47,796 nucleotides of DNA, taken from Bacteroidota bacterium (GTDB lineage Bacteria > Bacteroidota > Bacteroidia > Bacteroidales > FEN-979). The stretch spans positions 1-47,796 of the forward strand of contig QYQJ01000081.1 of NCBI GenBank assembly GCA_007280875.1, read 5' to 3'. Shown in pieces: positions 1-47,796 of this stretch. Both the position numbers and the translations under genes were made by a program. The notes below the pieces were generated by a model, which made no database searches, was not told the origin of the DNA, and saw only the letters and a program-made list of their open reading frames with translations. The first letter of the stretch is position 1. Every line of letters starts with the position of its first letter.

Positions 1-1
1 C

Positions 2-508
2 CCTCCTCCCGAAGCCCTGCAGGAGAAGGTTAAATTTACCGCTCCCGTTGTGGTAGAAGATACAACGGTAGAATCTGATTTCGGTAAACAGGATCTTCTG
101 GCTGAGAAATCGAACACGGAAGTTCCTTCCGAAGAACCGGAGATAAAGATCAAGGAAGAGAAACCACAGGTTATTGAACAACCCAAAGAAGCAGAGATTT
201 TCACGGTAGTGGAGGAAAATCCCCAATTCCCCGGAGGAGAGGCCGCTCTGTACAAATTTCTTGCTGAAAGTATCAAATACCCGGAAGAGGCTAAAGAACT
301 TGGCATCCAGGGGAGGGTATTCGTGAACTTTGTGGTAGAGACCAATGGCTCGGTCTCGAAGGTCAAGGTCCTCCGGGGCATCGGAGGCGGTTGCGATGAA
401 GAGGCCATCCGGGTCGTGCAAAGTATGCCCAGATGGACTCCCGGAAAACAACGGGGAATCCCGGTGCGGGTATCCTATAACCTGCCGATAAAATTTACGT
501 TGCAATAA
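2..508 (+). CDS. tonB: Energy transducer TonB, 5'-partial (runs off the window start)
   Basis: Frame is open from base 2 (PPPEALQEKVKFTAPVVVED...). TonB C-terminal motifs FPGG..ALYKFL...IKYPEEA..GIQGRVFVNFVVE..G...DEEAIRVV..MP.WTPG.QRG.PVRV.YNLPIKF. Confidence 0.93.
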   Translation, partial: PPPEALQEKVKFTAPVVVEDTTVESDFGKQDLLAEKSNTEVPSEEPEIKIKEEKPQVIEQPKEAEIFTVVEENPQFPGGEAALYKFLAESIKYPEEAKELGIQGRVFVNFVVETNGSVSKVKVLRGIGGGCDEEAIRVVQSMPRWTPGKQRGIPVRVSYNLPIKFTLQ

Positions 509-510
509 CG

Positions 511-609
511 GAAAAGATGCGTTTCGTGCCCCCCGTCGTTGTGGATTCGACGGTTGAGAATCCGTTCGGGGTTTGATTCAACCTGCCGGTCCGGTTCACA
601 CTACGATAA
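511..609 (+). pseudogene. Collapsed remnant of a tandem tonB paralog
   Basis: Translates EKMRFVPPVVVDSTVENPFG-V*FNLPVRFTLR*. This matches two separate parts of the upstream TonB: EKVKFTAPVVVEDTTVESDFG and VSYNLPIKFTLQ*. Confidence 0.8.
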
Positions 610-626
610 CCCGCATTTCCGATTCT

Positions 627-655
627 GTAGGGGCAACCTGGCAGGTTGCCCCTAC
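627..655. repeat. GTAG-family REP-like palindrome, with a partial further half-copy at ~670-679
   Basis: GTAGGGGCAACCTG-G-CAGGTTGCCCCTAC is a perfect 14-bp inverted repeat that begins with GTAG and ends with CTAC. Confidence 0.8.
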
Positions 656-686
656 GGTCGTTTTATTCCGGTTGCCCCTCCCTCTA

Positions 687-743
687 TTTGGAAATATTCC
701 AAACGAAACTTTTTTTAATTTTGGTCTGTTATTTTTCTAACAA
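687..743 (+). promoter_or_regulatory. hdrC promoter region with two candidate operators
   Basis: Bacteroidota -7 box TAATTTTG at 716-723. Palindrome TTTGGAA-ATA-TTCCAAA at 687-703. Rex-like CTGTTAT-TTTT-CTAACAA at 726-743. Confidence 0.55.
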
Positions 744-761
744 CCGATATATAGAGCATTT

Positions 762-1331
762 ATGATTGCACTCGGACAACAAATTGAGAATAAATTCCTG
801 GAGGCGGTAAACAAGAAAAGCGGGAGCAACATCCTGGAGTGTTACCAGTGTGGCAAGTGTGTCTCCACCTGCCCGGTAAGCAGCTTCATGGACTTCCCCC
901 CCCGGGAGATCATGCAGATGGTCAAGCTTGGGTTGAAGGAGGAGACCTACATGGCCAACTCCATGTGGTTTTGTCTCACCTGTGCCGCATGTTCCAGCCG
1001 CTGCCCTCGTGAAATAGACATTCCCCGGGTAATGGAAGCGATCCGCCACCTGGCCATCGAAGAGAATGTAGATCCTGATAACCCGAAGGTGAAGGCGATC
1101 CGGAAATTCCACGAGATCTTCCTGGATATGATCAAGCGGTACGGGCGCAATTACGAGCTGCGTATGATGGCCGAATTCAATATCAGAACCCGGAACCTGT
1201 TCAAAGATATGCATCTGGCTCCCAAAGCCCTCCTCAAGGGAAAGATCCCGCTGGGACATGAGAAAGTTCAGCGCGCAAAGGCGATCCAGCGTATGTTCAA
1301 GATGGCTGAAAAACTGGAAAAGATAAAATAA
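762..1331 (+). CDS. hdrC: Heterodisulfide reductase subunit C (2x[4Fe-4S])
   Basis: CYQCGKCVSTCP and WFCLTCAACSSRCPREID motifs; lies directly upstream of hdrB. Confidence 0.92.
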   Translation: MIALGQQIENKFLEAVNKKSGSNILECYQCGKCVSTCPVSSFMDFPPREIMQMVKLGLKEETYMANSMWFCLTCAACSSRCPREIDIPRVMEAIRHLAIEENVDPDNPKVKAIRKFHEIFLDMIKRYGRNYELRMMAEFNIRTRNLFKDMHLAPKALLKGKIPLGHEKVQRAKAIQRMFKMAEKLEKIK

Positions 1332-1339
1332 TCCAAACC

Positions 1340-2284
1340 ATGACAAAACTGACCTATTTCCCGGGTTGCTCCGCACATGGGACCAGCGAAGAGTTCGACA
1401 GCACACTGAAGCTGGTGATGAAAACGCTCGGGGTGGAGATGGAAGAGTTGCCCGACTGGAACTGTTGCGGTGCCACCTCAGCCCATGTGATGACGGAGAA
1501 CCTGGCTCTGGCGCTTCCCCTGCGAAACCTGGTGCTGGCGGAGCGGTTGCCCAATAAGACCATGGGCATAGCCTGCGCTTCCTGTTATTCCCGCATGAAA
1601 ACAACCAAGGTAGAGATGGACAGCCATCCAGAGCTGGCTAAAAAGATCAACTCCACCATTGTCGAAGAGGGGGAATACAAGGGGGTGGTGGATGTGAAAT
1701 CGATGCTTCAGTTCTTTTATGAGGATATCGGTCCGGAAGCCATCGCCGAAAAGGTCGTCTATCCCCTGAAAGGGCTGAAAGTAGCCTGCTACTATGGTTG
1801 CCTGCTGACCCGCCCGAAAAGCGTTACCCAGTTCGATTCGCCGGAATATCCTATATCCATGGACCGGATCATGGAAGCTCTGGGCGCAAAACCCACGGCA
1901 TTTGATTTCAAGACCGAATGCTGCGGAGCCTCGTTTTCCATCAGTGACACGGAAATCGTCCTCTCCCTCAGCGGTACCATCCTGGAAATGGCCCGGGAAA
2001 GCGGAGCCCATGCCATCGTGGTAGCCTGCCCCCTGTGCCAGTCGAACCTGGATATGCGCCAGCCGGATATTGATAAGAAAGCAGGAACCAAGTACAATAT
2101 CCCGGTACTGTACATCACCCAGCTGATGGCGCTGGCTTTCGGATATCCTTTGAAGGACCTGAAACCGGCAAAGCACATCATTCCGATCGAGCCGGCTCTG
2201 GCACATATCGGGGAAGAGATCGAAACTCCTGAAGAGAAAAAGAAACCCAGAAAAGTTGTTGAAGCAGAAAGTGAGGTAGAATAA
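1340..2284 (+). CDS. hdrB: Heterodisulfide reductase subunit B
   Basis: Two CCG domains: YFPGC..WNCCG..CASC and YYGCLL..ECCG..ACPLCQSNLD. Confidence 0.94.
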   Translation: MTKLTYFPGCSAHGTSEEFDSTLKLVMKTLGVEMEELPDWNCCGATSAHVMTENLALALPLRNLVLAERLPNKTMGIACASCYSRMKTTKVEMDSHPELAKKINSTIVEEGEYKGVVDVKSMLQFFYEDIGPEAIAEKVVYPLKGLKVACYYGCLLTRPKSVTQFDSPEYPISMDRIMEALGAKPTAFDFKTECCGASFSISDTEIVLSLSGTILEMARESGAHAIVVACPLCQSNLDMRQPDIDKKAGTKYNIPVLYITQLMALAFGYPLKDLKPAKHIIPIEPALAHIGEEIETPEEKKKPRKVVEAESEVE

Positions 2285-4257
2285 TGGCTCGTGTAGGTGT
2301 TTTTGTTTGTTTTTGCGGTGCGAACATCGCGGACTTTGTGGATGTTCCGGCTGTGACGGAAGAGGCAAAAAAGATCAAAGAGGTCAAATACGCCATAGAG
2401 TACAAATACATGTGTTCCGATCCGGGCCAGCAGATGATACGGGATGCCATAGTCCAGCACCGGCTTACCTCGGTGGTGGTGGCCGCCTGTTCCCCCCGCA
2501 TGCATGAGAAGACCTTCCGGAAGGCTCTTTCCGATGCCGGGATGAATCCCTATCTGCTGGAAGTGGCCAACATCCGTGAGCACTCCTCATGGGTGCACCA
2601 GAAAGATAAAAAAGCCGCTACCGAGAAGGCCAGTGACCTGATCCGGATGGCAGTTGCCAAATCGATCGCCAATGAGCAGCTGCATGAGATCTCGGTGCCG
2701 GTTACCAAGCGGGCGCTGGTGATCGGAGGCGGGATTGCTGGCATCCAGGCTGCCCTGGACATTGCCGATGCCCGGATCCCCGTCGTGCTGGTGGAAAAGA
2801 GCCCCTCCATCGGAGGACGCATGGCTCAGCTGGATGAGACCTTTCCCACCCTCGACTGCTCCCAGTGTATCCTGACTCCCAAGATGGTGGATGTGGCCAG
2901 CCACCCTTTCATCGAACTGCTTCCCTACTCCGAAGTGATGGAACTGGACGGATACGTGGGGAACTACAAGGCGAAGATCAAGCGGAAAGCCTCCTACGTC
3001 AATTTCGATACCTGCACCGGTTGCGGCGCCTGCTGGCAGAAATGCCCGGTGAAGGTCCCCAACGAGTTCAACATGGGGATCGACAAGCGGAAAGCAATTT
3101 ACAGCCCCTTCCCGCAGGCTGTCCCAAATAAACCGGTGATCGATGCCGAGCACTGCACCATGCTGCTCAAGGGAAAATGCGGCATCTGTGCCAAGGTATG
3201 CGAAAAGGGATCAATCGATTACACCATGCAGGATGAGATTGTGGAACGGGAGATTGGAGCAGTGGTTGTGGCCACCGGCTACGATCTGTGGGATCCGTCA
3301 CCCTATGAAGAATATGGAGTAGGACGGTACAAAGACATCATCACCTCCCTGGAGTTCGAGCGGATGGTTTCCGCCAACGGACCCACAGGCGGAGTGCCGG
3401 TCCGCCCCTCTGACGGGAAGGTACCGAAACGTGTTGTTTTCATTAAATGCGTCGGGTCTCGTGATGAAGCCAAGGGAATCGAATACTGCTCCAAGATCTG
3501 CTGTATGTACACGGCAAAACACGCCATTTTACTGCACCATAAAGTCCACGACTCCCATGCCTATATCTTCTATATGGATATCCGGGCTGCCGGAAAAGGC
3601 TATGAGGAATTCGTGAAACGGGCTCAGGTGGAAACGGGAGCAACCTACCTGCGGGGACGGGTATCCAAGATTTACAAGAAAGGCGAAAACCTGATGGTAC
3701 GGGGCGAGGATGCGCAGCTCGGCCAGGTGGTCGAAGTAGAAGCTGACCTGGTGGTACTGGCTACAGCCATTTACCCGTATAAAGATAATCCTGACCTGGC
3801 ACGGTTGCTGGGGATCTCTTACGACAAATACGGATACCTTTCAGAAGCCCATCCGAAACTTCGCCCGGTGGAGACAGCCAAAGCCGGGATCTACCTGGCA
3901 GGTTGTACCCAGGCCCCGAAAGATATTCCGGATACGGTGGCCCAGGCATCAGCCGCAGCAGCCAAGGTATGCGGACTCTTTGCCGGGGATACCCTGAAGA
4001 AAGATCCCATGATCTCCACGGTCAACACCGAGTTTTGTACCGGATGCCAGAACTGCGTGACCGTTTGCCCCTACCAGGCCATTGTCACAGAAGAAATTCC
4101 GCTGGGGCACGGTTCGAAGGAAATGCGGATCGTAGCCAAAGTGAACGAAGGTGTGTGCCAGGGTTGTGGTTCCTGCGTGGCCATCTGCCGCAGCATGGCC
4201 ATTGACCTGGCCGGATTTACTGACATGCAAATCATTAATGAGATTGTATCTATCTGA
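2284..4257 (+). CDS. hdrA: Heterodisulfide reductase subunit A (FAD, electron-bifurcating)
   Basis: CFCGANIA, ACSPRMHE, VIGGGIAG FAD motif, TFPTLDCSQC, CVGSRD, YCSKICCMY, inserted and C-terminal ferredoxin domains. TAATG coupling to hdrB. Confidence 0.96.
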   Translation: MARVGVFVCFCGANIADFVDVPAVTEEAKKIKEVKYAIEYKYMCSDPGQQMIRDAIVQHRLTSVVVAACSPRMHEKTFRKALSDAGMNPYLLEVANIREHSSWVHQKDKKAATEKASDLIRMAVAKSIANEQLHEISVPVTKRALVIGGGIAGIQAALDIADARIPVVLVEKSPSIGGRMAQLDETFPTLDCSQCILTPKMVDVASHPFIELLPYSEVMELDGYVGNYKAKIKRKASYVNFDTCTGCGACWQKCPVKVPNEFNMGIDKRKAIYSPFPQAVPNKPVIDAEHCTMLLKGKCGICAKVCEKGSIDYTMQDEIVEREIGAVVVATGYDLWDPSPYEEYGVGRYKDIITSLEFERMVSANGPTGGVPVRPSDGKVPKRVVFIKCVGSRDEAKGIEYCSKICCMYTAKHAILLHHKVHDSHAYIFYMDIRAAGKGYEEFVKRAQVETGATYLRGRVSKIYKKGENLMVRGEDAQLGQVVEVEADLVVLATAIYPYKDNPDLARLLGISYDKYGYLSEAHPKLRPVETAKAGIYLAGCTQAPKDIPDTVAQASAAAAKVCGLFAGDTLKKDPMISTVNTEFCTGCQNCVTVCPYQAIVTEEIPLGHGSKEMRIVAKVNEGVCQGCGSCVAICRSMAIDLAGFTDMQIINEIVSI

Positions 4258-4736
4258 TGGAAGCAGAAATAAAAGAGAAAATCGTAAGCATGGAGAAACC
4301 CCACATGGAGGCTCCGCCCGACTGGCAGCCCGTGATTATGGGAATCCTCTGTAACTGGTGCTCCTATGCAGGTTCCGACCTGACCGGAACCAGCCGGATC
4401 CAGTATCCGCCCAACATCCGGATCATCCGGGTTCCCTGTTCGAGCCGTGTGGATCCATGGTTCATCATCAAGTCACTCCAGACTATTGCCGACGGGGTTC
4501 TGATATCGGGATGCCATCCCGGGGACTGCCACTACATCTCAGGGAATTACTATGCCCGCCGCCGGTTCCTGGTCACCAAGAAACTGTTGAATTTCGTCGG
4601 CTTTCATGAGAACCGGGTCCAGTTCTCCTGGGTCTCGGCTGCCGAAGGGGCCAAGTTCGCTAAAGTGGTAACCAAAGTTACAGAGGACATCAGGAAACTG
4701 GGACCATTGCATCTCTATAAAAAGGAAAACAGCTGA
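4257..4736 (+). CDS. flxD: MvhD-like [2Fe-2S] subunit (FlxD)
   Basis: CNWCSYAG.D, IRVPCSSRV, GCHPGDCHY and WVSAAEG are MvhD-family motifs. TGATG overlap with hdrA. Confidence 0.9.
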   Translation: MEAEIKEKIVSMEKPHMEAPPDWQPVIMGILCNWCSYAGSDLTGTSRIQYPPNIRIIRVPCSSRVDPWFIIKSLQTIADGVLISGCHPGDCHYISGNYYARRRFLVTKKLLNFVGFHENRVQFSWVSAAEGAKFAKVVTKVTEDIRKLGPLHLYKKENS

Positions 4737-4741
4737 TAATC

Positions 4742-5593
4742 ATGGACTATACAAAGCAAATTCAGGATATTGCCGGCCGACTCTTTTCCGAAGGGAAGAT
4801 CGATATATTCATCGGGTACCGCAATACGGGTTTTGATGAAAACCAGGTACCGGTGCTGATCCACCAGTACAAGGATGTGGATCAGCTCCTGTTCACCGAT
4901 AAATCGGTTTTCAATCTGGCCAATTACCTGAAGTACGAACATACCCGCAACAAACGGGTAGGGTTGATCGTGAAGGGATGCGACAGCCGTGCATTGAACC
5001 TGATGCTCACCGAAAGCCAGGTCAAACGGGAAAACCTGTACATTATCGGGATCGCCTGTGAAGGGGTGGTGAATGAAACGGGAGAGAAGGCTCAGAACTG
5101 TGTGGAATGCATGATGCCCGATGCGGTAGTGTACGACGAACTGCTCGGTTCTGCAACGGGAAAACGGGAATATCAGGTGAATGCTGATATCCGGGAACTT
5201 GATGAGAAAACCCTGACCGACCGTGTGGAATATTTTGAGGAGATCTTTGAAAACTGCATTCGCTGCAATGCCTGCCGTCACTCCTGCCCGCTCTGTTATT
5301 GTGCCAAATGCTGCATCGACCAGGAGACCGCTACCCTTTTTCACGGAGCAAACACCACTTCCAGCGCCTTCCATGCATTGATGACCTGGTCGTTGCACCT
5401 GGCCGGCCGGTGTGTGGATTGCCGTAACTGCGAAAAAGCCTGCCCGATTCACCTTCCGCTGCACCTGCTGCACAAACTGAACGAAAAGGTAATCTACGAG
5501 AACTTCCAGGAGAACCTGGCCGGGATGACCGAAGGGGACCGGGGAGCCTTCTACAAGTACAGTTTGAGCGATCCTGACGATTTTATCCTGTAA
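4742..5593 (+). CDS. flxC: 4Fe-4S subunit, FlxC-like (FrhB/FdhB-related)
   Basis: KGCDSRAL, CIRCNACRHSCPLCYC and HLAGRCVDCRNCEKACP motifs; position within hdrCBA-flxDCBA order. Confidence 0.8.
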   Translation: MDYTKQIQDIAGRLFSEGKIDIFIGYRNTGFDENQVPVLIHQYKDVDQLLFTDKSVFNLANYLKYEHTRNKRVGLIVKGCDSRALNLMLTESQVKRENLYIIGIACEGVVNETGEKAQNCVECMMPDAVVYDELLGSATGKREYQVNADIRELDEKTLTDRVEYFEEIFENCIRCNACRHSCPLCYCAKCCIDQETATLFHGANTTSSAFHALMTWSLHLAGRCVDCRNCEKACPIHLPLHLLHKLNEKVIYENFQENLAGMTEGDRGAFYKYSLSDPDDFIL

Positions 5594-5607
5594 TTTATTC
5601 CAACACG

Positions 5608-6657
5608 ATGAAACTCACAACCTATAGCACTGATCAGGCCGGGCTGCAAGCGTTTTATGAGGCGATCATCCGCGCTCACGACACCTATGGCCCGGTAGAA
5701 AAATTCGGGAAATTCGATTTCAAAAAGGTGAATTCCCTCTCCGAATGCGATCCTGAGTCTCCGATCCCCCGGACCATGAGCGTGAAACCGCTCTTCTTTC
5801 CCAAGTCGGCAAAGGTGATGAAATATACAGCTACAAGTGCCGGAACCGAACTTTCCGATACCGCAGAGGATCCGCTGGCCGGGAAGCGTGTGATACTGGG
5901 AGTAAAGCATTGCGATGCCCGGGGACTCCAGGTGCTGGACGCGGTCTACAAATGGGATTACATCGATACAGATTACGAGAAACGCAGGGAGAACACCATA
6001 CTGATATCGCCGCGCTGCGACCAGGCTGCCACCCATTGCTTCTGTACTTCCCTCGACTACGACCTGGAAACCCTGGATGCCGTGGATGTGGCGGTAATCA
6101 ATGGGGCCGACAGGAAGATCTACCTGCAGGCACGTACAGAGAAGGGGGAGACCTTCCTGAAGGAAAATGCCACAGGTCTGACATCTGCCAATGGATCGGC
6201 GGAGGCTGAAATGAAAAAGCAGTATGAAACATTTGCTGCCTCATTCCGTCTGAAGATGAACTACCAGGAGATCAACGAACGGATGCAGGGTCAGTTTGAT
6301 TCTCCTACCTTCGAGGAGGTGCCATCCAGCTGTGTCAGCTGCAACACCTGTGCGTTTGTTTGCCCAACCTGTCATTGCTTCAAGATCTCCGACGAGAAGA
6401 TCCGGGATAAGGGGGTCAGGTACAAGAGCTATGATTCCTGTAATAACGTTTATTTCACGCTGATGGCAGGTGGTCACAATCCCAGGCCGGTGAAATACCG
6501 TCGCTGGCGTCAGCGGGCCATGCACAAGTTTGTCTATTACAAGGAGCGGTTTGGAGTGAACTTATGCATTGGCTGCGGCAAGTGCACCACTTCCTGCCCG
6601 GTGAACATCAGCATTTTTGAGGTAGTAACTAAAGTAGCAAGTTCAATGCAGGAATGA
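5608..6657 (+). CDS. flxB: 4Fe-4S subunit, FlxB-like (AsrA/HydB family)
   Basis: GVKHCD, HCFCTS, CVSCNTCAFVCPTCHCF, GGHNPR...R.RQR.MHKF and CIGCGKCTTSCPVNI motifs. Confidence 0.85.
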   Translation: MKLTTYSTDQAGLQAFYEAIIRAHDTYGPVEKFGKFDFKKVNSLSECDPESPIPRTMSVKPLFFPKSAKVMKYTATSAGTELSDTAEDPLAGKRVILGVKHCDARGLQVLDAVYKWDYIDTDYEKRRENTILISPRCDQAATHCFCTSLDYDLETLDAVDVAVINGADRKIYLQARTEKGETFLKENATGLTSANGSAEAEMKKQYETFAASFRLKMNYQEINERMQGQFDSPTFEEVPSSCVSCNTCAFVCPTCHCFKISDEKIRDKGVRYKSYDSCNNVYFTLMAGGHNPRPVKYRRWRQRAMHKFVYYKERFGVNLCIGCGKCTTSCPVNISIFEVVTKVASSMQE

Positions 6658-6735
6658 AGGAATGAAGGAATTTAAAGAAACGTAGATGAGTGATAATTTT
6701 ACCATTTTACTATTTCACCATTTCACTATTTCACT
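6652..6735 (+). repeat. Two 8-mer tandem arrays filling the flxB-flxA spacer
   Basis: GAATGAAG x2+ contains the flxB stop. ATTT(T/C)AC(C/T) x5 at 6696-6735 runs directly into the flxA ATG. Confidence 0.85.
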
Positions 6736-7569
6736 ATGGAACAATTACTAGTCCCCATGATCTGCAAGGTGGATAAGATTATCCAGGAGACCCCGGATAT
6801 CTGCACCTACCGGTTGAAATTCAGGGATGAGTCCCTGACGGAACAATTTGACTGGCTGCCCGGACAATTTATCGAGTTTTCCCTGCTCGGCAGCGGCGAG
6901 TGTACCTTCTGTATTGCCTCATCGGCTACCCGGAAAGGCACCTTCGACTGTTCCATCAAACGGGCAGGGATTGTGACCGCCGACATCCACCGGGATATCG
7001 ACGAAGGGGATGAAGTGGGGATCCGCGGACCTTACGGGAACTGGTTCCCGCTGGAGGATCTGAAAGGGAAGAACCTGCTTTTTGTCGGAGGTGGTATCGG
7101 GTTGGCGCCATTGCGTTCACTGATTCAGTATGCCATTGATAACCGCAATCAGTATGCTGATTGTACCATACTCTATGGGGCCCGTACCTCGGCCGATCTC
7201 TGTTACAAGGAGGAGATCGAAGAGTGGAAAACAAACAAATCCCTGCGGGTCATACTTACCATCGATAAACCGGAGGATACCTGGAAAGAACATGTGGGAG
7301 TGGTCCCGAAAATTCTGGAAGAGGTGGTCAAGCCGAAGGTCGAAAACACCAAGGTCATCACGTGCGGCCCCCCGATCATGATCAAATACACCCTGCTGGC
7401 ACTCGATCGGCTTGGTTTTGCGCCAAAGGATGTGATCACCACACTGGAGATGAAGATGCAATGCGGCCTGGGGAAATGCGGGCGGTGCAACATCGGCAGT
7501 ACCTATGTATGCAAAGACGGGCCGGTGTTCACCTATGAGGAATTGAAGCGTCTGCCGGACGAATTTTAA
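6736..7569 (+). CDS. flxA: FAD/NAD(P)-binding oxidoreductase with [2Fe-2S], FlxA (AsrB/PyrK family)
   Basis: PGQF, GIRGPYGN, GGGIGLAPLRS, CGPPIM and EMKMQCGLGKCGRCNIG..VCKDGPVF motifs. Confidence 0.9.
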   Translation: MEQLLVPMICKVDKIIQETPDICTYRLKFRDESLTEQFDWLPGQFIEFSLLGSGECTFCIASSATRKGTFDCSIKRAGIVTADIHRDIDEGDEVGIRGPYGNWFPLEDLKGKNLLFVGGGIGLAPLRSLIQYAIDNRNQYADCTILYGARTSADLCYKEEIEEWKTNKSLRVILTIDKPEDTWKEHVGVVPKILEEVVKPKVENTKVITCGPPIMIKYTLLALDRLGFAPKDVITTLEMKMQCGLGKCGRCNIGSTYVCKDGPVFTYEELKRLPDEF

Positions 7570-7580
7570 AATAGTTGTAC

Positions 7581-7588
7581 TATCTTTG
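7581..7588 (+). promoter_or_regulatory. -7 promoter box ahead of the small ORF and nuoA
   Basis: TATCTTTG matches the Bacteroidota TAnnTTTG consensus, 21 nt upstream of the ATG at 7610. Confidence 0.6.
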
Positions 7589-7609
7589 TACGTGTAAACC
7601 TGGATTCAC

Positions 7610-7708
7610 ATGGATAAGGAAACAAAAGGAAATTGGATTGTCGTTCTCCCGATCATCGCGCTTGTGATCTTCTTTTGCTTCTGGGTGCTCTCTATGACCA
7701 TAGGTTGA
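7610..7708 (+). CDS. Putative 32-aa single-pass membrane protein (below the ORF-track cutoff)
   Basis: MDKETKGNWIVVLPIIALVIFFCFWVLSMTIG*: charged N-terminus plus one hydrophobic helix, directly behind a promoter box. Confidence 0.55.
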   Translation: MDKETKGNWIVVLPIIALVIFFCFWVLSMTIG

Positions 7709-7745
7709 TATCCCGGGAATGCCCGGATTTTAATCCATCAGAGGT

Positions 7746-8129
7746 GTGGTGACACCTGATTTTTTCCCGGCTGATTATATACCGATCCTCGTCCAGAGTG
7801 TGGTAGCGCTGGGTTTTGTGGTCATCACGATGACCCTGACCCATTTCATGGCAGGGAAACGGAAAAAAATTCACACCCTGCGTAAGGAGGAAAATTTTGA
7901 GTGCGGGATCGAAGTGAAAGGAAATGCCCGGTTTCCCTTCTCCATAAAGTACTTTCTGATCGCCATCCTCTTTGTCTTGTTCGACGTGGAGATCATCTTC
8001 TTCTACCCCTGGGCAATCAATTTCAAAGAATTCGGCTGGGACGGCTACCTGGAGATGCTGGTTTTCCTGTCGTTCCTGTTATTCGGGTTCTTTTATATCT
8101 ATAAAAAAGGGGCCTTCAACTGGGAGTAA
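7746..8129 (+). CDS. nuoA: NADH-quinone oxidoreductase subunit A
   Basis: FECG, KYFLIAILFVLFDVEIIFFYPWA and C-terminal KKGAFNWE; GTG start. Confidence 0.95.
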   Translation: MVTPDFFPADYIPILVQSVVALGFVVITMTLTHFMAGKRKKIHTLRKEENFECGIEVKGNARFPFSIKYFLIAILFVLFDVEIIFFYPWAINFKEFGWDGYLEMLVFLSFLLFGFFYIYKKGAFNWE

Positions 8130-8137
8130 TACAATAC

Positions 8138-8689
8138 ATGGATAAACGATTTCCAAAATATACCAAGGCAGAGCCTCCTGACGGACACACGGGGGCAGGG
8201 TTCTTTGCTACTACGTTCGACAGAGTAATCGGACTGGCACGAAAGAACTCGATCTGGCCACTGCCATTTGCCACTTCCTGTTGTGGCATCGAATTCATGG
8301 CCACGATGGGAGCGCATTATGACCTGGCACGATTCGGATCGGAAAGGTTGAGTTTCAGTCCCAGGCAGGCCGACCTGCTGATGGTGATGGGGACGATCGC
8401 CAAAAAAATGGCACCGGTGGTACAACAGGTCTATATTCAGATGGCAGAGCCCCGCTGGGTACTGGCCATGGGAGCCTGTGCCTCCAGTGGCGGGATATTT
8501 GATACTTACAGTGTATTGCAGGGGATCGATCGAGTGGTGCCGGTCGATGTCTATGTACCGGGTTGTCCACCACGACCGGAACAGGTGATCGACGGCTTCA
8601 TGAAGATCCAGGAACTGGTGGGGAAGGAATCGTTGAGAAGGAGATATTCACAGGAGTATAAAGAACTACTAATGAGCTACGGCATTTAA
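8138..8689 (+). CDS. nuoB: NADH-quinone oxidoreductase subunit B
   Basis: TSCCGIEFMA, SPRQAD, MGACASSGG and PGCPPRPE motifs. Confidence 0.96.
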   Translation: MDKRFPKYTKAEPPDGHTGAGFFATTFDRVIGLARKNSIWPLPFATSCCGIEFMATMGAHYDLARFGSERLSFSPRQADLLMVMGTIAKKMAPVVQQVYIQMAEPRWVLAMGACASSGGIFDTYSVLQGIDRVVPVDVYVPGCPPRPEQVIDGFMKIQELVGKESLRRRYSQEYKELLMSYGI

Positions 8690-8698
8690 AAAGGATAG

Positions 8699-8716
8699 AA
8701 CGCGGATAACGCGGAT
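8699..8716 (+). repeat. 9-mer tandem repeat in the nuoB-nuoC spacer
   Basis: AACGCGGAT x2. Confidence 0.6.
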
Positions 8717-8720
8717 TGAG

Positions 8721-9218
8721 ATGGAGAAAGTAAACTTTATCATCGAAACTCTGAACATACGGTTTGATAAGGGAACCCTTGACATGGATAACTCCTCGGA
8801 TATGCTTACGGTTACGGTGGGAAAGAGCATCATCCATGAGGTGATCCGGTTCCTTAAAGAGGATGAAATGATGGGATTTACTTTTCTGACTACACTTTGC
8901 GGCATACATTTTCCGGATAGCCCGTTACCATTGGGGGTCATATACCACCTCCACAACCTGACGGAAAATCGACGCATCCGGGTCAAAACCTTTGTTCCGC
9001 AGGAATCTCCGCATCTGCCTTCCATCACACCGCTCTTCGCAGCAGCTAACTGGATGGAGCGGGAGACCTTTGATTTTTATGGAATTATTTTTGACGGACA
9101 CCCGAATTTACAACGGATCCTCAACGTGGAATACCTGGATTACTTTCCCCTCAGGAAAGAATATCCCCTGGAGGACCCCACGCGGGAGGATAAAGATGAC
9201 CGCTTTTTTGGAAGATAA
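8721..9218 (+). CDS. nuoC: NADH-quinone oxidoreductase subunit C
   Basis: ANWMERETFDFYGIIFDGHPNL.RIL...PLRKEYP motif. Confidence 0.95.
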   Translation: MEKVNFIIETLNIRFDKGTLDMDNSSDMLTVTVGKSIIHEVIRFLKEDEMMGFTFLTTLCGIHFPDSPLPLGVIYHLHNLTENRRIRVKTFVPQESPHLPSITPLFAAANWMERETFDFYGIIFDGHPNLQRILNVEYLDYFPLRKEYPLEDPTREDKDDRFFGR

Positions 9219-10380
9219 TCACTATACCACCCTCAACCTCGGCCCCACCCACCCGGCTACGCACGGGATATTCCAGAATGTGCTGACCATGGACGGGGAG
9301 GAGATCATTGCAGCGGAGCAGACTATCGGGTACATCCACCGGGCATTTGAAAAGATTGCCGAGCACCGGCCATACTACCAGATCACTCCGCTGACTGACC
9401 GGCTCAACTACTGTTCGGCCCCTATCAATAACCTTGGATATCACATGGCGGTGGAAAAGCTGATCGGGATCAGATCCAACAAACGGGTCGATTACATGCG
9501 GATCATTCTGATGGAGCTGGCCCGTATAACCGATCACCTGATCTGCAACAGCGTGATCGGGGTCGACAGCGGTGCCCTTACCGGGTTTGTATACGTATTT
9601 CAGGAGCGCGAACGGGTGTACGAGATATACGAAGAGGTTTCGGGTGCACGCCTGACAACAAATATGGGACGGATCGGGGGATTTGAACGGGATTTCTCCC
9701 CTTCCGCTATCCGGAAAATACGGGAGTTTCTGGATCATCTTCCGAAGGTTCTGAAAGAGTTTGAAAAGCTGCTGATGCGGAACCGGATCTTCATGGACCG
9801 GACCATCGGCGTGGGCGGGATCAGTGCCGAGCGAGCACTGAACTATGGTTTCACCGGACCGAACCTCCGGGCTGCAGGTGTGGATTACGATGTGCGGGTC
9901 ATGAATCCGTACAGCTCCTACGACGATTTCGATTTCCAGATCCCGGTGGGGACGCAGGGGGACACCTACGACCGGTTCTGTGTTCGCCAGGAAGAGGTGT
10001 GGCAGAGCCTGAAGCTGATCCGCAACGCACTCGATAACCTGCCGGAAGGGGATTACCACATGGAGGTGCCGGAATTTTATCTCCCGCCGAAGGAGGAGGT
10101 CTACGATAAAATGGAGGCCCTGATCTGGCATTTCAAGATCGTTATGGGGGAAGTGAATGTTCCGGTTGGTGAAATTTACCACTCGGTGGAAGCAGGGAAC
10201 GGGGAGTTGGGATTTTACCTGGTGAGCGATGGTGCCAGGGCACCCTACCGGCTCCATTTCCGCCGACCCTGTTTCGTTTACTACCAGGCTTTTCCGGAGA
10301 TGATCAAAGGAGGGGTTTTGTCGGATGCGATATTGACCATGAGTAGTATGAATGTTATTGCGGGAGAGTTGGACGCATGA
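9196..10380 (+). CDS. nuoD: NADH-quinone oxidoreductase subunit D (start re-assigned to ATG 9196)
   Basis: [26 protein letters not shown] and GELDA motifs. The ORF-track extension from 8992 overlaps nuoC and is not NuoD-like. Confidence 0.95.
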
Positions 10381-10946
10381 TCACCCATCGGTTGCATGTC
10401 AAGGAGAACCGACCGGTTGCTTTTTCGGAAGCGACACTGAAAAAAGTGCGCGAACTGATCCAGCAGTATCCGGAGGGGAAACAAAAATCGGCCTTGCTCC
10501 CTGTACTGCATATGGCGCAGGAGGAATTGGGTGGGTACCTGTCGGTGGATGTAATGGATTACGTGGCTTCCCTGCTGCAGCTCAATCCGATTGAAGTGTT
10601 TGAAGTAGCAACCTTCTATTCTATGTTTTACCTTGAACCGGTGGGAAAATATGTGATCGAGGTGTGTCGTACTGCTCCCTGTGCCATCTGCGGAGGGGAA
10701 GAGATTCTTGAGTACCTGAAGGAGAAGTTACAGATCGGTGTGGGTGAGACGACTCCCGACGGACTTTTTACCCTTAAAACGGTGGAGTGCCTGGGAGGTT
10801 GCGGCTATGCACCGGTACTACAGGTGAACACCCAATTTCATGAGCAACTTGATCAGGTGGCCATTGACCGCCTGCTGGATACATTACGTAAACAGGCAGC
10901 CGACCCTTCATCGGCTGATTTGACATGGGCAAGCCAGTTTTGTTAG
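10377..10946 (+). CDS. nuoE: NADH-quinone oxidoreductase subunit E
   Basis: KSALLPVLH.AQ, EVATFYSMF, C..APC and ECLGGC.YAP [2Fe-2S] motifs. Confidence 0.94.
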   Translation: MITHRLHVKENRPVAFSEATLKKVRELIQQYPEGKQKSALLPVLHMAQEELGGYLSVDVMDYVASLLQLNPIEVFEVATFYSMFYLEPVGKYVIEVCRTAPCAICGGEEILEYLKEKLQIGVGETTPDGLFTLKTVECLGGCGYAPVLQVNTQFHEQLDQVAIDRLLDTLRKQAADPSSADLTWASQFC

Positions 10947-12301
10947 AACATATCAGGATTCCGGGGATCCGGCAATTCGGGGTTTACCGGTCACATGGAG
11001 GTTATCGCCCGGTGGAGAAAGCGCTGCTCGAGATGAGTCCCACCGAAGTGGGCCAGGAGGTAACCCGCTCCGGGTTACGGGGCAGGGGGGGGGCCGGTTT
11101 TCCTACCGGGTTGAAATGGAGCTTTCTGAACCGGAAATCGGATAAGCCCAGGTACCTGGTCTGCAATGCCGACGAAAGCGAACCCGGTACCTTTAAGGAC
11201 CGCTACCTGATGGAACATCTACCACACCGGCTGGTGGAAGGGCTGATCGTGTCGAGCTATGCCCTCGGCGTTAACACCTGCTATATCTATATCCGGGGCG
11301 AGTTCAAGTACCTGGTGAGAATTCTGGAACATGCCATCCGGGAAGCAAAAGAAAACGGCTTTTTGGGAGAACGAATTCTGGGAACGGATTTCAGCCTGGA
11401 GATCCATCTCCACCCCGGAGCGGGTGCGTACATCTGCGGAGAGGAGACCGCCCTGCTCGAATCGCTGGAAGGCAAACGGGGCAATCCCCGGATCAAGCCA
11501 CCTTATCCGGCTTACAAAGGATTGTACGATTGTCCCACGGTGGTAAACAATGTCGAGACCCTGGCAGCAGTAGGACCCATCATCAATATGGGGGGAGAGG
11601 CCTATGCCGGGCTGGGGAAAGGGAAAAGTACCGGAACCAAGCTGATTTCCGCCTGCGGCCATATCAACCGGCCGGGTGTGTATGAGATCGAAATGGGCCT
11701 CCCTGTCGAGGAATTCATTTTTTCGGATGAATATTGTAACGGCATTCGCAGCGGCAGACATCTGAAAGCAGTGATACCAGGGGGTTCTTCGGTTCCGGTT
11801 TTGCCTGCCGACCTGATCTTGCGAACAGCGAAAAACGAAAAGCGATTGTTGACTTACGAATCGCTCGAGGAGGGTGGCTTTGACAGCGGGAGCATGCTGG
11901 GATCGGGTGGATTCATTGTCTACGACGAAACTGCCTGCATGGTTCGGAATACCCTGAACCTCACCCGGTTTTACCGTCACGAATCGTGCGGCCAGTGTTC
12001 TCCCTGCCGGGAAGGTACGGGCTGGATGGAGAAGGTGTTGTGGCGGATCGAACATGGTGAAGGGCGATGGAAAGATATCGATCTGCTGGTAAACATTGCC
12101 AGGCACATCGAAGGAAATACAATCTGCCCGTTTGGAGATGCAGCTGCATGGCCTGTAGCCAGCGCCATCCGTCATTTCCGGGAGGAGTTTGAATACCACG
12201 TGGAATACCCCGACGAAGTCAGGGTTATCACACATGGGAATCTGGTCCGGGAGACCCGCTTTACCGGCGGCCATCCCGTATCGGGGATCCGGTTTCGTTG
12301 A
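10925..12301 (+). CDS. nuoF: NADH-quinone oxidoreductase subunit F
   Basis: SGLRGRGGAGFPTG.KW, CNADESEPGTFKDR, GAYICGEETAL and ESCGQCSPCREG motifs. Confidence 0.96.
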   Translation: MGKPVLLEHIRIPGIRQFGVYRSHGGYRPVEKALLEMSPTEVGQEVTRSGLRGRGGAGFPTGLKWSFLNRKSDKPRYLVCNADESEPGTFKDRYLMEHLPHRLVEGLIVSSYALGVNTCYIYIRGEFKYLVRILEHAIREAKENGFLGERILGTDFSLEIHLHPGAGAYICGEETALLESLEGKRGNPRIKPPYPAYKGLYDCPTVVNNVETLAAVGPIINMGGEAYAGLGKGKSTGTKLISACGHINRPGVYEIEMGLPVEEFIFSDEYCNGIRSGRHLKAVIPGGSSVPVLPADLILRTAKNEKRLLTYESLEEGGFDSGSMLGSGGFIVYDETACMVRNTLNLTRFYRHESCGQCSPCREGTGWMEKVLWRIEHGEGRWKDIDLLVNIARHIEGNTICPFGDAAAWPVASAIRHFREEFEYHVEYPDEVRVITHGNLVRETRFTGGHPVSGIRFR

Positions 12302-12312
12302 CAGCGATCCAC

Positions 12313-12392
12313 GTCATTGCGACGAGCGAAACAGGGAGTAAAGTTAACAGAGAGCCGGTGTCATTGCGACGAGCGAAGCGAGGAAGCAAACT
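12313..12392 (+). repeat. Two copies of a GTCATTGCGA-type REP-like element
   Basis: 18-bp direct repeat GTCATTGCGACGAGCGAA at 12313-12330 and 12360-12377; the second copy continues GCGAGGAAGCAAACT. Confidence 0.75.
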
Positions 12393-12401
12393 GTATACAG
12401 T

Positions 12402-13382
12402 ATGGTAAAGGTCACAATAGACAACATCCAGGTTGAAGTCGAAGAGGGCACAACCATCCTCCAGGCAGCGCGAAAAATCGGAGGCAGCGTGGTTCCTCCC
12501 GCCATGTGCTACTACTCCAGCCTGGCTGGTTCCGGAGGAAAATGCCGGACCTGCCTGGTGAAGGTAGCCCATTCGTCGGCCCGGGATCCGCGACCCATGC
12601 CCAAACTGGTAGCCTCCTGCTGCACACCGGTGCAGGAGGGGATGGTGGTGCTGAACCAGACATCCCACGAGGTGGTGGAGGCACGGAAAGCGATCGTAGA
12701 GTTCCTGCTGATCAACCATCCGCTCGATTGCCCTGTGTGCGACCAGGCCGGGGAGTGCGACCTGCAGGATCTGAGTTTCGGTTATGGGCTGGAGGAGACC
12801 CGCTATGAAGAGGACCGCAGGGAGTTCCCGGAAATTGATATCGGACCGTTCATCAAACTGCACATGAACCGCTGTATCCTTTGCTACCGGTGTGTTTATC
12901 TTTGTGAGCAGCTCACGGAGAAGCGGGAGCACGGGGTGCTTTACCGGGGAGATACCTCGGAGATCAGTACTTTTATCAGGCAATCCATCGACAATGAATT
13001 TTCGGGGAACGTGATTGATGTCTGCCCGGTTGGAGCTTTGACCGACCGCACCTTCCGTTTTAAAAGCCGGGTGTGGTTTCTGAAACCGATGGACGTGCAC
13101 CGCGAATGCCCTGCCTGTTCAGGGAAAGCGGTGGCATGGATGTTCGGAGAGGAGATCCAGCGGATCACGGGACGGAAGGACCGGTACGGAGAGGTGGAGG
13201 AGTTTATTTGCAACGAATGCCGGTTTGAAAAGAAAAGCAGGGCTGACTGGGTATTTGAAGGTCCGCGAAAGATTAAACGGCAAAGTGTGATCTCAGCGAA
13301 TCATTACGAGAAGATGAAGAAACCGTCAATTATAAACCCGATAGAAGGTACAATTGAACAGTCTGATAATTCAGAAACATGA
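12402..13382 (+). CDS. nuoG: NADH-quinone oxidoreductase subunit G, short Bacteroidota form
   Basis: MCYY....GKCRTCLV, NHPLDCPVCDQAGECDLQD, RCILCYRCV and DVCPVGAL motifs. Confidence 0.92.
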   Translation: MVKVTIDNIQVEVEEGTTILQAARKIGGSVVPPAMCYYSSLAGSGGKCRTCLVKVAHSSARDPRPMPKLVASCCTPVQEGMVVLNQTSHEVVEARKAIVEFLLINHPLDCPVCDQAGECDLQDLSFGYGLEETRYEEDRREFPEIDIGPFIKLHMNRCILCYRCVYLCEQLTEKREHGVLYRGDTSEISTFIRQSIDNEFSGNVIDVCPVGALTDRTFRFKSRVWFLKPMDVHRECPACSGKAVAWMFGEEIQRITGRKDRYGEVEEFICNECRFEKKSRADWVFEGPRKIKRQSVISANHYEKMKKPSIINPIEGTIEQSDNSET

Positions 13383-13461
13383 ACACAGAATACACAGAAA
13401 TAACGGAATACACAGAATCAAATATCCGTGTGGTCTGTGTTTTTCCGTGTAATCTGTGTTC
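13381..13461. repeat. Facing 9-mer arrays forming a long imperfect hairpin in the nuoG-nuoH spacer
   Basis: Left units AACACAGAA/TACACAGAA/ATAACGGAA/TACACAGAA. Right side has four reverse-complement units TC(C/T)GTGT, ending TCTGTGTTC. Confidence 0.85.
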
Positions 13462-13475
13462 TAATTGTAGGTGAT

Positions 13476-14498
13476 GTGACAACACTTATATTGTACAAGG
13501 TACTTCTTGCCAGCGGGATCCTGATCCTGAGCCTGGTCGTTGCCATGTACTCCACCCTGATGGAACGAAAGATGGCAGCTTTCTTCCAGGACCGGCTGGG
13601 CCCCAACCGTGCAGGTCCGTGGGGAATTCTGCAACCGCTGGCCGACGGGATCAAGCTCTTCTTCAAGGAGGAGTTCATGCCCAATACGGCGGATAAATTT
13701 CTTTATATCCTGGGGCCTGCCCTCACTATGTTTATTGCCCTTCTTACCAGTGCCGTGATTCCATGGGGCCCGGCCCTGGTGGTTAACGGAACGGAATACC
13801 CGCTCCAGATAGCAGATGTGAACATCGGGATCCTCTATATCTTTGCCATCCTATCCATTGGCGTTTACGGTATCATGATCGGCGGATGGGCCTCCAACAA
13901 CAAATACGCCCTGCTGGGTGCCATCCGGGCCTCTTCCCAGATGATCAGCTACGAACTGGGCATGGGATTATCGATCGTTGCGGTAGTGATGATGACCGGA
14001 TCGCTCAGCCTGGGCGAAATCGTGGACCAGCAGGCGGGTTTCAACTGGAACATCTGGTACCAGCCGCTCGGGTTCCTGATCTTCCTCATCTGTGCCTTTG
14101 CCGAAACCAACCGGGCCCCGTTCGACCTGCCCGAATGTGAAACCGAACTGGTTGGCGGATACCATACGGAGTACAGCTCCATGAAGCTTGGATTCTATCT
14201 GTTTGCGGAATATATCAATATGTTCATCTCGGGAGCGGTACTGGCGACACTCTACCTGGGAGGTTATCATTTTCCTTTCGAAGACCGATTGGGACTATCG
14301 GTAAATGGGCATGCAATCATTGGATTTCTTGTATTTTTCCTGAAGATCACTTTCTTTGGATTTCTCTTCATTTGGGTTCGCTGGACTCTGCCACGATTCC
14401 GGTACGACCAGCTGATGAAACTTGGCTGGAAAACCCTGATCCCCCTGGCCATTTTTAATGTGATGATAACCGGGCTGGTGATCCTTCTTAGAGGATAG
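13476..14498 (+). CDS. nuoH: NADH-quinone oxidoreductase subunit H (likely GTG start at 13476)
   Basis: ERK..AFFQDRLGPNRAGPWGILQPLADGIKL, AETNRAPFDLPECE.ELVGGYHTEYS and PRFRYDQLM motifs. The ORF-track start at 13428 lies inside the repeat array. Confidence 0.94.
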   Translation: MTTLILYKVLLASGILILSLVVAMYSTLMERKMAAFFQDRLGPNRAGPWGILQPLADGIKLFFKEEFMPNTADKFLYILGPALTMFIALLTSAVIPWGPALVVNGTEYPLQIADVNIGILYIFAILSIGVYGIMIGGWASNNKYALLGAIRASSQMISYELGMGLSIVAVVMMTGSLSLGEIVDQQAGFNWNIWYQPLGFLIFLICAFAETNRAPFDLPECETELVGGYHTEYSSMKLGFYLFAEYINMFISGAVLATLYLGGYHFPFEDRLGLSVNGHAIIGFLVFFLKITFFGFLFIWVRWTLPRFRYDQLMKLGWKTLIPLAIFNVMITGLVILLRG

Positions 14499-14504
14499 CC
14501 AATC

Positions 14505-15233
14505 CTACCGGATCAATTGCTCTCTGACCGTTTGCTCCAGTTTTCCGATAAAGGATTTATCGATGAGGAAGACCGTGATCTCAAAGGTATAGCTCTCCTC
14601 TTTCTGACCGGTGAGGGTAATCACCGGCATCCGGTTGACCGAAACCCAGGGGGTGGAAAGGACAGTGGTACGTATCTGCCGGATTACCTCGTCCAGTTCT
14701 TCTTTCCCGGAGCAGACCAGTGTGAAGGTATGTCCTTTGCTTTGCCCTGTCCGTTCACTTTTTATATTTACATCATCTACCAGTTTTCCGTAAGGAATGA
14801 ATACAGTCTGGTTGTCCTGTGTCTCCAGTTCAACCGAATAGCTGCCGAATCTTTTGATGGTCCCTTTCAGCTCCCCGAATTGTAACTGGTCCCCTACTTT
14901 CAACCGGGAAGAGCTCCTGAAGATCACCCCGGCAATGAGGTCTTTCACCCAGAACCGGGAGATCCAGAAGAGGATCATCAACAGAATGGCAAGCACCACA
15001 AATACATAGATCTCATAAGCTTCCGAGAAGAGAAACACAAACCAGGAGAGAAAGATTATCCAGAAGAGCAGCTCGGCAACGGGGAAAACTTTGATGATGT
15101 AACTTTTCGGCTTCTCTTTATACAGGAGGATCGGCAGGACAAATCTGAGAAGGCGGATGAACAGGAAAAACACCATTCCCCAGCCGATAAATCGGAAGAA
15201 GAGGTGTGCGGGATCCGGGCCGGTTAGTTCCAT
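14505..15233 (-). CDS. MscS-family mechanosensitive channel-like membrane protein
   Basis: Three hydrophobic N-terminal segments, then KDLIAGVIFR....KVGDQL.FGE.KGTI..FG.YSVELET.DNQ.VFIPY (MscS beta domain). Confidence 0.75.
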   Translation of the reverse strand: MELTGPDPAHLFFRFIGWGMVFFLFIRLLRFVLPILLYKEKPKSYIIKVFPVAELLFWIIFLSWFVFLFSEAYEIYVFVVLAILLMILFWISRFWVKDLIAGVIFRSSSRLKVGDQLQFGELKGTIKRFGSYSVELETQDNQTVFIPYGKLVDDVNIKSERTGQSKGHTFTLVCSGKEELDEVIRQIRTTVLSTPWVSVNRMPVITLTGQKEESYTFEITVFLIDKSFIGKLEQTVREQLIR

Positions 15234-15257
15234 AAGGCGATCTCGTTTGGTGGGTGG

Positions 15258-18200
15258 TTACTGGATGATATGTTTCAGGTGGATATAGAGGTACCGGTCA
15301 AGTTCAAAGATCCGGCCGGCCCGCTCGTTGATCAGTCCGGCCCGTTTGAGGAAGAGGAGTTGCTTTTCCACCTCTTCAGCCGGATCCATAGTCAACCGCT
15401 GTAGCCCGGGCTGATCGAGCCGTTTGTGAAACAGGAACTGAGCCAGATAGAGCCGGGTTACGGGACTCAGCCGGTCGATGACGGCATGATCGGGAATCTG
15501 AGGTTGCCGGATGTACAGCATGTTGTCCCGGAAATCGGTGATATGGGAGATCCAGGCCAGCAGGGCTGCACCGATATTTCCGCGGGTATAGATGAAGTAC
15601 CTGGCAAAGAGTTTTGCCTGGGCTGTACGGGTCAGCCGTATATTGTTCCGGTCGGATCGCCGGATCTCCAGGCCGCTGGATTGATGGCGGAACATAATTA
15701 CCTCCCTGATCGCCAGGGCATTGAAAGGCTGGAGGTCGACCACCGAAAGGAAACAGGAGTCGATACCCGTCAACTGGCTGATGATCCGGTAGCTACCCTC
15801 GGAAACGGTAAGCAGGAAGAGGCATTTATGGCCATGCTTCCGGATTAGTTCACCGATCAGCTCTACCACGGCAGTTCCCCCTGCCGACTTCTCCCACCAG
15901 AGTTCCAGGTCGTCGATCACGATCAGGGAATCCTCTTCCAGGGAGGCGAATATGTAATCAGGAGAACCATCCAATCCGGTACTTTCCCGAAGGGCCTTTA
16001 TGAACACCTCCGGGTTGATGGATCCGGCCGACGGGGCATTGAGTGCATAGATCCGCTGTCCCCTGCAGAGATTGGAGGAGATGTAGTTGATGAAAAAGGT
16101 CTTTCCGGTGTTCCGGTCGCCACGAATCAGGATGCCTCCCTGGAACCTTTTCCGGTACCTGGCAATGGCCTGTTGAACCTGCGCGATCTCCTTCTGCCGG
16201 TTCACCCAGAACTCCGATTTGAAGTTATATTTCTGAAGGAACAGCTGGCGGTAGTAAAAAGGCAACCTGTTCAGCACCTCTTCCGACGGGGAGACCCGTT
16301 CGTACAGGGTCAGCAGGGAATCCACCACCGAACGCTGTTTTCCATCCCCCGTACTGATCTTTCTGGCAAACAGGAACGCATCGCTCTGCCGGTACCAGAG
16401 AGCGGCGGTCACCTTATGCAATCGTTGCCGCATGTTCAGTAAGGCCTTCCGGTACAGTTGTACCCTCCTCCTGGATTCCCGTTTTTTGGCGTATTCCTTG
16501 TAGATATCGGGTGTTCTAAGCAGACGGGAAACCACCAATTCCCCGGTGGTACTGGTGACCTGTTGCTCCAAATCCCGTTTCAGCCGACGGAGGATGTCGT
16601 GGATATGGTTCAGCTCTTCCTCCACCCTCACCGCTTGCTCGGACGTAAAAGTGAAAAATCCTTCCCAGCCGGGATACATACCCGGGGCTTCATCTTCGCG
16701 CAGTACCATCTCCAGGGTACCGGTGGCTTCCTGACTCATATTCCCGATGCTGACCAGGCGGAGTAAGTTCCTGATCTTTGACGCGGAGGAGTAGATTTCG
16801 GTAGGAAGTGTCCCCCGGATCCTGTGCAGGGTTTCGAAAAGGTTGCTCTGGACATGGTAATCGACCAGCTGGTATGTTGGCAGGATGACAGGTCGAACCT
16901 CCCCGGTGAGGAGTTCCGGGGCATTATTGACGCTGTCGGGAAGGAGCACTTCAGAGGTTTCCGGGAGTTTGTTGACCAGGGTTTTTATACTGATGAACGA
17001 CTTGTCAATGATCCGGTCGAGAGTCAGCTGGAAATCGGTCCGGTCGTCCCAGGGTATATCAGGTTCCTGGAGATTAAAGGCCAGGGCAGGATCATTTTTT
17101 AACCCGTCCAGGTATTGGTGTAATTGGGTGGTCATCTCTTGTGCCTGGACGATGACCCGCTGGTTGGTCAGTTGTCCGATCTCAGCAAGCGAACGCTCAA
17201 TAATCTTTCCCAGGCGGAAGGCAAAAAGCTTTAACCGGACCTCCAGGTTGATTCCGTTATAAAGCAAAATCCGGTTCCGGGACCACCGTTCAGGGAGTAC
17301 CTGAAAGGTCTTCTGGATCTGTCCGATAAATTTTTCATCCGCATGCGGGACATTGAGATTGGCGGCTCCGGAATCGAGGATGTGTCCCAGCACGGGAAAG
17401 AGAGCGGAAAGTTTTTCCCGGAGCCCGTCTGAAAAGACCTTTTCTACCTCTTCGTTCAGCTCTTTCAGTTTCCGGATCGCCTCACCGACCTCTTTTTTTA
17501 CCTCTTCCAGGCGTCCGTTTTTGATTCCCGGCTGCCCGAAAAGGTCGTAATAATGCTGGGTAGCCAGCAGGAGGGTCCGGATCGTGTGGATGGAAGTCAG
17601 GTTATGCTGCACCAATTCGGTGAGGGAATCATTCAGATTCCGGTAGAAGCCCTCCGGAAGCACTTTGCGTATCAGGCGCTGGAAGCGGACGGTATAAGTG
17701 ATCCCCGCGCGGATTTTCTTTGCCGGGTAGATGAGCCTGGTGATTCGTTTGAAATTCCTGGCCCGGAGGCTGTCGGTTCCGGTGAGTACCAGGTGCCGGG
17801 GAAAGAGTCTGACAGACACCCTGGCGGGGGTCTCTTCCACCGTATGACTGATCCCGTTCAGCAGGAAGCGGATACCCTTTTCAAGCCCTTCGCGCTGGGT
17901 GGTGCTGATGGTCTTCTGAAGCTCTTCGATGATCTTTTCCGTGAGCACCAGATGGTTTGTTTTCACTGTGGCCAGTTGCCGTGCCTGTTTATCACGGGAC
18001 AACTCCCGGAAGGAACCGGATTCCAGCACCTGGAACGATTCCTTGGTCTGTTTCTCCAGGGCCAGAACCATGTTGACGTTGTACCGGAAGGCCGGGTGAA
18101 CGTATTCCTTGTGGAATCGTGTGATCAATTCAGCACAGGAGGCATGGATCGCCTTCAGTTCCACCGGAACATCATCCGGGAGGAGGATTTCAGAGGGTCT

Positions 18201-20456
18201 TGTTTCCATTTCGGGAGGTGTATCGCCGGTGGGCTGATCGGGGATGTACGTATAGTGATGCTTGTCGAGTCCCAGACTCAGGTTTTTAAAGGTAGATGAT
18301 GCTTTGATCAGGAGCACCGTCCCGATCGTGCGCAGCAGGTTGCTGGTAGATTCTACATAATCAGCTTCTTTCCCTTTTTCCAGTTCAGGGATGCCCATGA
18401 TCACCAGATCAGTTACCCGCGACTCTGCCACCACTATGTCATAGAACGGTTCCTGTCTGATATGGTTGTCTATCACTTTCACTGAAGCTTTGATACGGAG
18501 GGTGTCCAGTAACTCTTCGGCCCCGGTGAGGATATGGTCCTGGTGTTCACTCATCGAATTGACAATCATCAGGCGGATCCTTGCTGATTGCCACCGGCCG
18601 GAATGCAACAATAACTTCTCCAGTGCCAGTGCAAGGTTCCCCTGATTGCTGACATCCTTCCACCAGATATCTATGGTCTGGTATTGCCCGAAACCGGTCC
18701 GTTGGTCGTAATCCAGTAACAACACATTCAGATCCAGGTCGTAGAGTGTATGGAGCATTCCTGCAAACCGGGCCGGATACCGGGTCTCCCGGCCCCATCC
18801 CATCAGGACCGTGTTCGGTTCAAAACCGGAAAAACCATAGATGCCGGCTATGCTTTCGATCCCGTCGTAAAGGTCCCTGACCATGGTCCGGCGGGTAAAG
18901 ACACCGGTTGTGCCTTCATCCACCGGGATCTCCTGCCGTGTATTGGAAAACAGCAGGCTGGAGTTTTTATCCTCGATCAGATCGAAGTTGGAGAGTACTC
19001 CGTGCCTTCCAACCAGGCTCTTCCCGAATTCAATCAGGTGAGGCCGTTTATCGGATCCACCGCTGAACAGCACGATGTTTGGTTGCCAGTTCCGCTGTTC
19101 CATCGGTTTTTTACTCATGCGGTGCAGGGCATTTCGCACCAGGGAGGCATAGACACTCTGCCAGACATCGCCATACTCCGACCGGAGTTTTCTCCTGCGC
19201 AGGTAAAAATACAATCCACCCATGATGATCAGGGCTGCGAACATCGAGAGCATATCCAGTTTGAACATCACCCCGAAAGCAGCAAAAAAGCCTACCAGTC
19301 CAATGTAGCGGTTGACGCGGAATGAGGGTCGAAAATCGGGGCTGGCCCAGTTCTCCAGGAAGAAGGAGATGTTGATGAATCCGTAGGAGGCGAGGTAAAA
19401 CATGGTAACGATTCCGGCAATCACATTCAGTTCGCCAATGAGGATCCCTGCTTCGGCTATAAGGAAAATCATTAGCAGGGCATTCCGCGGTTCGTTGCTG
19501 GCACCATAGCCCCGTGAAAAGACCCGGGGTGTAATCCGGTCGGACGAAATCGCCTGAAGGATCCGGGGCCCGCCCAGGATACCTCCCATCGCTGAAGAGA
19601 GTGTAGCACCCCATATCCCGGCAATCACCAGGGGAGCAAACCAGGCGACCTTCAGCAGGAAATTGTAATCGGTCAGCAGCAATTCCCTGTCGACAAACAG
19701 AGCAAAGCTAACAGCCAGCCCCACATAGATAAGAAATCCGCAGCCGATGGCCCAAAGCGTTCCCTTCGGAATCGTTTTCTTCGGATCCTTGAGGTCGCCC
19801 GACATAGCTACACCGGCAGTAAATCCCGTAACTGCCGGAAAGAAAATGGCAAAGACCACTTCGGGAGAGATGCCTTCTTTCAGGTAAGAGAGGCTGATCA
19901 TCTCCGGATGCATCCCGGTGTGAATGAAGAGACCCACAAAGATCGAAATCAATGACAGGGCAATGGCCGCCATGATGTAAAACTGGGTTTTAATCGCAAC
20001 TGATGTACTGATGAAGGCAATGATCACCAGGATCACGATCGCGACTGTCCCAACGATGCGGAACCCGGTTACATCCTGTTCCAGTCCGGTGAAATTCCGG
20101 ATGGTTTCGATCGCCAGAAAGCTCTCGGCAAAACCTACCAGGTAGAGGGAGATGCTGAGGGCGGTTCCCACGAAGAGGGCGATCCCGATCGATCCGCCGA
20201 TCGGCAGGCCCAGGCTCCTGGACAGGATGTAATAGATACCCCCCGCCTGGATCTTTTTATCGGTGGCGATAGAGGAGATGCTCAGGCCGGTGGAGATAGA
20301 GATTACATGGGCCAGCACGATGATCACCAGGGCGCTGATCAGGCCGGCCTGGCCTACCACCCATCCGAGCCGCATGTACATGATCACCCCCAGGATCGTT
20401 AGCAACGATGGAGTGAATACACCGGCAAAGGCCCCGAATTTTCTGGCTTGTTCCAT
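15258..20456 (-). CDS. Cation-chloride cotransporter (SLC12/APC) fused to a long helical region, a P-loop NTPase and a probable winged helix
   Basis: GVFTPSLLTILGVIMYMRLGWVVG, GGIYYILSRSLG, FFPAVTGFTAG..MSGDLKDP and RNWQPNI (CCC motifs). Walker A GDRNTGKT and Walker B LIVIDD near the C-terminus. ATG at 20456. Confidence 0.88.
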   Translation of the reverse strand: MEQARKFGAFAGVFTPSLLTILGVIMYMRLGWVVGQAGLISALVIIVLAHVISISTGLSISSIATDKKIQAGGIYYILSRSLGLPIGGSIGIALFVGTALSISLYLVGFAESFLAIETIRNFTGLEQDVTGFRIVGTVAIVILVIIAFISTSVAIKTQFYIMAAIALSLISIFVGLFIHTGMHPEMISLSYLKEGISPEVVFAIFFPAVTGFTAGVAMSGDLKDPKKTIPKGTLWAIGCGFLIYVGLAVSFALFVDRELLLTDYNFLLKVAWFAPLVIAGIWGATLSSAMGGILGGPRILQAISSDRITPRVFSRGYGASNEPRNALLMIFLIAEAGILIGELNVIAGIVTMFYLASYGFINISFFLENWASPDFRPSFRVNRYIGLVGFFAAFGVMFKLDMLSMFAALIIMGGLYFYLRRRKLRSEYGDVWQSVYASLVRNALHRMSKKPMEQRNWQPNIVLFSGGSDKRPHLIEFGKSLVGRHGVLSNFDLIEDKNSSLLFSNTRQEIPVDEGTTGVFTRRTMVRDLYDGIESIAGIYGFSGFEPNTVLMGWGRETRYPARFAGMLHTLYDLDLNVLLLDYDQRTGFGQYQTIDIWWKDVSNQGNLALALEKLLLHSGRWQSARIRLMIVNSMSEHQDHILTGAEELLDTLRIKASVKVIDNHIRQEPFYDIVVAESRVTDLVIMGIPELEKGKEADYVESTSNLLRTIGTVLLIKASSTFKNLSLGLDKHHYTYIPDQPTGDTPPEMETRPSEILLPDDVPVELKAIHASCAELITRFHKEYVHPAFRYNVNMVLALEKQTKESFQVLESGSFRELSRDKQARQLATVKTNHLVLTEKIIEELQKTISTTQREGLEKGIRFLLNGISHTVEETPARVSVRLFPRHLVLTGTDSLRARNFKRITRLIYPAKKIRAGITYTVRFQRLIRKVLPEGFYRNLNDSLTELVQHNLTSIHTIRTLLLATQHYYDLFGQPGIKNGRLEEVKKEVGEAIRKLKELNEEVEKVFSDGLREKLSALFPVLGHILDSGAANLNVPHADEKFIGQIQKTFQVLPERWSRNRILLYNGINLEVRLKLFAFRLGKIIERSLAEIGQLTNQRVIVQAQEMTTQLHQYLDGLKNDPALAFNLQEPDIPWDDRTDFQLTLDRIIDKSFISIKTLVNKLPETSEVLLPDSVNNAPELLTGEVRPVILPTYQLVDYHVQSNLFETLHRIRGTLPTEIYSSASKIRNLLRLVSIGNMSQEATGTLEMVLREDEAPGMYPGWEGFFTFTSEQAVRVEEELNHIHDILRRLKRDLEQQVTSTTGELVVSRLLRTPDIYKEYAKKRESRRRVQLYRKALLNMRQRLHKVTAALWYRQSDAFLFARKISTGDGKQRSVVDSLLTLYERVSPSEEVLNRLPFYYRQLFLQKYNFKSEFWVNRQKEIAQVQQAIARYRKRFQGGILIRGDRNTGKTFFINYISSNLCRGQRIYALNAPSAGSINPEVFIKALRESTGLDGSPDYIFASLEEDSLIVIDDLELWWEKSAGGTAVVELIGELIRKHGHKCLFLLTVSEGSYRIISQLTGIDSCFLSVVDLQPFNALAIREVIMFRHQSSGLEIRRSDRNNIRLTRTAQAKLFARYFIYTRGNIGAALLAWISHITDFRDNMLYIRQPQIPDHAVIDRLSPVTRLYLAQFLFHKRLDQPGLQRLTMDPAEEVEKQLLFLKRAGLINERAGRIFELDRYLYIHLKHIIQ

Positions 20457-20509
20457 CAATAGAGACAGATTTCGGTACGATCAGAAATATAAAGATAAGG
20501 AAATTTTAG

Positions 20510-20740
20510 TTACTCCTCTCCCGTCAGCCGGTTCATCTTTGCGATCTGGATCTGGTAGTTGAGCTGAGCCCCGAGCAGATCGGCTTCCTTCACGTACTGT
20601 CCTTCCACTTCCGGGACTTCCTGTTCTACCACCTCAATCACGGATACGGGGACAAAATCGTTGTCGGTTTGAACTGGGCGATCAGTACATCCGGCAACAG
20701 TCAGCAACAGGAAAAGTACGACAAAAGGTTGTCGGCTCAT
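20510..20740 (-). pseudogene. 76-aa lipoprotein-like ORF, probably a collapsed efflux adaptor...TolC remnant
   Basis: Lipobox LTVAG-C and VPVSVIEV..QEVP resemble an adaptor N-terminus. EADLLGAQLNYQIQIAKMNRLTG resembles a TolC C-terminal helix. Confidence 0.45.
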
Positions 20741-20762
20741 AGCTGAAAAGGTTTTGGTGTAT

Positions 20763-22403
20763 TTATGTTGATTTTTTCCAATCGTCAAGGTATTCGGTGA
20801 CGATCTCCTTGATTCCTCTGGCGATGGCTGTATAAGAATTATCATCAAGGTTGGCCAGGGAGACCCGGACAGACCACTCTGGGCCATCGAAGCCACCACC
20901 GTTCAAAAGCACTATCGATTCGAGTTCGGCGAGACGGAAAACAACATCCACGGGTTCAAAATGTTTCTTCAGGAAATCGGCAAACTTCTTGCCATGATTT
21001 AATTCGGCCCAGAGCATGATATCCAGTTCGGCATAGTACCCTGCCCTGTCGGGATTGGGTTTCAGCTTGAATCCCATCCCTTCGAAGAGCAACGTCAACC
21101 TGTTGTGAACGATGTCGCAGGTGAGTTGCTTGTAAGCGTTTTTCTTATCAAAGAGGGCAAAAGCGGCAAAAAGCATCATCTGGATCTGTTGTGGCAGCGA
21201 AAGGCCTGCCGTGTGGTTGAGCGCCACCATCCGGCTGTCGGCTACCATCCGGTCGATGAACTTCAGCTGATCAGGATGGAGATGGATGGAGTGATACCGC
21301 TTGAACAGCGCCTTTTTTTTGACCTCGGGGAGCTCCCTGATCATCCGGTCATAGATATTTTTTTCATGCAGGGCAATCACACCCAAACGCCATCCGGTGC
21401 AGCCGAAATATTTGGAAAAGGAGTAGACCCCCAGCGTATTATGCGGGATCTCGGCCATCAGGGAGCGGAATCCACTAACGAAGGTACCATATACATCATC
21501 CGTGATGAACATAAGATTGGGATTATCTTTTTTGATGATGCCAATGATCTTCTTCCTTTCGCGGGGGCTTAGAGCTACAGACGGAGGATTGCTGGGGTTC
21601 ACCAGGTAAGCGATTTTGATGTCAGGATCTTTCAGCTTATCGAGCTCCTCATCAGGATATTCCCAGTTGTGCATCCCGTCGACATTCTTCCCGGTGGCGT
21701 TGATATGGACCACCTTGAAATTGAAACGGTCGAGTTCCGGGATCTCGATGTAGGGAGTGAAGATTGGTACGAAGAGTACCACTTTATCACCCCGCTTGAT
21801 GAGGAAGTTCTGCATCAGGGAGTCGAAGATGTAGCACATGGCAGCGGTCCCCCCTTCGGTAGCAAACAGGTCGTACTTCCCTTTGGGCGGACGGTTGTCG
21901 CATAGTTCCTGCATGAGGTAGTCGTGGACGATCGCTTCGGGGAATTTCAGCATGCGGTCGGGAACCGGGTACTGGTCCCCGATCACCCCTTCGGCCAGTT
22001 CATGGACAAAGGCATCGGGATCGAACGTGTGAATTCCGATACCATATTTATAAAGTTCCGAAAGCAGCCTGATGCCGGGTTTGTCCTTGTTTTCCTTCAG
22101 GAATTTCTCAAATCGTTTGGCGATCCCTTTCTGCTGGGGAATCCCGGCAAGGCCCTGCTTGTAATTCATGGGCCTGCGGCACTCCTCGATACCGAAAAGC
22201 CCCAGGGTAAAAAAGGCTTCACGGGGCACGGCTGAGATCCAGTTGGGATTTCCACGGCCTGCGTTGAGCATGCTATGTGTAGTTTTGTTGGTGTGGTGGT
22301 TGGCCAGGTTGATCAGGGTATTTTTTATCTCGAACGGACTCATTTGCTCAAGCTTCTTTTCAGCCGTACGACTTGTCTTGATTGCAGGTAATTTCTTTGC
22401 CAT
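20763..22403 (-). CDS. aspD: Aspartate 4-decarboxylase (PLP-dependent)
   Basis: SPFEIKN.L, LNAGRGNPNW, FATEGGTAAMCYIFDSL, VNPSNPPS, TDDVYGTF, YSFSKYFGCTGWRLG and LNHTAGLSLPQQ motifs; adjacent to aspT. Confidence 0.95.
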   Translation of the reverse strand: MAKKLPAIKTSRTAEKKLEQMSPFEIKNTLINLANHHTNKTTHSMLNAGRGNPNWISAVPREAFFTLGLFGIEECRRPMNYKQGLAGIPQQKGIAKRFEKFLKENKDKPGIRLLSELYKYGIGIHTFDPDAFVHELAEGVIGDQYPVPDRMLKFPEAIVHDYLMQELCDNRPPKGKYDLFATEGGTAAMCYIFDSLMQNFLIKRGDKVVLFVPIFTPYIEIPELDRFNFKVVHINATGKNVDGMHNWEYPDEELDKLKDPDIKIAYLVNPSNPPSVALSPRERKKIIGIIKKDNPNLMFITDDVYGTFVSGFRSLMAEIPHNTLGVYSFSKYFGCTGWRLGVIALHEKNIYDRMIRELPEVKKKALFKRYHSIHLHPDQLKFIDRMVADSRMVALNHTAGLSLPQQIQMMLFAAFALFDKKNAYKQLTCDIVHNRLTLLFEGMGFKLKPNPDRAGYYAELDIMLWAELNHGKKFADFLKKHFEPVDVVFRLAELESIVLLNGGGFDGPEWSVRVSLANLDDNSYTAIARGIKEIVTEYLDDWKKST

Positions 22404-22415
22404 ACTATCGGTGAT

Positions 22416-24116
22416 TTAGTTTATCAGAAAAACAATGATGATCCCGCAGATGATCAGCAGGGTATTGCCTACTGCATAGGTAACGGTATAACCCAACGCG
22501 GGCAGCGGACTCTCCAGCGAATCCTGGACGGCCGGAAGTGCAGCGGTGGTGGTTCGGGCTCCGGAACAGCAACCCAGGCCAAGGGCTACATTGAATTTAA
22601 AGACATACCTGGCCATGAGGATACCCACAAAGAGCGGGATGAGTGAAGCAGCTGCGCCAATTACAAAGAGCATTGGACCAACCTGTTTAAAACCGTCCAC
22701 GAAACTGGGTCCGGCTGAAATACCAACTACGGCGATAAATGCATTCAACCCAAGGTTGGTCATGATCCAGAGGGCAGGCTGAGGGATCTGTGCAACATTG
22801 GGATGTCTGGAACGAAGCCATCCGAAGAAGAGACCCGCGATCAGGGCGCCGCCGCTGGTGCTGAGGCTAAGGGTTACTTTGCCTGCGTGAAAGGCGAGTG
22901 CACCAACCAGTCCGCCCAACAAGATCCCCAGGCCAACTGAGATCAGGTCGGTGGTATTGGTCGAAATATCGGGAATACCCAGAAGTTTCACTGCGGCCTG
23001 CACATCTTTCTTCGGGCCCATGAGGTAAAGCATATCCCCTTTCTGAAGAATGGTTTGGGGCATCATCGGGATCTCGGTCCCCCCCCGGGTTATTTTTTGA
23101 AGCGAAACCCGCAGGTCGTACCGCTCATGGCTCAGCTCCTGGATCGTCATTCCATCTGCCGTTTTGGCGGTTAACAGTACACTCACCGATTCCACCTCAA
23201 ATTTCAGCAATTGCGGATCAAAGATCTCTTTCCCGATCTTTTTCTCCTCTGTAATCACACCCACTCCTTTTCCTTGCAATACTACATCATCGTGTGCTTC
23301 AAACCGGAAATCCGGAGCCGCGTTTAGGACCTCATGAGTACCGTGCCGTCTTACTTTTTCGACATAGAGCCTGTACCCGTCAGCAATGAACCCTTTTTGC
23401 ATCTCATCTACCGTTTTACCCACAAAAATGGAATCGGAACTGATGTTAAAAGCCCGGAAAACGATGCTGTGGTAAGAGGAGATCAGGGATGGATCGTCTG
23501 ATCCAACACCCAGCTTGGCTGCCAGATCGATGCATTGTTGCCTCGCTTTTTTAAGCCCTCCCCAGAAGAGCGGCCCAACCTGGGCCAGGAAAAATGCAGA
23601 ACCAATTGTCCCGAAAAGATAGGTGACCGCATAACAGACAGGGATGGCATTCACCATGCTTTTCTTCAGGGCCGGATCAATGTTCAGCGAGTTGATCGTG
23701 TCTCCACCTACACCAATGACGGCTGAAATAGTCTGAGCGCCGGCAAAAAGTCCTGCCGCTTGTCCTACATTATATCCCATCATTTTGGCCAGCAACCAGG
23801 TAGCAACCAGGGCCACGGCGGCGATGATGGTGGTGAAAAGCAACTGGGGCAAGCCGGATTTCCGCAGGCTGTTAAAAAACTGAGGGCCCACGGTATACCC
23901 CACGGAAAAGAGAAAGATAAGGAAAAAGATCTGCTTGACATCACCGGAAATATCAATTCGCATCTGTCCAACAATGACACCAACAAGCAAGACACTTGTC
24001 ACGTTGCCCAGCGAAAATGTTTTGTACTTGAAACGTCCGATAAAAAAACCGGCCGCGATGGTCAGAAAGACAGCGAGTTCAGGATGCTCGCGAAAGGTGG
24101 TGAGAAACCAGTTCAT
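22416..24116 (-). CDS. aspT: Aspartate:alanine antiporter (AAE family)
   Basis: PELAVFLT, FLFSVGY.VGPQFF, AGAQTISAVIG, central TrkA-C-like domains and GARTTTAAL...PALGYTVTYAVGN; lies upstream of aspD. Confidence 0.93.
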   Translation of the reverse strand: MNWFLTTFREHPELAVFLTIAAGFFIGRFKYKTFSLGNVTSVLLVGVIVGQMRIDISGDVKQIFFLIFLFSVGYTVGPQFFNSLRKSGLPQLLFTTIIAAVALVATWLLAKMMGYNVGQAAGLFAGAQTISAVIGVGGDTINSLNIDPALKKSMVNAIPVCYAVTYLFGTIGSAFFLAQVGPLFWGGLKKARQQCIDLAAKLGVGSDDPSLISSYHSIVFRAFNISSDSIFVGKTVDEMQKGFIADGYRLYVEKVRRHGTHEVLNAAPDFRFEAHDDVVLQGKGVGVITEEKKIGKEIFDPQLLKFEVESVSVLLTAKTADGMTIQELSHERYDLRVSLQKITRGGTEIPMMPQTILQKGDMLYLMGPKKDVQAAVKLLGIPDISTNTTDLISVGLGILLGGLVGALAFHAGKVTLSLSTSGGALIAGLFFGWLRSRHPNVAQIPQPALWIMTNLGLNAFIAVVGISAGPSFVDGFKQVGPMLFVIGAAASLIPLFVGILMARYVFKFNVALGLGCCSGARTTTAALPAVQDSLESPLPALGYTVTYAVGNTLLIICGIIIVFLIN

Positions 24117-24229
24117 AGGCGATGAATTTAAAATGGAAGGCCTAAATTAATTAAAAATTTGAACCGCCCAATGAAGAATCCCAATGCAATGGTGAGAAAG
24201 ACAGCAAGTAAAAAATAGTGTGAAAATTG

Positions 24230-24237
24230 TAGCTTTG
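24230..24237 (+). promoter_or_regulatory. -7 promoter box for nuoI-N
   Basis: TAGCTTTG, 21 nt upstream of the nuoI ATG. Confidence 0.6.
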
Positions 24238-24258
24238 TAATTTCCCCTGAAAGCCTCC

Positions 24259-24834
24259 ATGAGATCTCTGACCAACCGATCGAAAATTGTAACCGACAAG
24301 CGGTTGACCTTCCTGGAAAGGATCTACCTGCCTGCCATCCTGAATGGCATGCAGGTTACTTTCAGCCACCTGTTCCGCCACAAGGCAACCATTAATTATC
24401 CGGAGAAGAAACGGGAATTTGCGGAGATCTACCGGGGCAAGCATGTATTGAAACGGGATGACGAAGGGCGCGAACGGTGCACTGCCTGTGGTCTCTGCGC
24501 CGTGGCCTGTCCGGCCGAAGCCATCACCATGGTGGCAGCCGAGCGAAAACAGGGAGAGGAGCATCTGTACCGGGAAGAGAAATATGCTGCCATATATGAG
24601 ATCAACATGCTGCGCTGTATCTTTTGCGGACTGTGTGAAGAGGCCTGCCCGAAAGAGGCGATTTTTCTGACCAGGGAGACAGTCCAATCGGAATATAACC
24701 GGGAGGAATTTATCTACGGGAAGGCCCTGCTGGTGGAACCACTTGATCCTGGTAAGAGGATCGACATATCAAAGCGCCAGACCCCGGAGGTGCTGGCGTT
24801 TAAGAAAGACAGGACAAGAAAGCATAACAAATGA
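24259..24834 (+). CDS. nuoI: NADH-quinone oxidoreductase subunit I
   Basis: ERCTACGLCAVACPAEAI and RCIFCGLCEEACPKEAI motifs. Confidence 0.96.
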   Translation: MRSLTNRSKIVTDKRLTFLERIYLPAILNGMQVTFSHLFRHKATINYPEKKREFAEIYRGKHVLKRDDEGRERCTACGLCAVACPAEAITMVAAERKQGEEHLYREEKYAAIYEINMLRCIFCGLCEEACPKEAIFLTRETVQSEYNREEFIYGKALLVEPLDPGKRIDISKRQTPEVLAFKKDRTRKHNK

Positions 24835-24838
24835 AATG

Positions 24839-24887
24839 GAATTGCCATGGATTGCACATGAATTGCACATGAATTGATCATGAATTC
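24839..24887 (+). repeat. 11-mer tandem array in the nuoI-nuoJ spacer
   Basis: GAATTGC-CAT, GGATTGCACAT, GAATTGCACAT, GAATTGATCAT, GAATTC. Confidence 0.8.
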
Positions 24888-24917
24888 AAAACCTGGTATC
24901 GGGAACCCGTAACTGAC

Positions 24918-25433
24918 ATGTTTACCACATACCTTTTCTATTTCCTCTGTATTTTGGCAATCTACGCTGCCCTGATGGTGCTTGTATCGCGGAAGCCCAT
25001 TCACAGTGTGCTATACCTGGTGCTGGTCTTTTTTGCCATCGCCGGGCACTACATCCTGTTGAATGCGCAGTTCCTGGCCGTGGTGCACATTATTGTCTAT
25101 GCCGGGGCCATCATGGTACTTTTCCTTTTCACCGTGATGTTGCTGAACCTGAACAGGGAGGAGACTTCTCCCAAGGCAGGATGGGTGAAAGTATCAGCTA
25201 TCGTAGCGGGTGGTCTGTTGATGCTGGTAATGATCGGAGTGTTCCGGGGCTATGAGATGGCAGTGACAAGTAACCCGGCACTGACCCAGATCGGACTGGT
25301 TAAAAACCTGGGACGGATCCTGTTTGACGACTACATCATCCCGTTCGAACTATCGTCGGTGCTGTTTCTAACAGCCATGATCGGAGCGGTAATGCTGGGG
25401 AAAAAAGAACAAATCAAGAAAACATATGACTGA
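24918..25433 (+). CDS. nuoJ: NADH-quinone oxidoreductase subunit J
   Basis: PIHSVLYL, AQFLAVVHIIVYAGAIMVLFLF and PFELSSVLFL.AMIGAV motifs. Confidence 0.95.
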   Translation: MFTTYLFYFLCILAIYAALMVLVSRKPIHSVLYLVLVFFAIAGHYILLNAQFLAVVHIIVYAGAIMVLFLFTVMLLNLNREETSPKAGWVKVSAIVAGGLLMLVMIGVFRGYEMAVTSNPALTQIGLVKNLGRILFDDYIIPFELSSVLFLTAMIGAVMLGKKEQIKKTYD

Positions 25434-25746
25434 GACCCTCATGGTCATTCCGATTTTGCATTATCTCACCTTCTGCTCGGTGCTGTTCGGCATCGGGGTG
25501 ATCGGGGTACTGGTGAAGCGGAACGCACTGGTGATCCTGATGTCGATCGAGCTGATGATCAATTCGATCAATCTCCTTTTAGCGGCCTTTTCCACCTACC
25601 TGAATGATCCGGCGGGCCAGATATTTGTCTTTTTCATCATGGTAGTCGCGGCGGCCGAGGTGGCGGTGGGGCTGGCGATCATTGTGCTGATTTTCAGGAC
25701 GACGCATACGATTGATATAGATGTGCTTAATAAACTCAAATGGTGA
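25426..25746 (+). CDS. nuoK: NADH-quinone oxidoreductase subunit K
   Basis: LMSIELMINS and VAAAEVAVGLAI motifs. Confidence 0.95.
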   Translation: MTETLMVIPILHYLTFCSVLFGIGVIGVLVKRNALVILMSIELMINSINLLLAAFSTYLNDPAGQIFVFFIMVVAAAEVAVGLAIIVLIFRTTHTIDIDVLNKLKW

Positions 25747-25751
25747 CAGGT

Positions 25752-25786
25752 AATTACAAATTACGAATTACAAATTAGGAATTGCG
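25752..25786 (+). repeat. 7-mer tandem array in the nuoK-nuoL spacer
   Basis: AATTACA AATTACG AATTACA AATTAGG AATTGCG. Confidence 0.85.
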
Positions 25787-25795
25787 GATGTAAGT

Positions 25796-27680
25796 ATGGA
25801 CTGGGTGGTTGGAATGACGATACTGTTTCCCTTGTTGGGTTTTTTAATCCTGGGGATCGGCTTTCGGAAAATTCCTGAGCAGATAACTTCGTGGATCGGA
25901 CCGGGAACCATCGGAGTATCGTTTTTGCTGGCGGTTGTGTTACTCATCAGTGGGCAGTTGGCAGGTATTCACCTGGTTCTCTTCCGGCGATTTTTCCGTT
26001 TCATTCGGATTTCTGATCGATCCGCTTTCGTTGCTGATGCTGCTGATCGTGACCGGTGTCGGGTTCATCATTCATGTTTATTCCGTCGGTTACATGAAGG
26101 GCGATCCGGGGTATAACCGGTTTTTCTCCTATATGAACCTCTTTGTCTTTTCGATGCTACTGCTGGTGCTGGCCGACAACTACCTGGTCCTGTTCATCGG
26201 CTGGGAAGGGGTGGGACTTTGTTCGTATCTGCTGATCGGCTTCTGGTTCCGGAACCAGGCTTTCAACAATGCGGCAAAGAAAGCGTTCATCATGAACCGG
26301 ATCGGAGATCTGGGTTTCTTGCTGGGGATCATTTTGATCTTTACCACTTTCGGGAGTGTAGACTTCTCTGATGTTTTTTCCCGGGCAACCTGTTTATCGG
26401 TTGGTGATCCGACCATCGTTGCCATCACCCTGCTGCTATTTGTCGGAGCCATTGGCAAGAGCGCACAGATCCCGCTCTATACCTGGTTGCCCGACGCCAT
26501 GGCCGGTCCCACACCGGTATCGGCCATGATCCATGCGGCTACCATGGTCACCGCCGGAGTCTATATGGTAGCCCGTTCGGGAGTTCTTTACGCGCTGGCA
26601 CCACCCACGATGGCGGTAGTGGCCATCACCGGACTGATCACCGCGGTATTTGCCGCCTCGATCGCCATCTACCAGAACGACATCAAAAAGATACTGGCGT
26701 ACTCCACCATCAGCCAGCTGGGCTTCATGTTTCTGGCGCTGGGAGTAGGGGCCTTTACCAGTGCGATGTTCCACCTGACCACCCATGCTTTTTTCAAGGC
26801 CCTGCTCTTTCTGGCGGCAGGCAGTGTGATCCATGCGATGGGAGGGGGACAGGATATCCGGAAGATGGGCGGGTTGAAAAAGAAACTTCCCTGGACCTAT
26901 TACACATTCCTGATCGGTACCGTAGCCATTGCCGGGGTCCCTCCCTTTAGCGGCTTCTTCTCCAAAGACGAGATCCTGCTGCAGACCTTTTCAGCGGATC
27001 CAGTATTCTGGATTGTCGGGTTTACCGGGTCGCTGATGACAGTCCTGTATATGTTCCGGCTGATGAACCTCACCTTCCTGGGAAACTTCAGGGGAACCTC
27101 AGACCAGCAGCATCACCTGTACGAGTCGCCCCGGGAGATGCTTATCCCGCTGATGATCCTGGCTTTCCTTTCGGCCATCGGAGGGGTGTTGAATGTACCG
27201 GCTATTTTCGGAGGAAGCAGCTTCCTGGAGCACGCCCTCCATCCGGTATTTGCCGGTGCACAATTGCTTTTGCATACCGGGGGTCTGACCCTCAATACCG
27301 GGGTATTTCTGCTGGTCGTAACCCTCATCGGCATCCTGGTGATGGCTTATCTGGCCTACCAGCTGTATGTCCTCGATGGCAAAGGATTGAAACCGGATGA
27401 TGCCAACCGGCGGTTCCTGCCGCACCTGCTCTTTCAAAGGTATTATGTCGACGAACTCTATCGCAAAAGCATCATCAATCCATTGCTGGCGCTGAGCGGA
27501 TTCCTTAACAGGGTGGTAGAGTTCCGGGTGATTGACTGGCTGGTGAACGGGGTCGGCCGTGCGATGGTCTGGAGCGGAAACACACTGCGGTATATTCAGA
27601 CCGGCCATGTCGGATTTTATCTTTTCATGATGATCATCGGGATCATCCTGCTACTGGTGTTCAACGTGCTGATCAGATAA
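25796..27680 (+). CDS. nuoL: NADH-quinone oxidoreductase subunit L, frameshifted near 25945-25965
   Basis: N-terminus (FPLLGFLILG...VSFLLAV) is in the frame of 25796. The remainder (FTWF...IDPLS, GWEGVGLCSYLLIGFW, GKSAQIPLYTWLPDAMAGPTPVSA) is in the +1 frame. Confidence 0.88.
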
Positions 27681-27683
27681 CGC

Positions 27684-29138
27684 ATGATAACCGTCGCACT
27701 CATCGGCTTCCCCCTGCTCCTGACCCTGGCCCTCTTTCTCCTTCGTGGGGAGAGGTTGCTGAAGTGGACAGCCCTGCTGGGCTCCCTGCTGGAGTTCGGC
27801 TGGGCTATTTTTGCATGGATCAACTATGAACACTATTGCAAATGCAGTCTGCGTGTCAAGATTGACTGGCTGGAGAGCCTGGGCATCTCCCTGCAGCTCG
27901 GTATGGATGGGATCAGCATCCTGCTGGTTATACTTACCGCCTTTCTGATCCCGCTCATCATTCTTTCTTCCTGGAATCAAAGCTATACCAAGCCCTCGGC
28001 ATTCTATGGGCTGATCCTGCTGATGGAGATGGCATTCATGGGGGTCTTCACGGCTTTCGACGGGATCCTGTTCTACATTTTCTGGGAGATGGCCCTGATC
28101 CCGGCCTGGTTCCTCTGTGCGGTGTGGGGCGGGTACGACCGGATACGGATCACCTTCAAGTTCTTTATTTACACCTTCGTGGGAAGCCTTTTCATGCTGG
28201 GGGCACTGATCTACCTCTACTATAAAACACCCATCCCCCATTCGTTTGATTTCCGGTGGTTATACGCGGCCACACTCACTTCCACGGAGCAACTCTGGAT
28301 CTTCATTGCCCTCTTCCTGGCATTCGCCATCAAGATTCCGATCTTCCCGTTCCACACCTGGCAGCCCGACACCTACACCACCGCTCCAGCTCAGGGCACC
28401 ATGCTGCTTTCGGGGATCATGCTGAAGATGGGTATCTATGGGGTGATCCGGTGGCTGATCCCGATCACCCCGGATGCGGTTGCTGATTATGGACCGGTGG
28501 TGATGATCCTGGCGATCACCGGGATCGTATATGCCTCCCTCATCGCCTTCCGGCAGGATGATATGAAGCGGCTTGTGGCATACAACTCCATTGCCCATGT
28601 GGGGCTGATCGCTGCCGGGCTCTTTACCCTGAGCAAACAGGCCTACGACGGAGCAGTAATCCAGATGCTATCACACGGGGTTAATAGTGTGGGATTATTT
28701 GCATTGATCGGAATGATTGAACGAAGAACCGGAACACGGAGTATCGCTTCGCTGGGCGGACTGGCCCGGCAAGCCCCCTGGCTGGCGATCTTTTTCATGA
28801 TCATCCTGCTGGGAAGCATCTCGCTGCCCCTCACCAACGGATTTGTGGGTGAGTTTTTATTGCTTATAGGACTCTTCAATTATTCTATTGCATTCTCGGC
28901 CGTAGCAGGACTGACTATTATTTTCGGAGCGGGGTATATGCTCTGGATGTACCAGCGGGTGATGCTGGGGGAATCACCCCCGGAAGGGTATCCGGCTGCA
29001 GAAGCTGCACGCCTGCACGGGCGAACCAACAGGTCGCCCATACCGGCTGACCTGACGCTGACGGAGGCCCTGGTACTGATCCCCATCGTGATCATGATCT
29101 TCTGGATCGGGATCGCACCGGGGCTGTTTTACCCCTAA
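27684..29138 (+). CDS. nuoM: NADH-quinone oxidoreductase subunit M
   Basis: GMDGIS, FYIFWEMALIP, AIKIPIFPFHTWQPD, LKMGIYG and LPLTNGFVGEFL motifs. Confidence 0.95.
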   Translation: MITVALIGFPLLLTLALFLLRGERLLKWTALLGSLLEFGWAIFAWINYEHYCKCSLRVKIDWLESLGISLQLGMDGISILLVILTAFLIPLIILSSWNQSYTKPSAFYGLILLMEMAFMGVFTAFDGILFYIFWEMALIPAWFLCAVWGGYDRIRITFKFFIYTFVGSLFMLGALIYLYYKTPIPHSFDFRWLYAATLTSTEQLWIFIALFLAFAIKIPIFPFHTWQPDTYTTAPAQGTMLLSGIMLKMGIYGVIRWLIPITPDAVADYGPVVMILAITGIVYASLIAFRQDDMKRLVAYNSIAHVGLIAAGLFTLSKQAYDGAVIQMLSHGVNSVGLFALIGMIERRTGTRSIASLGGLARQAPWLAIFFMIILLGSISLPLTNGFVGEFLLLIGLFNYSIAFSAVAGLTIIFGAGYMLWMYQRVMLGESPPEGYPAAEAARLHGRTNRSPIPADLTLTEALVLIPIVIMIFWIGIAPGLFYP

Positions 29139-29248
29139 ATCCCCCGAGTACCCGGGGGACTTACTCCCTTCCCGAGTCCTCGGGAGAGGGTTGGGGAGGG
29201 GTCAATATGAATGACGAATTACGAATTACGAATTACGAATAACGAATG
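29132..29248. repeat. Composite element: double-hairpin REP-like repeat plus 7-mer array in the nuoM-nuoN spacer
   Basis: Hairpins TCCCCCG-AGTACC-CGGGGGA and CCCTTCCCGAG-TC-CTCGGGAGAGGG, then GAAT(G/T/A)AC x5 at 29209-29243 leading into the nuoN ATG. Confidence 0.85.
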
Positions 29249-30619
29249 AGTACGATCATAGCACTGGCAGTTTTGGGAATCATCACCCTGTTTCTGGGGG
29301 TGATGAAGAAGAAGTCGTGGCTGCTGCCGGGAATCCTGGTGGGACTGGCGGTGGCGCTGGGACTGACGCTGACAGGATGGAACACGGATATCAGTTTTTA
29401 CCATCGCATGCTGGTGATGGACAATTACGCACTGGCTTTCAACGCGGTGCTGATCTTCTCGACCTTCTTGATATTCCTGTTTGCTCATCATTACTACCAG
29501 CCTGTGGAGCGACCACTTGAAGATGTCTATACCGTGACCCTGTTCGCCCTGCTGGGAGCCGTGCTGATGGACAGCTACGGCAACCTGATCATGCTCTTTC
29601 TGGGAGTGGAGACTCTTTCCATCGCCTTGTACATCCTGGCCGGGAGCCACAGGGAAGCGATCAGCTCCAACGAGGCTACGCTGAAATACTTCCTGCTCGG
29701 GTCGTTCATTTCGGGCTTCCTGCTCTTCGGCATAGCGCTCATCTATGGAGCAGCCCATTCGTTTGACCTGCAGGATATTGCTCACTTCGTATCAGCACTG
29801 AACGGTGAATGGCCGCCCATTTTTCTGGCCGGACTCTTTCTGATCATCATCGGGCTGGCGTTTAAAATTGCCATTGTTCCCTTCCATTTCTGGGCGCCGG
29901 ATGTCTATGAGGGAACGCCTACGCTGCTCACCGCTTTTATGGCTTCGGTGGTTAAGACCGCCAGCATTGCGGCGTTGTACCGGCTCTTCAGCACCTGTCT
30001 TCACGGAGCGCAGGGGATCTGGGAGAGCAGCCTGTGGATCCTGGCTGCGCTGACGATTCTGCTAGGAAACCTGACCGGCCTTTACCAACCTTCGGCAAAG
30101 CGGATGCTGGCCTATTCCAGCATTGCCCAGTCGGGTTATATGATCCTGGCTGTTTTGGCCTTCAGCAGTCGTTCTGCAAACCTCCTCCTGTTCTATACCC
30201 TCAGTTATTCGATCGCCACCATCACCGCGTTCGGGATTGTCCTGCTTGTCAGGGAGGTTCGTGGAAACGACCTTTTCACCGCGTTCAACGGCCTGGGGAA
30301 GAACAATCCCGTGGAGGCCTTTTGTATGACGGTTGCCATGTTGTCTCTTACCGGCATCCCCCCACTGGCAGGCTTTGTGGCCAAGTTTTATCTCTTTTCC
30401 ACCGCTATCGGGGCCGGATATCTCTGGCTGGTGCTGATTGCGATCGTTGGGTCTGCTGTAAGTGTCGGCTATTATTTCAAGCCAGTCATCGCCATGTACC
30501 TTCGTGAAGGGGATGGCATGAAATTAAAAACTCCGAAATCCTACAAAGCGTTTCTGCTGTTTGCCACCATTGTGACTATTTTACTGGGAGTACTGCCCTT
30601 TATGGTGTTGAAGCAGTGA
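29246..30619 (+). CDS. nuoN: NADH-quinone oxidoreductase subunit N
   Basis: SNEATLKYFLLGSF, AFKIAIVPFHFWAPDVYEGTPT, KRMLAYSSIAQSGY and GIPPLAGF.AKF motifs. Confidence 0.95.
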   Translation: MSTIIALAVLGIITLFLGVMKKKSWLLPGILVGLAVALGLTLTGWNTDISFYHRMLVMDNYALAFNAVLIFSTFLIFLFAHHYYQPVERPLEDVYTVTLFALLGAVLMDSYGNLIMLFLGVETLSIALYILAGSHREAISSNEATLKYFLLGSFISGFLLFGIALIYGAAHSFDLQDIAHFVSALNGEWPPIFLAGLFLIIIGLAFKIAIVPFHFWAPDVYEGTPTLLTAFMASVVKTASIAALYRLFSTCLHGAQGIWESSLWILAALTILLGNLTGLYQPSAKRMLAYSSIAQSGYMILAVLAFSSRSANLLLFYTLSYSIATITAFGIVLLVREVRGNDLFTAFNGLGKNNPVEAFCMTVAMLSLTGIPPLAGFVAKFYLFSTAIGAGYLWLVLIAIVGSAVSVGYYFKPVIAMYLREGDGMKLKTPKSYKAFLLFATIVTILLGVLPFMVLKQ

Positions 30620-30643
30620 GGTAGCTGTCCGCCTGTCCGCCTG

Positions 30644-31105
30644 TTACATGAACCGTTTGATCTCCGCAGCGTGCTCTTTCTCCTCCTCGATGACCTGGTG
30701 GATGAGCCGTTTGGCATTGCTTTCAGTGCGTTTTTCCAGTTCGGTGTAAAAGTCCACACTATCGTTTTCGAACTTGAAGGCGATCCCCAGCGCCTCTTTG
30801 GGGGTTTTGACTGTCTTTGCCAGTTCGGTACCGGCGCCGGCCTTTCCAAAGATGTGACGGTCGGCCAGGTAGTTTATGTAATCATCGGCTTCATCCTGGT
30901 TGAACTCGAATTTTTCAGCCTCGAATTTTTCAGCCAGCTTCTGGAAGATGGCGATGTGCATAACCTCTTTTTCGGCCAGGTCCAGCAGCAATGCTTTGAT
31001 GTCGGTATCGGTTTTCAGCGCCTCGGCAGCAGCCGTGTAAAATGCATAACCGTTCTCTTCAATCCTGACCGCAATTTCAATGATCTCTTGTCCGGAATAA
31101 TACAT
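30644..31105 (-). CDS. Ferritin-like / rubrerythrin-family di-iron protein
   Basis: Two repeats of E..G..FY...E..H (IEENGYAFY...EKEVMH and FENDSVDFY...EEEKEH); no rubredoxin domain. Confidence 0.88.
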   Translation of the reverse strand: MYYSGQEIIEIAVRIEENGYAFYTAAAEALKTDTDIKALLLDLAEKEVMHIAIFQKLAEKFEAEKFEFNQDEADDYINYLADRHIFGKAGAGTELAKTVKTPKEALGIAFKFENDSVDFYTELEKRTESNAKRLIHQVIEEEKEHAAEIKRFM

Positions 31106-31121
31106 ATCAGGTAGTTTTTTA

Positions 31122-31147
31122 CAAAGGTATAAATATTGTTACATTTG
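31122..31147. promoter_or_regulatory. Back-to-back divergent -7 boxes
   Basis: TACCTTTG on the minus strand (31122-31129) and TACATTTG on the plus strand (31140-31147). Confidence 0.65.
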
Positions 31148-31151
31148 CGCG

Positions 31152-32936
31152 ATGACTGACCGTACCCAGGAAAAATACTCCTCCGCTTTCACCCTCTCCG
31201 ACATGGAGATCTTCATCTTCCCGGAGCTTCTCTACTCCCTGGTGCTGGCTAATATCCTTTCCCCCGAGATCTGGAAATGGCGGGATGATAAATGGTTCAG
31301 AAAGATCGAAACCCTGCCACCCCTCAAACGGATCCAACGGGTGAAACAGTACATCATGGACCACTACGACTTTAACCTGGATCTGGAAACATGGGGTCTT
31401 ACCGACAAGGAGACCGAGATCAACCGCTTCCGGGAGTTCATAGATCCGGAGGTGCTGAGGCAGTCGAACGCCCTCTTTGGTTATGAGGGAGACAGGTATT
31501 ATTTCGACATCGATATCCGCCGGCATTTCGGGCTGGATAAATACGATACCGACATCATCCCCTACTGGAAAACCGAAACAGTCGAGGCCATGAACGCCTT
31601 CAGGTTTAAACCCGGTCATCCGGTTGGAGCAGGAGAGTGTGTCTCCCTGGCTACCCTCTATGCTGCGGCGTTGTTCATTGTGGCTGGGATTCCCCTGGAG
31701 CAGATCTTCCTGATGGGAACTCCCCTGCACTCACAGAATTATATCCTGGTGGAAGACGGAGTGCTGACCAACAACCGGAGGATCGTAACCAAATCCATGT
31801 GGTACAATGGTACAGAACTTTCCGCTCTCGCCCGCCGGGCGCTGGAACATGAGCAAATCACCATCGTGGCGCACCAAACCGGGTACATCCATTCGGTATA
31901 CCCGGAAGCTACAATTGATCAAGAGGCTTACCGTAGATTCCGGGAATCATTGACTTCGTTCCTGAATATCGGGATGGACTATGAGATCTTTATCAATTTT
32001 CTTCGTTCTTACCACCGGTATCAGAAGTTGTTCCAACTTGTCGTACATTGCCGGGGCTCTGTGAAATACCTTCCTTTGGATAAAGCATTCGGATATGAGC
32101 ATGGGAGCAAAAACCGGCTGGGAGATAAAACTGCCAGGAAACTCCTGTGCGAAATCGGCGATGAGGATTTCTGCTACTGTCCGTTTGAGGATCGTGCCAC
32201 TATCAACGACAAGGACCCACTCTTTCAGCTGAAGCCCTATCCTGATTTTATCCATGAGCTGATGAGCCTCTTTCCGGATCTGGACCCGAACCAGGAACTC
32301 CGGAAAGACCTGAGGCATTTTGTACATACGGTGCCAAAGCTTCCGGGAGGGGAGAAGAGGTATGCTGGAGCACAGGGAACGGAGCACAGGGCACAGGGCA
32401 CAGAGGCACAGGGGCACAGGGGCACAGAGCGAAGGGCATGTGAGGATGGGGTGCTGGGGATCACGACAGCCATGACACGGGAGGAAATCATGGACGCTTT
32501 ACTTAGGGTCGAGGGTCGAGGGTCAAGGGTCAAGGTGAAGGATCCAGCATCCAGCATCCAGCTAGCCTTTTATGCCGGCCGCTTCATGGACTACTGCGAC
32601 TGGACGCCCTTTCTAAAGGCCGCCTTAGAACGAAATCCGGTATCGGTATCTTATTTTAGGGAGAGTGATCTGCAGGAGGTGTTTGCGCAAATGAGTGCAT
32701 GGCCTGATGAATCTATCTACGAAGGGAACCGCCTTGCACTCCCGGATGAGGTGGTCAACTTCGGTCGGGGAGATGGCATAGAAAAGGCCATTACCCTGTC
32801 AAATGTGATCAAAGCCCGCAGCCGGGGAGAGACGATTATGCTGAGAATCGATGGCCGGGAAGTGCATCTGCAGGCATCAGGAGGGAAGTACCATTTCACT
32901 TCAGAAAAACACTTCAAAAAGAACCTGACCCTCTAG
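31152..32936 (+). CDS. Hypothetical protein with transglutaminase-like motifs and two in-frame repeat insertions
   Basis: 594-aa ORF. GAGECVSLATLYAA...LHSQN, and a second motif LPDEVVNFGRGDGIEKAITL that lacks the Cys. Confidence 0.75.
   Translation: MTDRTQEKYSSAFTLSDMEIFIFPELLYSLVLANILSPEIWKWRDDKWFRKIETLPPLKRIQRVKQYIMDHYDFNLDLETWGLTDKETEINRFREFIDPEVLRQSNALFGYEGDRYYFDIDIRRHFGLDKYDTDIIPYWKTETVEAMNAFRFKPGHPVGAGECVSLATLYAAALFIVAGIPLEQIFLMGTPLHSQNYILVEDGVLTNNRRIVTKSMWYNGTELSALARRALEHEQITIVAHQTGYIHSVYPEATIDQEAYRRFRESLTSFLNIGMDYEIFINFLRSYHRYQKLFQLVVHCRGSVKYLPLDKAFGYEHGSKNRLGDKTARKLLCEIGDEDFCYCPFEDRATINDKDPLFQLKPYPDFIHELMSLFPDLDPNQELRKDLRHFVHTVPKLPGGEKRYAGAQGTEHRAQGTEAQGHRGTERRACEDGVLGITTAMTREEIMDALLRVEGRGSRVKVKDPASSIQLAFYAGRFMDYCDWTPFLKAALERNPVSVSYFRESDLQEVFAQMSAWPDESIYEGNRLALPDEVVNFGRGDGIEKAITLSNVIKARSRGETIMLRIDGREVHLQASGGKYHFTSEKHFKKNLTL
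32368..32562 (+). repeat. Two in-frame 7/8-mer arrays inside the 594-aa ORF
   Basis: G(G/A)GCACA-type units at 32368-32440. NAGGGTC x4 followed by (G/C)ATCCAG x3 at 32504-32562. Confidence 0.9.
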
Positions 32937-32958
32937 GAGCAATCTTCCCCTTATACTT

Positions 32959-32996
32959 CTGTGCCCCTGTGTCCTGTGCCCCTGTGTCCCTGTGCC
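32959..32996. repeat. CTGTG(C/T)CC array, reverse complement of the in-gene GGGCACAG array
   Basis: CTGTGCCC CTGTGTC CTGTGCCC CTGTGTCC CTGTGCC. Confidence 0.85.
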
Positions 32997-32998
32997 TT

Positions 32999-33782
32999 TT
33001 ATCCCACCATCACAATCCCCCAGGGCTTTGCGGTTTCCCAGGCACTGCGCGTGAAATCGGGAACGGAGACAGCATGGCTGCGGTTCCCGACGGAGATCTC
33101 ACTGAGTTCGACAATGGACGACCCCTTGCTGGAGCCATTTGTGTGCCTCCGGCTCCAGTGCAATTTTCTGGGATGGCCATTTCCGGGCGATTCTCCGGGT
33201 GCCACTCAGCAGGTGGATCCGGCTGTAGGGGCGGGGAGAGGTGGTGTCGTGCTGAATCAGAATGGTCTTTCCGCCGAAGGTGCGTACCAGGGTGGTGGCA
33301 GCAGGCACCTCAACGGCGGCATGCTTTCCGTGGTTCATCGCATACACGGCAATGGGAGTATGCAGCGACCAGGGAGTACAACTGTAGACCAGATCCACAT
33401 CGTCCCGTTCGCACAGCTTCCTCCAGTCGTCCTCTCCGGCCGAAAAACCGGCAGGCTCCTTCCGCCCCTTATCCGTCACAATCTTTTTGGCCTTTGCCAC
33501 CCGCTCGGGAACCATATCGCATACAGCGGAGATCTCTACGCCCTCTGCATTGAGGAGCCTTTCTACCCCCTCCATACCACGCATTCCCACTCCGATCAAC
33601 CCGATCCGGACACTGTTCAGCGGTTCACAGGTGAGCCCCATCACGCTTGGACCCTCCCGGGCAGGCCCGGGAAGCTTCACCGGAGAAACAAAGGTGGATG
33701 CCAGGCCGGTGATATCACTCAGGCTGGCTGCTGCCACGCTGACTGCGGCTGTCTTGAGAAAATTTCGACGGGAGGTTTTCAT
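32999..33782 (-). pseudogene. Tat-exported Gfo/Idh/MocA (GH109-like) oxidoreductase with two internal deletions
   Basis: SRRNFLK Tat motif and IGLIGVGMRG. HAAVEVPAATTL is joined directly to VRT..GKTILIQHDTTSPRPYSR. The family C-terminus SSIVELSEISV.NRS.AV.VPDFTR.AW is in another frame ending at 32999. Confidence 0.8.
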
Positions 33783-33786
33783 GGGT

Positions 33787-33842
33787 TGAAATTTGAAATT
33801 AGGAAATTGAAACCAGGAAATTGAAATCGGGGAATCTGAAAA
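33787..33842. repeat. Degenerate 7-mer GAAATT array
   Basis: TGAAATT TGAAATT AGGAAAT TGAAACC AGGAAAT TGAAATC GGGGAAT. Confidence 0.7.
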
Positions 33843-33913
33843 AAAGAAATTAAAAGTAAAAAAATCAAAGGAATTTTCATTGAAACATATATGAATATTA
33901 ATAACTTAATATA

Positions 33914-33931
33914 TTGTTAATCTTTTAACAG
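33914..33931. promoter_or_regulatory. Candidate Rex-type operator
   Basis: TTGTTAA-TCTT-TTAACAG, one mismatch from the palindrome TTGTTAA-N4-TTAACAA, in an AT-rich divergent spacer. Confidence 0.45.
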
Positions 33932-34010
33932 GTTGTCAATCAGTGCCTTATTAAAAATTTTTCTTGTTTTTTTTGTTTTTTCGTCGTATCTTGTAACAAA
34001 AATTCTGCCT

Positions 34011-34385
34011 ATGGAAACCAGACAGGAAATTACGTACGATCTCTTGAAGAAATATGGTTCGCGTTGGGCCATTCTTACGGCTATGAGCATGGAACTATCG
34101 AAAAAAGGGGTTTTACTGCCACATGATATTCATAGCATCCTGGAGATCACCCGCATAGAGATCACTTCCGGGTGTTACTCTACCTGCGAGATCGATTGCA
34201 CATTGAATAAAGTAGAAGGAGAACTAATCTCGTCCGGTTCTTCGTTCGGGGAAGCTTACCTGGATCCCTGGATGGATCTGCTGGCCAAAGCGATGCAGGG
34301 TCACCTGGATTATGAACAGATCACCAGCATTCCCGCGCTCAAGCCCGTGGAGAGCTCCTGCGGCTTTCTGCAGTGCGGCTGCTAA
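34011..34385 (+). CDS. 124-aa Cys-rich hypothetical protein (start re-assigned to ATG 34011)
   Basis: METRQEITY...GCYSTCEIDC...SSCGFLQCGC*. The ORF-track extension from 33933 is T-rich intergenic sequence. Confidence 0.75.
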   Translation: METRQEITYDLLKKYGSRWAILTAMSMELSKKGVLLPHDIHSILEITRIEITSGCYSTCEIDCTLNKVEGELISSGSSFGEAYLDPWMDLLAKAMQGHLDYEQITSIPALKPVESSCGFLQCGC

Positions 34386-34484
34386 GTGCTCAGGGCTTAG
34401 GGCACAGGATAAGGCACAAGGCATGAGCCCCGAGCCATGAGATATCCAGGATCCAGTGTCCAGGATCCAGCAATCAGCATCCAG
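34385..34484 (+). repeat. Composite 7-mer array, copy 1
   Basis: AGGGCAC/AGGCACA/AGGCATG/AGCCATG units followed by ATCCAGN units. 34405-34447 matches the reverse complement of 38037-38079 at 41/43 bases. Confidence 0.9.
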
Positions 34485-34492
34485 AATTTATT

Positions 34493-34500
34493 TACTTTTG
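34493..34500 (+). promoter_or_regulatory. -7 box of glyS
   Basis: TACTTTTG, only 4 nt before the ATG. Confidence 0.6.
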
Positions 34501-34504
34501 CTTC

Positions 34505-36025
34505 ATGGCAAGCAACGAGGAACTTTTCCGGAAGATCATTGCCCATGCCAAGGAGTATGGCTATATCTTTCCTTCCAGTGAAATTTATGACGGCCTGAGT
34601 GCGGTTTACGATTACGGCCCCTTCGGTGTAGAGCTGAAGAACAACATTAAAGAATACTGGTGGAAGTCGATGGTTCAGTATCATGAGAACATCGTTGGCC
34701 TCGATACCGCTATCTTCATGCACCCGACTGTCTGGAAAGCCTCCGGGCATGTAGATGCCTTTAATGATCCGATGATCGACAACAAGGATTCCAAGAAACG
34801 CTACCGGGCCGATGTGCTGGTAGAAGATCATATCCTTAAGATCGAGGAGAAGATAGAAAAAGAGGTAGAGAAGGCCTCCAAACGGTTTGGAGACTCCTTT
34901 GATGAAAAGATGTTCAGGGAGACAAATCCCCGGGTGCAGGAGAACGTGAGGAAGATGGATGAGATCAAGCAGCGGTTTTACCCGGCATTGGAATGCAATG
35001 ATCTGGTTGATGTCAAACGTCTGATTGAAGAACTGGGGATCGTTTGCCCGGTATCCGGAAGCCGCAACTGGACCGATGTACGCCAGTTCAGCCTGATGTT
35101 CTCCACCCAGATGGGGTCAGTAAATGAAGATGCCAGCGCCATTTTTCTCCGTCCGGAGACTGCTCAGGGCATTTTCGTGAATTTTCTGAATGTCCAGAAA
35201 TCGGCCCGGATGAAGATCCCCTTTGGCATTGCCCAGATCGGGAAAGCCTTTCGCAATGAGATCGTGGCCCGTCAGTTCCTCTTCCGTATGAGGGAGTTCG
35301 AACAAATGGAAATGCAGTATTTTGTCCGTCCGGGCGAAGAGATGAAATGGTATCAGTACTGGAAGGATGCCCGGATGAAATGGCATCTCTCCCTTGGGAT
35401 ACCGGCTGAAAAGTACCGGTTTCATGACCATGAAAAGCTGGCCCACTACGCCAATGCCGCTGCCGATATTGAATTTGAATTTCCGATCGGGTTCAAGGAG
35501 CTGGAGGGGATCCATAGCCGCACCGATTTTGATCTGGGGGCTCATCAGGAGTATTCAGGCAAAAAGATGCAGTATTTTGATCAGGAATTGAATGAAAGCT
35601 ACATTCCATACGTAGTGGAAACTTCCATCGGTCTCGACCGAACCTTTTTAGCCGTTCTGAGCCAGGCTTACCGGGAGGAGAAGCTGGAAAATGGTTCCGG
35701 GCGCGTGATACTGAGTCTACCGCCCCGCCTGGCGCCGATCAAAGCGGCGATCCTCCCCCTGGTGAAGAAAGACGGGTTACCTGAAAAAGCCCGGGAGGTG
35801 ATGGATGCACTGAAATACGACTACCGCTGCTTCTATGAAGAGAAAGACACCATTGGCCGCCGCTACCGCCGGATGGATGCGTTGGGAACCCCATTCTGCC
35901 TTACCATCGACCACCAGACCCTGCAGGACGACACTGTGACTATCCGGGATCGGGATACGATGCTGCAGGAGCGGATTTCAGTCGAAGAGATTGAAGAGGC
36001 GCTGAAAGAGAAATTAGCGAGGTAG
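34505..36025 (+). CDS. glyS: Glycine--tRNA ligase (alpha2 type)
   Basis: SEIYDGL...YDYGPFG.ELKNN, WKASGHVD.F.DP, LRPETAQGIF, GKAFRNEI, FRMREFEQME and ETSIGLDR motifs; C-terminal anticodon domain. Confidence 0.96.
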   Translation: MASNEELFRKIIAHAKEYGYIFPSSEIYDGLSAVYDYGPFGVELKNNIKEYWWKSMVQYHENIVGLDTAIFMHPTVWKASGHVDAFNDPMIDNKDSKKRYRADVLVEDHILKIEEKIEKEVEKASKRFGDSFDEKMFRETNPRVQENVRKMDEIKQRFYPALECNDLVDVKRLIEELGIVCPVSGSRNWTDVRQFSLMFSTQMGSVNEDASAIFLRPETAQGIFVNFLNVQKSARMKIPFGIAQIGKAFRNEIVARQFLFRMREFEQMEMQYFVRPGEEMKWYQYWKDARMKWHLSLGIPAEKYRFHDHEKLAHYANAAADIEFEFPIGFKELEGIHSRTDFDLGAHQEYSGKKMQYFDQELNESYIPYVVETSIGLDRTFLAVLSQAYREEKLENGSGRVILSLPPRLAPIKAAILPLVKKDGLPEKAREVMDALKYDYRCFYEEKDTIGRRYRRMDALGTPFCLTIDHQTLQDDTVTIRDRDTMLQERISVEEIEEALKEKLAR

Positions 36026-36055
36026 CGAGAAGCGAAATGGTGAGTTTGTGAGTTT

Positions 36056-36805
36056 GTGAAGATAGTATTCCATTGGTTTTTCAGAGCCGGCAAGGTAGCC
36101 CTCCTTTTTCTTGGATCCGTTGCATTGCTGGGAATTATCCTGGCGTTTACCTCGGCGCCGTTCTGGATATGGTACGGACTGGGAACCGCGAACGCAGACA
36201 TCACCCGGACTCCGGATTATATCGTTGTTCTGGGTGGTAGCGGGATCCCCAGTGAAAGTGGACTGATGCGCACCTTTTATGCCGGAATTGCTGCCACGCA
36301 TTTTCCTGATGCCCTGTTGATCGTAGCCCTTCCCGGCGATACTGCCGACAGTTTGAGCTCCATCAGTAAAATGCGGGACGAACTGTTCCTCCGGGGCATC
36401 CCACCGGAACGGATCCTGCTGGAAGACTCAGGGACCAACACACGGGCGCAGGCCATGCTGATCAGGGAACTGGTTCACAATTACGAATTAAGAATGACGA
36501 ATGACGAATTCAACGGCGATTCCCTGACCCTGTTACTGATCACTTCCCCCGAGCACCTCTACCGTGCTGTGCTGGTATTCAGGAAAGCCGGTTTTAAAAA
36601 TGTGGACGGATTGCCTGCCTTTGAATCAGACATTGAATCCGATATTTCCTTTGCTGCTAAGCGGTTGGGTGGCCGCCGCTGGGTACCTGACGTGGGCGAC
36701 AGCATAACCCTTCGCTACCAGTTCTGGACGCAACTGCAGTATGAGATCCTGATCCTGCGTGAATATTTGGCAATAACCTATTATTGGCTGATGGGGTGGA
36801 TCTAA
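36056..36805 (+). CDS. YdcF/ElyC/SanA (DUF218) family protein
   Basis: N-terminal membrane helix, DYIVVLGGSG, ILLEDSGTNTRAQA, LITSPEHLYRA and LREYLAITYY motifs. Start codon uncertain. Confidence 0.88.
   Translation: MKIVFHWFFRAGKVALLFLGSVALLGIILAFTSAPFWIWYGLGTANADITRTPDYIVVLGGSGIPSESGLMRTFYAGIAATHFPDALLIVALPGDTADSLSSISKMRDELFLRGIPPERILLEDSGTNTRAQAMLIRELVHNYELRMTNDEFNGDSLTLLLITSPEHLYRAVLVFRKAGFKNVDGLPAFESDIESDISFAAKRLGGRRWVPDVGDSITLRYQFWTQLQYEILILREYLAITYYWLMGWI
36479..36513 (+). repeat. In-frame 7-mer array inside the DUF218 gene
   Basis: AATTACG AATTAAG AATGACG AATGACG AATTCAA, read as NYELRMTNDEF; same unit family as the arrays at 25752 and 29209. Confidence 0.85.
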
Positions 36806-37359
36806 TTATAGAGATTCATTGCCCGGTCCACTCCCTGAAGCACAAAGCATTGAATCATTTCCACGGCAGCGTTGATCCTGGGGATCAGCACCTTCTCCTC
36901 CTCTTTGGTCCAGCGGCCCAGCACGTAATCGACCTGGTAACCTTTCGCGAAATCATTTCCTATTCCCACGCGCAGCCTTGGAAAATCCATGGTTCCAAGG
37001 GTTTCAATCAGGCTGATCAGTCCGTTGTGGCCGCCGTCGCTCCCCTTTTTCCGAAGGCGTAAGGTGCCCAGGGGTAAGGCAAGGTCATCAACAATCACCA
37101 GGAGGTTCTCCGGGGCAACCTTCTCTTTGTTCATCCAGTACCTGACCGCTTTCCCGCTCAGGTTCATGAAGGTAGTAGGCTTGATCGCAAGGATGGAACG
37201 GCCTTTCAGGTTTCCTTTTGCAACGGATGCCAACCTGCCTGCAGAAAAAGTGGTTCTCAGGGATAATGCCAGCGCATCCGCCACAATAAAACCGATGTTG
37301 TGGCGGGTGTCGGCGTACTCATCGCCGATGTTGCCCAGACCGACGATTAAAAAGTGCAT
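36802..37359 (-). CDS. pth: Peptidyl-tRNA hydrolase
   Basis: LIVGLGN, TRHNIGF, KPTTFMNLSG, DDL.LP.G.LRLR..GSDGGHNG and RLRVGIG motifs. Confidence 0.97.
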   Translation of the reverse strand: MHFLIVGLGNIGDEYADTRHNIGFIVADALALSLRTTFSAGRLASVAKGNLKGRSILAIKPTTFMNLSGKAVRYWMNKEKVAPENLLVIVDDLALPLGTLRLRKKGSDGGHNGLISLIETLGTMDFPRLRVGIGNDFAKGYQVDYVLGRWTKEEEKVLIPRINAAVEMIQCFVLQGVDRAMNLYN

Positions 37360-37361
37360 GA

Positions 37362-37985
37362 TTATTCTTCAGCGGGCTTGCCGGTCTCTCCTTCTGCACC
37401 TTCAGCCGCCTCTTCAGCACCCTCCTCAACATCCTCAACCACTGCTCTGGCAGAACGGACACCGACGACAACATTCCGGGGTGCATCAAGAAATTCAATG
37501 TGGTCGCGAACCAGATTAGAGATCGTAATGGAATCGCCGATATCGAGGTCGGAGATATTGATCTCAATGAAATCGGGGAGATTTTCCAGCAGTGCTTTGA
37601 TCTTCAGTTTTCTGGCTTTCTTGATCAGACGACCGCCGCGAAGAACTCCCTTGGGAGTTCCCGTCAGCTTCACCGGTACAGCGATGATGATCGGTTTGCT
37701 GTCGAATACCTCCAGGAAATCCACATGAAGAATCCGGTCGGTAACCGGATGATACTGCACATCCTGAACCATAGCATGGTGTTCGTTCCCACCGATATTC
37801 AGCCTGATGATGTACACCTCAGGGGTGAAGATAACTTTTGCAAAGAGCTTTTCATCAGTCAGGAAATGGACCTGCTCTTTGCCGCCATACATGACACAGG
37901 GCACTTTCCCCTCCCTGCGTATCTTTCTGGCATCTTTTTTCCCTACGTTCTCTCTGGGAGAACCGCTCAATGATACCTGTTTCAT
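37362..37985 (-). CDS. rplY: 50S ribosomal protein L25 / Ctc
   Basis: GKKDARKIRREGKVPCVMYG, DVQYHPVTDRILHVDF and PKGVLRGG motifs; prs-rplY-pth order. Confidence 0.96.
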   Translation of the reverse strand: MKQVSLSGSPRENVGKKDARKIRREGKVPCVMYGGKEQVHFLTDEKLFAKVIFTPEVYIIRLNIGGNEHHAMVQDVQYHPVTDRILHVDFLEVFDSKPIIIAVPVKLTGTPKGVLRGGRLIKKARKLKIKALLENLPDFIEINISDLDIGDSITISNLVRDHIEFLDAPRNVVVGVRSARAVVEDVEEGAEEAAEGAEGETGKPAEE

Positions 37986-38016
37986 AATAGGTTTGTGTTT
38001 TGGTTTAACCGAATGC

Positions 38017-38079
38017 GATCCCGGATACCGGATGCCGGATATCTCATGGCTGGTGGCTCATGCCTTGTGCCTTATCCTG
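38017..38079 (-). repeat. Composite 7-mer array, copy 2, in the rplY leader
   Basis: Minus strand reads CAGGATAAGGCACAAGGCATGAGCCACCAGCCATGAGATATCC, then NATCCGG units. It lies downstream of the -7 box TACCTTTG at 38097-38104. Confidence 0.9.
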
Positions 38080-38116
38080 ACCACTGAATCGGGTCGCAAA
38101 GGTAGGAATAATTTTC

Positions 38117-39049
38117 TTAGAATTTAAACAGGGAGGAAATCGATTCCTTCCTTTTAAGGCGGTTGATCACTTCGCCAAAGAGGTCAGCCGTAGTGATAAC
38201 CTTCACTTTGGGGCTCTCCTGGTGGGTTGGGATGGTATCGGTTACTACCAGCTCCTCAAGGGCAGATTTCTCAATGTATTCATAGGCATTCCCCGACAGG
38301 AGGGGATGGACGATCAGCGCACGTATCGTAGCAGCGCCATTCTCTTTCAGCACTTCGGCCGCCCGGCACAGGGTCCCTCCTGTATCCACGATATCGTCGA
38401 GCAGGATTACGTTTTTTCCCTTCACGTCTCCGACCAGGGCCATCCGCTCGATTTCATTGGGCCTGGAGCGGTGCTTGTAACAGATAACAAAATTGGTATG
38501 AAAAAACTTGGCATAGGATCCGGCTCTCCGGGTTCCACCGGTGTCGGGAGAGGCGAAGGTAAGATTTTCGAGGTGCAGGGTTTTCAGGTAGGGAATGAAA
38601 ACAGATGATGCATAAAGGTGGTCTACAGGTACGTCAAAGAAGCCCTGGATCTGGTCAGCATGCAAATCCATGGTGATGATACGGGTTACACCTGCCGCCA
38701 TCAGCAAGTTGGCTATCAGTTTGGAAGCGATGGAGACACGGGGCTTGTCTTTCCGGTCCTGGCGCGCGAACCCGAAATAGGGAATCACCGCCACAATAGT
38801 ACGGGCAGAGGCGCGGCGGGCAGCATCGATCATCATCAGGAGTTCCATCAGGTTGTCTGATGGAGCAAACGTGGATTGAACCAGGAACACATCAGTTCCA
38901 CGGATGTTTTCATCGAAAGATGGCTGGAATTCCCCGTCAGCAAAATTGACTACAGACATTTTTCCCAGCTCGGTCCCGTATGCCTGGGCTATTTTTTCAC
39001 CCAGATACCGGGATGTTCTTCCTGCAAAGATTTTGACTTTAACTGACAT
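38117..39049 (-). CDS. prs: Ribose-phosphate pyrophosphokinase
   Basis: FADGE, PYFGFARQDRK, MDLHADQIQGFF, SPDTGG and LDDIVDTGGTL motifs. -7 box TATTTTTG at 39075-39082. Confidence 0.97.
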   Translation of the reverse strand: MSVKVKIFAGRTSRYLGEKIAQAYGTELGKMSVVNFADGEFQPSFDENIRGTDVFLVQSTFAPSDNLMELLMMIDAARRASARTIVAVIPYFGFARQDRKDKPRVSIASKLIANLLMAAGVTRIITMDLHADQIQGFFDVPVDHLYASSVFIPYLKTLHLENLTFASPDTGGTRRAGSYAKFFHTNFVICYKHRSRPNEIERMALVGDVKGKNVILLDDIVDTGGTLCRAAEVLKENGAATIRALIVHPLLSGNAYEYIEKSALEELVVTDTIPTHQESPKVKVITTADLFGEVINRLKRKESISSLFKF

Positions 39050-39147
39050 GCATGAAAACCGTTTGAATGAAATTCAAAAATACGGGATTTGGGGACAGGA
39101 TGCAAGGTTTTTTTGTGAACACCCGGTTCAGAAGCAATGTTTTTGCA

Positions 39148-40008
39148 TTACAGATAGGTTTGCAAAACGGTCGACCGGGAAGCATGTTTCAGCTTTCTGA
39201 TAGCCTTTTCTTTGATCTGGCGAACTCGTTCGCGGGTCAGGTCAAACCGTTCGGCAATTTCTTCAGCGGTTAGCAAAGGGGTTCCGTCCAACCCGTAAGA
39301 GGAACGGATGATTTCGGCTTCCCGGAGGGTGAGAGAGGAAACCGCCCGCTCAATCTCAATCCTCAGCGATTCAACCAACAATCCACGGTCTGGTCGGGAG
39401 TTTTCATCACCCTGGATGGTGTCGCACATCGTGATCGTTTCATTCTGAATCAGCGGAGCATCGATGGAGACATGGCGTCCGGAATTTTTCATGCATTCCC
39501 GCACTTCATTTTCAGAGAGATCCAGTATCCCGGCCATTTCCGACACCTCGGAATCCCGCTCCCACTGTTGTTCAAAGCGAACGTTTGCATGATGGATCTT
39601 GCTGATGGATCCGATTTTATTCAACGGGAGTCTGACAATGCGCGACTGTTCCGCCAGCGCTTGCAAGATGGCTTGCCGGATCCACCAAACAGCGTAAGAG
39701 ATGAATTTAAATCCCCGTGTTTCATCAAACCGCTTGGCAGCCTTCATCAGGCCAAGGTTTCCCTCGTTGATCAGATCAGAAAGGCTTAAACCCCGGTTCT
39801 GGTATTGTTTGGAGACAGAGACCACAAACCGCAGGTTTGCCCTTGTCAGTTTTTGCAGAGCCTCCGGGTCACCCTGTCGGATCTGCTGTGCCAGGAGTAC
39901 CTCTTCTTCCACCGAGATCATGTCAACTTTCCCGATCTCCTGCAAATATTTATCCATCGAAGCAGTTTCCCGGTTGGTAAGTTGCTTTGTGATGACTAAT
40001 TGCCTCAT
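39148..40008 (-). CDS. RpoD/SigA-family sigma-70 factor, Bacteroidota type without region 1.1
   Basis: ANLRFVVSVSKQYQ, DLINEGNLGL.KAA.RFDETRGFKFISYAVWWIRQ and LTRERVRQIKEKA motifs. -7 box TACCTTTG at 40137-40144. Confidence 0.92.
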   Translation of the reverse strand: MRQLVITKQLTNRETASMDKYLQEIGKVDMISVEEEVLLAQQIRQGDPEALQKLTRANLRFVVSVSKQYQNRGLSLSDLINEGNLGLMKAAKRFDETRGFKFISYAVWWIRQAILQALAEQSRIVRLPLNKIGSISKIHHANVRFEQQWERDSEVSEMAGILDLSENEVRECMKNSGRHVSIDAPLIQNETITMCDTIQGDENSRPDRGLLVESLRIEIERAVSSLTLREAEIIRSSYGLDGTPLLTAEEIAERFDLTRERVRQIKEKAIRKLKHASRSTVLQTYL

Positions 40009-40279
40009 TAGAACTCCTTTTTTAGGGCATCTTTTTGCCCGGTTTCATTCCGGGCCATCATGGGGAGTACAATACGCTCAATGCCTGCCTGAAGGAGAAA
40101 GGGATTGAATCATACCCAGGGGGTGTCAGAATTCTTCAAAGGTAGTGATAATCCCAATACCAGGAGCCTATTAATTCTATATCGATTCAAAGAGCCGTGA
40201 ATACCTGCTAATTACCAGTTTCTTGCCAACCGGACTTTCGTGACCGGCAATGATCATTCAGGGTGAGGGGAGATGGTAT

Positions 40280-40310
40280 TTTGGAAATGTGGATGAAATG
40301 CATAATTTTG
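40280..40310 (+). promoter_or_regulatory. tRNA promoter
   Basis: TTTG (40280-40283), 19-bp spacer, TAATTTTG (40303-40310): full Bacteroidota -33/-7 consensus. Confidence 0.75.
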
Positions 40311-40320
40311 CAGGCCATTT

Positions 40321-40404
40321 GCCCTGATGGCGGAACTGGTAGACGCGCTGGTCTCAAAAACCAGTGGGGTAATTCCCGTGCCGGTTCGATTCCGGCTCAG
40401 GGTA
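40321..40404 (+). tRNA. tRNA-Leu (CAA)
   Basis: Acceptor stem GCCCTGA/TCAGGGT with discriminator A; anticodon arm CTGGT-CTCAAAA-ACCAG; long variable arm; T arm GCCGG-TTCGATT-CCGGC; CCA not encoded. Confidence 0.96.
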
Positions 40405-40420
40405 CAAAGACAAGCTGCAA

Positions 40421-40459
40421 GACGACCGAAAACACTGATGTTCTCGGTCGTTTGTTTTT
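40421..40459 (+). terminator. Probable intrinsic terminator after the tRNA
   Basis: Stem ACGACCGAAAACA-CTGA-TGTTCTCGGTCGT followed by TTGTTTTT. Confidence 0.65.
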
Positions 40460-40495
40460 CAGACCGTTGCTTATTGGAGAACAGGAATGGACTGT

Positions 40496-42472
40496 TTATA
40501 TAATGTTAAAACCCATCTCTTTGAGGTATTCAAATGTCGAATTATAAAAAGATGGATTCCGTGTTGGATCCTCGGGATCTCCCTCTGGTACCACAATCAC
40601 CATCCCTTGTCGTGCACGTGTTAGCAAGACTCGATATGCGTTTTTTAAATATTGTTTACGTGTCGCTTTTTTAATATGGGTCCATTTATCTCCAATAAAT
40701 GACCAATGCTCCCAACCATTTCTCGAGTATCTGAAATCGGCGTCCCAAACAACACATACCCAGTCAAGTTCTAATCCTTGAATATGAAATTCTGTTGCAA
40801 CATCTTCTAAATAATACGAAGAACGAACATCCTGCTTTTCATCAAGGAACCAATGAATAGGATCCATTGGAGATTTTATATCTATCGCATAAGGCTTAAG
40901 CCTTATTGCCTGAGAAGAGACAACGATTCCATATCTTTCAGTGCCTCTCGCTTGCTTCTTTAACCATTTTTTGCCGGAAATTAGATTGCGTGTAACAACG
41001 ATTGGGTAATTTGGACTTAATTGTTTACGAAGTAAAACGGATTCTTCAAAATTGACATCTAGAATAGTCTTTACCAATAATGAAACATTTTCAGCCCTAA
41101 ATGAACGCATTGAAATAGCCAAATGTAATTCCTCCTTATAAACCACATTCAATCGGTTATTTAACGATTTTAATATTTCACTAGCATTATATTCACTATC
41201 ATTCATCCTTTCGGAGATGTAAACATGCCAGTCTGGGTATGATCGTTCAAGTGCTTCAATCCATTCGCTAATTCCAGCTTCACCTGTATTGATTTCCTGG
41301 CCTCCACCAACCAGACATATGATTACAGCCCAATCACTATGTCTATCTAAGCAAGAAATAAGGAAGTCTGGTTCCGATTTATTGAACCCTGCTATTCCTT
41401 TTTTTACTCGCATGAATTTTGATGTTTGTTTGATATTCCATGCGCGTTGGGCCTCATCGAATAAAGTGACATGTTCAATAGGAGGTTTAAAAGGATCAAT
41501 AAGACATTCATCTCGGAAATGATGAATGTTCTGGATAAATGCTTTCACTTCACTTCTCGCTTGCCCAATCCTTAATTTTGCAAGACTATCTCTCACACGA
41601 AATACTCTATCTCTTGCCAATGCTTCACGTAAAATGGCAACTAATGGGCCATTTCCGGACAGAAAGACGCTATATAAAGCATTTGATTGATCAAAGTGAG
41701 TAGTTGCGATATTGAGGCCAACCAGTGTTTTTCCAGCCCCAGGTACTCCAGTTACAAAACAAATTGATTTTTGAGAATTTTCTTTTGAAAACCGAATGAT
41801 TTGAGTAACTGCGTCAGACGTCTTGGTAAGGTTAATGGCGCTTGCATCATTTCTTGAAATTTCGGTTACGGAGTGGCCATTATATAAAGCCATGGCCGCT
41901 TCAATAATGGTTGGCGTCGGACAGTATCGACCTTTTTCCCAAGATGAAGAATCAATTGCTACTCCGTCAGAGAATGATAAAACTGCCTTTATAACTTCGG
42001 GGAAGCTTTTCACATTGCTCCTAATTGGCAGAATGGTTTTATCAAACTCCGGAGTAACCGATATCGATAAAAATTCAACAGCTGCCCTTGTTGAAATAAG
42101 AACCGGAGCGATAATTTGATCATGACTTGTTTCATGAAAATTTTTAAGGTCTAGAGCATAATCCCAAACCTGGTCAATCGCATACGAAGGGAATTCAGAC
42201 TCGCCAATTTTAAATTCAAGAACAAAGATGACCGACCCAATGATAAGAAGAACATCAACACGTTTCCCCATACGGGGAATACTATACTCGAAATAAATAA
42301 CACCTTGAAATGGTCGAAGTGTTTCTTTAAGTATTTTGATCTCCTCTATCCATGCGTCACGTTGAGTTTGAAGAAGTGTAAATTCATTTTGTTTCTCTAT
42401 GTTTCCAAGAATTGCATCTGATGGTGTTTCTAAAAATATATTGATGGGTGCTGAGTAATATGAGCGGAGCAT
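40496..42472 (-). CDS. DUF2075 (Schlafen group 3-like) helicase with an N-terminal PD-(D/E)xK-like domain
   Basis: [15 protein letters not shown]....[38 protein letters not shown] and [14 protein letters not shown] motifs. Own TTTG-N19-TATTTTTG promoter at 42493-42523. Confidence 0.85.
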
Positions 42473-42559
42473 TAATCTTTTTTTTGTTAGGTCAAAAATA
42501 CCTCGTTTTTACATTCTTTCAAACCGTTTGTGAATTTAAAGATCGCTTCTTTTAATCAA

Positions 42560-42960
42560 ATGTTGGTTCCAAAGGTGCTGATTTCTATCGTTTCTCAACA
42601 AAAAGATTTAATTGCTCTTAGCACAGAGGTAAAGGAAAGAAATATAGATTTTAAAAAGCATTTCAAAATACCTGAACACCTGAGGGATATCTACCAAAGC
42701 CCTATTCAGCACCCACTGAAGAGCTGGTCAGGAATGAAATTGAATCACTCATGGCGGAATTCAAGAAATTTGATCTGTCGGAATACATCGATCTGTATAA
42801 ACAGAAGACCTACGCCTTATTTAAGTACGATTACAGTTTCGACCGGTACGTGAAGCCAGAAGTAAAAAAGTTTTGCAAAGACTGGTGTTTCAAGTTCAAC
42901 TTTGCAAATAATGCCCTGAAGAAGATTTTAGAGCTCAAGGCTGAAAATCCGACTGCGTAA
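42560..42960 (+). pseudogene. Frameshifted gene remnant of unknown function
   Basis: ORF 42751-42960 stays open upstream (YLPKPYSAPTEELVRNEIESL) and overlaps a protein-like ORF in another frame (DFKKHFKIPEHLRD). Confidence 0.35.
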
Positions 42961-42979
42961 GTAAGCATACTCTACACTT

Positions 42980-45900
42980 TTACACTAATCTTTCCTCAAG
43001 CAAATCCTTCCAAAGGATAAATCCTTTCTGCTCGTCTGAATAATCATGTAAGACACGACTAAAATTCGCTGGCTGTAAATCGAGAAAGGCTTGACGTCCA
43101 TCATTACGGATAATGTTCAGTTGATGATCAACGACATGCAGCTGGTTGCGAAATTCTTGCTTGTTTTTGTCCATATGCCACAGATATGTTGCTTCCCTGG
43201 TATCAAGTGTTTCCATAACCAGATGATATTGTTTGTCACCGGCTAAAAGAAAAACAAACGAAAACGGGTTCAGGACAAACCGAAGTTTGAGCATAGCGCT
43301 TTCGTGCTGTTCGGCTAAGTATCTGAGTTGCCGGTAATGAATTACTTTTTTGCTTTTTAAAAGATCATCAAGCAGTTGTTCTCCGAATTCATATAATGAA
43401 GATCTGCCATCCTGCTGATTTTGAAGCTGATCTATATCCAATAAGTTAGTCTTGGACTTATTAGAACTACTCCAATGAATGAACCTCGATGCAAATCTGA
43501 ACCGGGCAACTTCAATAATTTCTCTGTTAATTTTCCCCAGGTCGGAAGATGTTGCCAATTGGGAGACCAGTGTATTGTTTTGAAATTCAGCCTGGATAAG
43601 AATGGTGACCTTCTTTTTTTTCAGGATCTTTGAAAAATAGGGTTTCAATACATCAAATTCAGGACGGACTTGGTCATTCTCAATTTCAAATTCCAGTTCC
43701 TGGTTTGTTTCAGGGATTAAGTGTCGGAAGGCAATAGTCCCATATCTGAATTCAAGATCAGCTATATTCACTGTGATTGGTTCTTCAATGGATACTGTCA
43801 GATCTCCTGATTGAATGTCAGGTTCCGGCTCATCGAATAATGAAGCCTGCTTCTCAAGTTTTCGATAATAGGTATTCCGTTTCAGAAACAATTTATTCAG
43901 GTAATCGATTTTATAATCCCTGTAATCATAAATGACCGGGGATATCTCTGATCTTTGTACCCTTCCGATATATTGCACTAACTTTCCCTGGAAGGAAAAC
44001 GGGTAAACAAGAAACAACCGATCCACATGTTGAATATCAATACCCTCTCCAAAAAATTGACCTGTTGTGATCAGAACCTGGAAATTTCCCTCTTTGAGTA
44101 ATTTCCATTTCATAATTCGGCTGCTTTCCGGGTCATCCCCGGATAGTGCAATCGTTTCATACGATTGTTTGAGAAATTGGTTCAATGAATCGATATGTTC
44201 TTTCCTTTCCGTAATGATGATGACCTTTTTCCCCGAAGTCAGCTCTGAAATCACATCTTTTAGAATCAACCGGTTCCGCGCAGAATCATGGACCAGGATC
44301 TTTGACAATGTTTCGAACTTATCTGTTTTTGAATTGAACGGAACATCAAGATCTGTGTTTCGGACGATGATTTTTGCAGTCTTCAGCGTCGAAATGTCCG
44401 GCGCATTAATTTCAGAAATAATTTCCCCGAGATGGATAAAAATCAGTTTCCCGTCATTGTACTTCCGAAAAGGTGTGGCAGTTAAACCGTACAAATAAAA
44501 TGAGGATAATTTCCCAATGGTGTTTCTATACGATTCTGCCGGTATGTGGTGACACTCATCAACAATGACCGTCCCGAACTTATTCTTGATATCATTTGAA
44601 TCTGAGCTGTCAAGCATCTTTGATAAACTCTGGATCAAGGCTACGGTAATTATATGACCAGTTTTCCCTTTCCCTTGCCCGATTTTCCCGATGTCATTTT
44701 TTGGGATACCCAAAAATGCTTGGATTCTCTCAATCCATTGTTCGGCCAGTTGTTTCCTGTGGACGATAATTAGGGCTGGCAGTTGTTTTTCAGCAATGAT
44801 CTTCAGCCCGACAATGGTCTTTCCTGTTCCCGGAGGTGCGACAATGACGCCCATGTCTTTCCTTGCGGCTGCCTCCAAAGCTTTTTTTTGATGTTCCCTG
44901 AGTTGAACATCCATGGTAAAAGAAACAGGTGCTCCTTTCTTCCTTTCATCCAGGAAATCATATTCAATGTGATTATCTCTGCAAAACCGAAGAAGGCGGC
45001 CAGCCATTCCTTTGGGGATGATAACATAGTCATCTCTTTCTTCAATGAAATTGAAATACCTTTCTGATCCCCAGGTGCGTTTACCAAGTTTCTTTTTGAT
45101 AATGAACTCACTGCTCAGGAAATTAAGCTCTTCCCTGAGAAAGTTAATCAGAGGCAAAGGCATGCCACTTCTGGTTATTCTAAGTGTATTGTCAAGTACT
45201 AATGTGATTTTATCAGGATCCGTGGATGGTTGATATTCTCCATCTTTCTTTAAATCCGCTTTGGCGGAATACTGTTTATAGAGTTGATCCAGTAATGACA
45301 AGGGAACTCTTTGAATACGTTGCAGAAACTCCCATTGATCGGCATAAGGCTCCACGGATTGGCTCCGCCGAACTCCGCTTCGCTTTGGTTCCGGATCGAT
45401 AAAACAGTTATTTCCCTTTTCTAAACAGAATTTATTCAATGGCAGAGCAATCAGGTTACCAAATCCTTTTCCCGAAAGGGCGTCCTGATTGGGAAATAGC
45501 CTATCAAAGCTTGAATTCTTATCAAAGGTCGAGAATAATCCAATTTTCTCGAGTAGCTTTATAATGATCTTTCTGCTTTTCGCCGCCGGATAAGGTCGTT
45601 CAAAAAACAACCAGACATGACCTCCTTTTCCTGACCGGGATCTTTCAAGGTAGGCAGGTATTCCTTGCTCCTCGCAACATTTGAGGAAGGCTCTGCATTC
45701 CTCCAGCCAATTTGATTTATCAAAATCAGCTGCAATAAACCAGGAAGTGTTGTCTTTCAGCAAGGGGTAGATTCCAATGAAATGGCCCCCATTAAGGTGT
45801 TTGAGAATTTGTTCATTTGTAAGCGCACTAAGCTGCTTATCTGGATAAGTCTGGATCGTTCCTCCTTTGATTTTATGGAGGCGGAACTGGTATGGATCAA

Positions 45901-46021
45901 AATCATACGCCGGGAAATAGCCTGATTTGCCATTCTTCTCCCAGCGAATGGCAAAAACATCTTCCCTTCCTCGAAACAGGGATTTGAATACAGGGATATT
46001 GTGCGATGATGGTTGATCCAT
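42980..46021 (-). CDS. AEP primase-like domain (TOTE type) fused to an SF2 DEAD/DEAH helicase and an unknown C-terminal domain
   Basis: LFRGREDVFA, GIYPL, FIAADFD, ERSRSGKGGHVWLFF, DRLFPNQD...GFGNLIALPL (AEP); APPGTGKT, IVDECHH, GLTATP and QYIGRVQR (helicase). Confidence 0.85.
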   Translation of the reverse strand: MDQPSSHNIPVFKSLFRGREDVFAIRWEKNGKSGYFPAYDFDPYQFRLHKIKGGTIQTYPDKQLSALTNEQILKHLNGGHFIGIYPLLKDNTSWFIAADFDKSNWLEECRAFLKCCEEQGIPAYLERSRSGKGGHVWLFFERPYPAAKSRKIIIKLLEKIGLFSTFDKNSSFDRLFPNQDALSGKGFGNLIALPLNKFCLEKGNNCFIDPEPKRSGVRRSQSVEPYADQWEFLQRIQRVPLSLLDQLYKQYSAKADLKKDGEYQPSTDPDKITLVLDNTLRITRSGMPLPLINFLREELNFLSSEFIIKKKLGKRTWGSERYFNFIEERDDYVIIPKGMAGRLLRFCRDNHIEYDFLDERKKGAPVSFTMDVQLREHQKKALEAAARKDMGVIVAPPGTGKTIVGLKIIAEKQLPALIIVHRKQLAEQWIERIQAFLGIPKNDIGKIGQGKGKTGHIITVALIQSLSKMLDSSDSNDIKNKFGTVIVDECHHIPAESYRNTIGKLSSFYLYGLTATPFRKYNDGKLIFIHLGEIISEINAPDISTLKTAKIIVRNTDLDVPFNSKTDKFETLSKILVHDSARNRLILKDVISELTSGKKVIIITERKEHIDSLNQFLKQSYETIALSGDDPESSRIMKWKLLKEGNFQVLITTGQFFGEGIDIQHVDRLFLVYPFSFQGKLVQYIGRVQRSEISPVIYDYRDYKIDYLNKLFLKRNTYYRKLEKQASLFDEPEPDIQSGDLTVSIEEPITVNIADLEFRYGTIAFRHLIPETNQELEFEIENDQVRPEFDVLKPYFSKILKKKKVTILIQAEFQNNTLVSQLATSSDLGKINREIIEVARFRFASRFIHWSSSNKSKTNLLDIDQLQNQQDGRSSLYEFGEQLLDDLLKSKKVIHYRQLRYLAEQHESAMLKLRFVLNPFSFVFLLAGDKQYHLVMETLDTREATYLWHMDKNKQEFRNQLHVVDHQLNIIRNDGRQAFLDLQPANFSRVLHDYSDEQKGFILWKDLLEERLV

Positions 46022-46049
46022 TATTTATTTAGCAAGTGACTTAGCAACG

Positions 46050-46540
46050 TTATTTTCCTGAACGAATAATGGTTTGCAGTTTTAAAATCAGTAACGGATG
46101 ACGTTCTTTTCTTGAAAAGGGATTCATATGACTGAATACAGCCTCTTCCATTTCAGGTGTCAGAAGTGCGGTGAACTCAGATCTGAGATAGGCCAATACA
46201 CTCTCTCATGAAACCATTTATTAGCCGGGGCCCATCCTATTTCTTTGGTAGACATCACATCGACAAGAATCCCCTCGTATATGAATCGACAAACAACCGT
46301 TTCTTCGGGATCCTGATGGAACCCTTTTTTTGCCAGTGCTTGTCTTGTCTGTTCAAGTTGTCCGAGAGTTACGATTTGGAGAGCTATGTCAATATCTTTC
46401 GTCGGTCGCATCTCATCTGCAGCCGGATCATTGATATAAACACTGACAACAGATCCACCAACAAACATAGATTTCTCATTAAGATCACCCAGAGCCGTAG
46501 CAACTTCTATAATGCTTTCAGTATCAATTACTCTTCTCAT
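46050..46540 (-). pseudogene. Nucleotidyltransferase (AbiEii-like toxin) broken by an internal deletion and frameshift
   Basis: FVGGSVV...RPTKDIDI Pol-beta-type motif. After WAPANKWF a second frame gives a protein-like tail ESVLAYLRSEFTALLTPEMEEAVFSHMNPFSRKERHPLLILKLQTIIRSGK* ending at 46050. Confidence 0.7.
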
Positions 46541-46547
46541 AATTGCT

Positions 46548-47057
46548 TTATATGCGTTTTTTTAACTCTTCAATTGCCAGGGACTGCTCTCTGGCTCGAC
46601 CTATTCGTAGAGAATCGATCAAGGAAATTAATTCATAGAATTCTTCATCAGCCTTGGCTGCTTTGACCACACCTGGATGAAGCGGTTCTATTGCCTGACC
46701 TCTTAATTCGCTCAATGCATCCGGCCAAACAAAAAGTTCCTGACTTTGAATTAGTCTGTTTAGAGGAGGAGCAGAATGGGCTGTTGGCATACCCCTGACA
46801 ATGGGGCCAGGTAGTTGTGGGAAAATATATTTGAAACCATGCTCCAGGAATTCCAGAAGGGACTTCTTCATTAGTTTCTTTTTATCACTGCTGAGCAATC
46901 CGGCAAATGCTGAGCGATTCAGGGATTCACTAACCTCAGAAGGACTGATATTAAGAGAAATGGCCAAATCTTTTCCAAACCATGGCTGATCTTTCCATGA
47001 TGCAATTTTTAACAAAATGACGATATCCTGGGGCCGCATACCATTGTGTTTCTTCAT
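46548..47057 (-). CDS. Winged-HTH protein, probable antitoxin/regulator of the downstream nucleotidyltransferase
   Basis: MKKHNGMRPQDIVILLKI...DLAISLNISPSEVSESLNRS.FAGL (HTH), RGMPTAHSAPPL and DSLRIGRARE. Start re-assigned to ATG 47057. Confidence 0.75.
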   Translation of the reverse strand: MKKHNGMRPQDIVILLKIASWKDQPWFGKDLAISLNISPSEVSESLNRSAFAGLLSSDKKKLMKKSLLEFLEHGFKYIFPQLPGPIVRGMPTAHSAPPLNRLIQSQELFVWPDALSELRGQAIEPLHPGVVKAAKADEEFYELISLIDSLRIGRAREQSLAIEELKKRI

Positions 47058-47070
47058 TTCTTTTTTATTA

Positions 47071-47104
47071 ATTCGCGATTCGCGATTCGCGAATTGCAAA
47101 TATA
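47071..47104 (-). promoter_or_regulatory. Promoter with an adjacent palindromic operator
   Basis: -7 box TATATTTG (47097-47104, minus strand), followed by palindrome ATTCGCGA-T-TCGCGAAT (47078-47094) within ATTCGCG x3. Confidence 0.65.
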
Positions 47105-47128
47105 CACAATTTCTTTATCGTCAATATT

Positions 47129-47485
47129 TTATCCGGAAATTTTATCCCATGTCCTCTCCATTTCCAACTTTTTAAAATCCTCGGAGATCTTGATGTACTT
47201 GTTGAAAACGCTATCCTTTTTGTGTCCGGTAATCTCCTTGATGGTTTTCGTATTCATCCCCAGAACAATACTGTTGGTTATGAAGGTCTTCCTGGCGGTA
47301 TGGTTGGTAATCAATTTATATTTCGCTTTTGTATGTTCTTTTGCTTTACCCCCAGAGTAATCTACATAAGTAACTGGAGATTTAATTCCTGCCTCCTCGC
47401 AGCAATCCTTGATGTGGTCATTCAACTTTTGTGAGGAGAGCTTCGGTAACGGGGTATGCTCAAGATGCTCATACCTGGCGAGGAT
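47129..47485 (-). CDS. Tyrosine recombinase/integrase, C-terminal part only
   Basis: LPKLSSQKLNDHIK..CEEAGI, HTARKTFIT (HxxR), ITGHK and FNKYIK (catalytic Tyr). Confidence 0.85.
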   Translation of the reverse strand: MLARYEHLEHTPLPKLSSQKLNDHIKDCCEEAGIKSPVTYVDYSGGKAKEHTKAKYKLITNHTARKTFITNSIVLGMNTKTIKEITGHKKDSVFNKYIKISEDFKKLEMERTWDKISG

Positions 47486-47590
47486 GGCCAGGGCAATCAT
47501 CACTTCGAGCAGGGTAAAGCCGCGCCGGCAAGGCGCGCCCTGGCGGGGCCAGCGCCTAGAAATAACTGGTGCGGTAGCCGGCCAGCGCAT
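47477..47590 (-). CDS. Prepilin N-terminal fragment (MshO/GspJ-like), cut at the junction
   Basis: MRWPATAPVISRRWPRQGAPCRRG-FTLLEVMIALAILA, a type III signal peptide. Confidence 0.7.
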
Positions 47591-47795
47591 AGCTGTCGCC
47601 CTTGGGATCGGTAACGGTGACGGTGATGAGTTTTGCGGCCGTGCCGTTGAGCGTGGTCGCGGCGATACTGATGGCGACGCTGTAGCTGCCCAACCCGGCC
47701 AGCGCACTGCCCCCCGCCTGAGAATAGACCCCCACCTGGCTGTAGCCGTTGTAATCGCTGACATCGTCAAATTGCGACCGGTTGGCCTGGGTTGC
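47556..47795 (-). CDS. MshD-like minor pilin C-terminus, 5'-partial (absent from the ORF track)
   Basis: ATQANRSQFDDVSDYNGYSQ...AKLITVTVTDPKGDSYALAGYRTSYF*; GC-rich codons unlike the rest of the window. Confidence 0.7.
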   Translation of the reverse strand, partial: ATQANRSQFDDVSDYNGYSQVGVYSQAGGSALAGLGSYSVAISIAATTLNGTAAKLITVTVTDPKGDSYALAGYRTSYF

Positions 47796-47796
47796 C

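Follow-up and report, generated by a model that had tools for sequence, protein, structure and literature searches.

The short tandem arrays of this Bacteroidales genus are of one kind with the inverted arms flanking small gene cassettes that encode PF05635 (four-helix-bundle, "23S rRNA IVS protein") or PF13366 (GxxExxY, PD-(D/E)XK-like) proteins. We consider it probable, on balance, that the arrays are short tandem-repeat elements forming a population that is specific to the lineage and spread through the genome, part of the STRR or long simple-sequence-repeat class and akin to the cassette arms. A typical array has about 3–6 unit copies, the unit being most often 7 bases long and less commonly 8–11. 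In the window, the whole stretch of 47,796 nt analysed here, the first-pass annotation had named arrays at 12 junctions, and Tandem Repeats Finder (TRF) together with direct sequence reading recovers an array at every one of them. The window has 34 gene junctions; arrays occupy 12 of the 19 gaps of at least 20 nt. Gene names were checked with Pfam.

We compared the genome that holds the window (G000; assembly 88% complete, 232 contigs) with shuffled sequence. Merged TRF array loci number 1713, whereas three dinucleotide-shuffled versions gave 402, 403 and 415. The count lies above the shuffled range at period 7 (673 loci; 40–50 shuffled), period 8 (253; 58–72), period 9 (234; 52–77), period 10 (138; 78–92) and period 11 (90; 45–58). 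For periods 7–11 at a score of 40 or more, arrays make up 6.1% of intergenic bases versus 0.44% of coding bases (~14-fold), and 385 of 1362 spacers carry a period 7–11 array versus 35 after per-spacer shuffling. Occupancy is highest in convergent and lowest in divergent spacers. Distances from array to stop codon are 3 nt or less in 160 of 522 cases (31%), a 2.4-fold excess over the 12.6% obtained when arrays are placed at random within their spacer; distances to start codons are weak figures because the called gene starts are unreliable. The arrays are not randomly placed and prefer the 3′ ends of genes. Arrays have few copies, with a steep drop in frequency beyond ~4. Degeneration of units towards the array edges, claimed initially, is not a genome-wide property: mean identity to the consensus is 0.915 for first, 0.922 for middle and 0.899 for last units, and in-phase flanks lie at background, 0.27–0.30 (470 period-7 arrays with a score of 40 or more, indel-bearing arrays dropped; 302 with four or more units). 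Because the edges are sharp, slow decay of larger elements fits poorly.

Identical units recur at many loci. AATTACG is the commonest (44 loci), AACTGCC occupies 30 loci, and families of 5 or more loci hold 51% of the arrays in G000; TAACTGA is missing from the top 50 units listed for this genome. A single family (ATTGC[AG]CATGR / ATTGCCATG) comprises 34 of the 10/11-mer arrays, ~19 of which, by our reading of the listing, begin right behind the upstream stop codon and 2 right behind a tRNA. Orientation relative to transcription is skewed in several families (sense:antisense 12:1 for AAACCCG, 12:0 for AAAAGCG and 4:16 for ACCCTCG). Arrays sampled from same-genus genomes mostly draw on the same unit families.

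G000 contains five PF05635 and three PF13366 matches, none of them within the window, as the first-pass annotation had said. The link it drew between such arrays and these genes holds in both genome and genus. Three of the five PF05635 genes have inverted heptamer arms on both sides, a fourth shows a single arm, at the end of a contig, and the last lacks arms, and all three PF13366 genes have inverted 8–11-mer arms. Among 40 PF05635 loci from 9 sister species, arrays stand on both sides in 34, on one side in 6 and on neither side in none, and all 34 two-sided pairs are inverted. Across the genus, 13 of 15 PF13366 matches have both arms as judged by eye. Arms are whole arrays of 3–16 units, and cassettes, like the arrays, are found at gene junctions immediately after a stop codon. 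In the predicted RNA of the C162 cassette, the arms pair over ~33 bp around the whole gene. An exact 12-mer in common with sister-species arms was found for 267 of 896 G000 arrays (30%) versus 23–42 (3–5%) after shuffling within units, a 9-fold excess. Arm units are very diverse; only 12 of 74 sampled arms can be assigned to the G000 families with at least 5 loci. Inverted same-unit pairs within 3 kb are limited to 33 among 1486 arrays, and more than 95% of arrays are single. Array density in G000 is the highest measured, yet the genome has few cassettes (five PF05635 matches). The proposed correlation of array with gene copy number gives a Spearman coefficient of 0.62 for array density and PF05635 gene density in 21 relatives, weak support because these genomes are kin.

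Cassettes decay to a one-armed array or a gene-less hairpin. At purC/degT, four species of the genus have a cassette, three a one-armed array, one an unrelated gene-less hairpin and two an empty junction. The one-armed trio falls in a clade with the cassette-bearing G008 (100/100 support in a five-gene tree), and the same cassette is present in G000, G001 and G004 outside this clade. The one-armed state is derived, since the tree nests the trio inside a cassette-bearing clade; the direction of change is drawn from two junctions and one tree whose inner forks are partly weak. At htpG/lemA, the cassette is present in G009; its sister G010 has a collapsed mini-hairpin with one or two units per arm, and G003 keeps one arm. 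The two arms of one cassette change together: the stem at htpG/lemA is kept with three different unit pairs (G000, G009 and G008), each of them complementary. The inner gene can differ while the arms stay unchanged; three PF05635 lineages are found at this one site, and ACGTCTC arms enclose lineage A in G000 and G004 and lineage B in G005. Orthologous junctions thus show both filled and empty alternatives, so the objection named in the first-pass annotation, that array sites would never alternate in this way, does not hold.

The arrays of the window are given below on the plus strand unless stated, from TRF and sequence reading where no other source is named. Eight of 19 have an exact 12-mer in common with sister-species cassette arms, and none contains the promoter-like motif found inside cassettes. 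Between the flxB- and flxA-like genes, (AATGMAGG) x3.4 (6645..6671) holds the flxB-like stop codon (TGA, 6655–6657) in its second unit, and (ATTTYACY) x5.2 (6696..6737) runs into the flxA-like ATG (6736). A truncated PF05635 cassette at G000:C117 has arms built of the AATGMAGG unit, and the array has 12-mers in common with four sister-species cassettes; for ATTTYACY, no 12-mer match was found among the sampled arms. Ten of 23 genomes, counting G000, have arrays of ATTTCACY / ATTTCGCT at this junction. The double array, with AATGMAGG among its units, is kept in other genera, where the FlxA-like proteins are 81–92% identical, and no cassette was seen at the junction in 22 relatives.

Within the nuo operon, (AACGCGGAT) x2 at nuoB/nuoC (8699..8716) has a 12-mer in common with the arm of a sister-species GxxExxY cassette (L287). 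The nuoG/nuoH junction carries a gene-less hairpin (13381..13461, inverted-repeat detection) of (ACACAGAAT) x4, which TRF reports at 13383–13418, followed by its inverted copy. It begins at the nuoG stop codon, overlaps the nominal nuoH GTG and folds as RNA at −35 kcal/mol (z −6.5; none of 200 shuffles equally stable). By eye its units look like the ACACAGATT arms that GxxExxY cassettes have in L286 and L292; exact 12-mer matches to sampled sister-species arms were absent. At nuoI/nuoJ, (GAATTGCACAT) x4.5 (24839..24886) is a member of the 34-locus family ATTGC[AG]CATGR / ATTGCCATG and has no match among the sampled arms, and (AATTACR) x4.6 at nuoK/nuoL (25752..25783) has a 12-mer in common with the arms of a single sister cassette, L280. 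The last two bases of (GAATTAC) x5.6 at nuoM/nuoN (29209..29247) and the following G make up the nuoN ATG (29246). In relatives, the nuoM/nuoN junction is empty or holds other arrays, a gene-less hairpin (L021) or a PF05635 cassette (L095); PF05635 genes with inverted arms lie in nuo gaps at 5 of 80 Bacteroidota loci.

The nuoN and ferritin-like genes converge, with (CTGTCCGC) x2.5 (30625..30644; TRF, sequence, Pfam) between them, and (CTGTGCCC) x4.9 (32959..32996; TRF, inverted-repeat detection) stands behind the 594-aa gene. A (GAAATTN) array (33786..33841; TRF) lies just upstream of the start of the minus-strand GH109 remnant; the same type of unit is found at this gene start in five sister species, and the array has a 12-mer in common with L283. 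The glyS leader is a heptamer run with changing units, the last being (ATCCAGG) x3.9 (34390..34475; TRF, 34444–34470), and is absent from G003 despite the same flanking genes. About 65 nt of it are ~88% identical, by hand count from the alignment, to the opposite-strand rplY leader (38017..38079, minus strand; TRF, 38017–38041, and alignment), where (GATRCCG) x3.6 adjoins the heptamer composite common to both leaders. At glyS/DUF218, a remnant CGAGAAG CGAAATG is followed by (GTGAGTTT) x2.5 (36026..36059; TRF, 36040–36059, and sequence), and the only in-frame start of the DUF218 gene (GTG, 36056) is formed from the third GTGAGTTT unit. An array directly behind the glyS stop codon is also present in 8 of 9 sister species, with CGAAATA-type units in five, 8-mers in G008 and ATCCAGT in G010; G003 has, on our reading, only a short TGATGTGC pair and G006 a plain hairpin. 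Arrays are absent from this junction in four other genera (G012, G013, G014 and G015), and no cassette was seen there in 14 relatives. The codons said to fall within repeat units are borne out for the flxB-like stop, the nuoN ATG and the DUF218 GTG, which lie in or straddle units, as does the flxA-like ATG; the ferritin-like stop codon overlaps its array by one base.

Three further array sites, unnamed in the first-pass annotation, are read in frame inside genes. (GCACAGG) x9.4 (32370..32438; TRF) encodes residues 407–429 of the 594-aa gene, is an insert relative to the orthologue in G015 and has a 12-mer in common with the arms of cassette L256. (AGGGTCR) x4.4 and (ATCCAGC) x3 (32505..32562; TRF, orthologue comparison) encode residues 452–471 and occupy the same loop. 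(AATTACG) x4.6 (36479..36510; TRF) encodes a loop of the DUF218 protein (residues 142–152, NYELRMT...), which in sister species contains repeat-encoded inserts of the NYELRIT or a similar type, differing in length, and is short in G015 and G014. The array at 32959–32996 is inverted relative to that at 32370–32438, 528 nt away; we rejected the two as cassette arms because the stretch between them encodes the conserved C-terminus of the 594-aa gene.

Several of these properties would also be expected of ordinary simple-sequence repeats born by slippage, locally and independently, with cassettes gaining arms by the same process or landing on existing arrays and the link to cassette genes being incidental. 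Heptamers dominate, as they do in many bacteria according to passages of PMC4679880 citing Mrazek 2007. In the slippage model attributed to Mrazek and colleagues, seven bases fit the replication machinery. Most arrays are single, arm units are mostly private to one cassette, copy numbers are small with the quick fall-off above about 4, and orthologous arrays differ by whole units. We nevertheless regard this explanation as possible but rather doubtful, for it leaves unexplained the sharing of units by tens of loci and between sister species, the single family of 34 10/11-mer arrays, the sharp edges, the excess of arrays beginning at stop codons, the 9-fold excess of 12-mers in common with cassette arms and the replacement by unrelated units at one site (G010 and G008 at glyS/DUF218). 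Near-identical strains from three other samples, furthermore, show no length differences at the four arrays covered without a gap by their contigs (6645–6737, 8699–8716, 13383–13418 and 24839–24886), although contigs hide rare variants.

The same gap-free coverage speaks against phase-variation loci, in which neighbouring genes would be turned on and off as units are gained or lost. Units that are not multiples of three and arrays touching start codons would suit such switching, but the arrays flank housekeeping genes (nuo, glyS, rplY), are least common in the promoter-bearing divergent spacers and are kept in frame inside genes, making this explanation highly improbable. Selection for cis-acting elements, either unstructured mRNA spacers or protein-binding sites governing how adjacent cistrons are translated, coupled or stabilised, appears unlikely. 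It would account for the two unit types kept at flxB/flxA in different genera, the orientation of several families and the arrays directly behind stops and before starts, and a translational role has been argued for the TAACTGA repeats of Beggiatoaceae in passages of MacGregor 2015 (PMC4679880). However, the same junctions are empty or hold unrelated sequence in sister species, the genes served have nothing in common, the same units also occur within protein loops and as cassette arms, and the distance-to-start figures are weak owing to unreliable gene starts.

For a population of elements related to cassette arms, the window's arrays would be gene-less members of the system. The nuoG/nuoH hairpin and the AATGCAGG, AACGCGGAT and GCACAGG arrays are candidate true remnants, the latter three having units that are cassette arms elsewhere, and some arrays would then be what remains after a small portable gene was lost. 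Other arrays of the window probably belong to high-copy gene-less families (AATTACG, ATTGCACATGR). Once placed, arrays would persist for long and change by unit turnover and whole-unit steps, in frame within protein loops. The initial proposal of scars or non-autonomous forms is supported by cassette decay at two junctions, support that does not extend to the window's arrays as a whole: a pure scar origin is opposed by the more than 95% of arrays that are single, the diversity of arm units and the persistence of the flx arrays across genera without a cassette.

STRR sequences of heterocystous cyanobacteria fall within the wider class of long simple-sequence repeats. Units in this class are 5–11 nt long (Mrazek et al. 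2007, following the summary in passages of PMC4679880). In the features these passages cover, the present arrays are alike in being tandem direct repeats with heptamers commonest, mostly intergenic, with a few unit sequences found at many loci, sporadic among lineages and of unexplained origin; they differ in that several dozen unit families occur side by side, starts favour stop codons, many arrays are in frame within genes, and inverted arms surround small gene cassettes. TAACTGA heptamer repeats, described in Beggiatoaceae, cyanobacteria and five Bacteroidetes (MacGregor 2015, PMC4679880, in part), likewise form intergenic sets of 2–6 heptamers that often abut start codons with other heptamers mixed in, change in 7-nt steps between close strains and have empty sites in relatives, and Bacteroidetes are among the carriers. 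There, however, one unit lies mostly forward just upstream of starts, whereas here units are many and position is most clearly biased towards the 3′ side of genes. As in REP/REPIN systems and MITEs, a few gene-carrying elements are flanked by repeats that are far commoner gene-less in intergenic DNA, whereas the arrays here are tandem and mostly one-armed rather than the single palindromes of REPs. REPs and REPINs go with RAYTs, which are recognisable transposases; PF05635 and PF13366 proteins are not known to move DNA. Our literature search found no paper tying such repeats to PF05635/PF13366 cassettes at protein-gene junctions.

A structural parallel to the cassettes is offered by those intervening sequences (IVS) of 23S rRNA that contain an S23p / PF05635 gene, such as that of Coxiella burnetii. 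According to passages of Warrier et al. 2016 (PMC4990558), inverted repeats there form a long stem and enclose a small four-helix-bundle gene. Tandem heptamers (GACAGAT, 2–3 strain-variable copies) occur at this stem, which is cut by RNase III, and the authors regard the element as selfish. Here, by comparison, cassettes lie between protein-coding genes, the arms are whole arrays and the window's arrays are gene-less. A single array would be a largely unstructured spacer that operons tolerate, and an inverted pair is expected to fold into a long stem; by analogy with IVS of rRNA, RNase III could cut this stem out of the transcript. An RNase III gene is present in G000.

We located tandem arrays in the window with Tandem Repeats Finder (TRF) and recovered them at all 12 places named in the first-pass annotation, with the unit lengths claimed there. 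The window is one complete contig (C24) of a 3.03 Mb assembly (G000; 232 contigs, 88% complete), and the closest named NuoM loci are those of uncultured Bacteroidales bins. Gene names derived from Pfam agree largely with those first proposed: a hdr/flx-like block (762–7569), nuoA–H (7746–14498), four genes on the opposite strand (14505–24116) and nuoI–N (24259–30619), followed beyond nuoN by a ferritin-like gene, a 594-aa gene without family and a GH109 remnant, and then by a small DUF2096_N-like ORF, glyS, a DUF218 gene, pth, rplY, prs and rpoD. An array is present in 12 of the 19 gaps of at least 20 nt, and additional arrays lie in frame within the 594-aa and DUF218 genes. Direct reading bears out the proposal that repeat units provide start and stop codons: the DUF218 GTG, the nuoN ATG and the flxB-like stop lie in or straddle a unit, and so does the flxA-like ATG. 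Arrays within genes are in-frame loop inserts, such as the DUF218 loop NYELRIT, which is translated AATTACG x3 in several sister species of the same genus, and the arrays of the 594-aa gene, which are inserts relative to the orthologue in G015, a member of another genus. Gene callers are misled by arrays, which provide genes with start codons, stop codons and in-frame inserts in loops.

The arrays are real and non-random. TRF (score ≥30) yields 1713 merged loci in G000 versus 402, 403 and 415 in three dinucleotide shuffles, so that the supposed excess over a shuffled null holds genome-wide. By period, 673 loci (versus 40–50 in the shuffles) have 7-mers, 253 (58–72) have 8-mers and 234 (52–77) have 9-mers, the last mostly within coding DNA; for periods 10 (138 loci) and 11 (90 loci), the excess is small. 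Arrays of period 7–11 (score ≥40) cover 6.1% of intergenic bases versus 0.44% of coding bases, and 385 of 1362 spacers of at least 20 nt hold an array versus 35 once each spacer is shuffled. Convergent spacers are the most occupied (20/70, 43/83 and 18/39 in three length classes) and divergent spacers the least (0/38, 26/141 and 38/106); the enrichment is not particular to intra-operon junctions, where it had been expected. The distance from array to stop codon is at most 3 nt in 160 of 522 cases, versus 12.6% under random placement within the same spacer. From spacer occupancy and stop distances together, we conclude that arrays lie preferentially on the 3′ side of genes, in many cases beginning at the stop codon. 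Genes were called crudely as longest ORFs (91% coding; nuoC and a low-GC island were missed), and start-codon distances and the number of arrays inside genes are therefore rough. A copy-number mode near 4–5 was rejected as a sign of constraint because TRF is blind to perfect heptamer arrays below about 3 copies, which makes the mode uninformative. Units were also said to degenerate towards the array edges; genome-wide this is not general, since the terminal units at either end are only marginally poorer than internal ones, and the edges are sharp, with in-phase flanking heptamers at background identity (0.27–0.30).

Units fall into families, the most recurrent in G000 being AATTACG (44 loci, of which the window has three), AACTGCC (30), ATCCGGC (23) and ACCCTCG (23). 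One 10/11-mer family, ATTGC[AG]CATGR, comprises 34 arrays including that at nuoI/nuoJ; by reading, about 19 of these begin right behind a co-oriented upstream stop and 2 right behind tRNA genes. Some families are biased in their orientation relative to transcription. Arrays sampled from the same genus use mostly the families of G000, and other genera use those families far less. Heptamer-rich tandem repeats have been noted for decades in cyanobacteria, Xanthomonas, Beggiatoaceae and some Bacteroidetes, and we know of no agreed origin or role for them. The window arrays belong to this STRR or long simple-sequence-repeat class: in the window and the genome they consist of head-to-tail 5–11-nt units with heptamers commonest, they exceed the expectation from composition in both dinucleotide and spacer shuffles, and they are mainly intergenic with units recurring at many loci. 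They also resemble MacGregor's TAACTGA repeats (PMC4679880).

The first-pass annotation stated that such arrays flank small four-helix-bundle (PF05635) and GxxExxY (PF13366) genes, and profile searches of the contigs substantiate this. G000 has five PF05635 matches, three with inverted heptamer arms on both sides, one with a single arm at a contig end and one without arms, and three PF13366 matches, all within inverted 8–11-mer arms. Among 40 PF05635 loci of nine sister species, arrays lie on both sides in 34, on one side in 6 and on neither side in none; all 34 pairs are inverted, and the arm periods are 7 (41 arms), 8 (24) and 9 (9). Judged by eye, 13 of the 15 PF13366 matches of the genus are flanked by arms on both sides. 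In the RNA of one arm-enclosed gene cassette, the arms are predicted to pair over about 33 bp round the entire gene. On contig C117 of G000, a truncated four-helix-bundle ORF is enclosed by inverted AATGCAGG arms, the unit of the window array at 6645.

Arrays at large are built like these arms and partly share their sequence. We compared arms with array families in two ways, of which consensus units gave few matches and exact 12-mers many: 267 of 896 G000 arrays have an exact 12-mer in common with the sampled sister-species arms, versus 23–42 for unit-shuffled arrays. In the window, 8 of 19 arrays share a 12-mer with arms, namely 6645, 8699, the three AATTACG arrays, 32370, 32959 and 33786. 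Just 12 of 74 arms belong to G000 families of at least 5 loci, though such families make up 51% of G000 arrays. Inverted same-unit pairs within 3 kb number 33 among 1486 G000 arrays, so the arrays do not retain both ends round a short interior in the manner of MITEs. Across 21 sampled relatives, whose genomes are kin, those dense in arrays tend to be dense in PF05635 genes too (Spearman 0.62), yet G000 itself is array-rich and cassette-poor.

The window itself contains no PF05635 or PF13366 gene, as first claimed, either between its arrays in profile searches of C24 or among its 41 ORFs searched with Pfam. The broader statement that no four-helix-bundle gene is present stands for PF05635, but a small Cys-rich ORF between arrays at 34011–34385 has a match (E 1e-7) to PF23100, the N-terminal four-helical bundle of DUF2096. 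We weighed this ORF as a cassette gene; its flanking arrays are not inverted, and its family is other than PF05635. It lies upstream of glyS in only 3 of 10 genus species (G000, G002 and G003). Within 6000–39000 there are only two inverted pairs, the remaining arrays being single. The nuoG/nuoH array consists of two arms without a gene and forms a hairpin (RNA fold −35 kcal/mol, z −6.5). The pair 32370/32959 was ruled out as a cassette because its interior is the conserved C-terminus of the normal 594-aa gene.

Orthologous junctions do show filled and empty alternatives, among them that between purC and degT, which lies outside the window and was found in 10 of the 11 genus genomes. G000, G001, G004 and G008 share a PF05635 gene within AATTGAY arms, the first unit of which supplies the purC stop; G005, G006 and G007 have a direct TAATTCR x5 array alone; G002 has an unrelated hairpin without a gene; and in G009 and G010 the spacer is 17–20 nt long and array-free. 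A DegT single-gene tree proved too weak and was replaced by two-gene and five-gene trees. In the five-gene tree (1818 columns), the earliest branches are those of G009 and G010, and the one-armed trio falls together with the cassette-bearing G008 in a clade supported by 100/100, although forks inside this clade are weak; the other cassette bearers lie outside. Because the one-armed trio nests with G008 and other cassettes lie outside, the simplest reading is that the gene and one arm were lost.

At htpG/lemA, also outside the window, seven species have a cassette, G003 retains an ACGTCTC x4 array alone, and G010 has a mini-hairpin with one or two units per arm before a T-run, where its sister G009 has a cassette. 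Across these two junctions, cassettes are seen to have decayed to a single arm or a hairpin. Three PF05635 lineages occupy the htpG/lemA site in different species (loci L203–L212): ACGTCTC arms enclose lineage A in G000 and G004 and lineage B in G005, and ACCTCTC arms enclose A in G009 and B in G007, which suggests that the gene was exchanged within resident arms. The arms of one cassette co-vary; in G000, G009 and G008, where both arms are in view, arm pairs are complementary while their units differ, and the stem is therefore conserved.

The junctions of the window were compared in the same way. An array stands directly behind the glyS stop in 8 of 9 sister species at glyS/DUF218, with CGAAATA-type units in five of them, of which G000 retains a remnant; G008 has 8-mers, G010 has ATCCAGT and, by reading, G003 has no more than a short TGATGTGC pair. 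A plain hairpin is present in G006 and 8-mer hairpins without a gene in the relative G011, and none of four other genera (G012, G013, G014 and G015) has an array here. At flxB/flxA, G000, G002, G004, G006, G007, G011 and G024 retain the pair (AATGCAGG)n ... (ATTTCACY / ATTTCGCT)n, the second array of G007 having a different unit (ATATTCACG); G005, G016 and G022 have the second array without the first, and elsewhere there are GC-rich hairpins or short empty gaps. A cassette at this junction is absent from all 22 relatives. The nuo junctions of close relatives are empty or hold other arrays. Across 80 Bacteroidota loci, five nuo gaps hold a PF05635 gene with inverted arms (J/K twice, F/G, D/E and M/N). 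Other Bacteroidota nuo gaps hold ORF6N-domain genes, a MNT/HepT pair, a zeta-toxin-like gene, DUF2750, RlaP and TonB-C genes (among them loci L026, L028, L030, L039, L043, L047 and L089), and it appears that small selfish or accessory genes generally gather at complex I operon junctions.

We infer that the window arrays are gene-less members of the cassette system, some of them probably remnants and others belonging to high-copy families whose spread is unexplained. The first-pass annotation had called them scars or non-autonomous forms of a mobile or repeat-writing system, a claim that stands in part: cassette decay at two junctions and the shared 12-mers speak for it, and the scarcity of inverted pairs and the lack of any flxB/flxA cassette speak against it. 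The cassette design in the genus is that of ORF-bearing 23S intervening sequences (IVS), from which the window arrays differ in enclosing no PF05635 or PF13366 gene and in mostly lacking paired long-stem arms. It was in rRNA intervening sequences that one of the two cassette gene families first came to light. By analogy, paired arrays may be processed as rRNA intervening sequences are, for which heptamers are described at the RNase III site (PMC4990558); G000 encodes an RNase III gene. Single arrays might be spacers that are tolerated.

Other readings were weighed as well. A main rival, possible though on the unlikely side, is that the arrays are plain slippage repeats. Three other samples yielded contigs that are nearly identical to the window and span four array sites without gaps, and at this depth no hypervariability was found over 6000–25999, contigs being assemblies from which rare variants are dropped; two window arrays are points where other samples' contigs end or branch. 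That the arrays are cis-elements under selection, the other main rival, seems improbable to us. The arrays do not show the placement of phase-variation elements at promoters or 5′ coding regions of surface or variable genes, divergent spacers being the least occupied and the neighbouring genes being nuo, glyS, rplY and the like. Unlikely, too, is the more ambitious idea that arrays are functional components of a cassette-exchange system not described before. Behind stop codons, inverted arrays would then serve as portable sites, for recombination or as hairpins, where small PF05635 and GxxExxY genes would be inserted, swapped and lost; one-armed arrays would be half-sites or leftovers, and the cassette proteins themselves would make, copy or maintain the arrays. 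If true, the idea would account for where the heptamer repeats seen in many bacteria (STRR and similar), so far unexplained, come from. A reverse-transcriptase-based writer was rejected, as G000 has a lone partial RVT_1 match with no link to arrays (C75:4613–4897, profile positions 1–97 of 205).

In the literature searched, we found nothing tying dispersed arrays to PF05635/GxxExxY cassettes at protein-gene junctions; it yielded only a Coxiella IVS paper and the listing of a DGR review. This analysis adds the four-state junction within one genus, the direction of change that a tree gives it, the swapping of genes within retained arms and the 12-mer sharing test. The genus offers a concrete, testable link in which arrays enclose two small-gene families of unknown function, and cassette, one-armed array, hairpin and empty site are all visible at one junction across sister species. 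If the link between arrays and cassettes holds, the origin of part of the heptamer repeats would be explained, and the PF05635 and GxxExxY families would gain a biological setting.

Several further features were noted. The nuo operon of the window (7746–30619) is interrupted by the four opposite-strand genes (14505–24116). A NuoM orthologue is absent from 10 same-genus genomes, which contain just a paralogue of 31–32% identity and short N-terminal fragments, the latter near glyS in G001, G005 and G006; NuoM of other genera in the family is 59–69% identical to that of the window. The region from the 594-aa gene to glyS is array-lined and varies in gene content among genus species, and its GH109-like gene (33099–33782, −) is a remnant of 227 aa. 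The leaders of glyS (34386–34507, +) and rplY (37983–38116, −) have about 65 nt of heptamer composite in common, at roughly 88% identity by hand count of the alignment and oriented alike with respect to the gene that follows, representing either a composite array copied between two loci or a leader element common to two translation genes. From tRNA-Leu(CAA), the stretch 40321–47796 has low GC (38–42% versus about 51%) and contains a Schlafen-like helicase, an AEP-TOTE primase-helicase fusion and an integrase-like fragment; it is probably an integrated defence island.

Elsewhere in G000, two ATTGCACATG-family arrays face each other between convergent genes at C51:1508–1607, C210:8827–8901 and C178:1677–1801, each behind its own gene's stop and jointly a hairpin like a two-way terminator. 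The conserved motif TATAACCTTTT-N11-GGATTAATG occurs just upstream of PF05635, GxxExxY and about a dozen other G000 genes, with sites outside the window that include C52:11363, C101:2732, C117:20268, C152:9958, C33:3645, C35:26338, C113:5049 and C173:21268 and 24675; a motif of this type also lies behind the partial reverse-transcriptase match, at C75:4925. Its closing ATG often resembles a start codon, and the motif looks like a dedicated promoter or leader.
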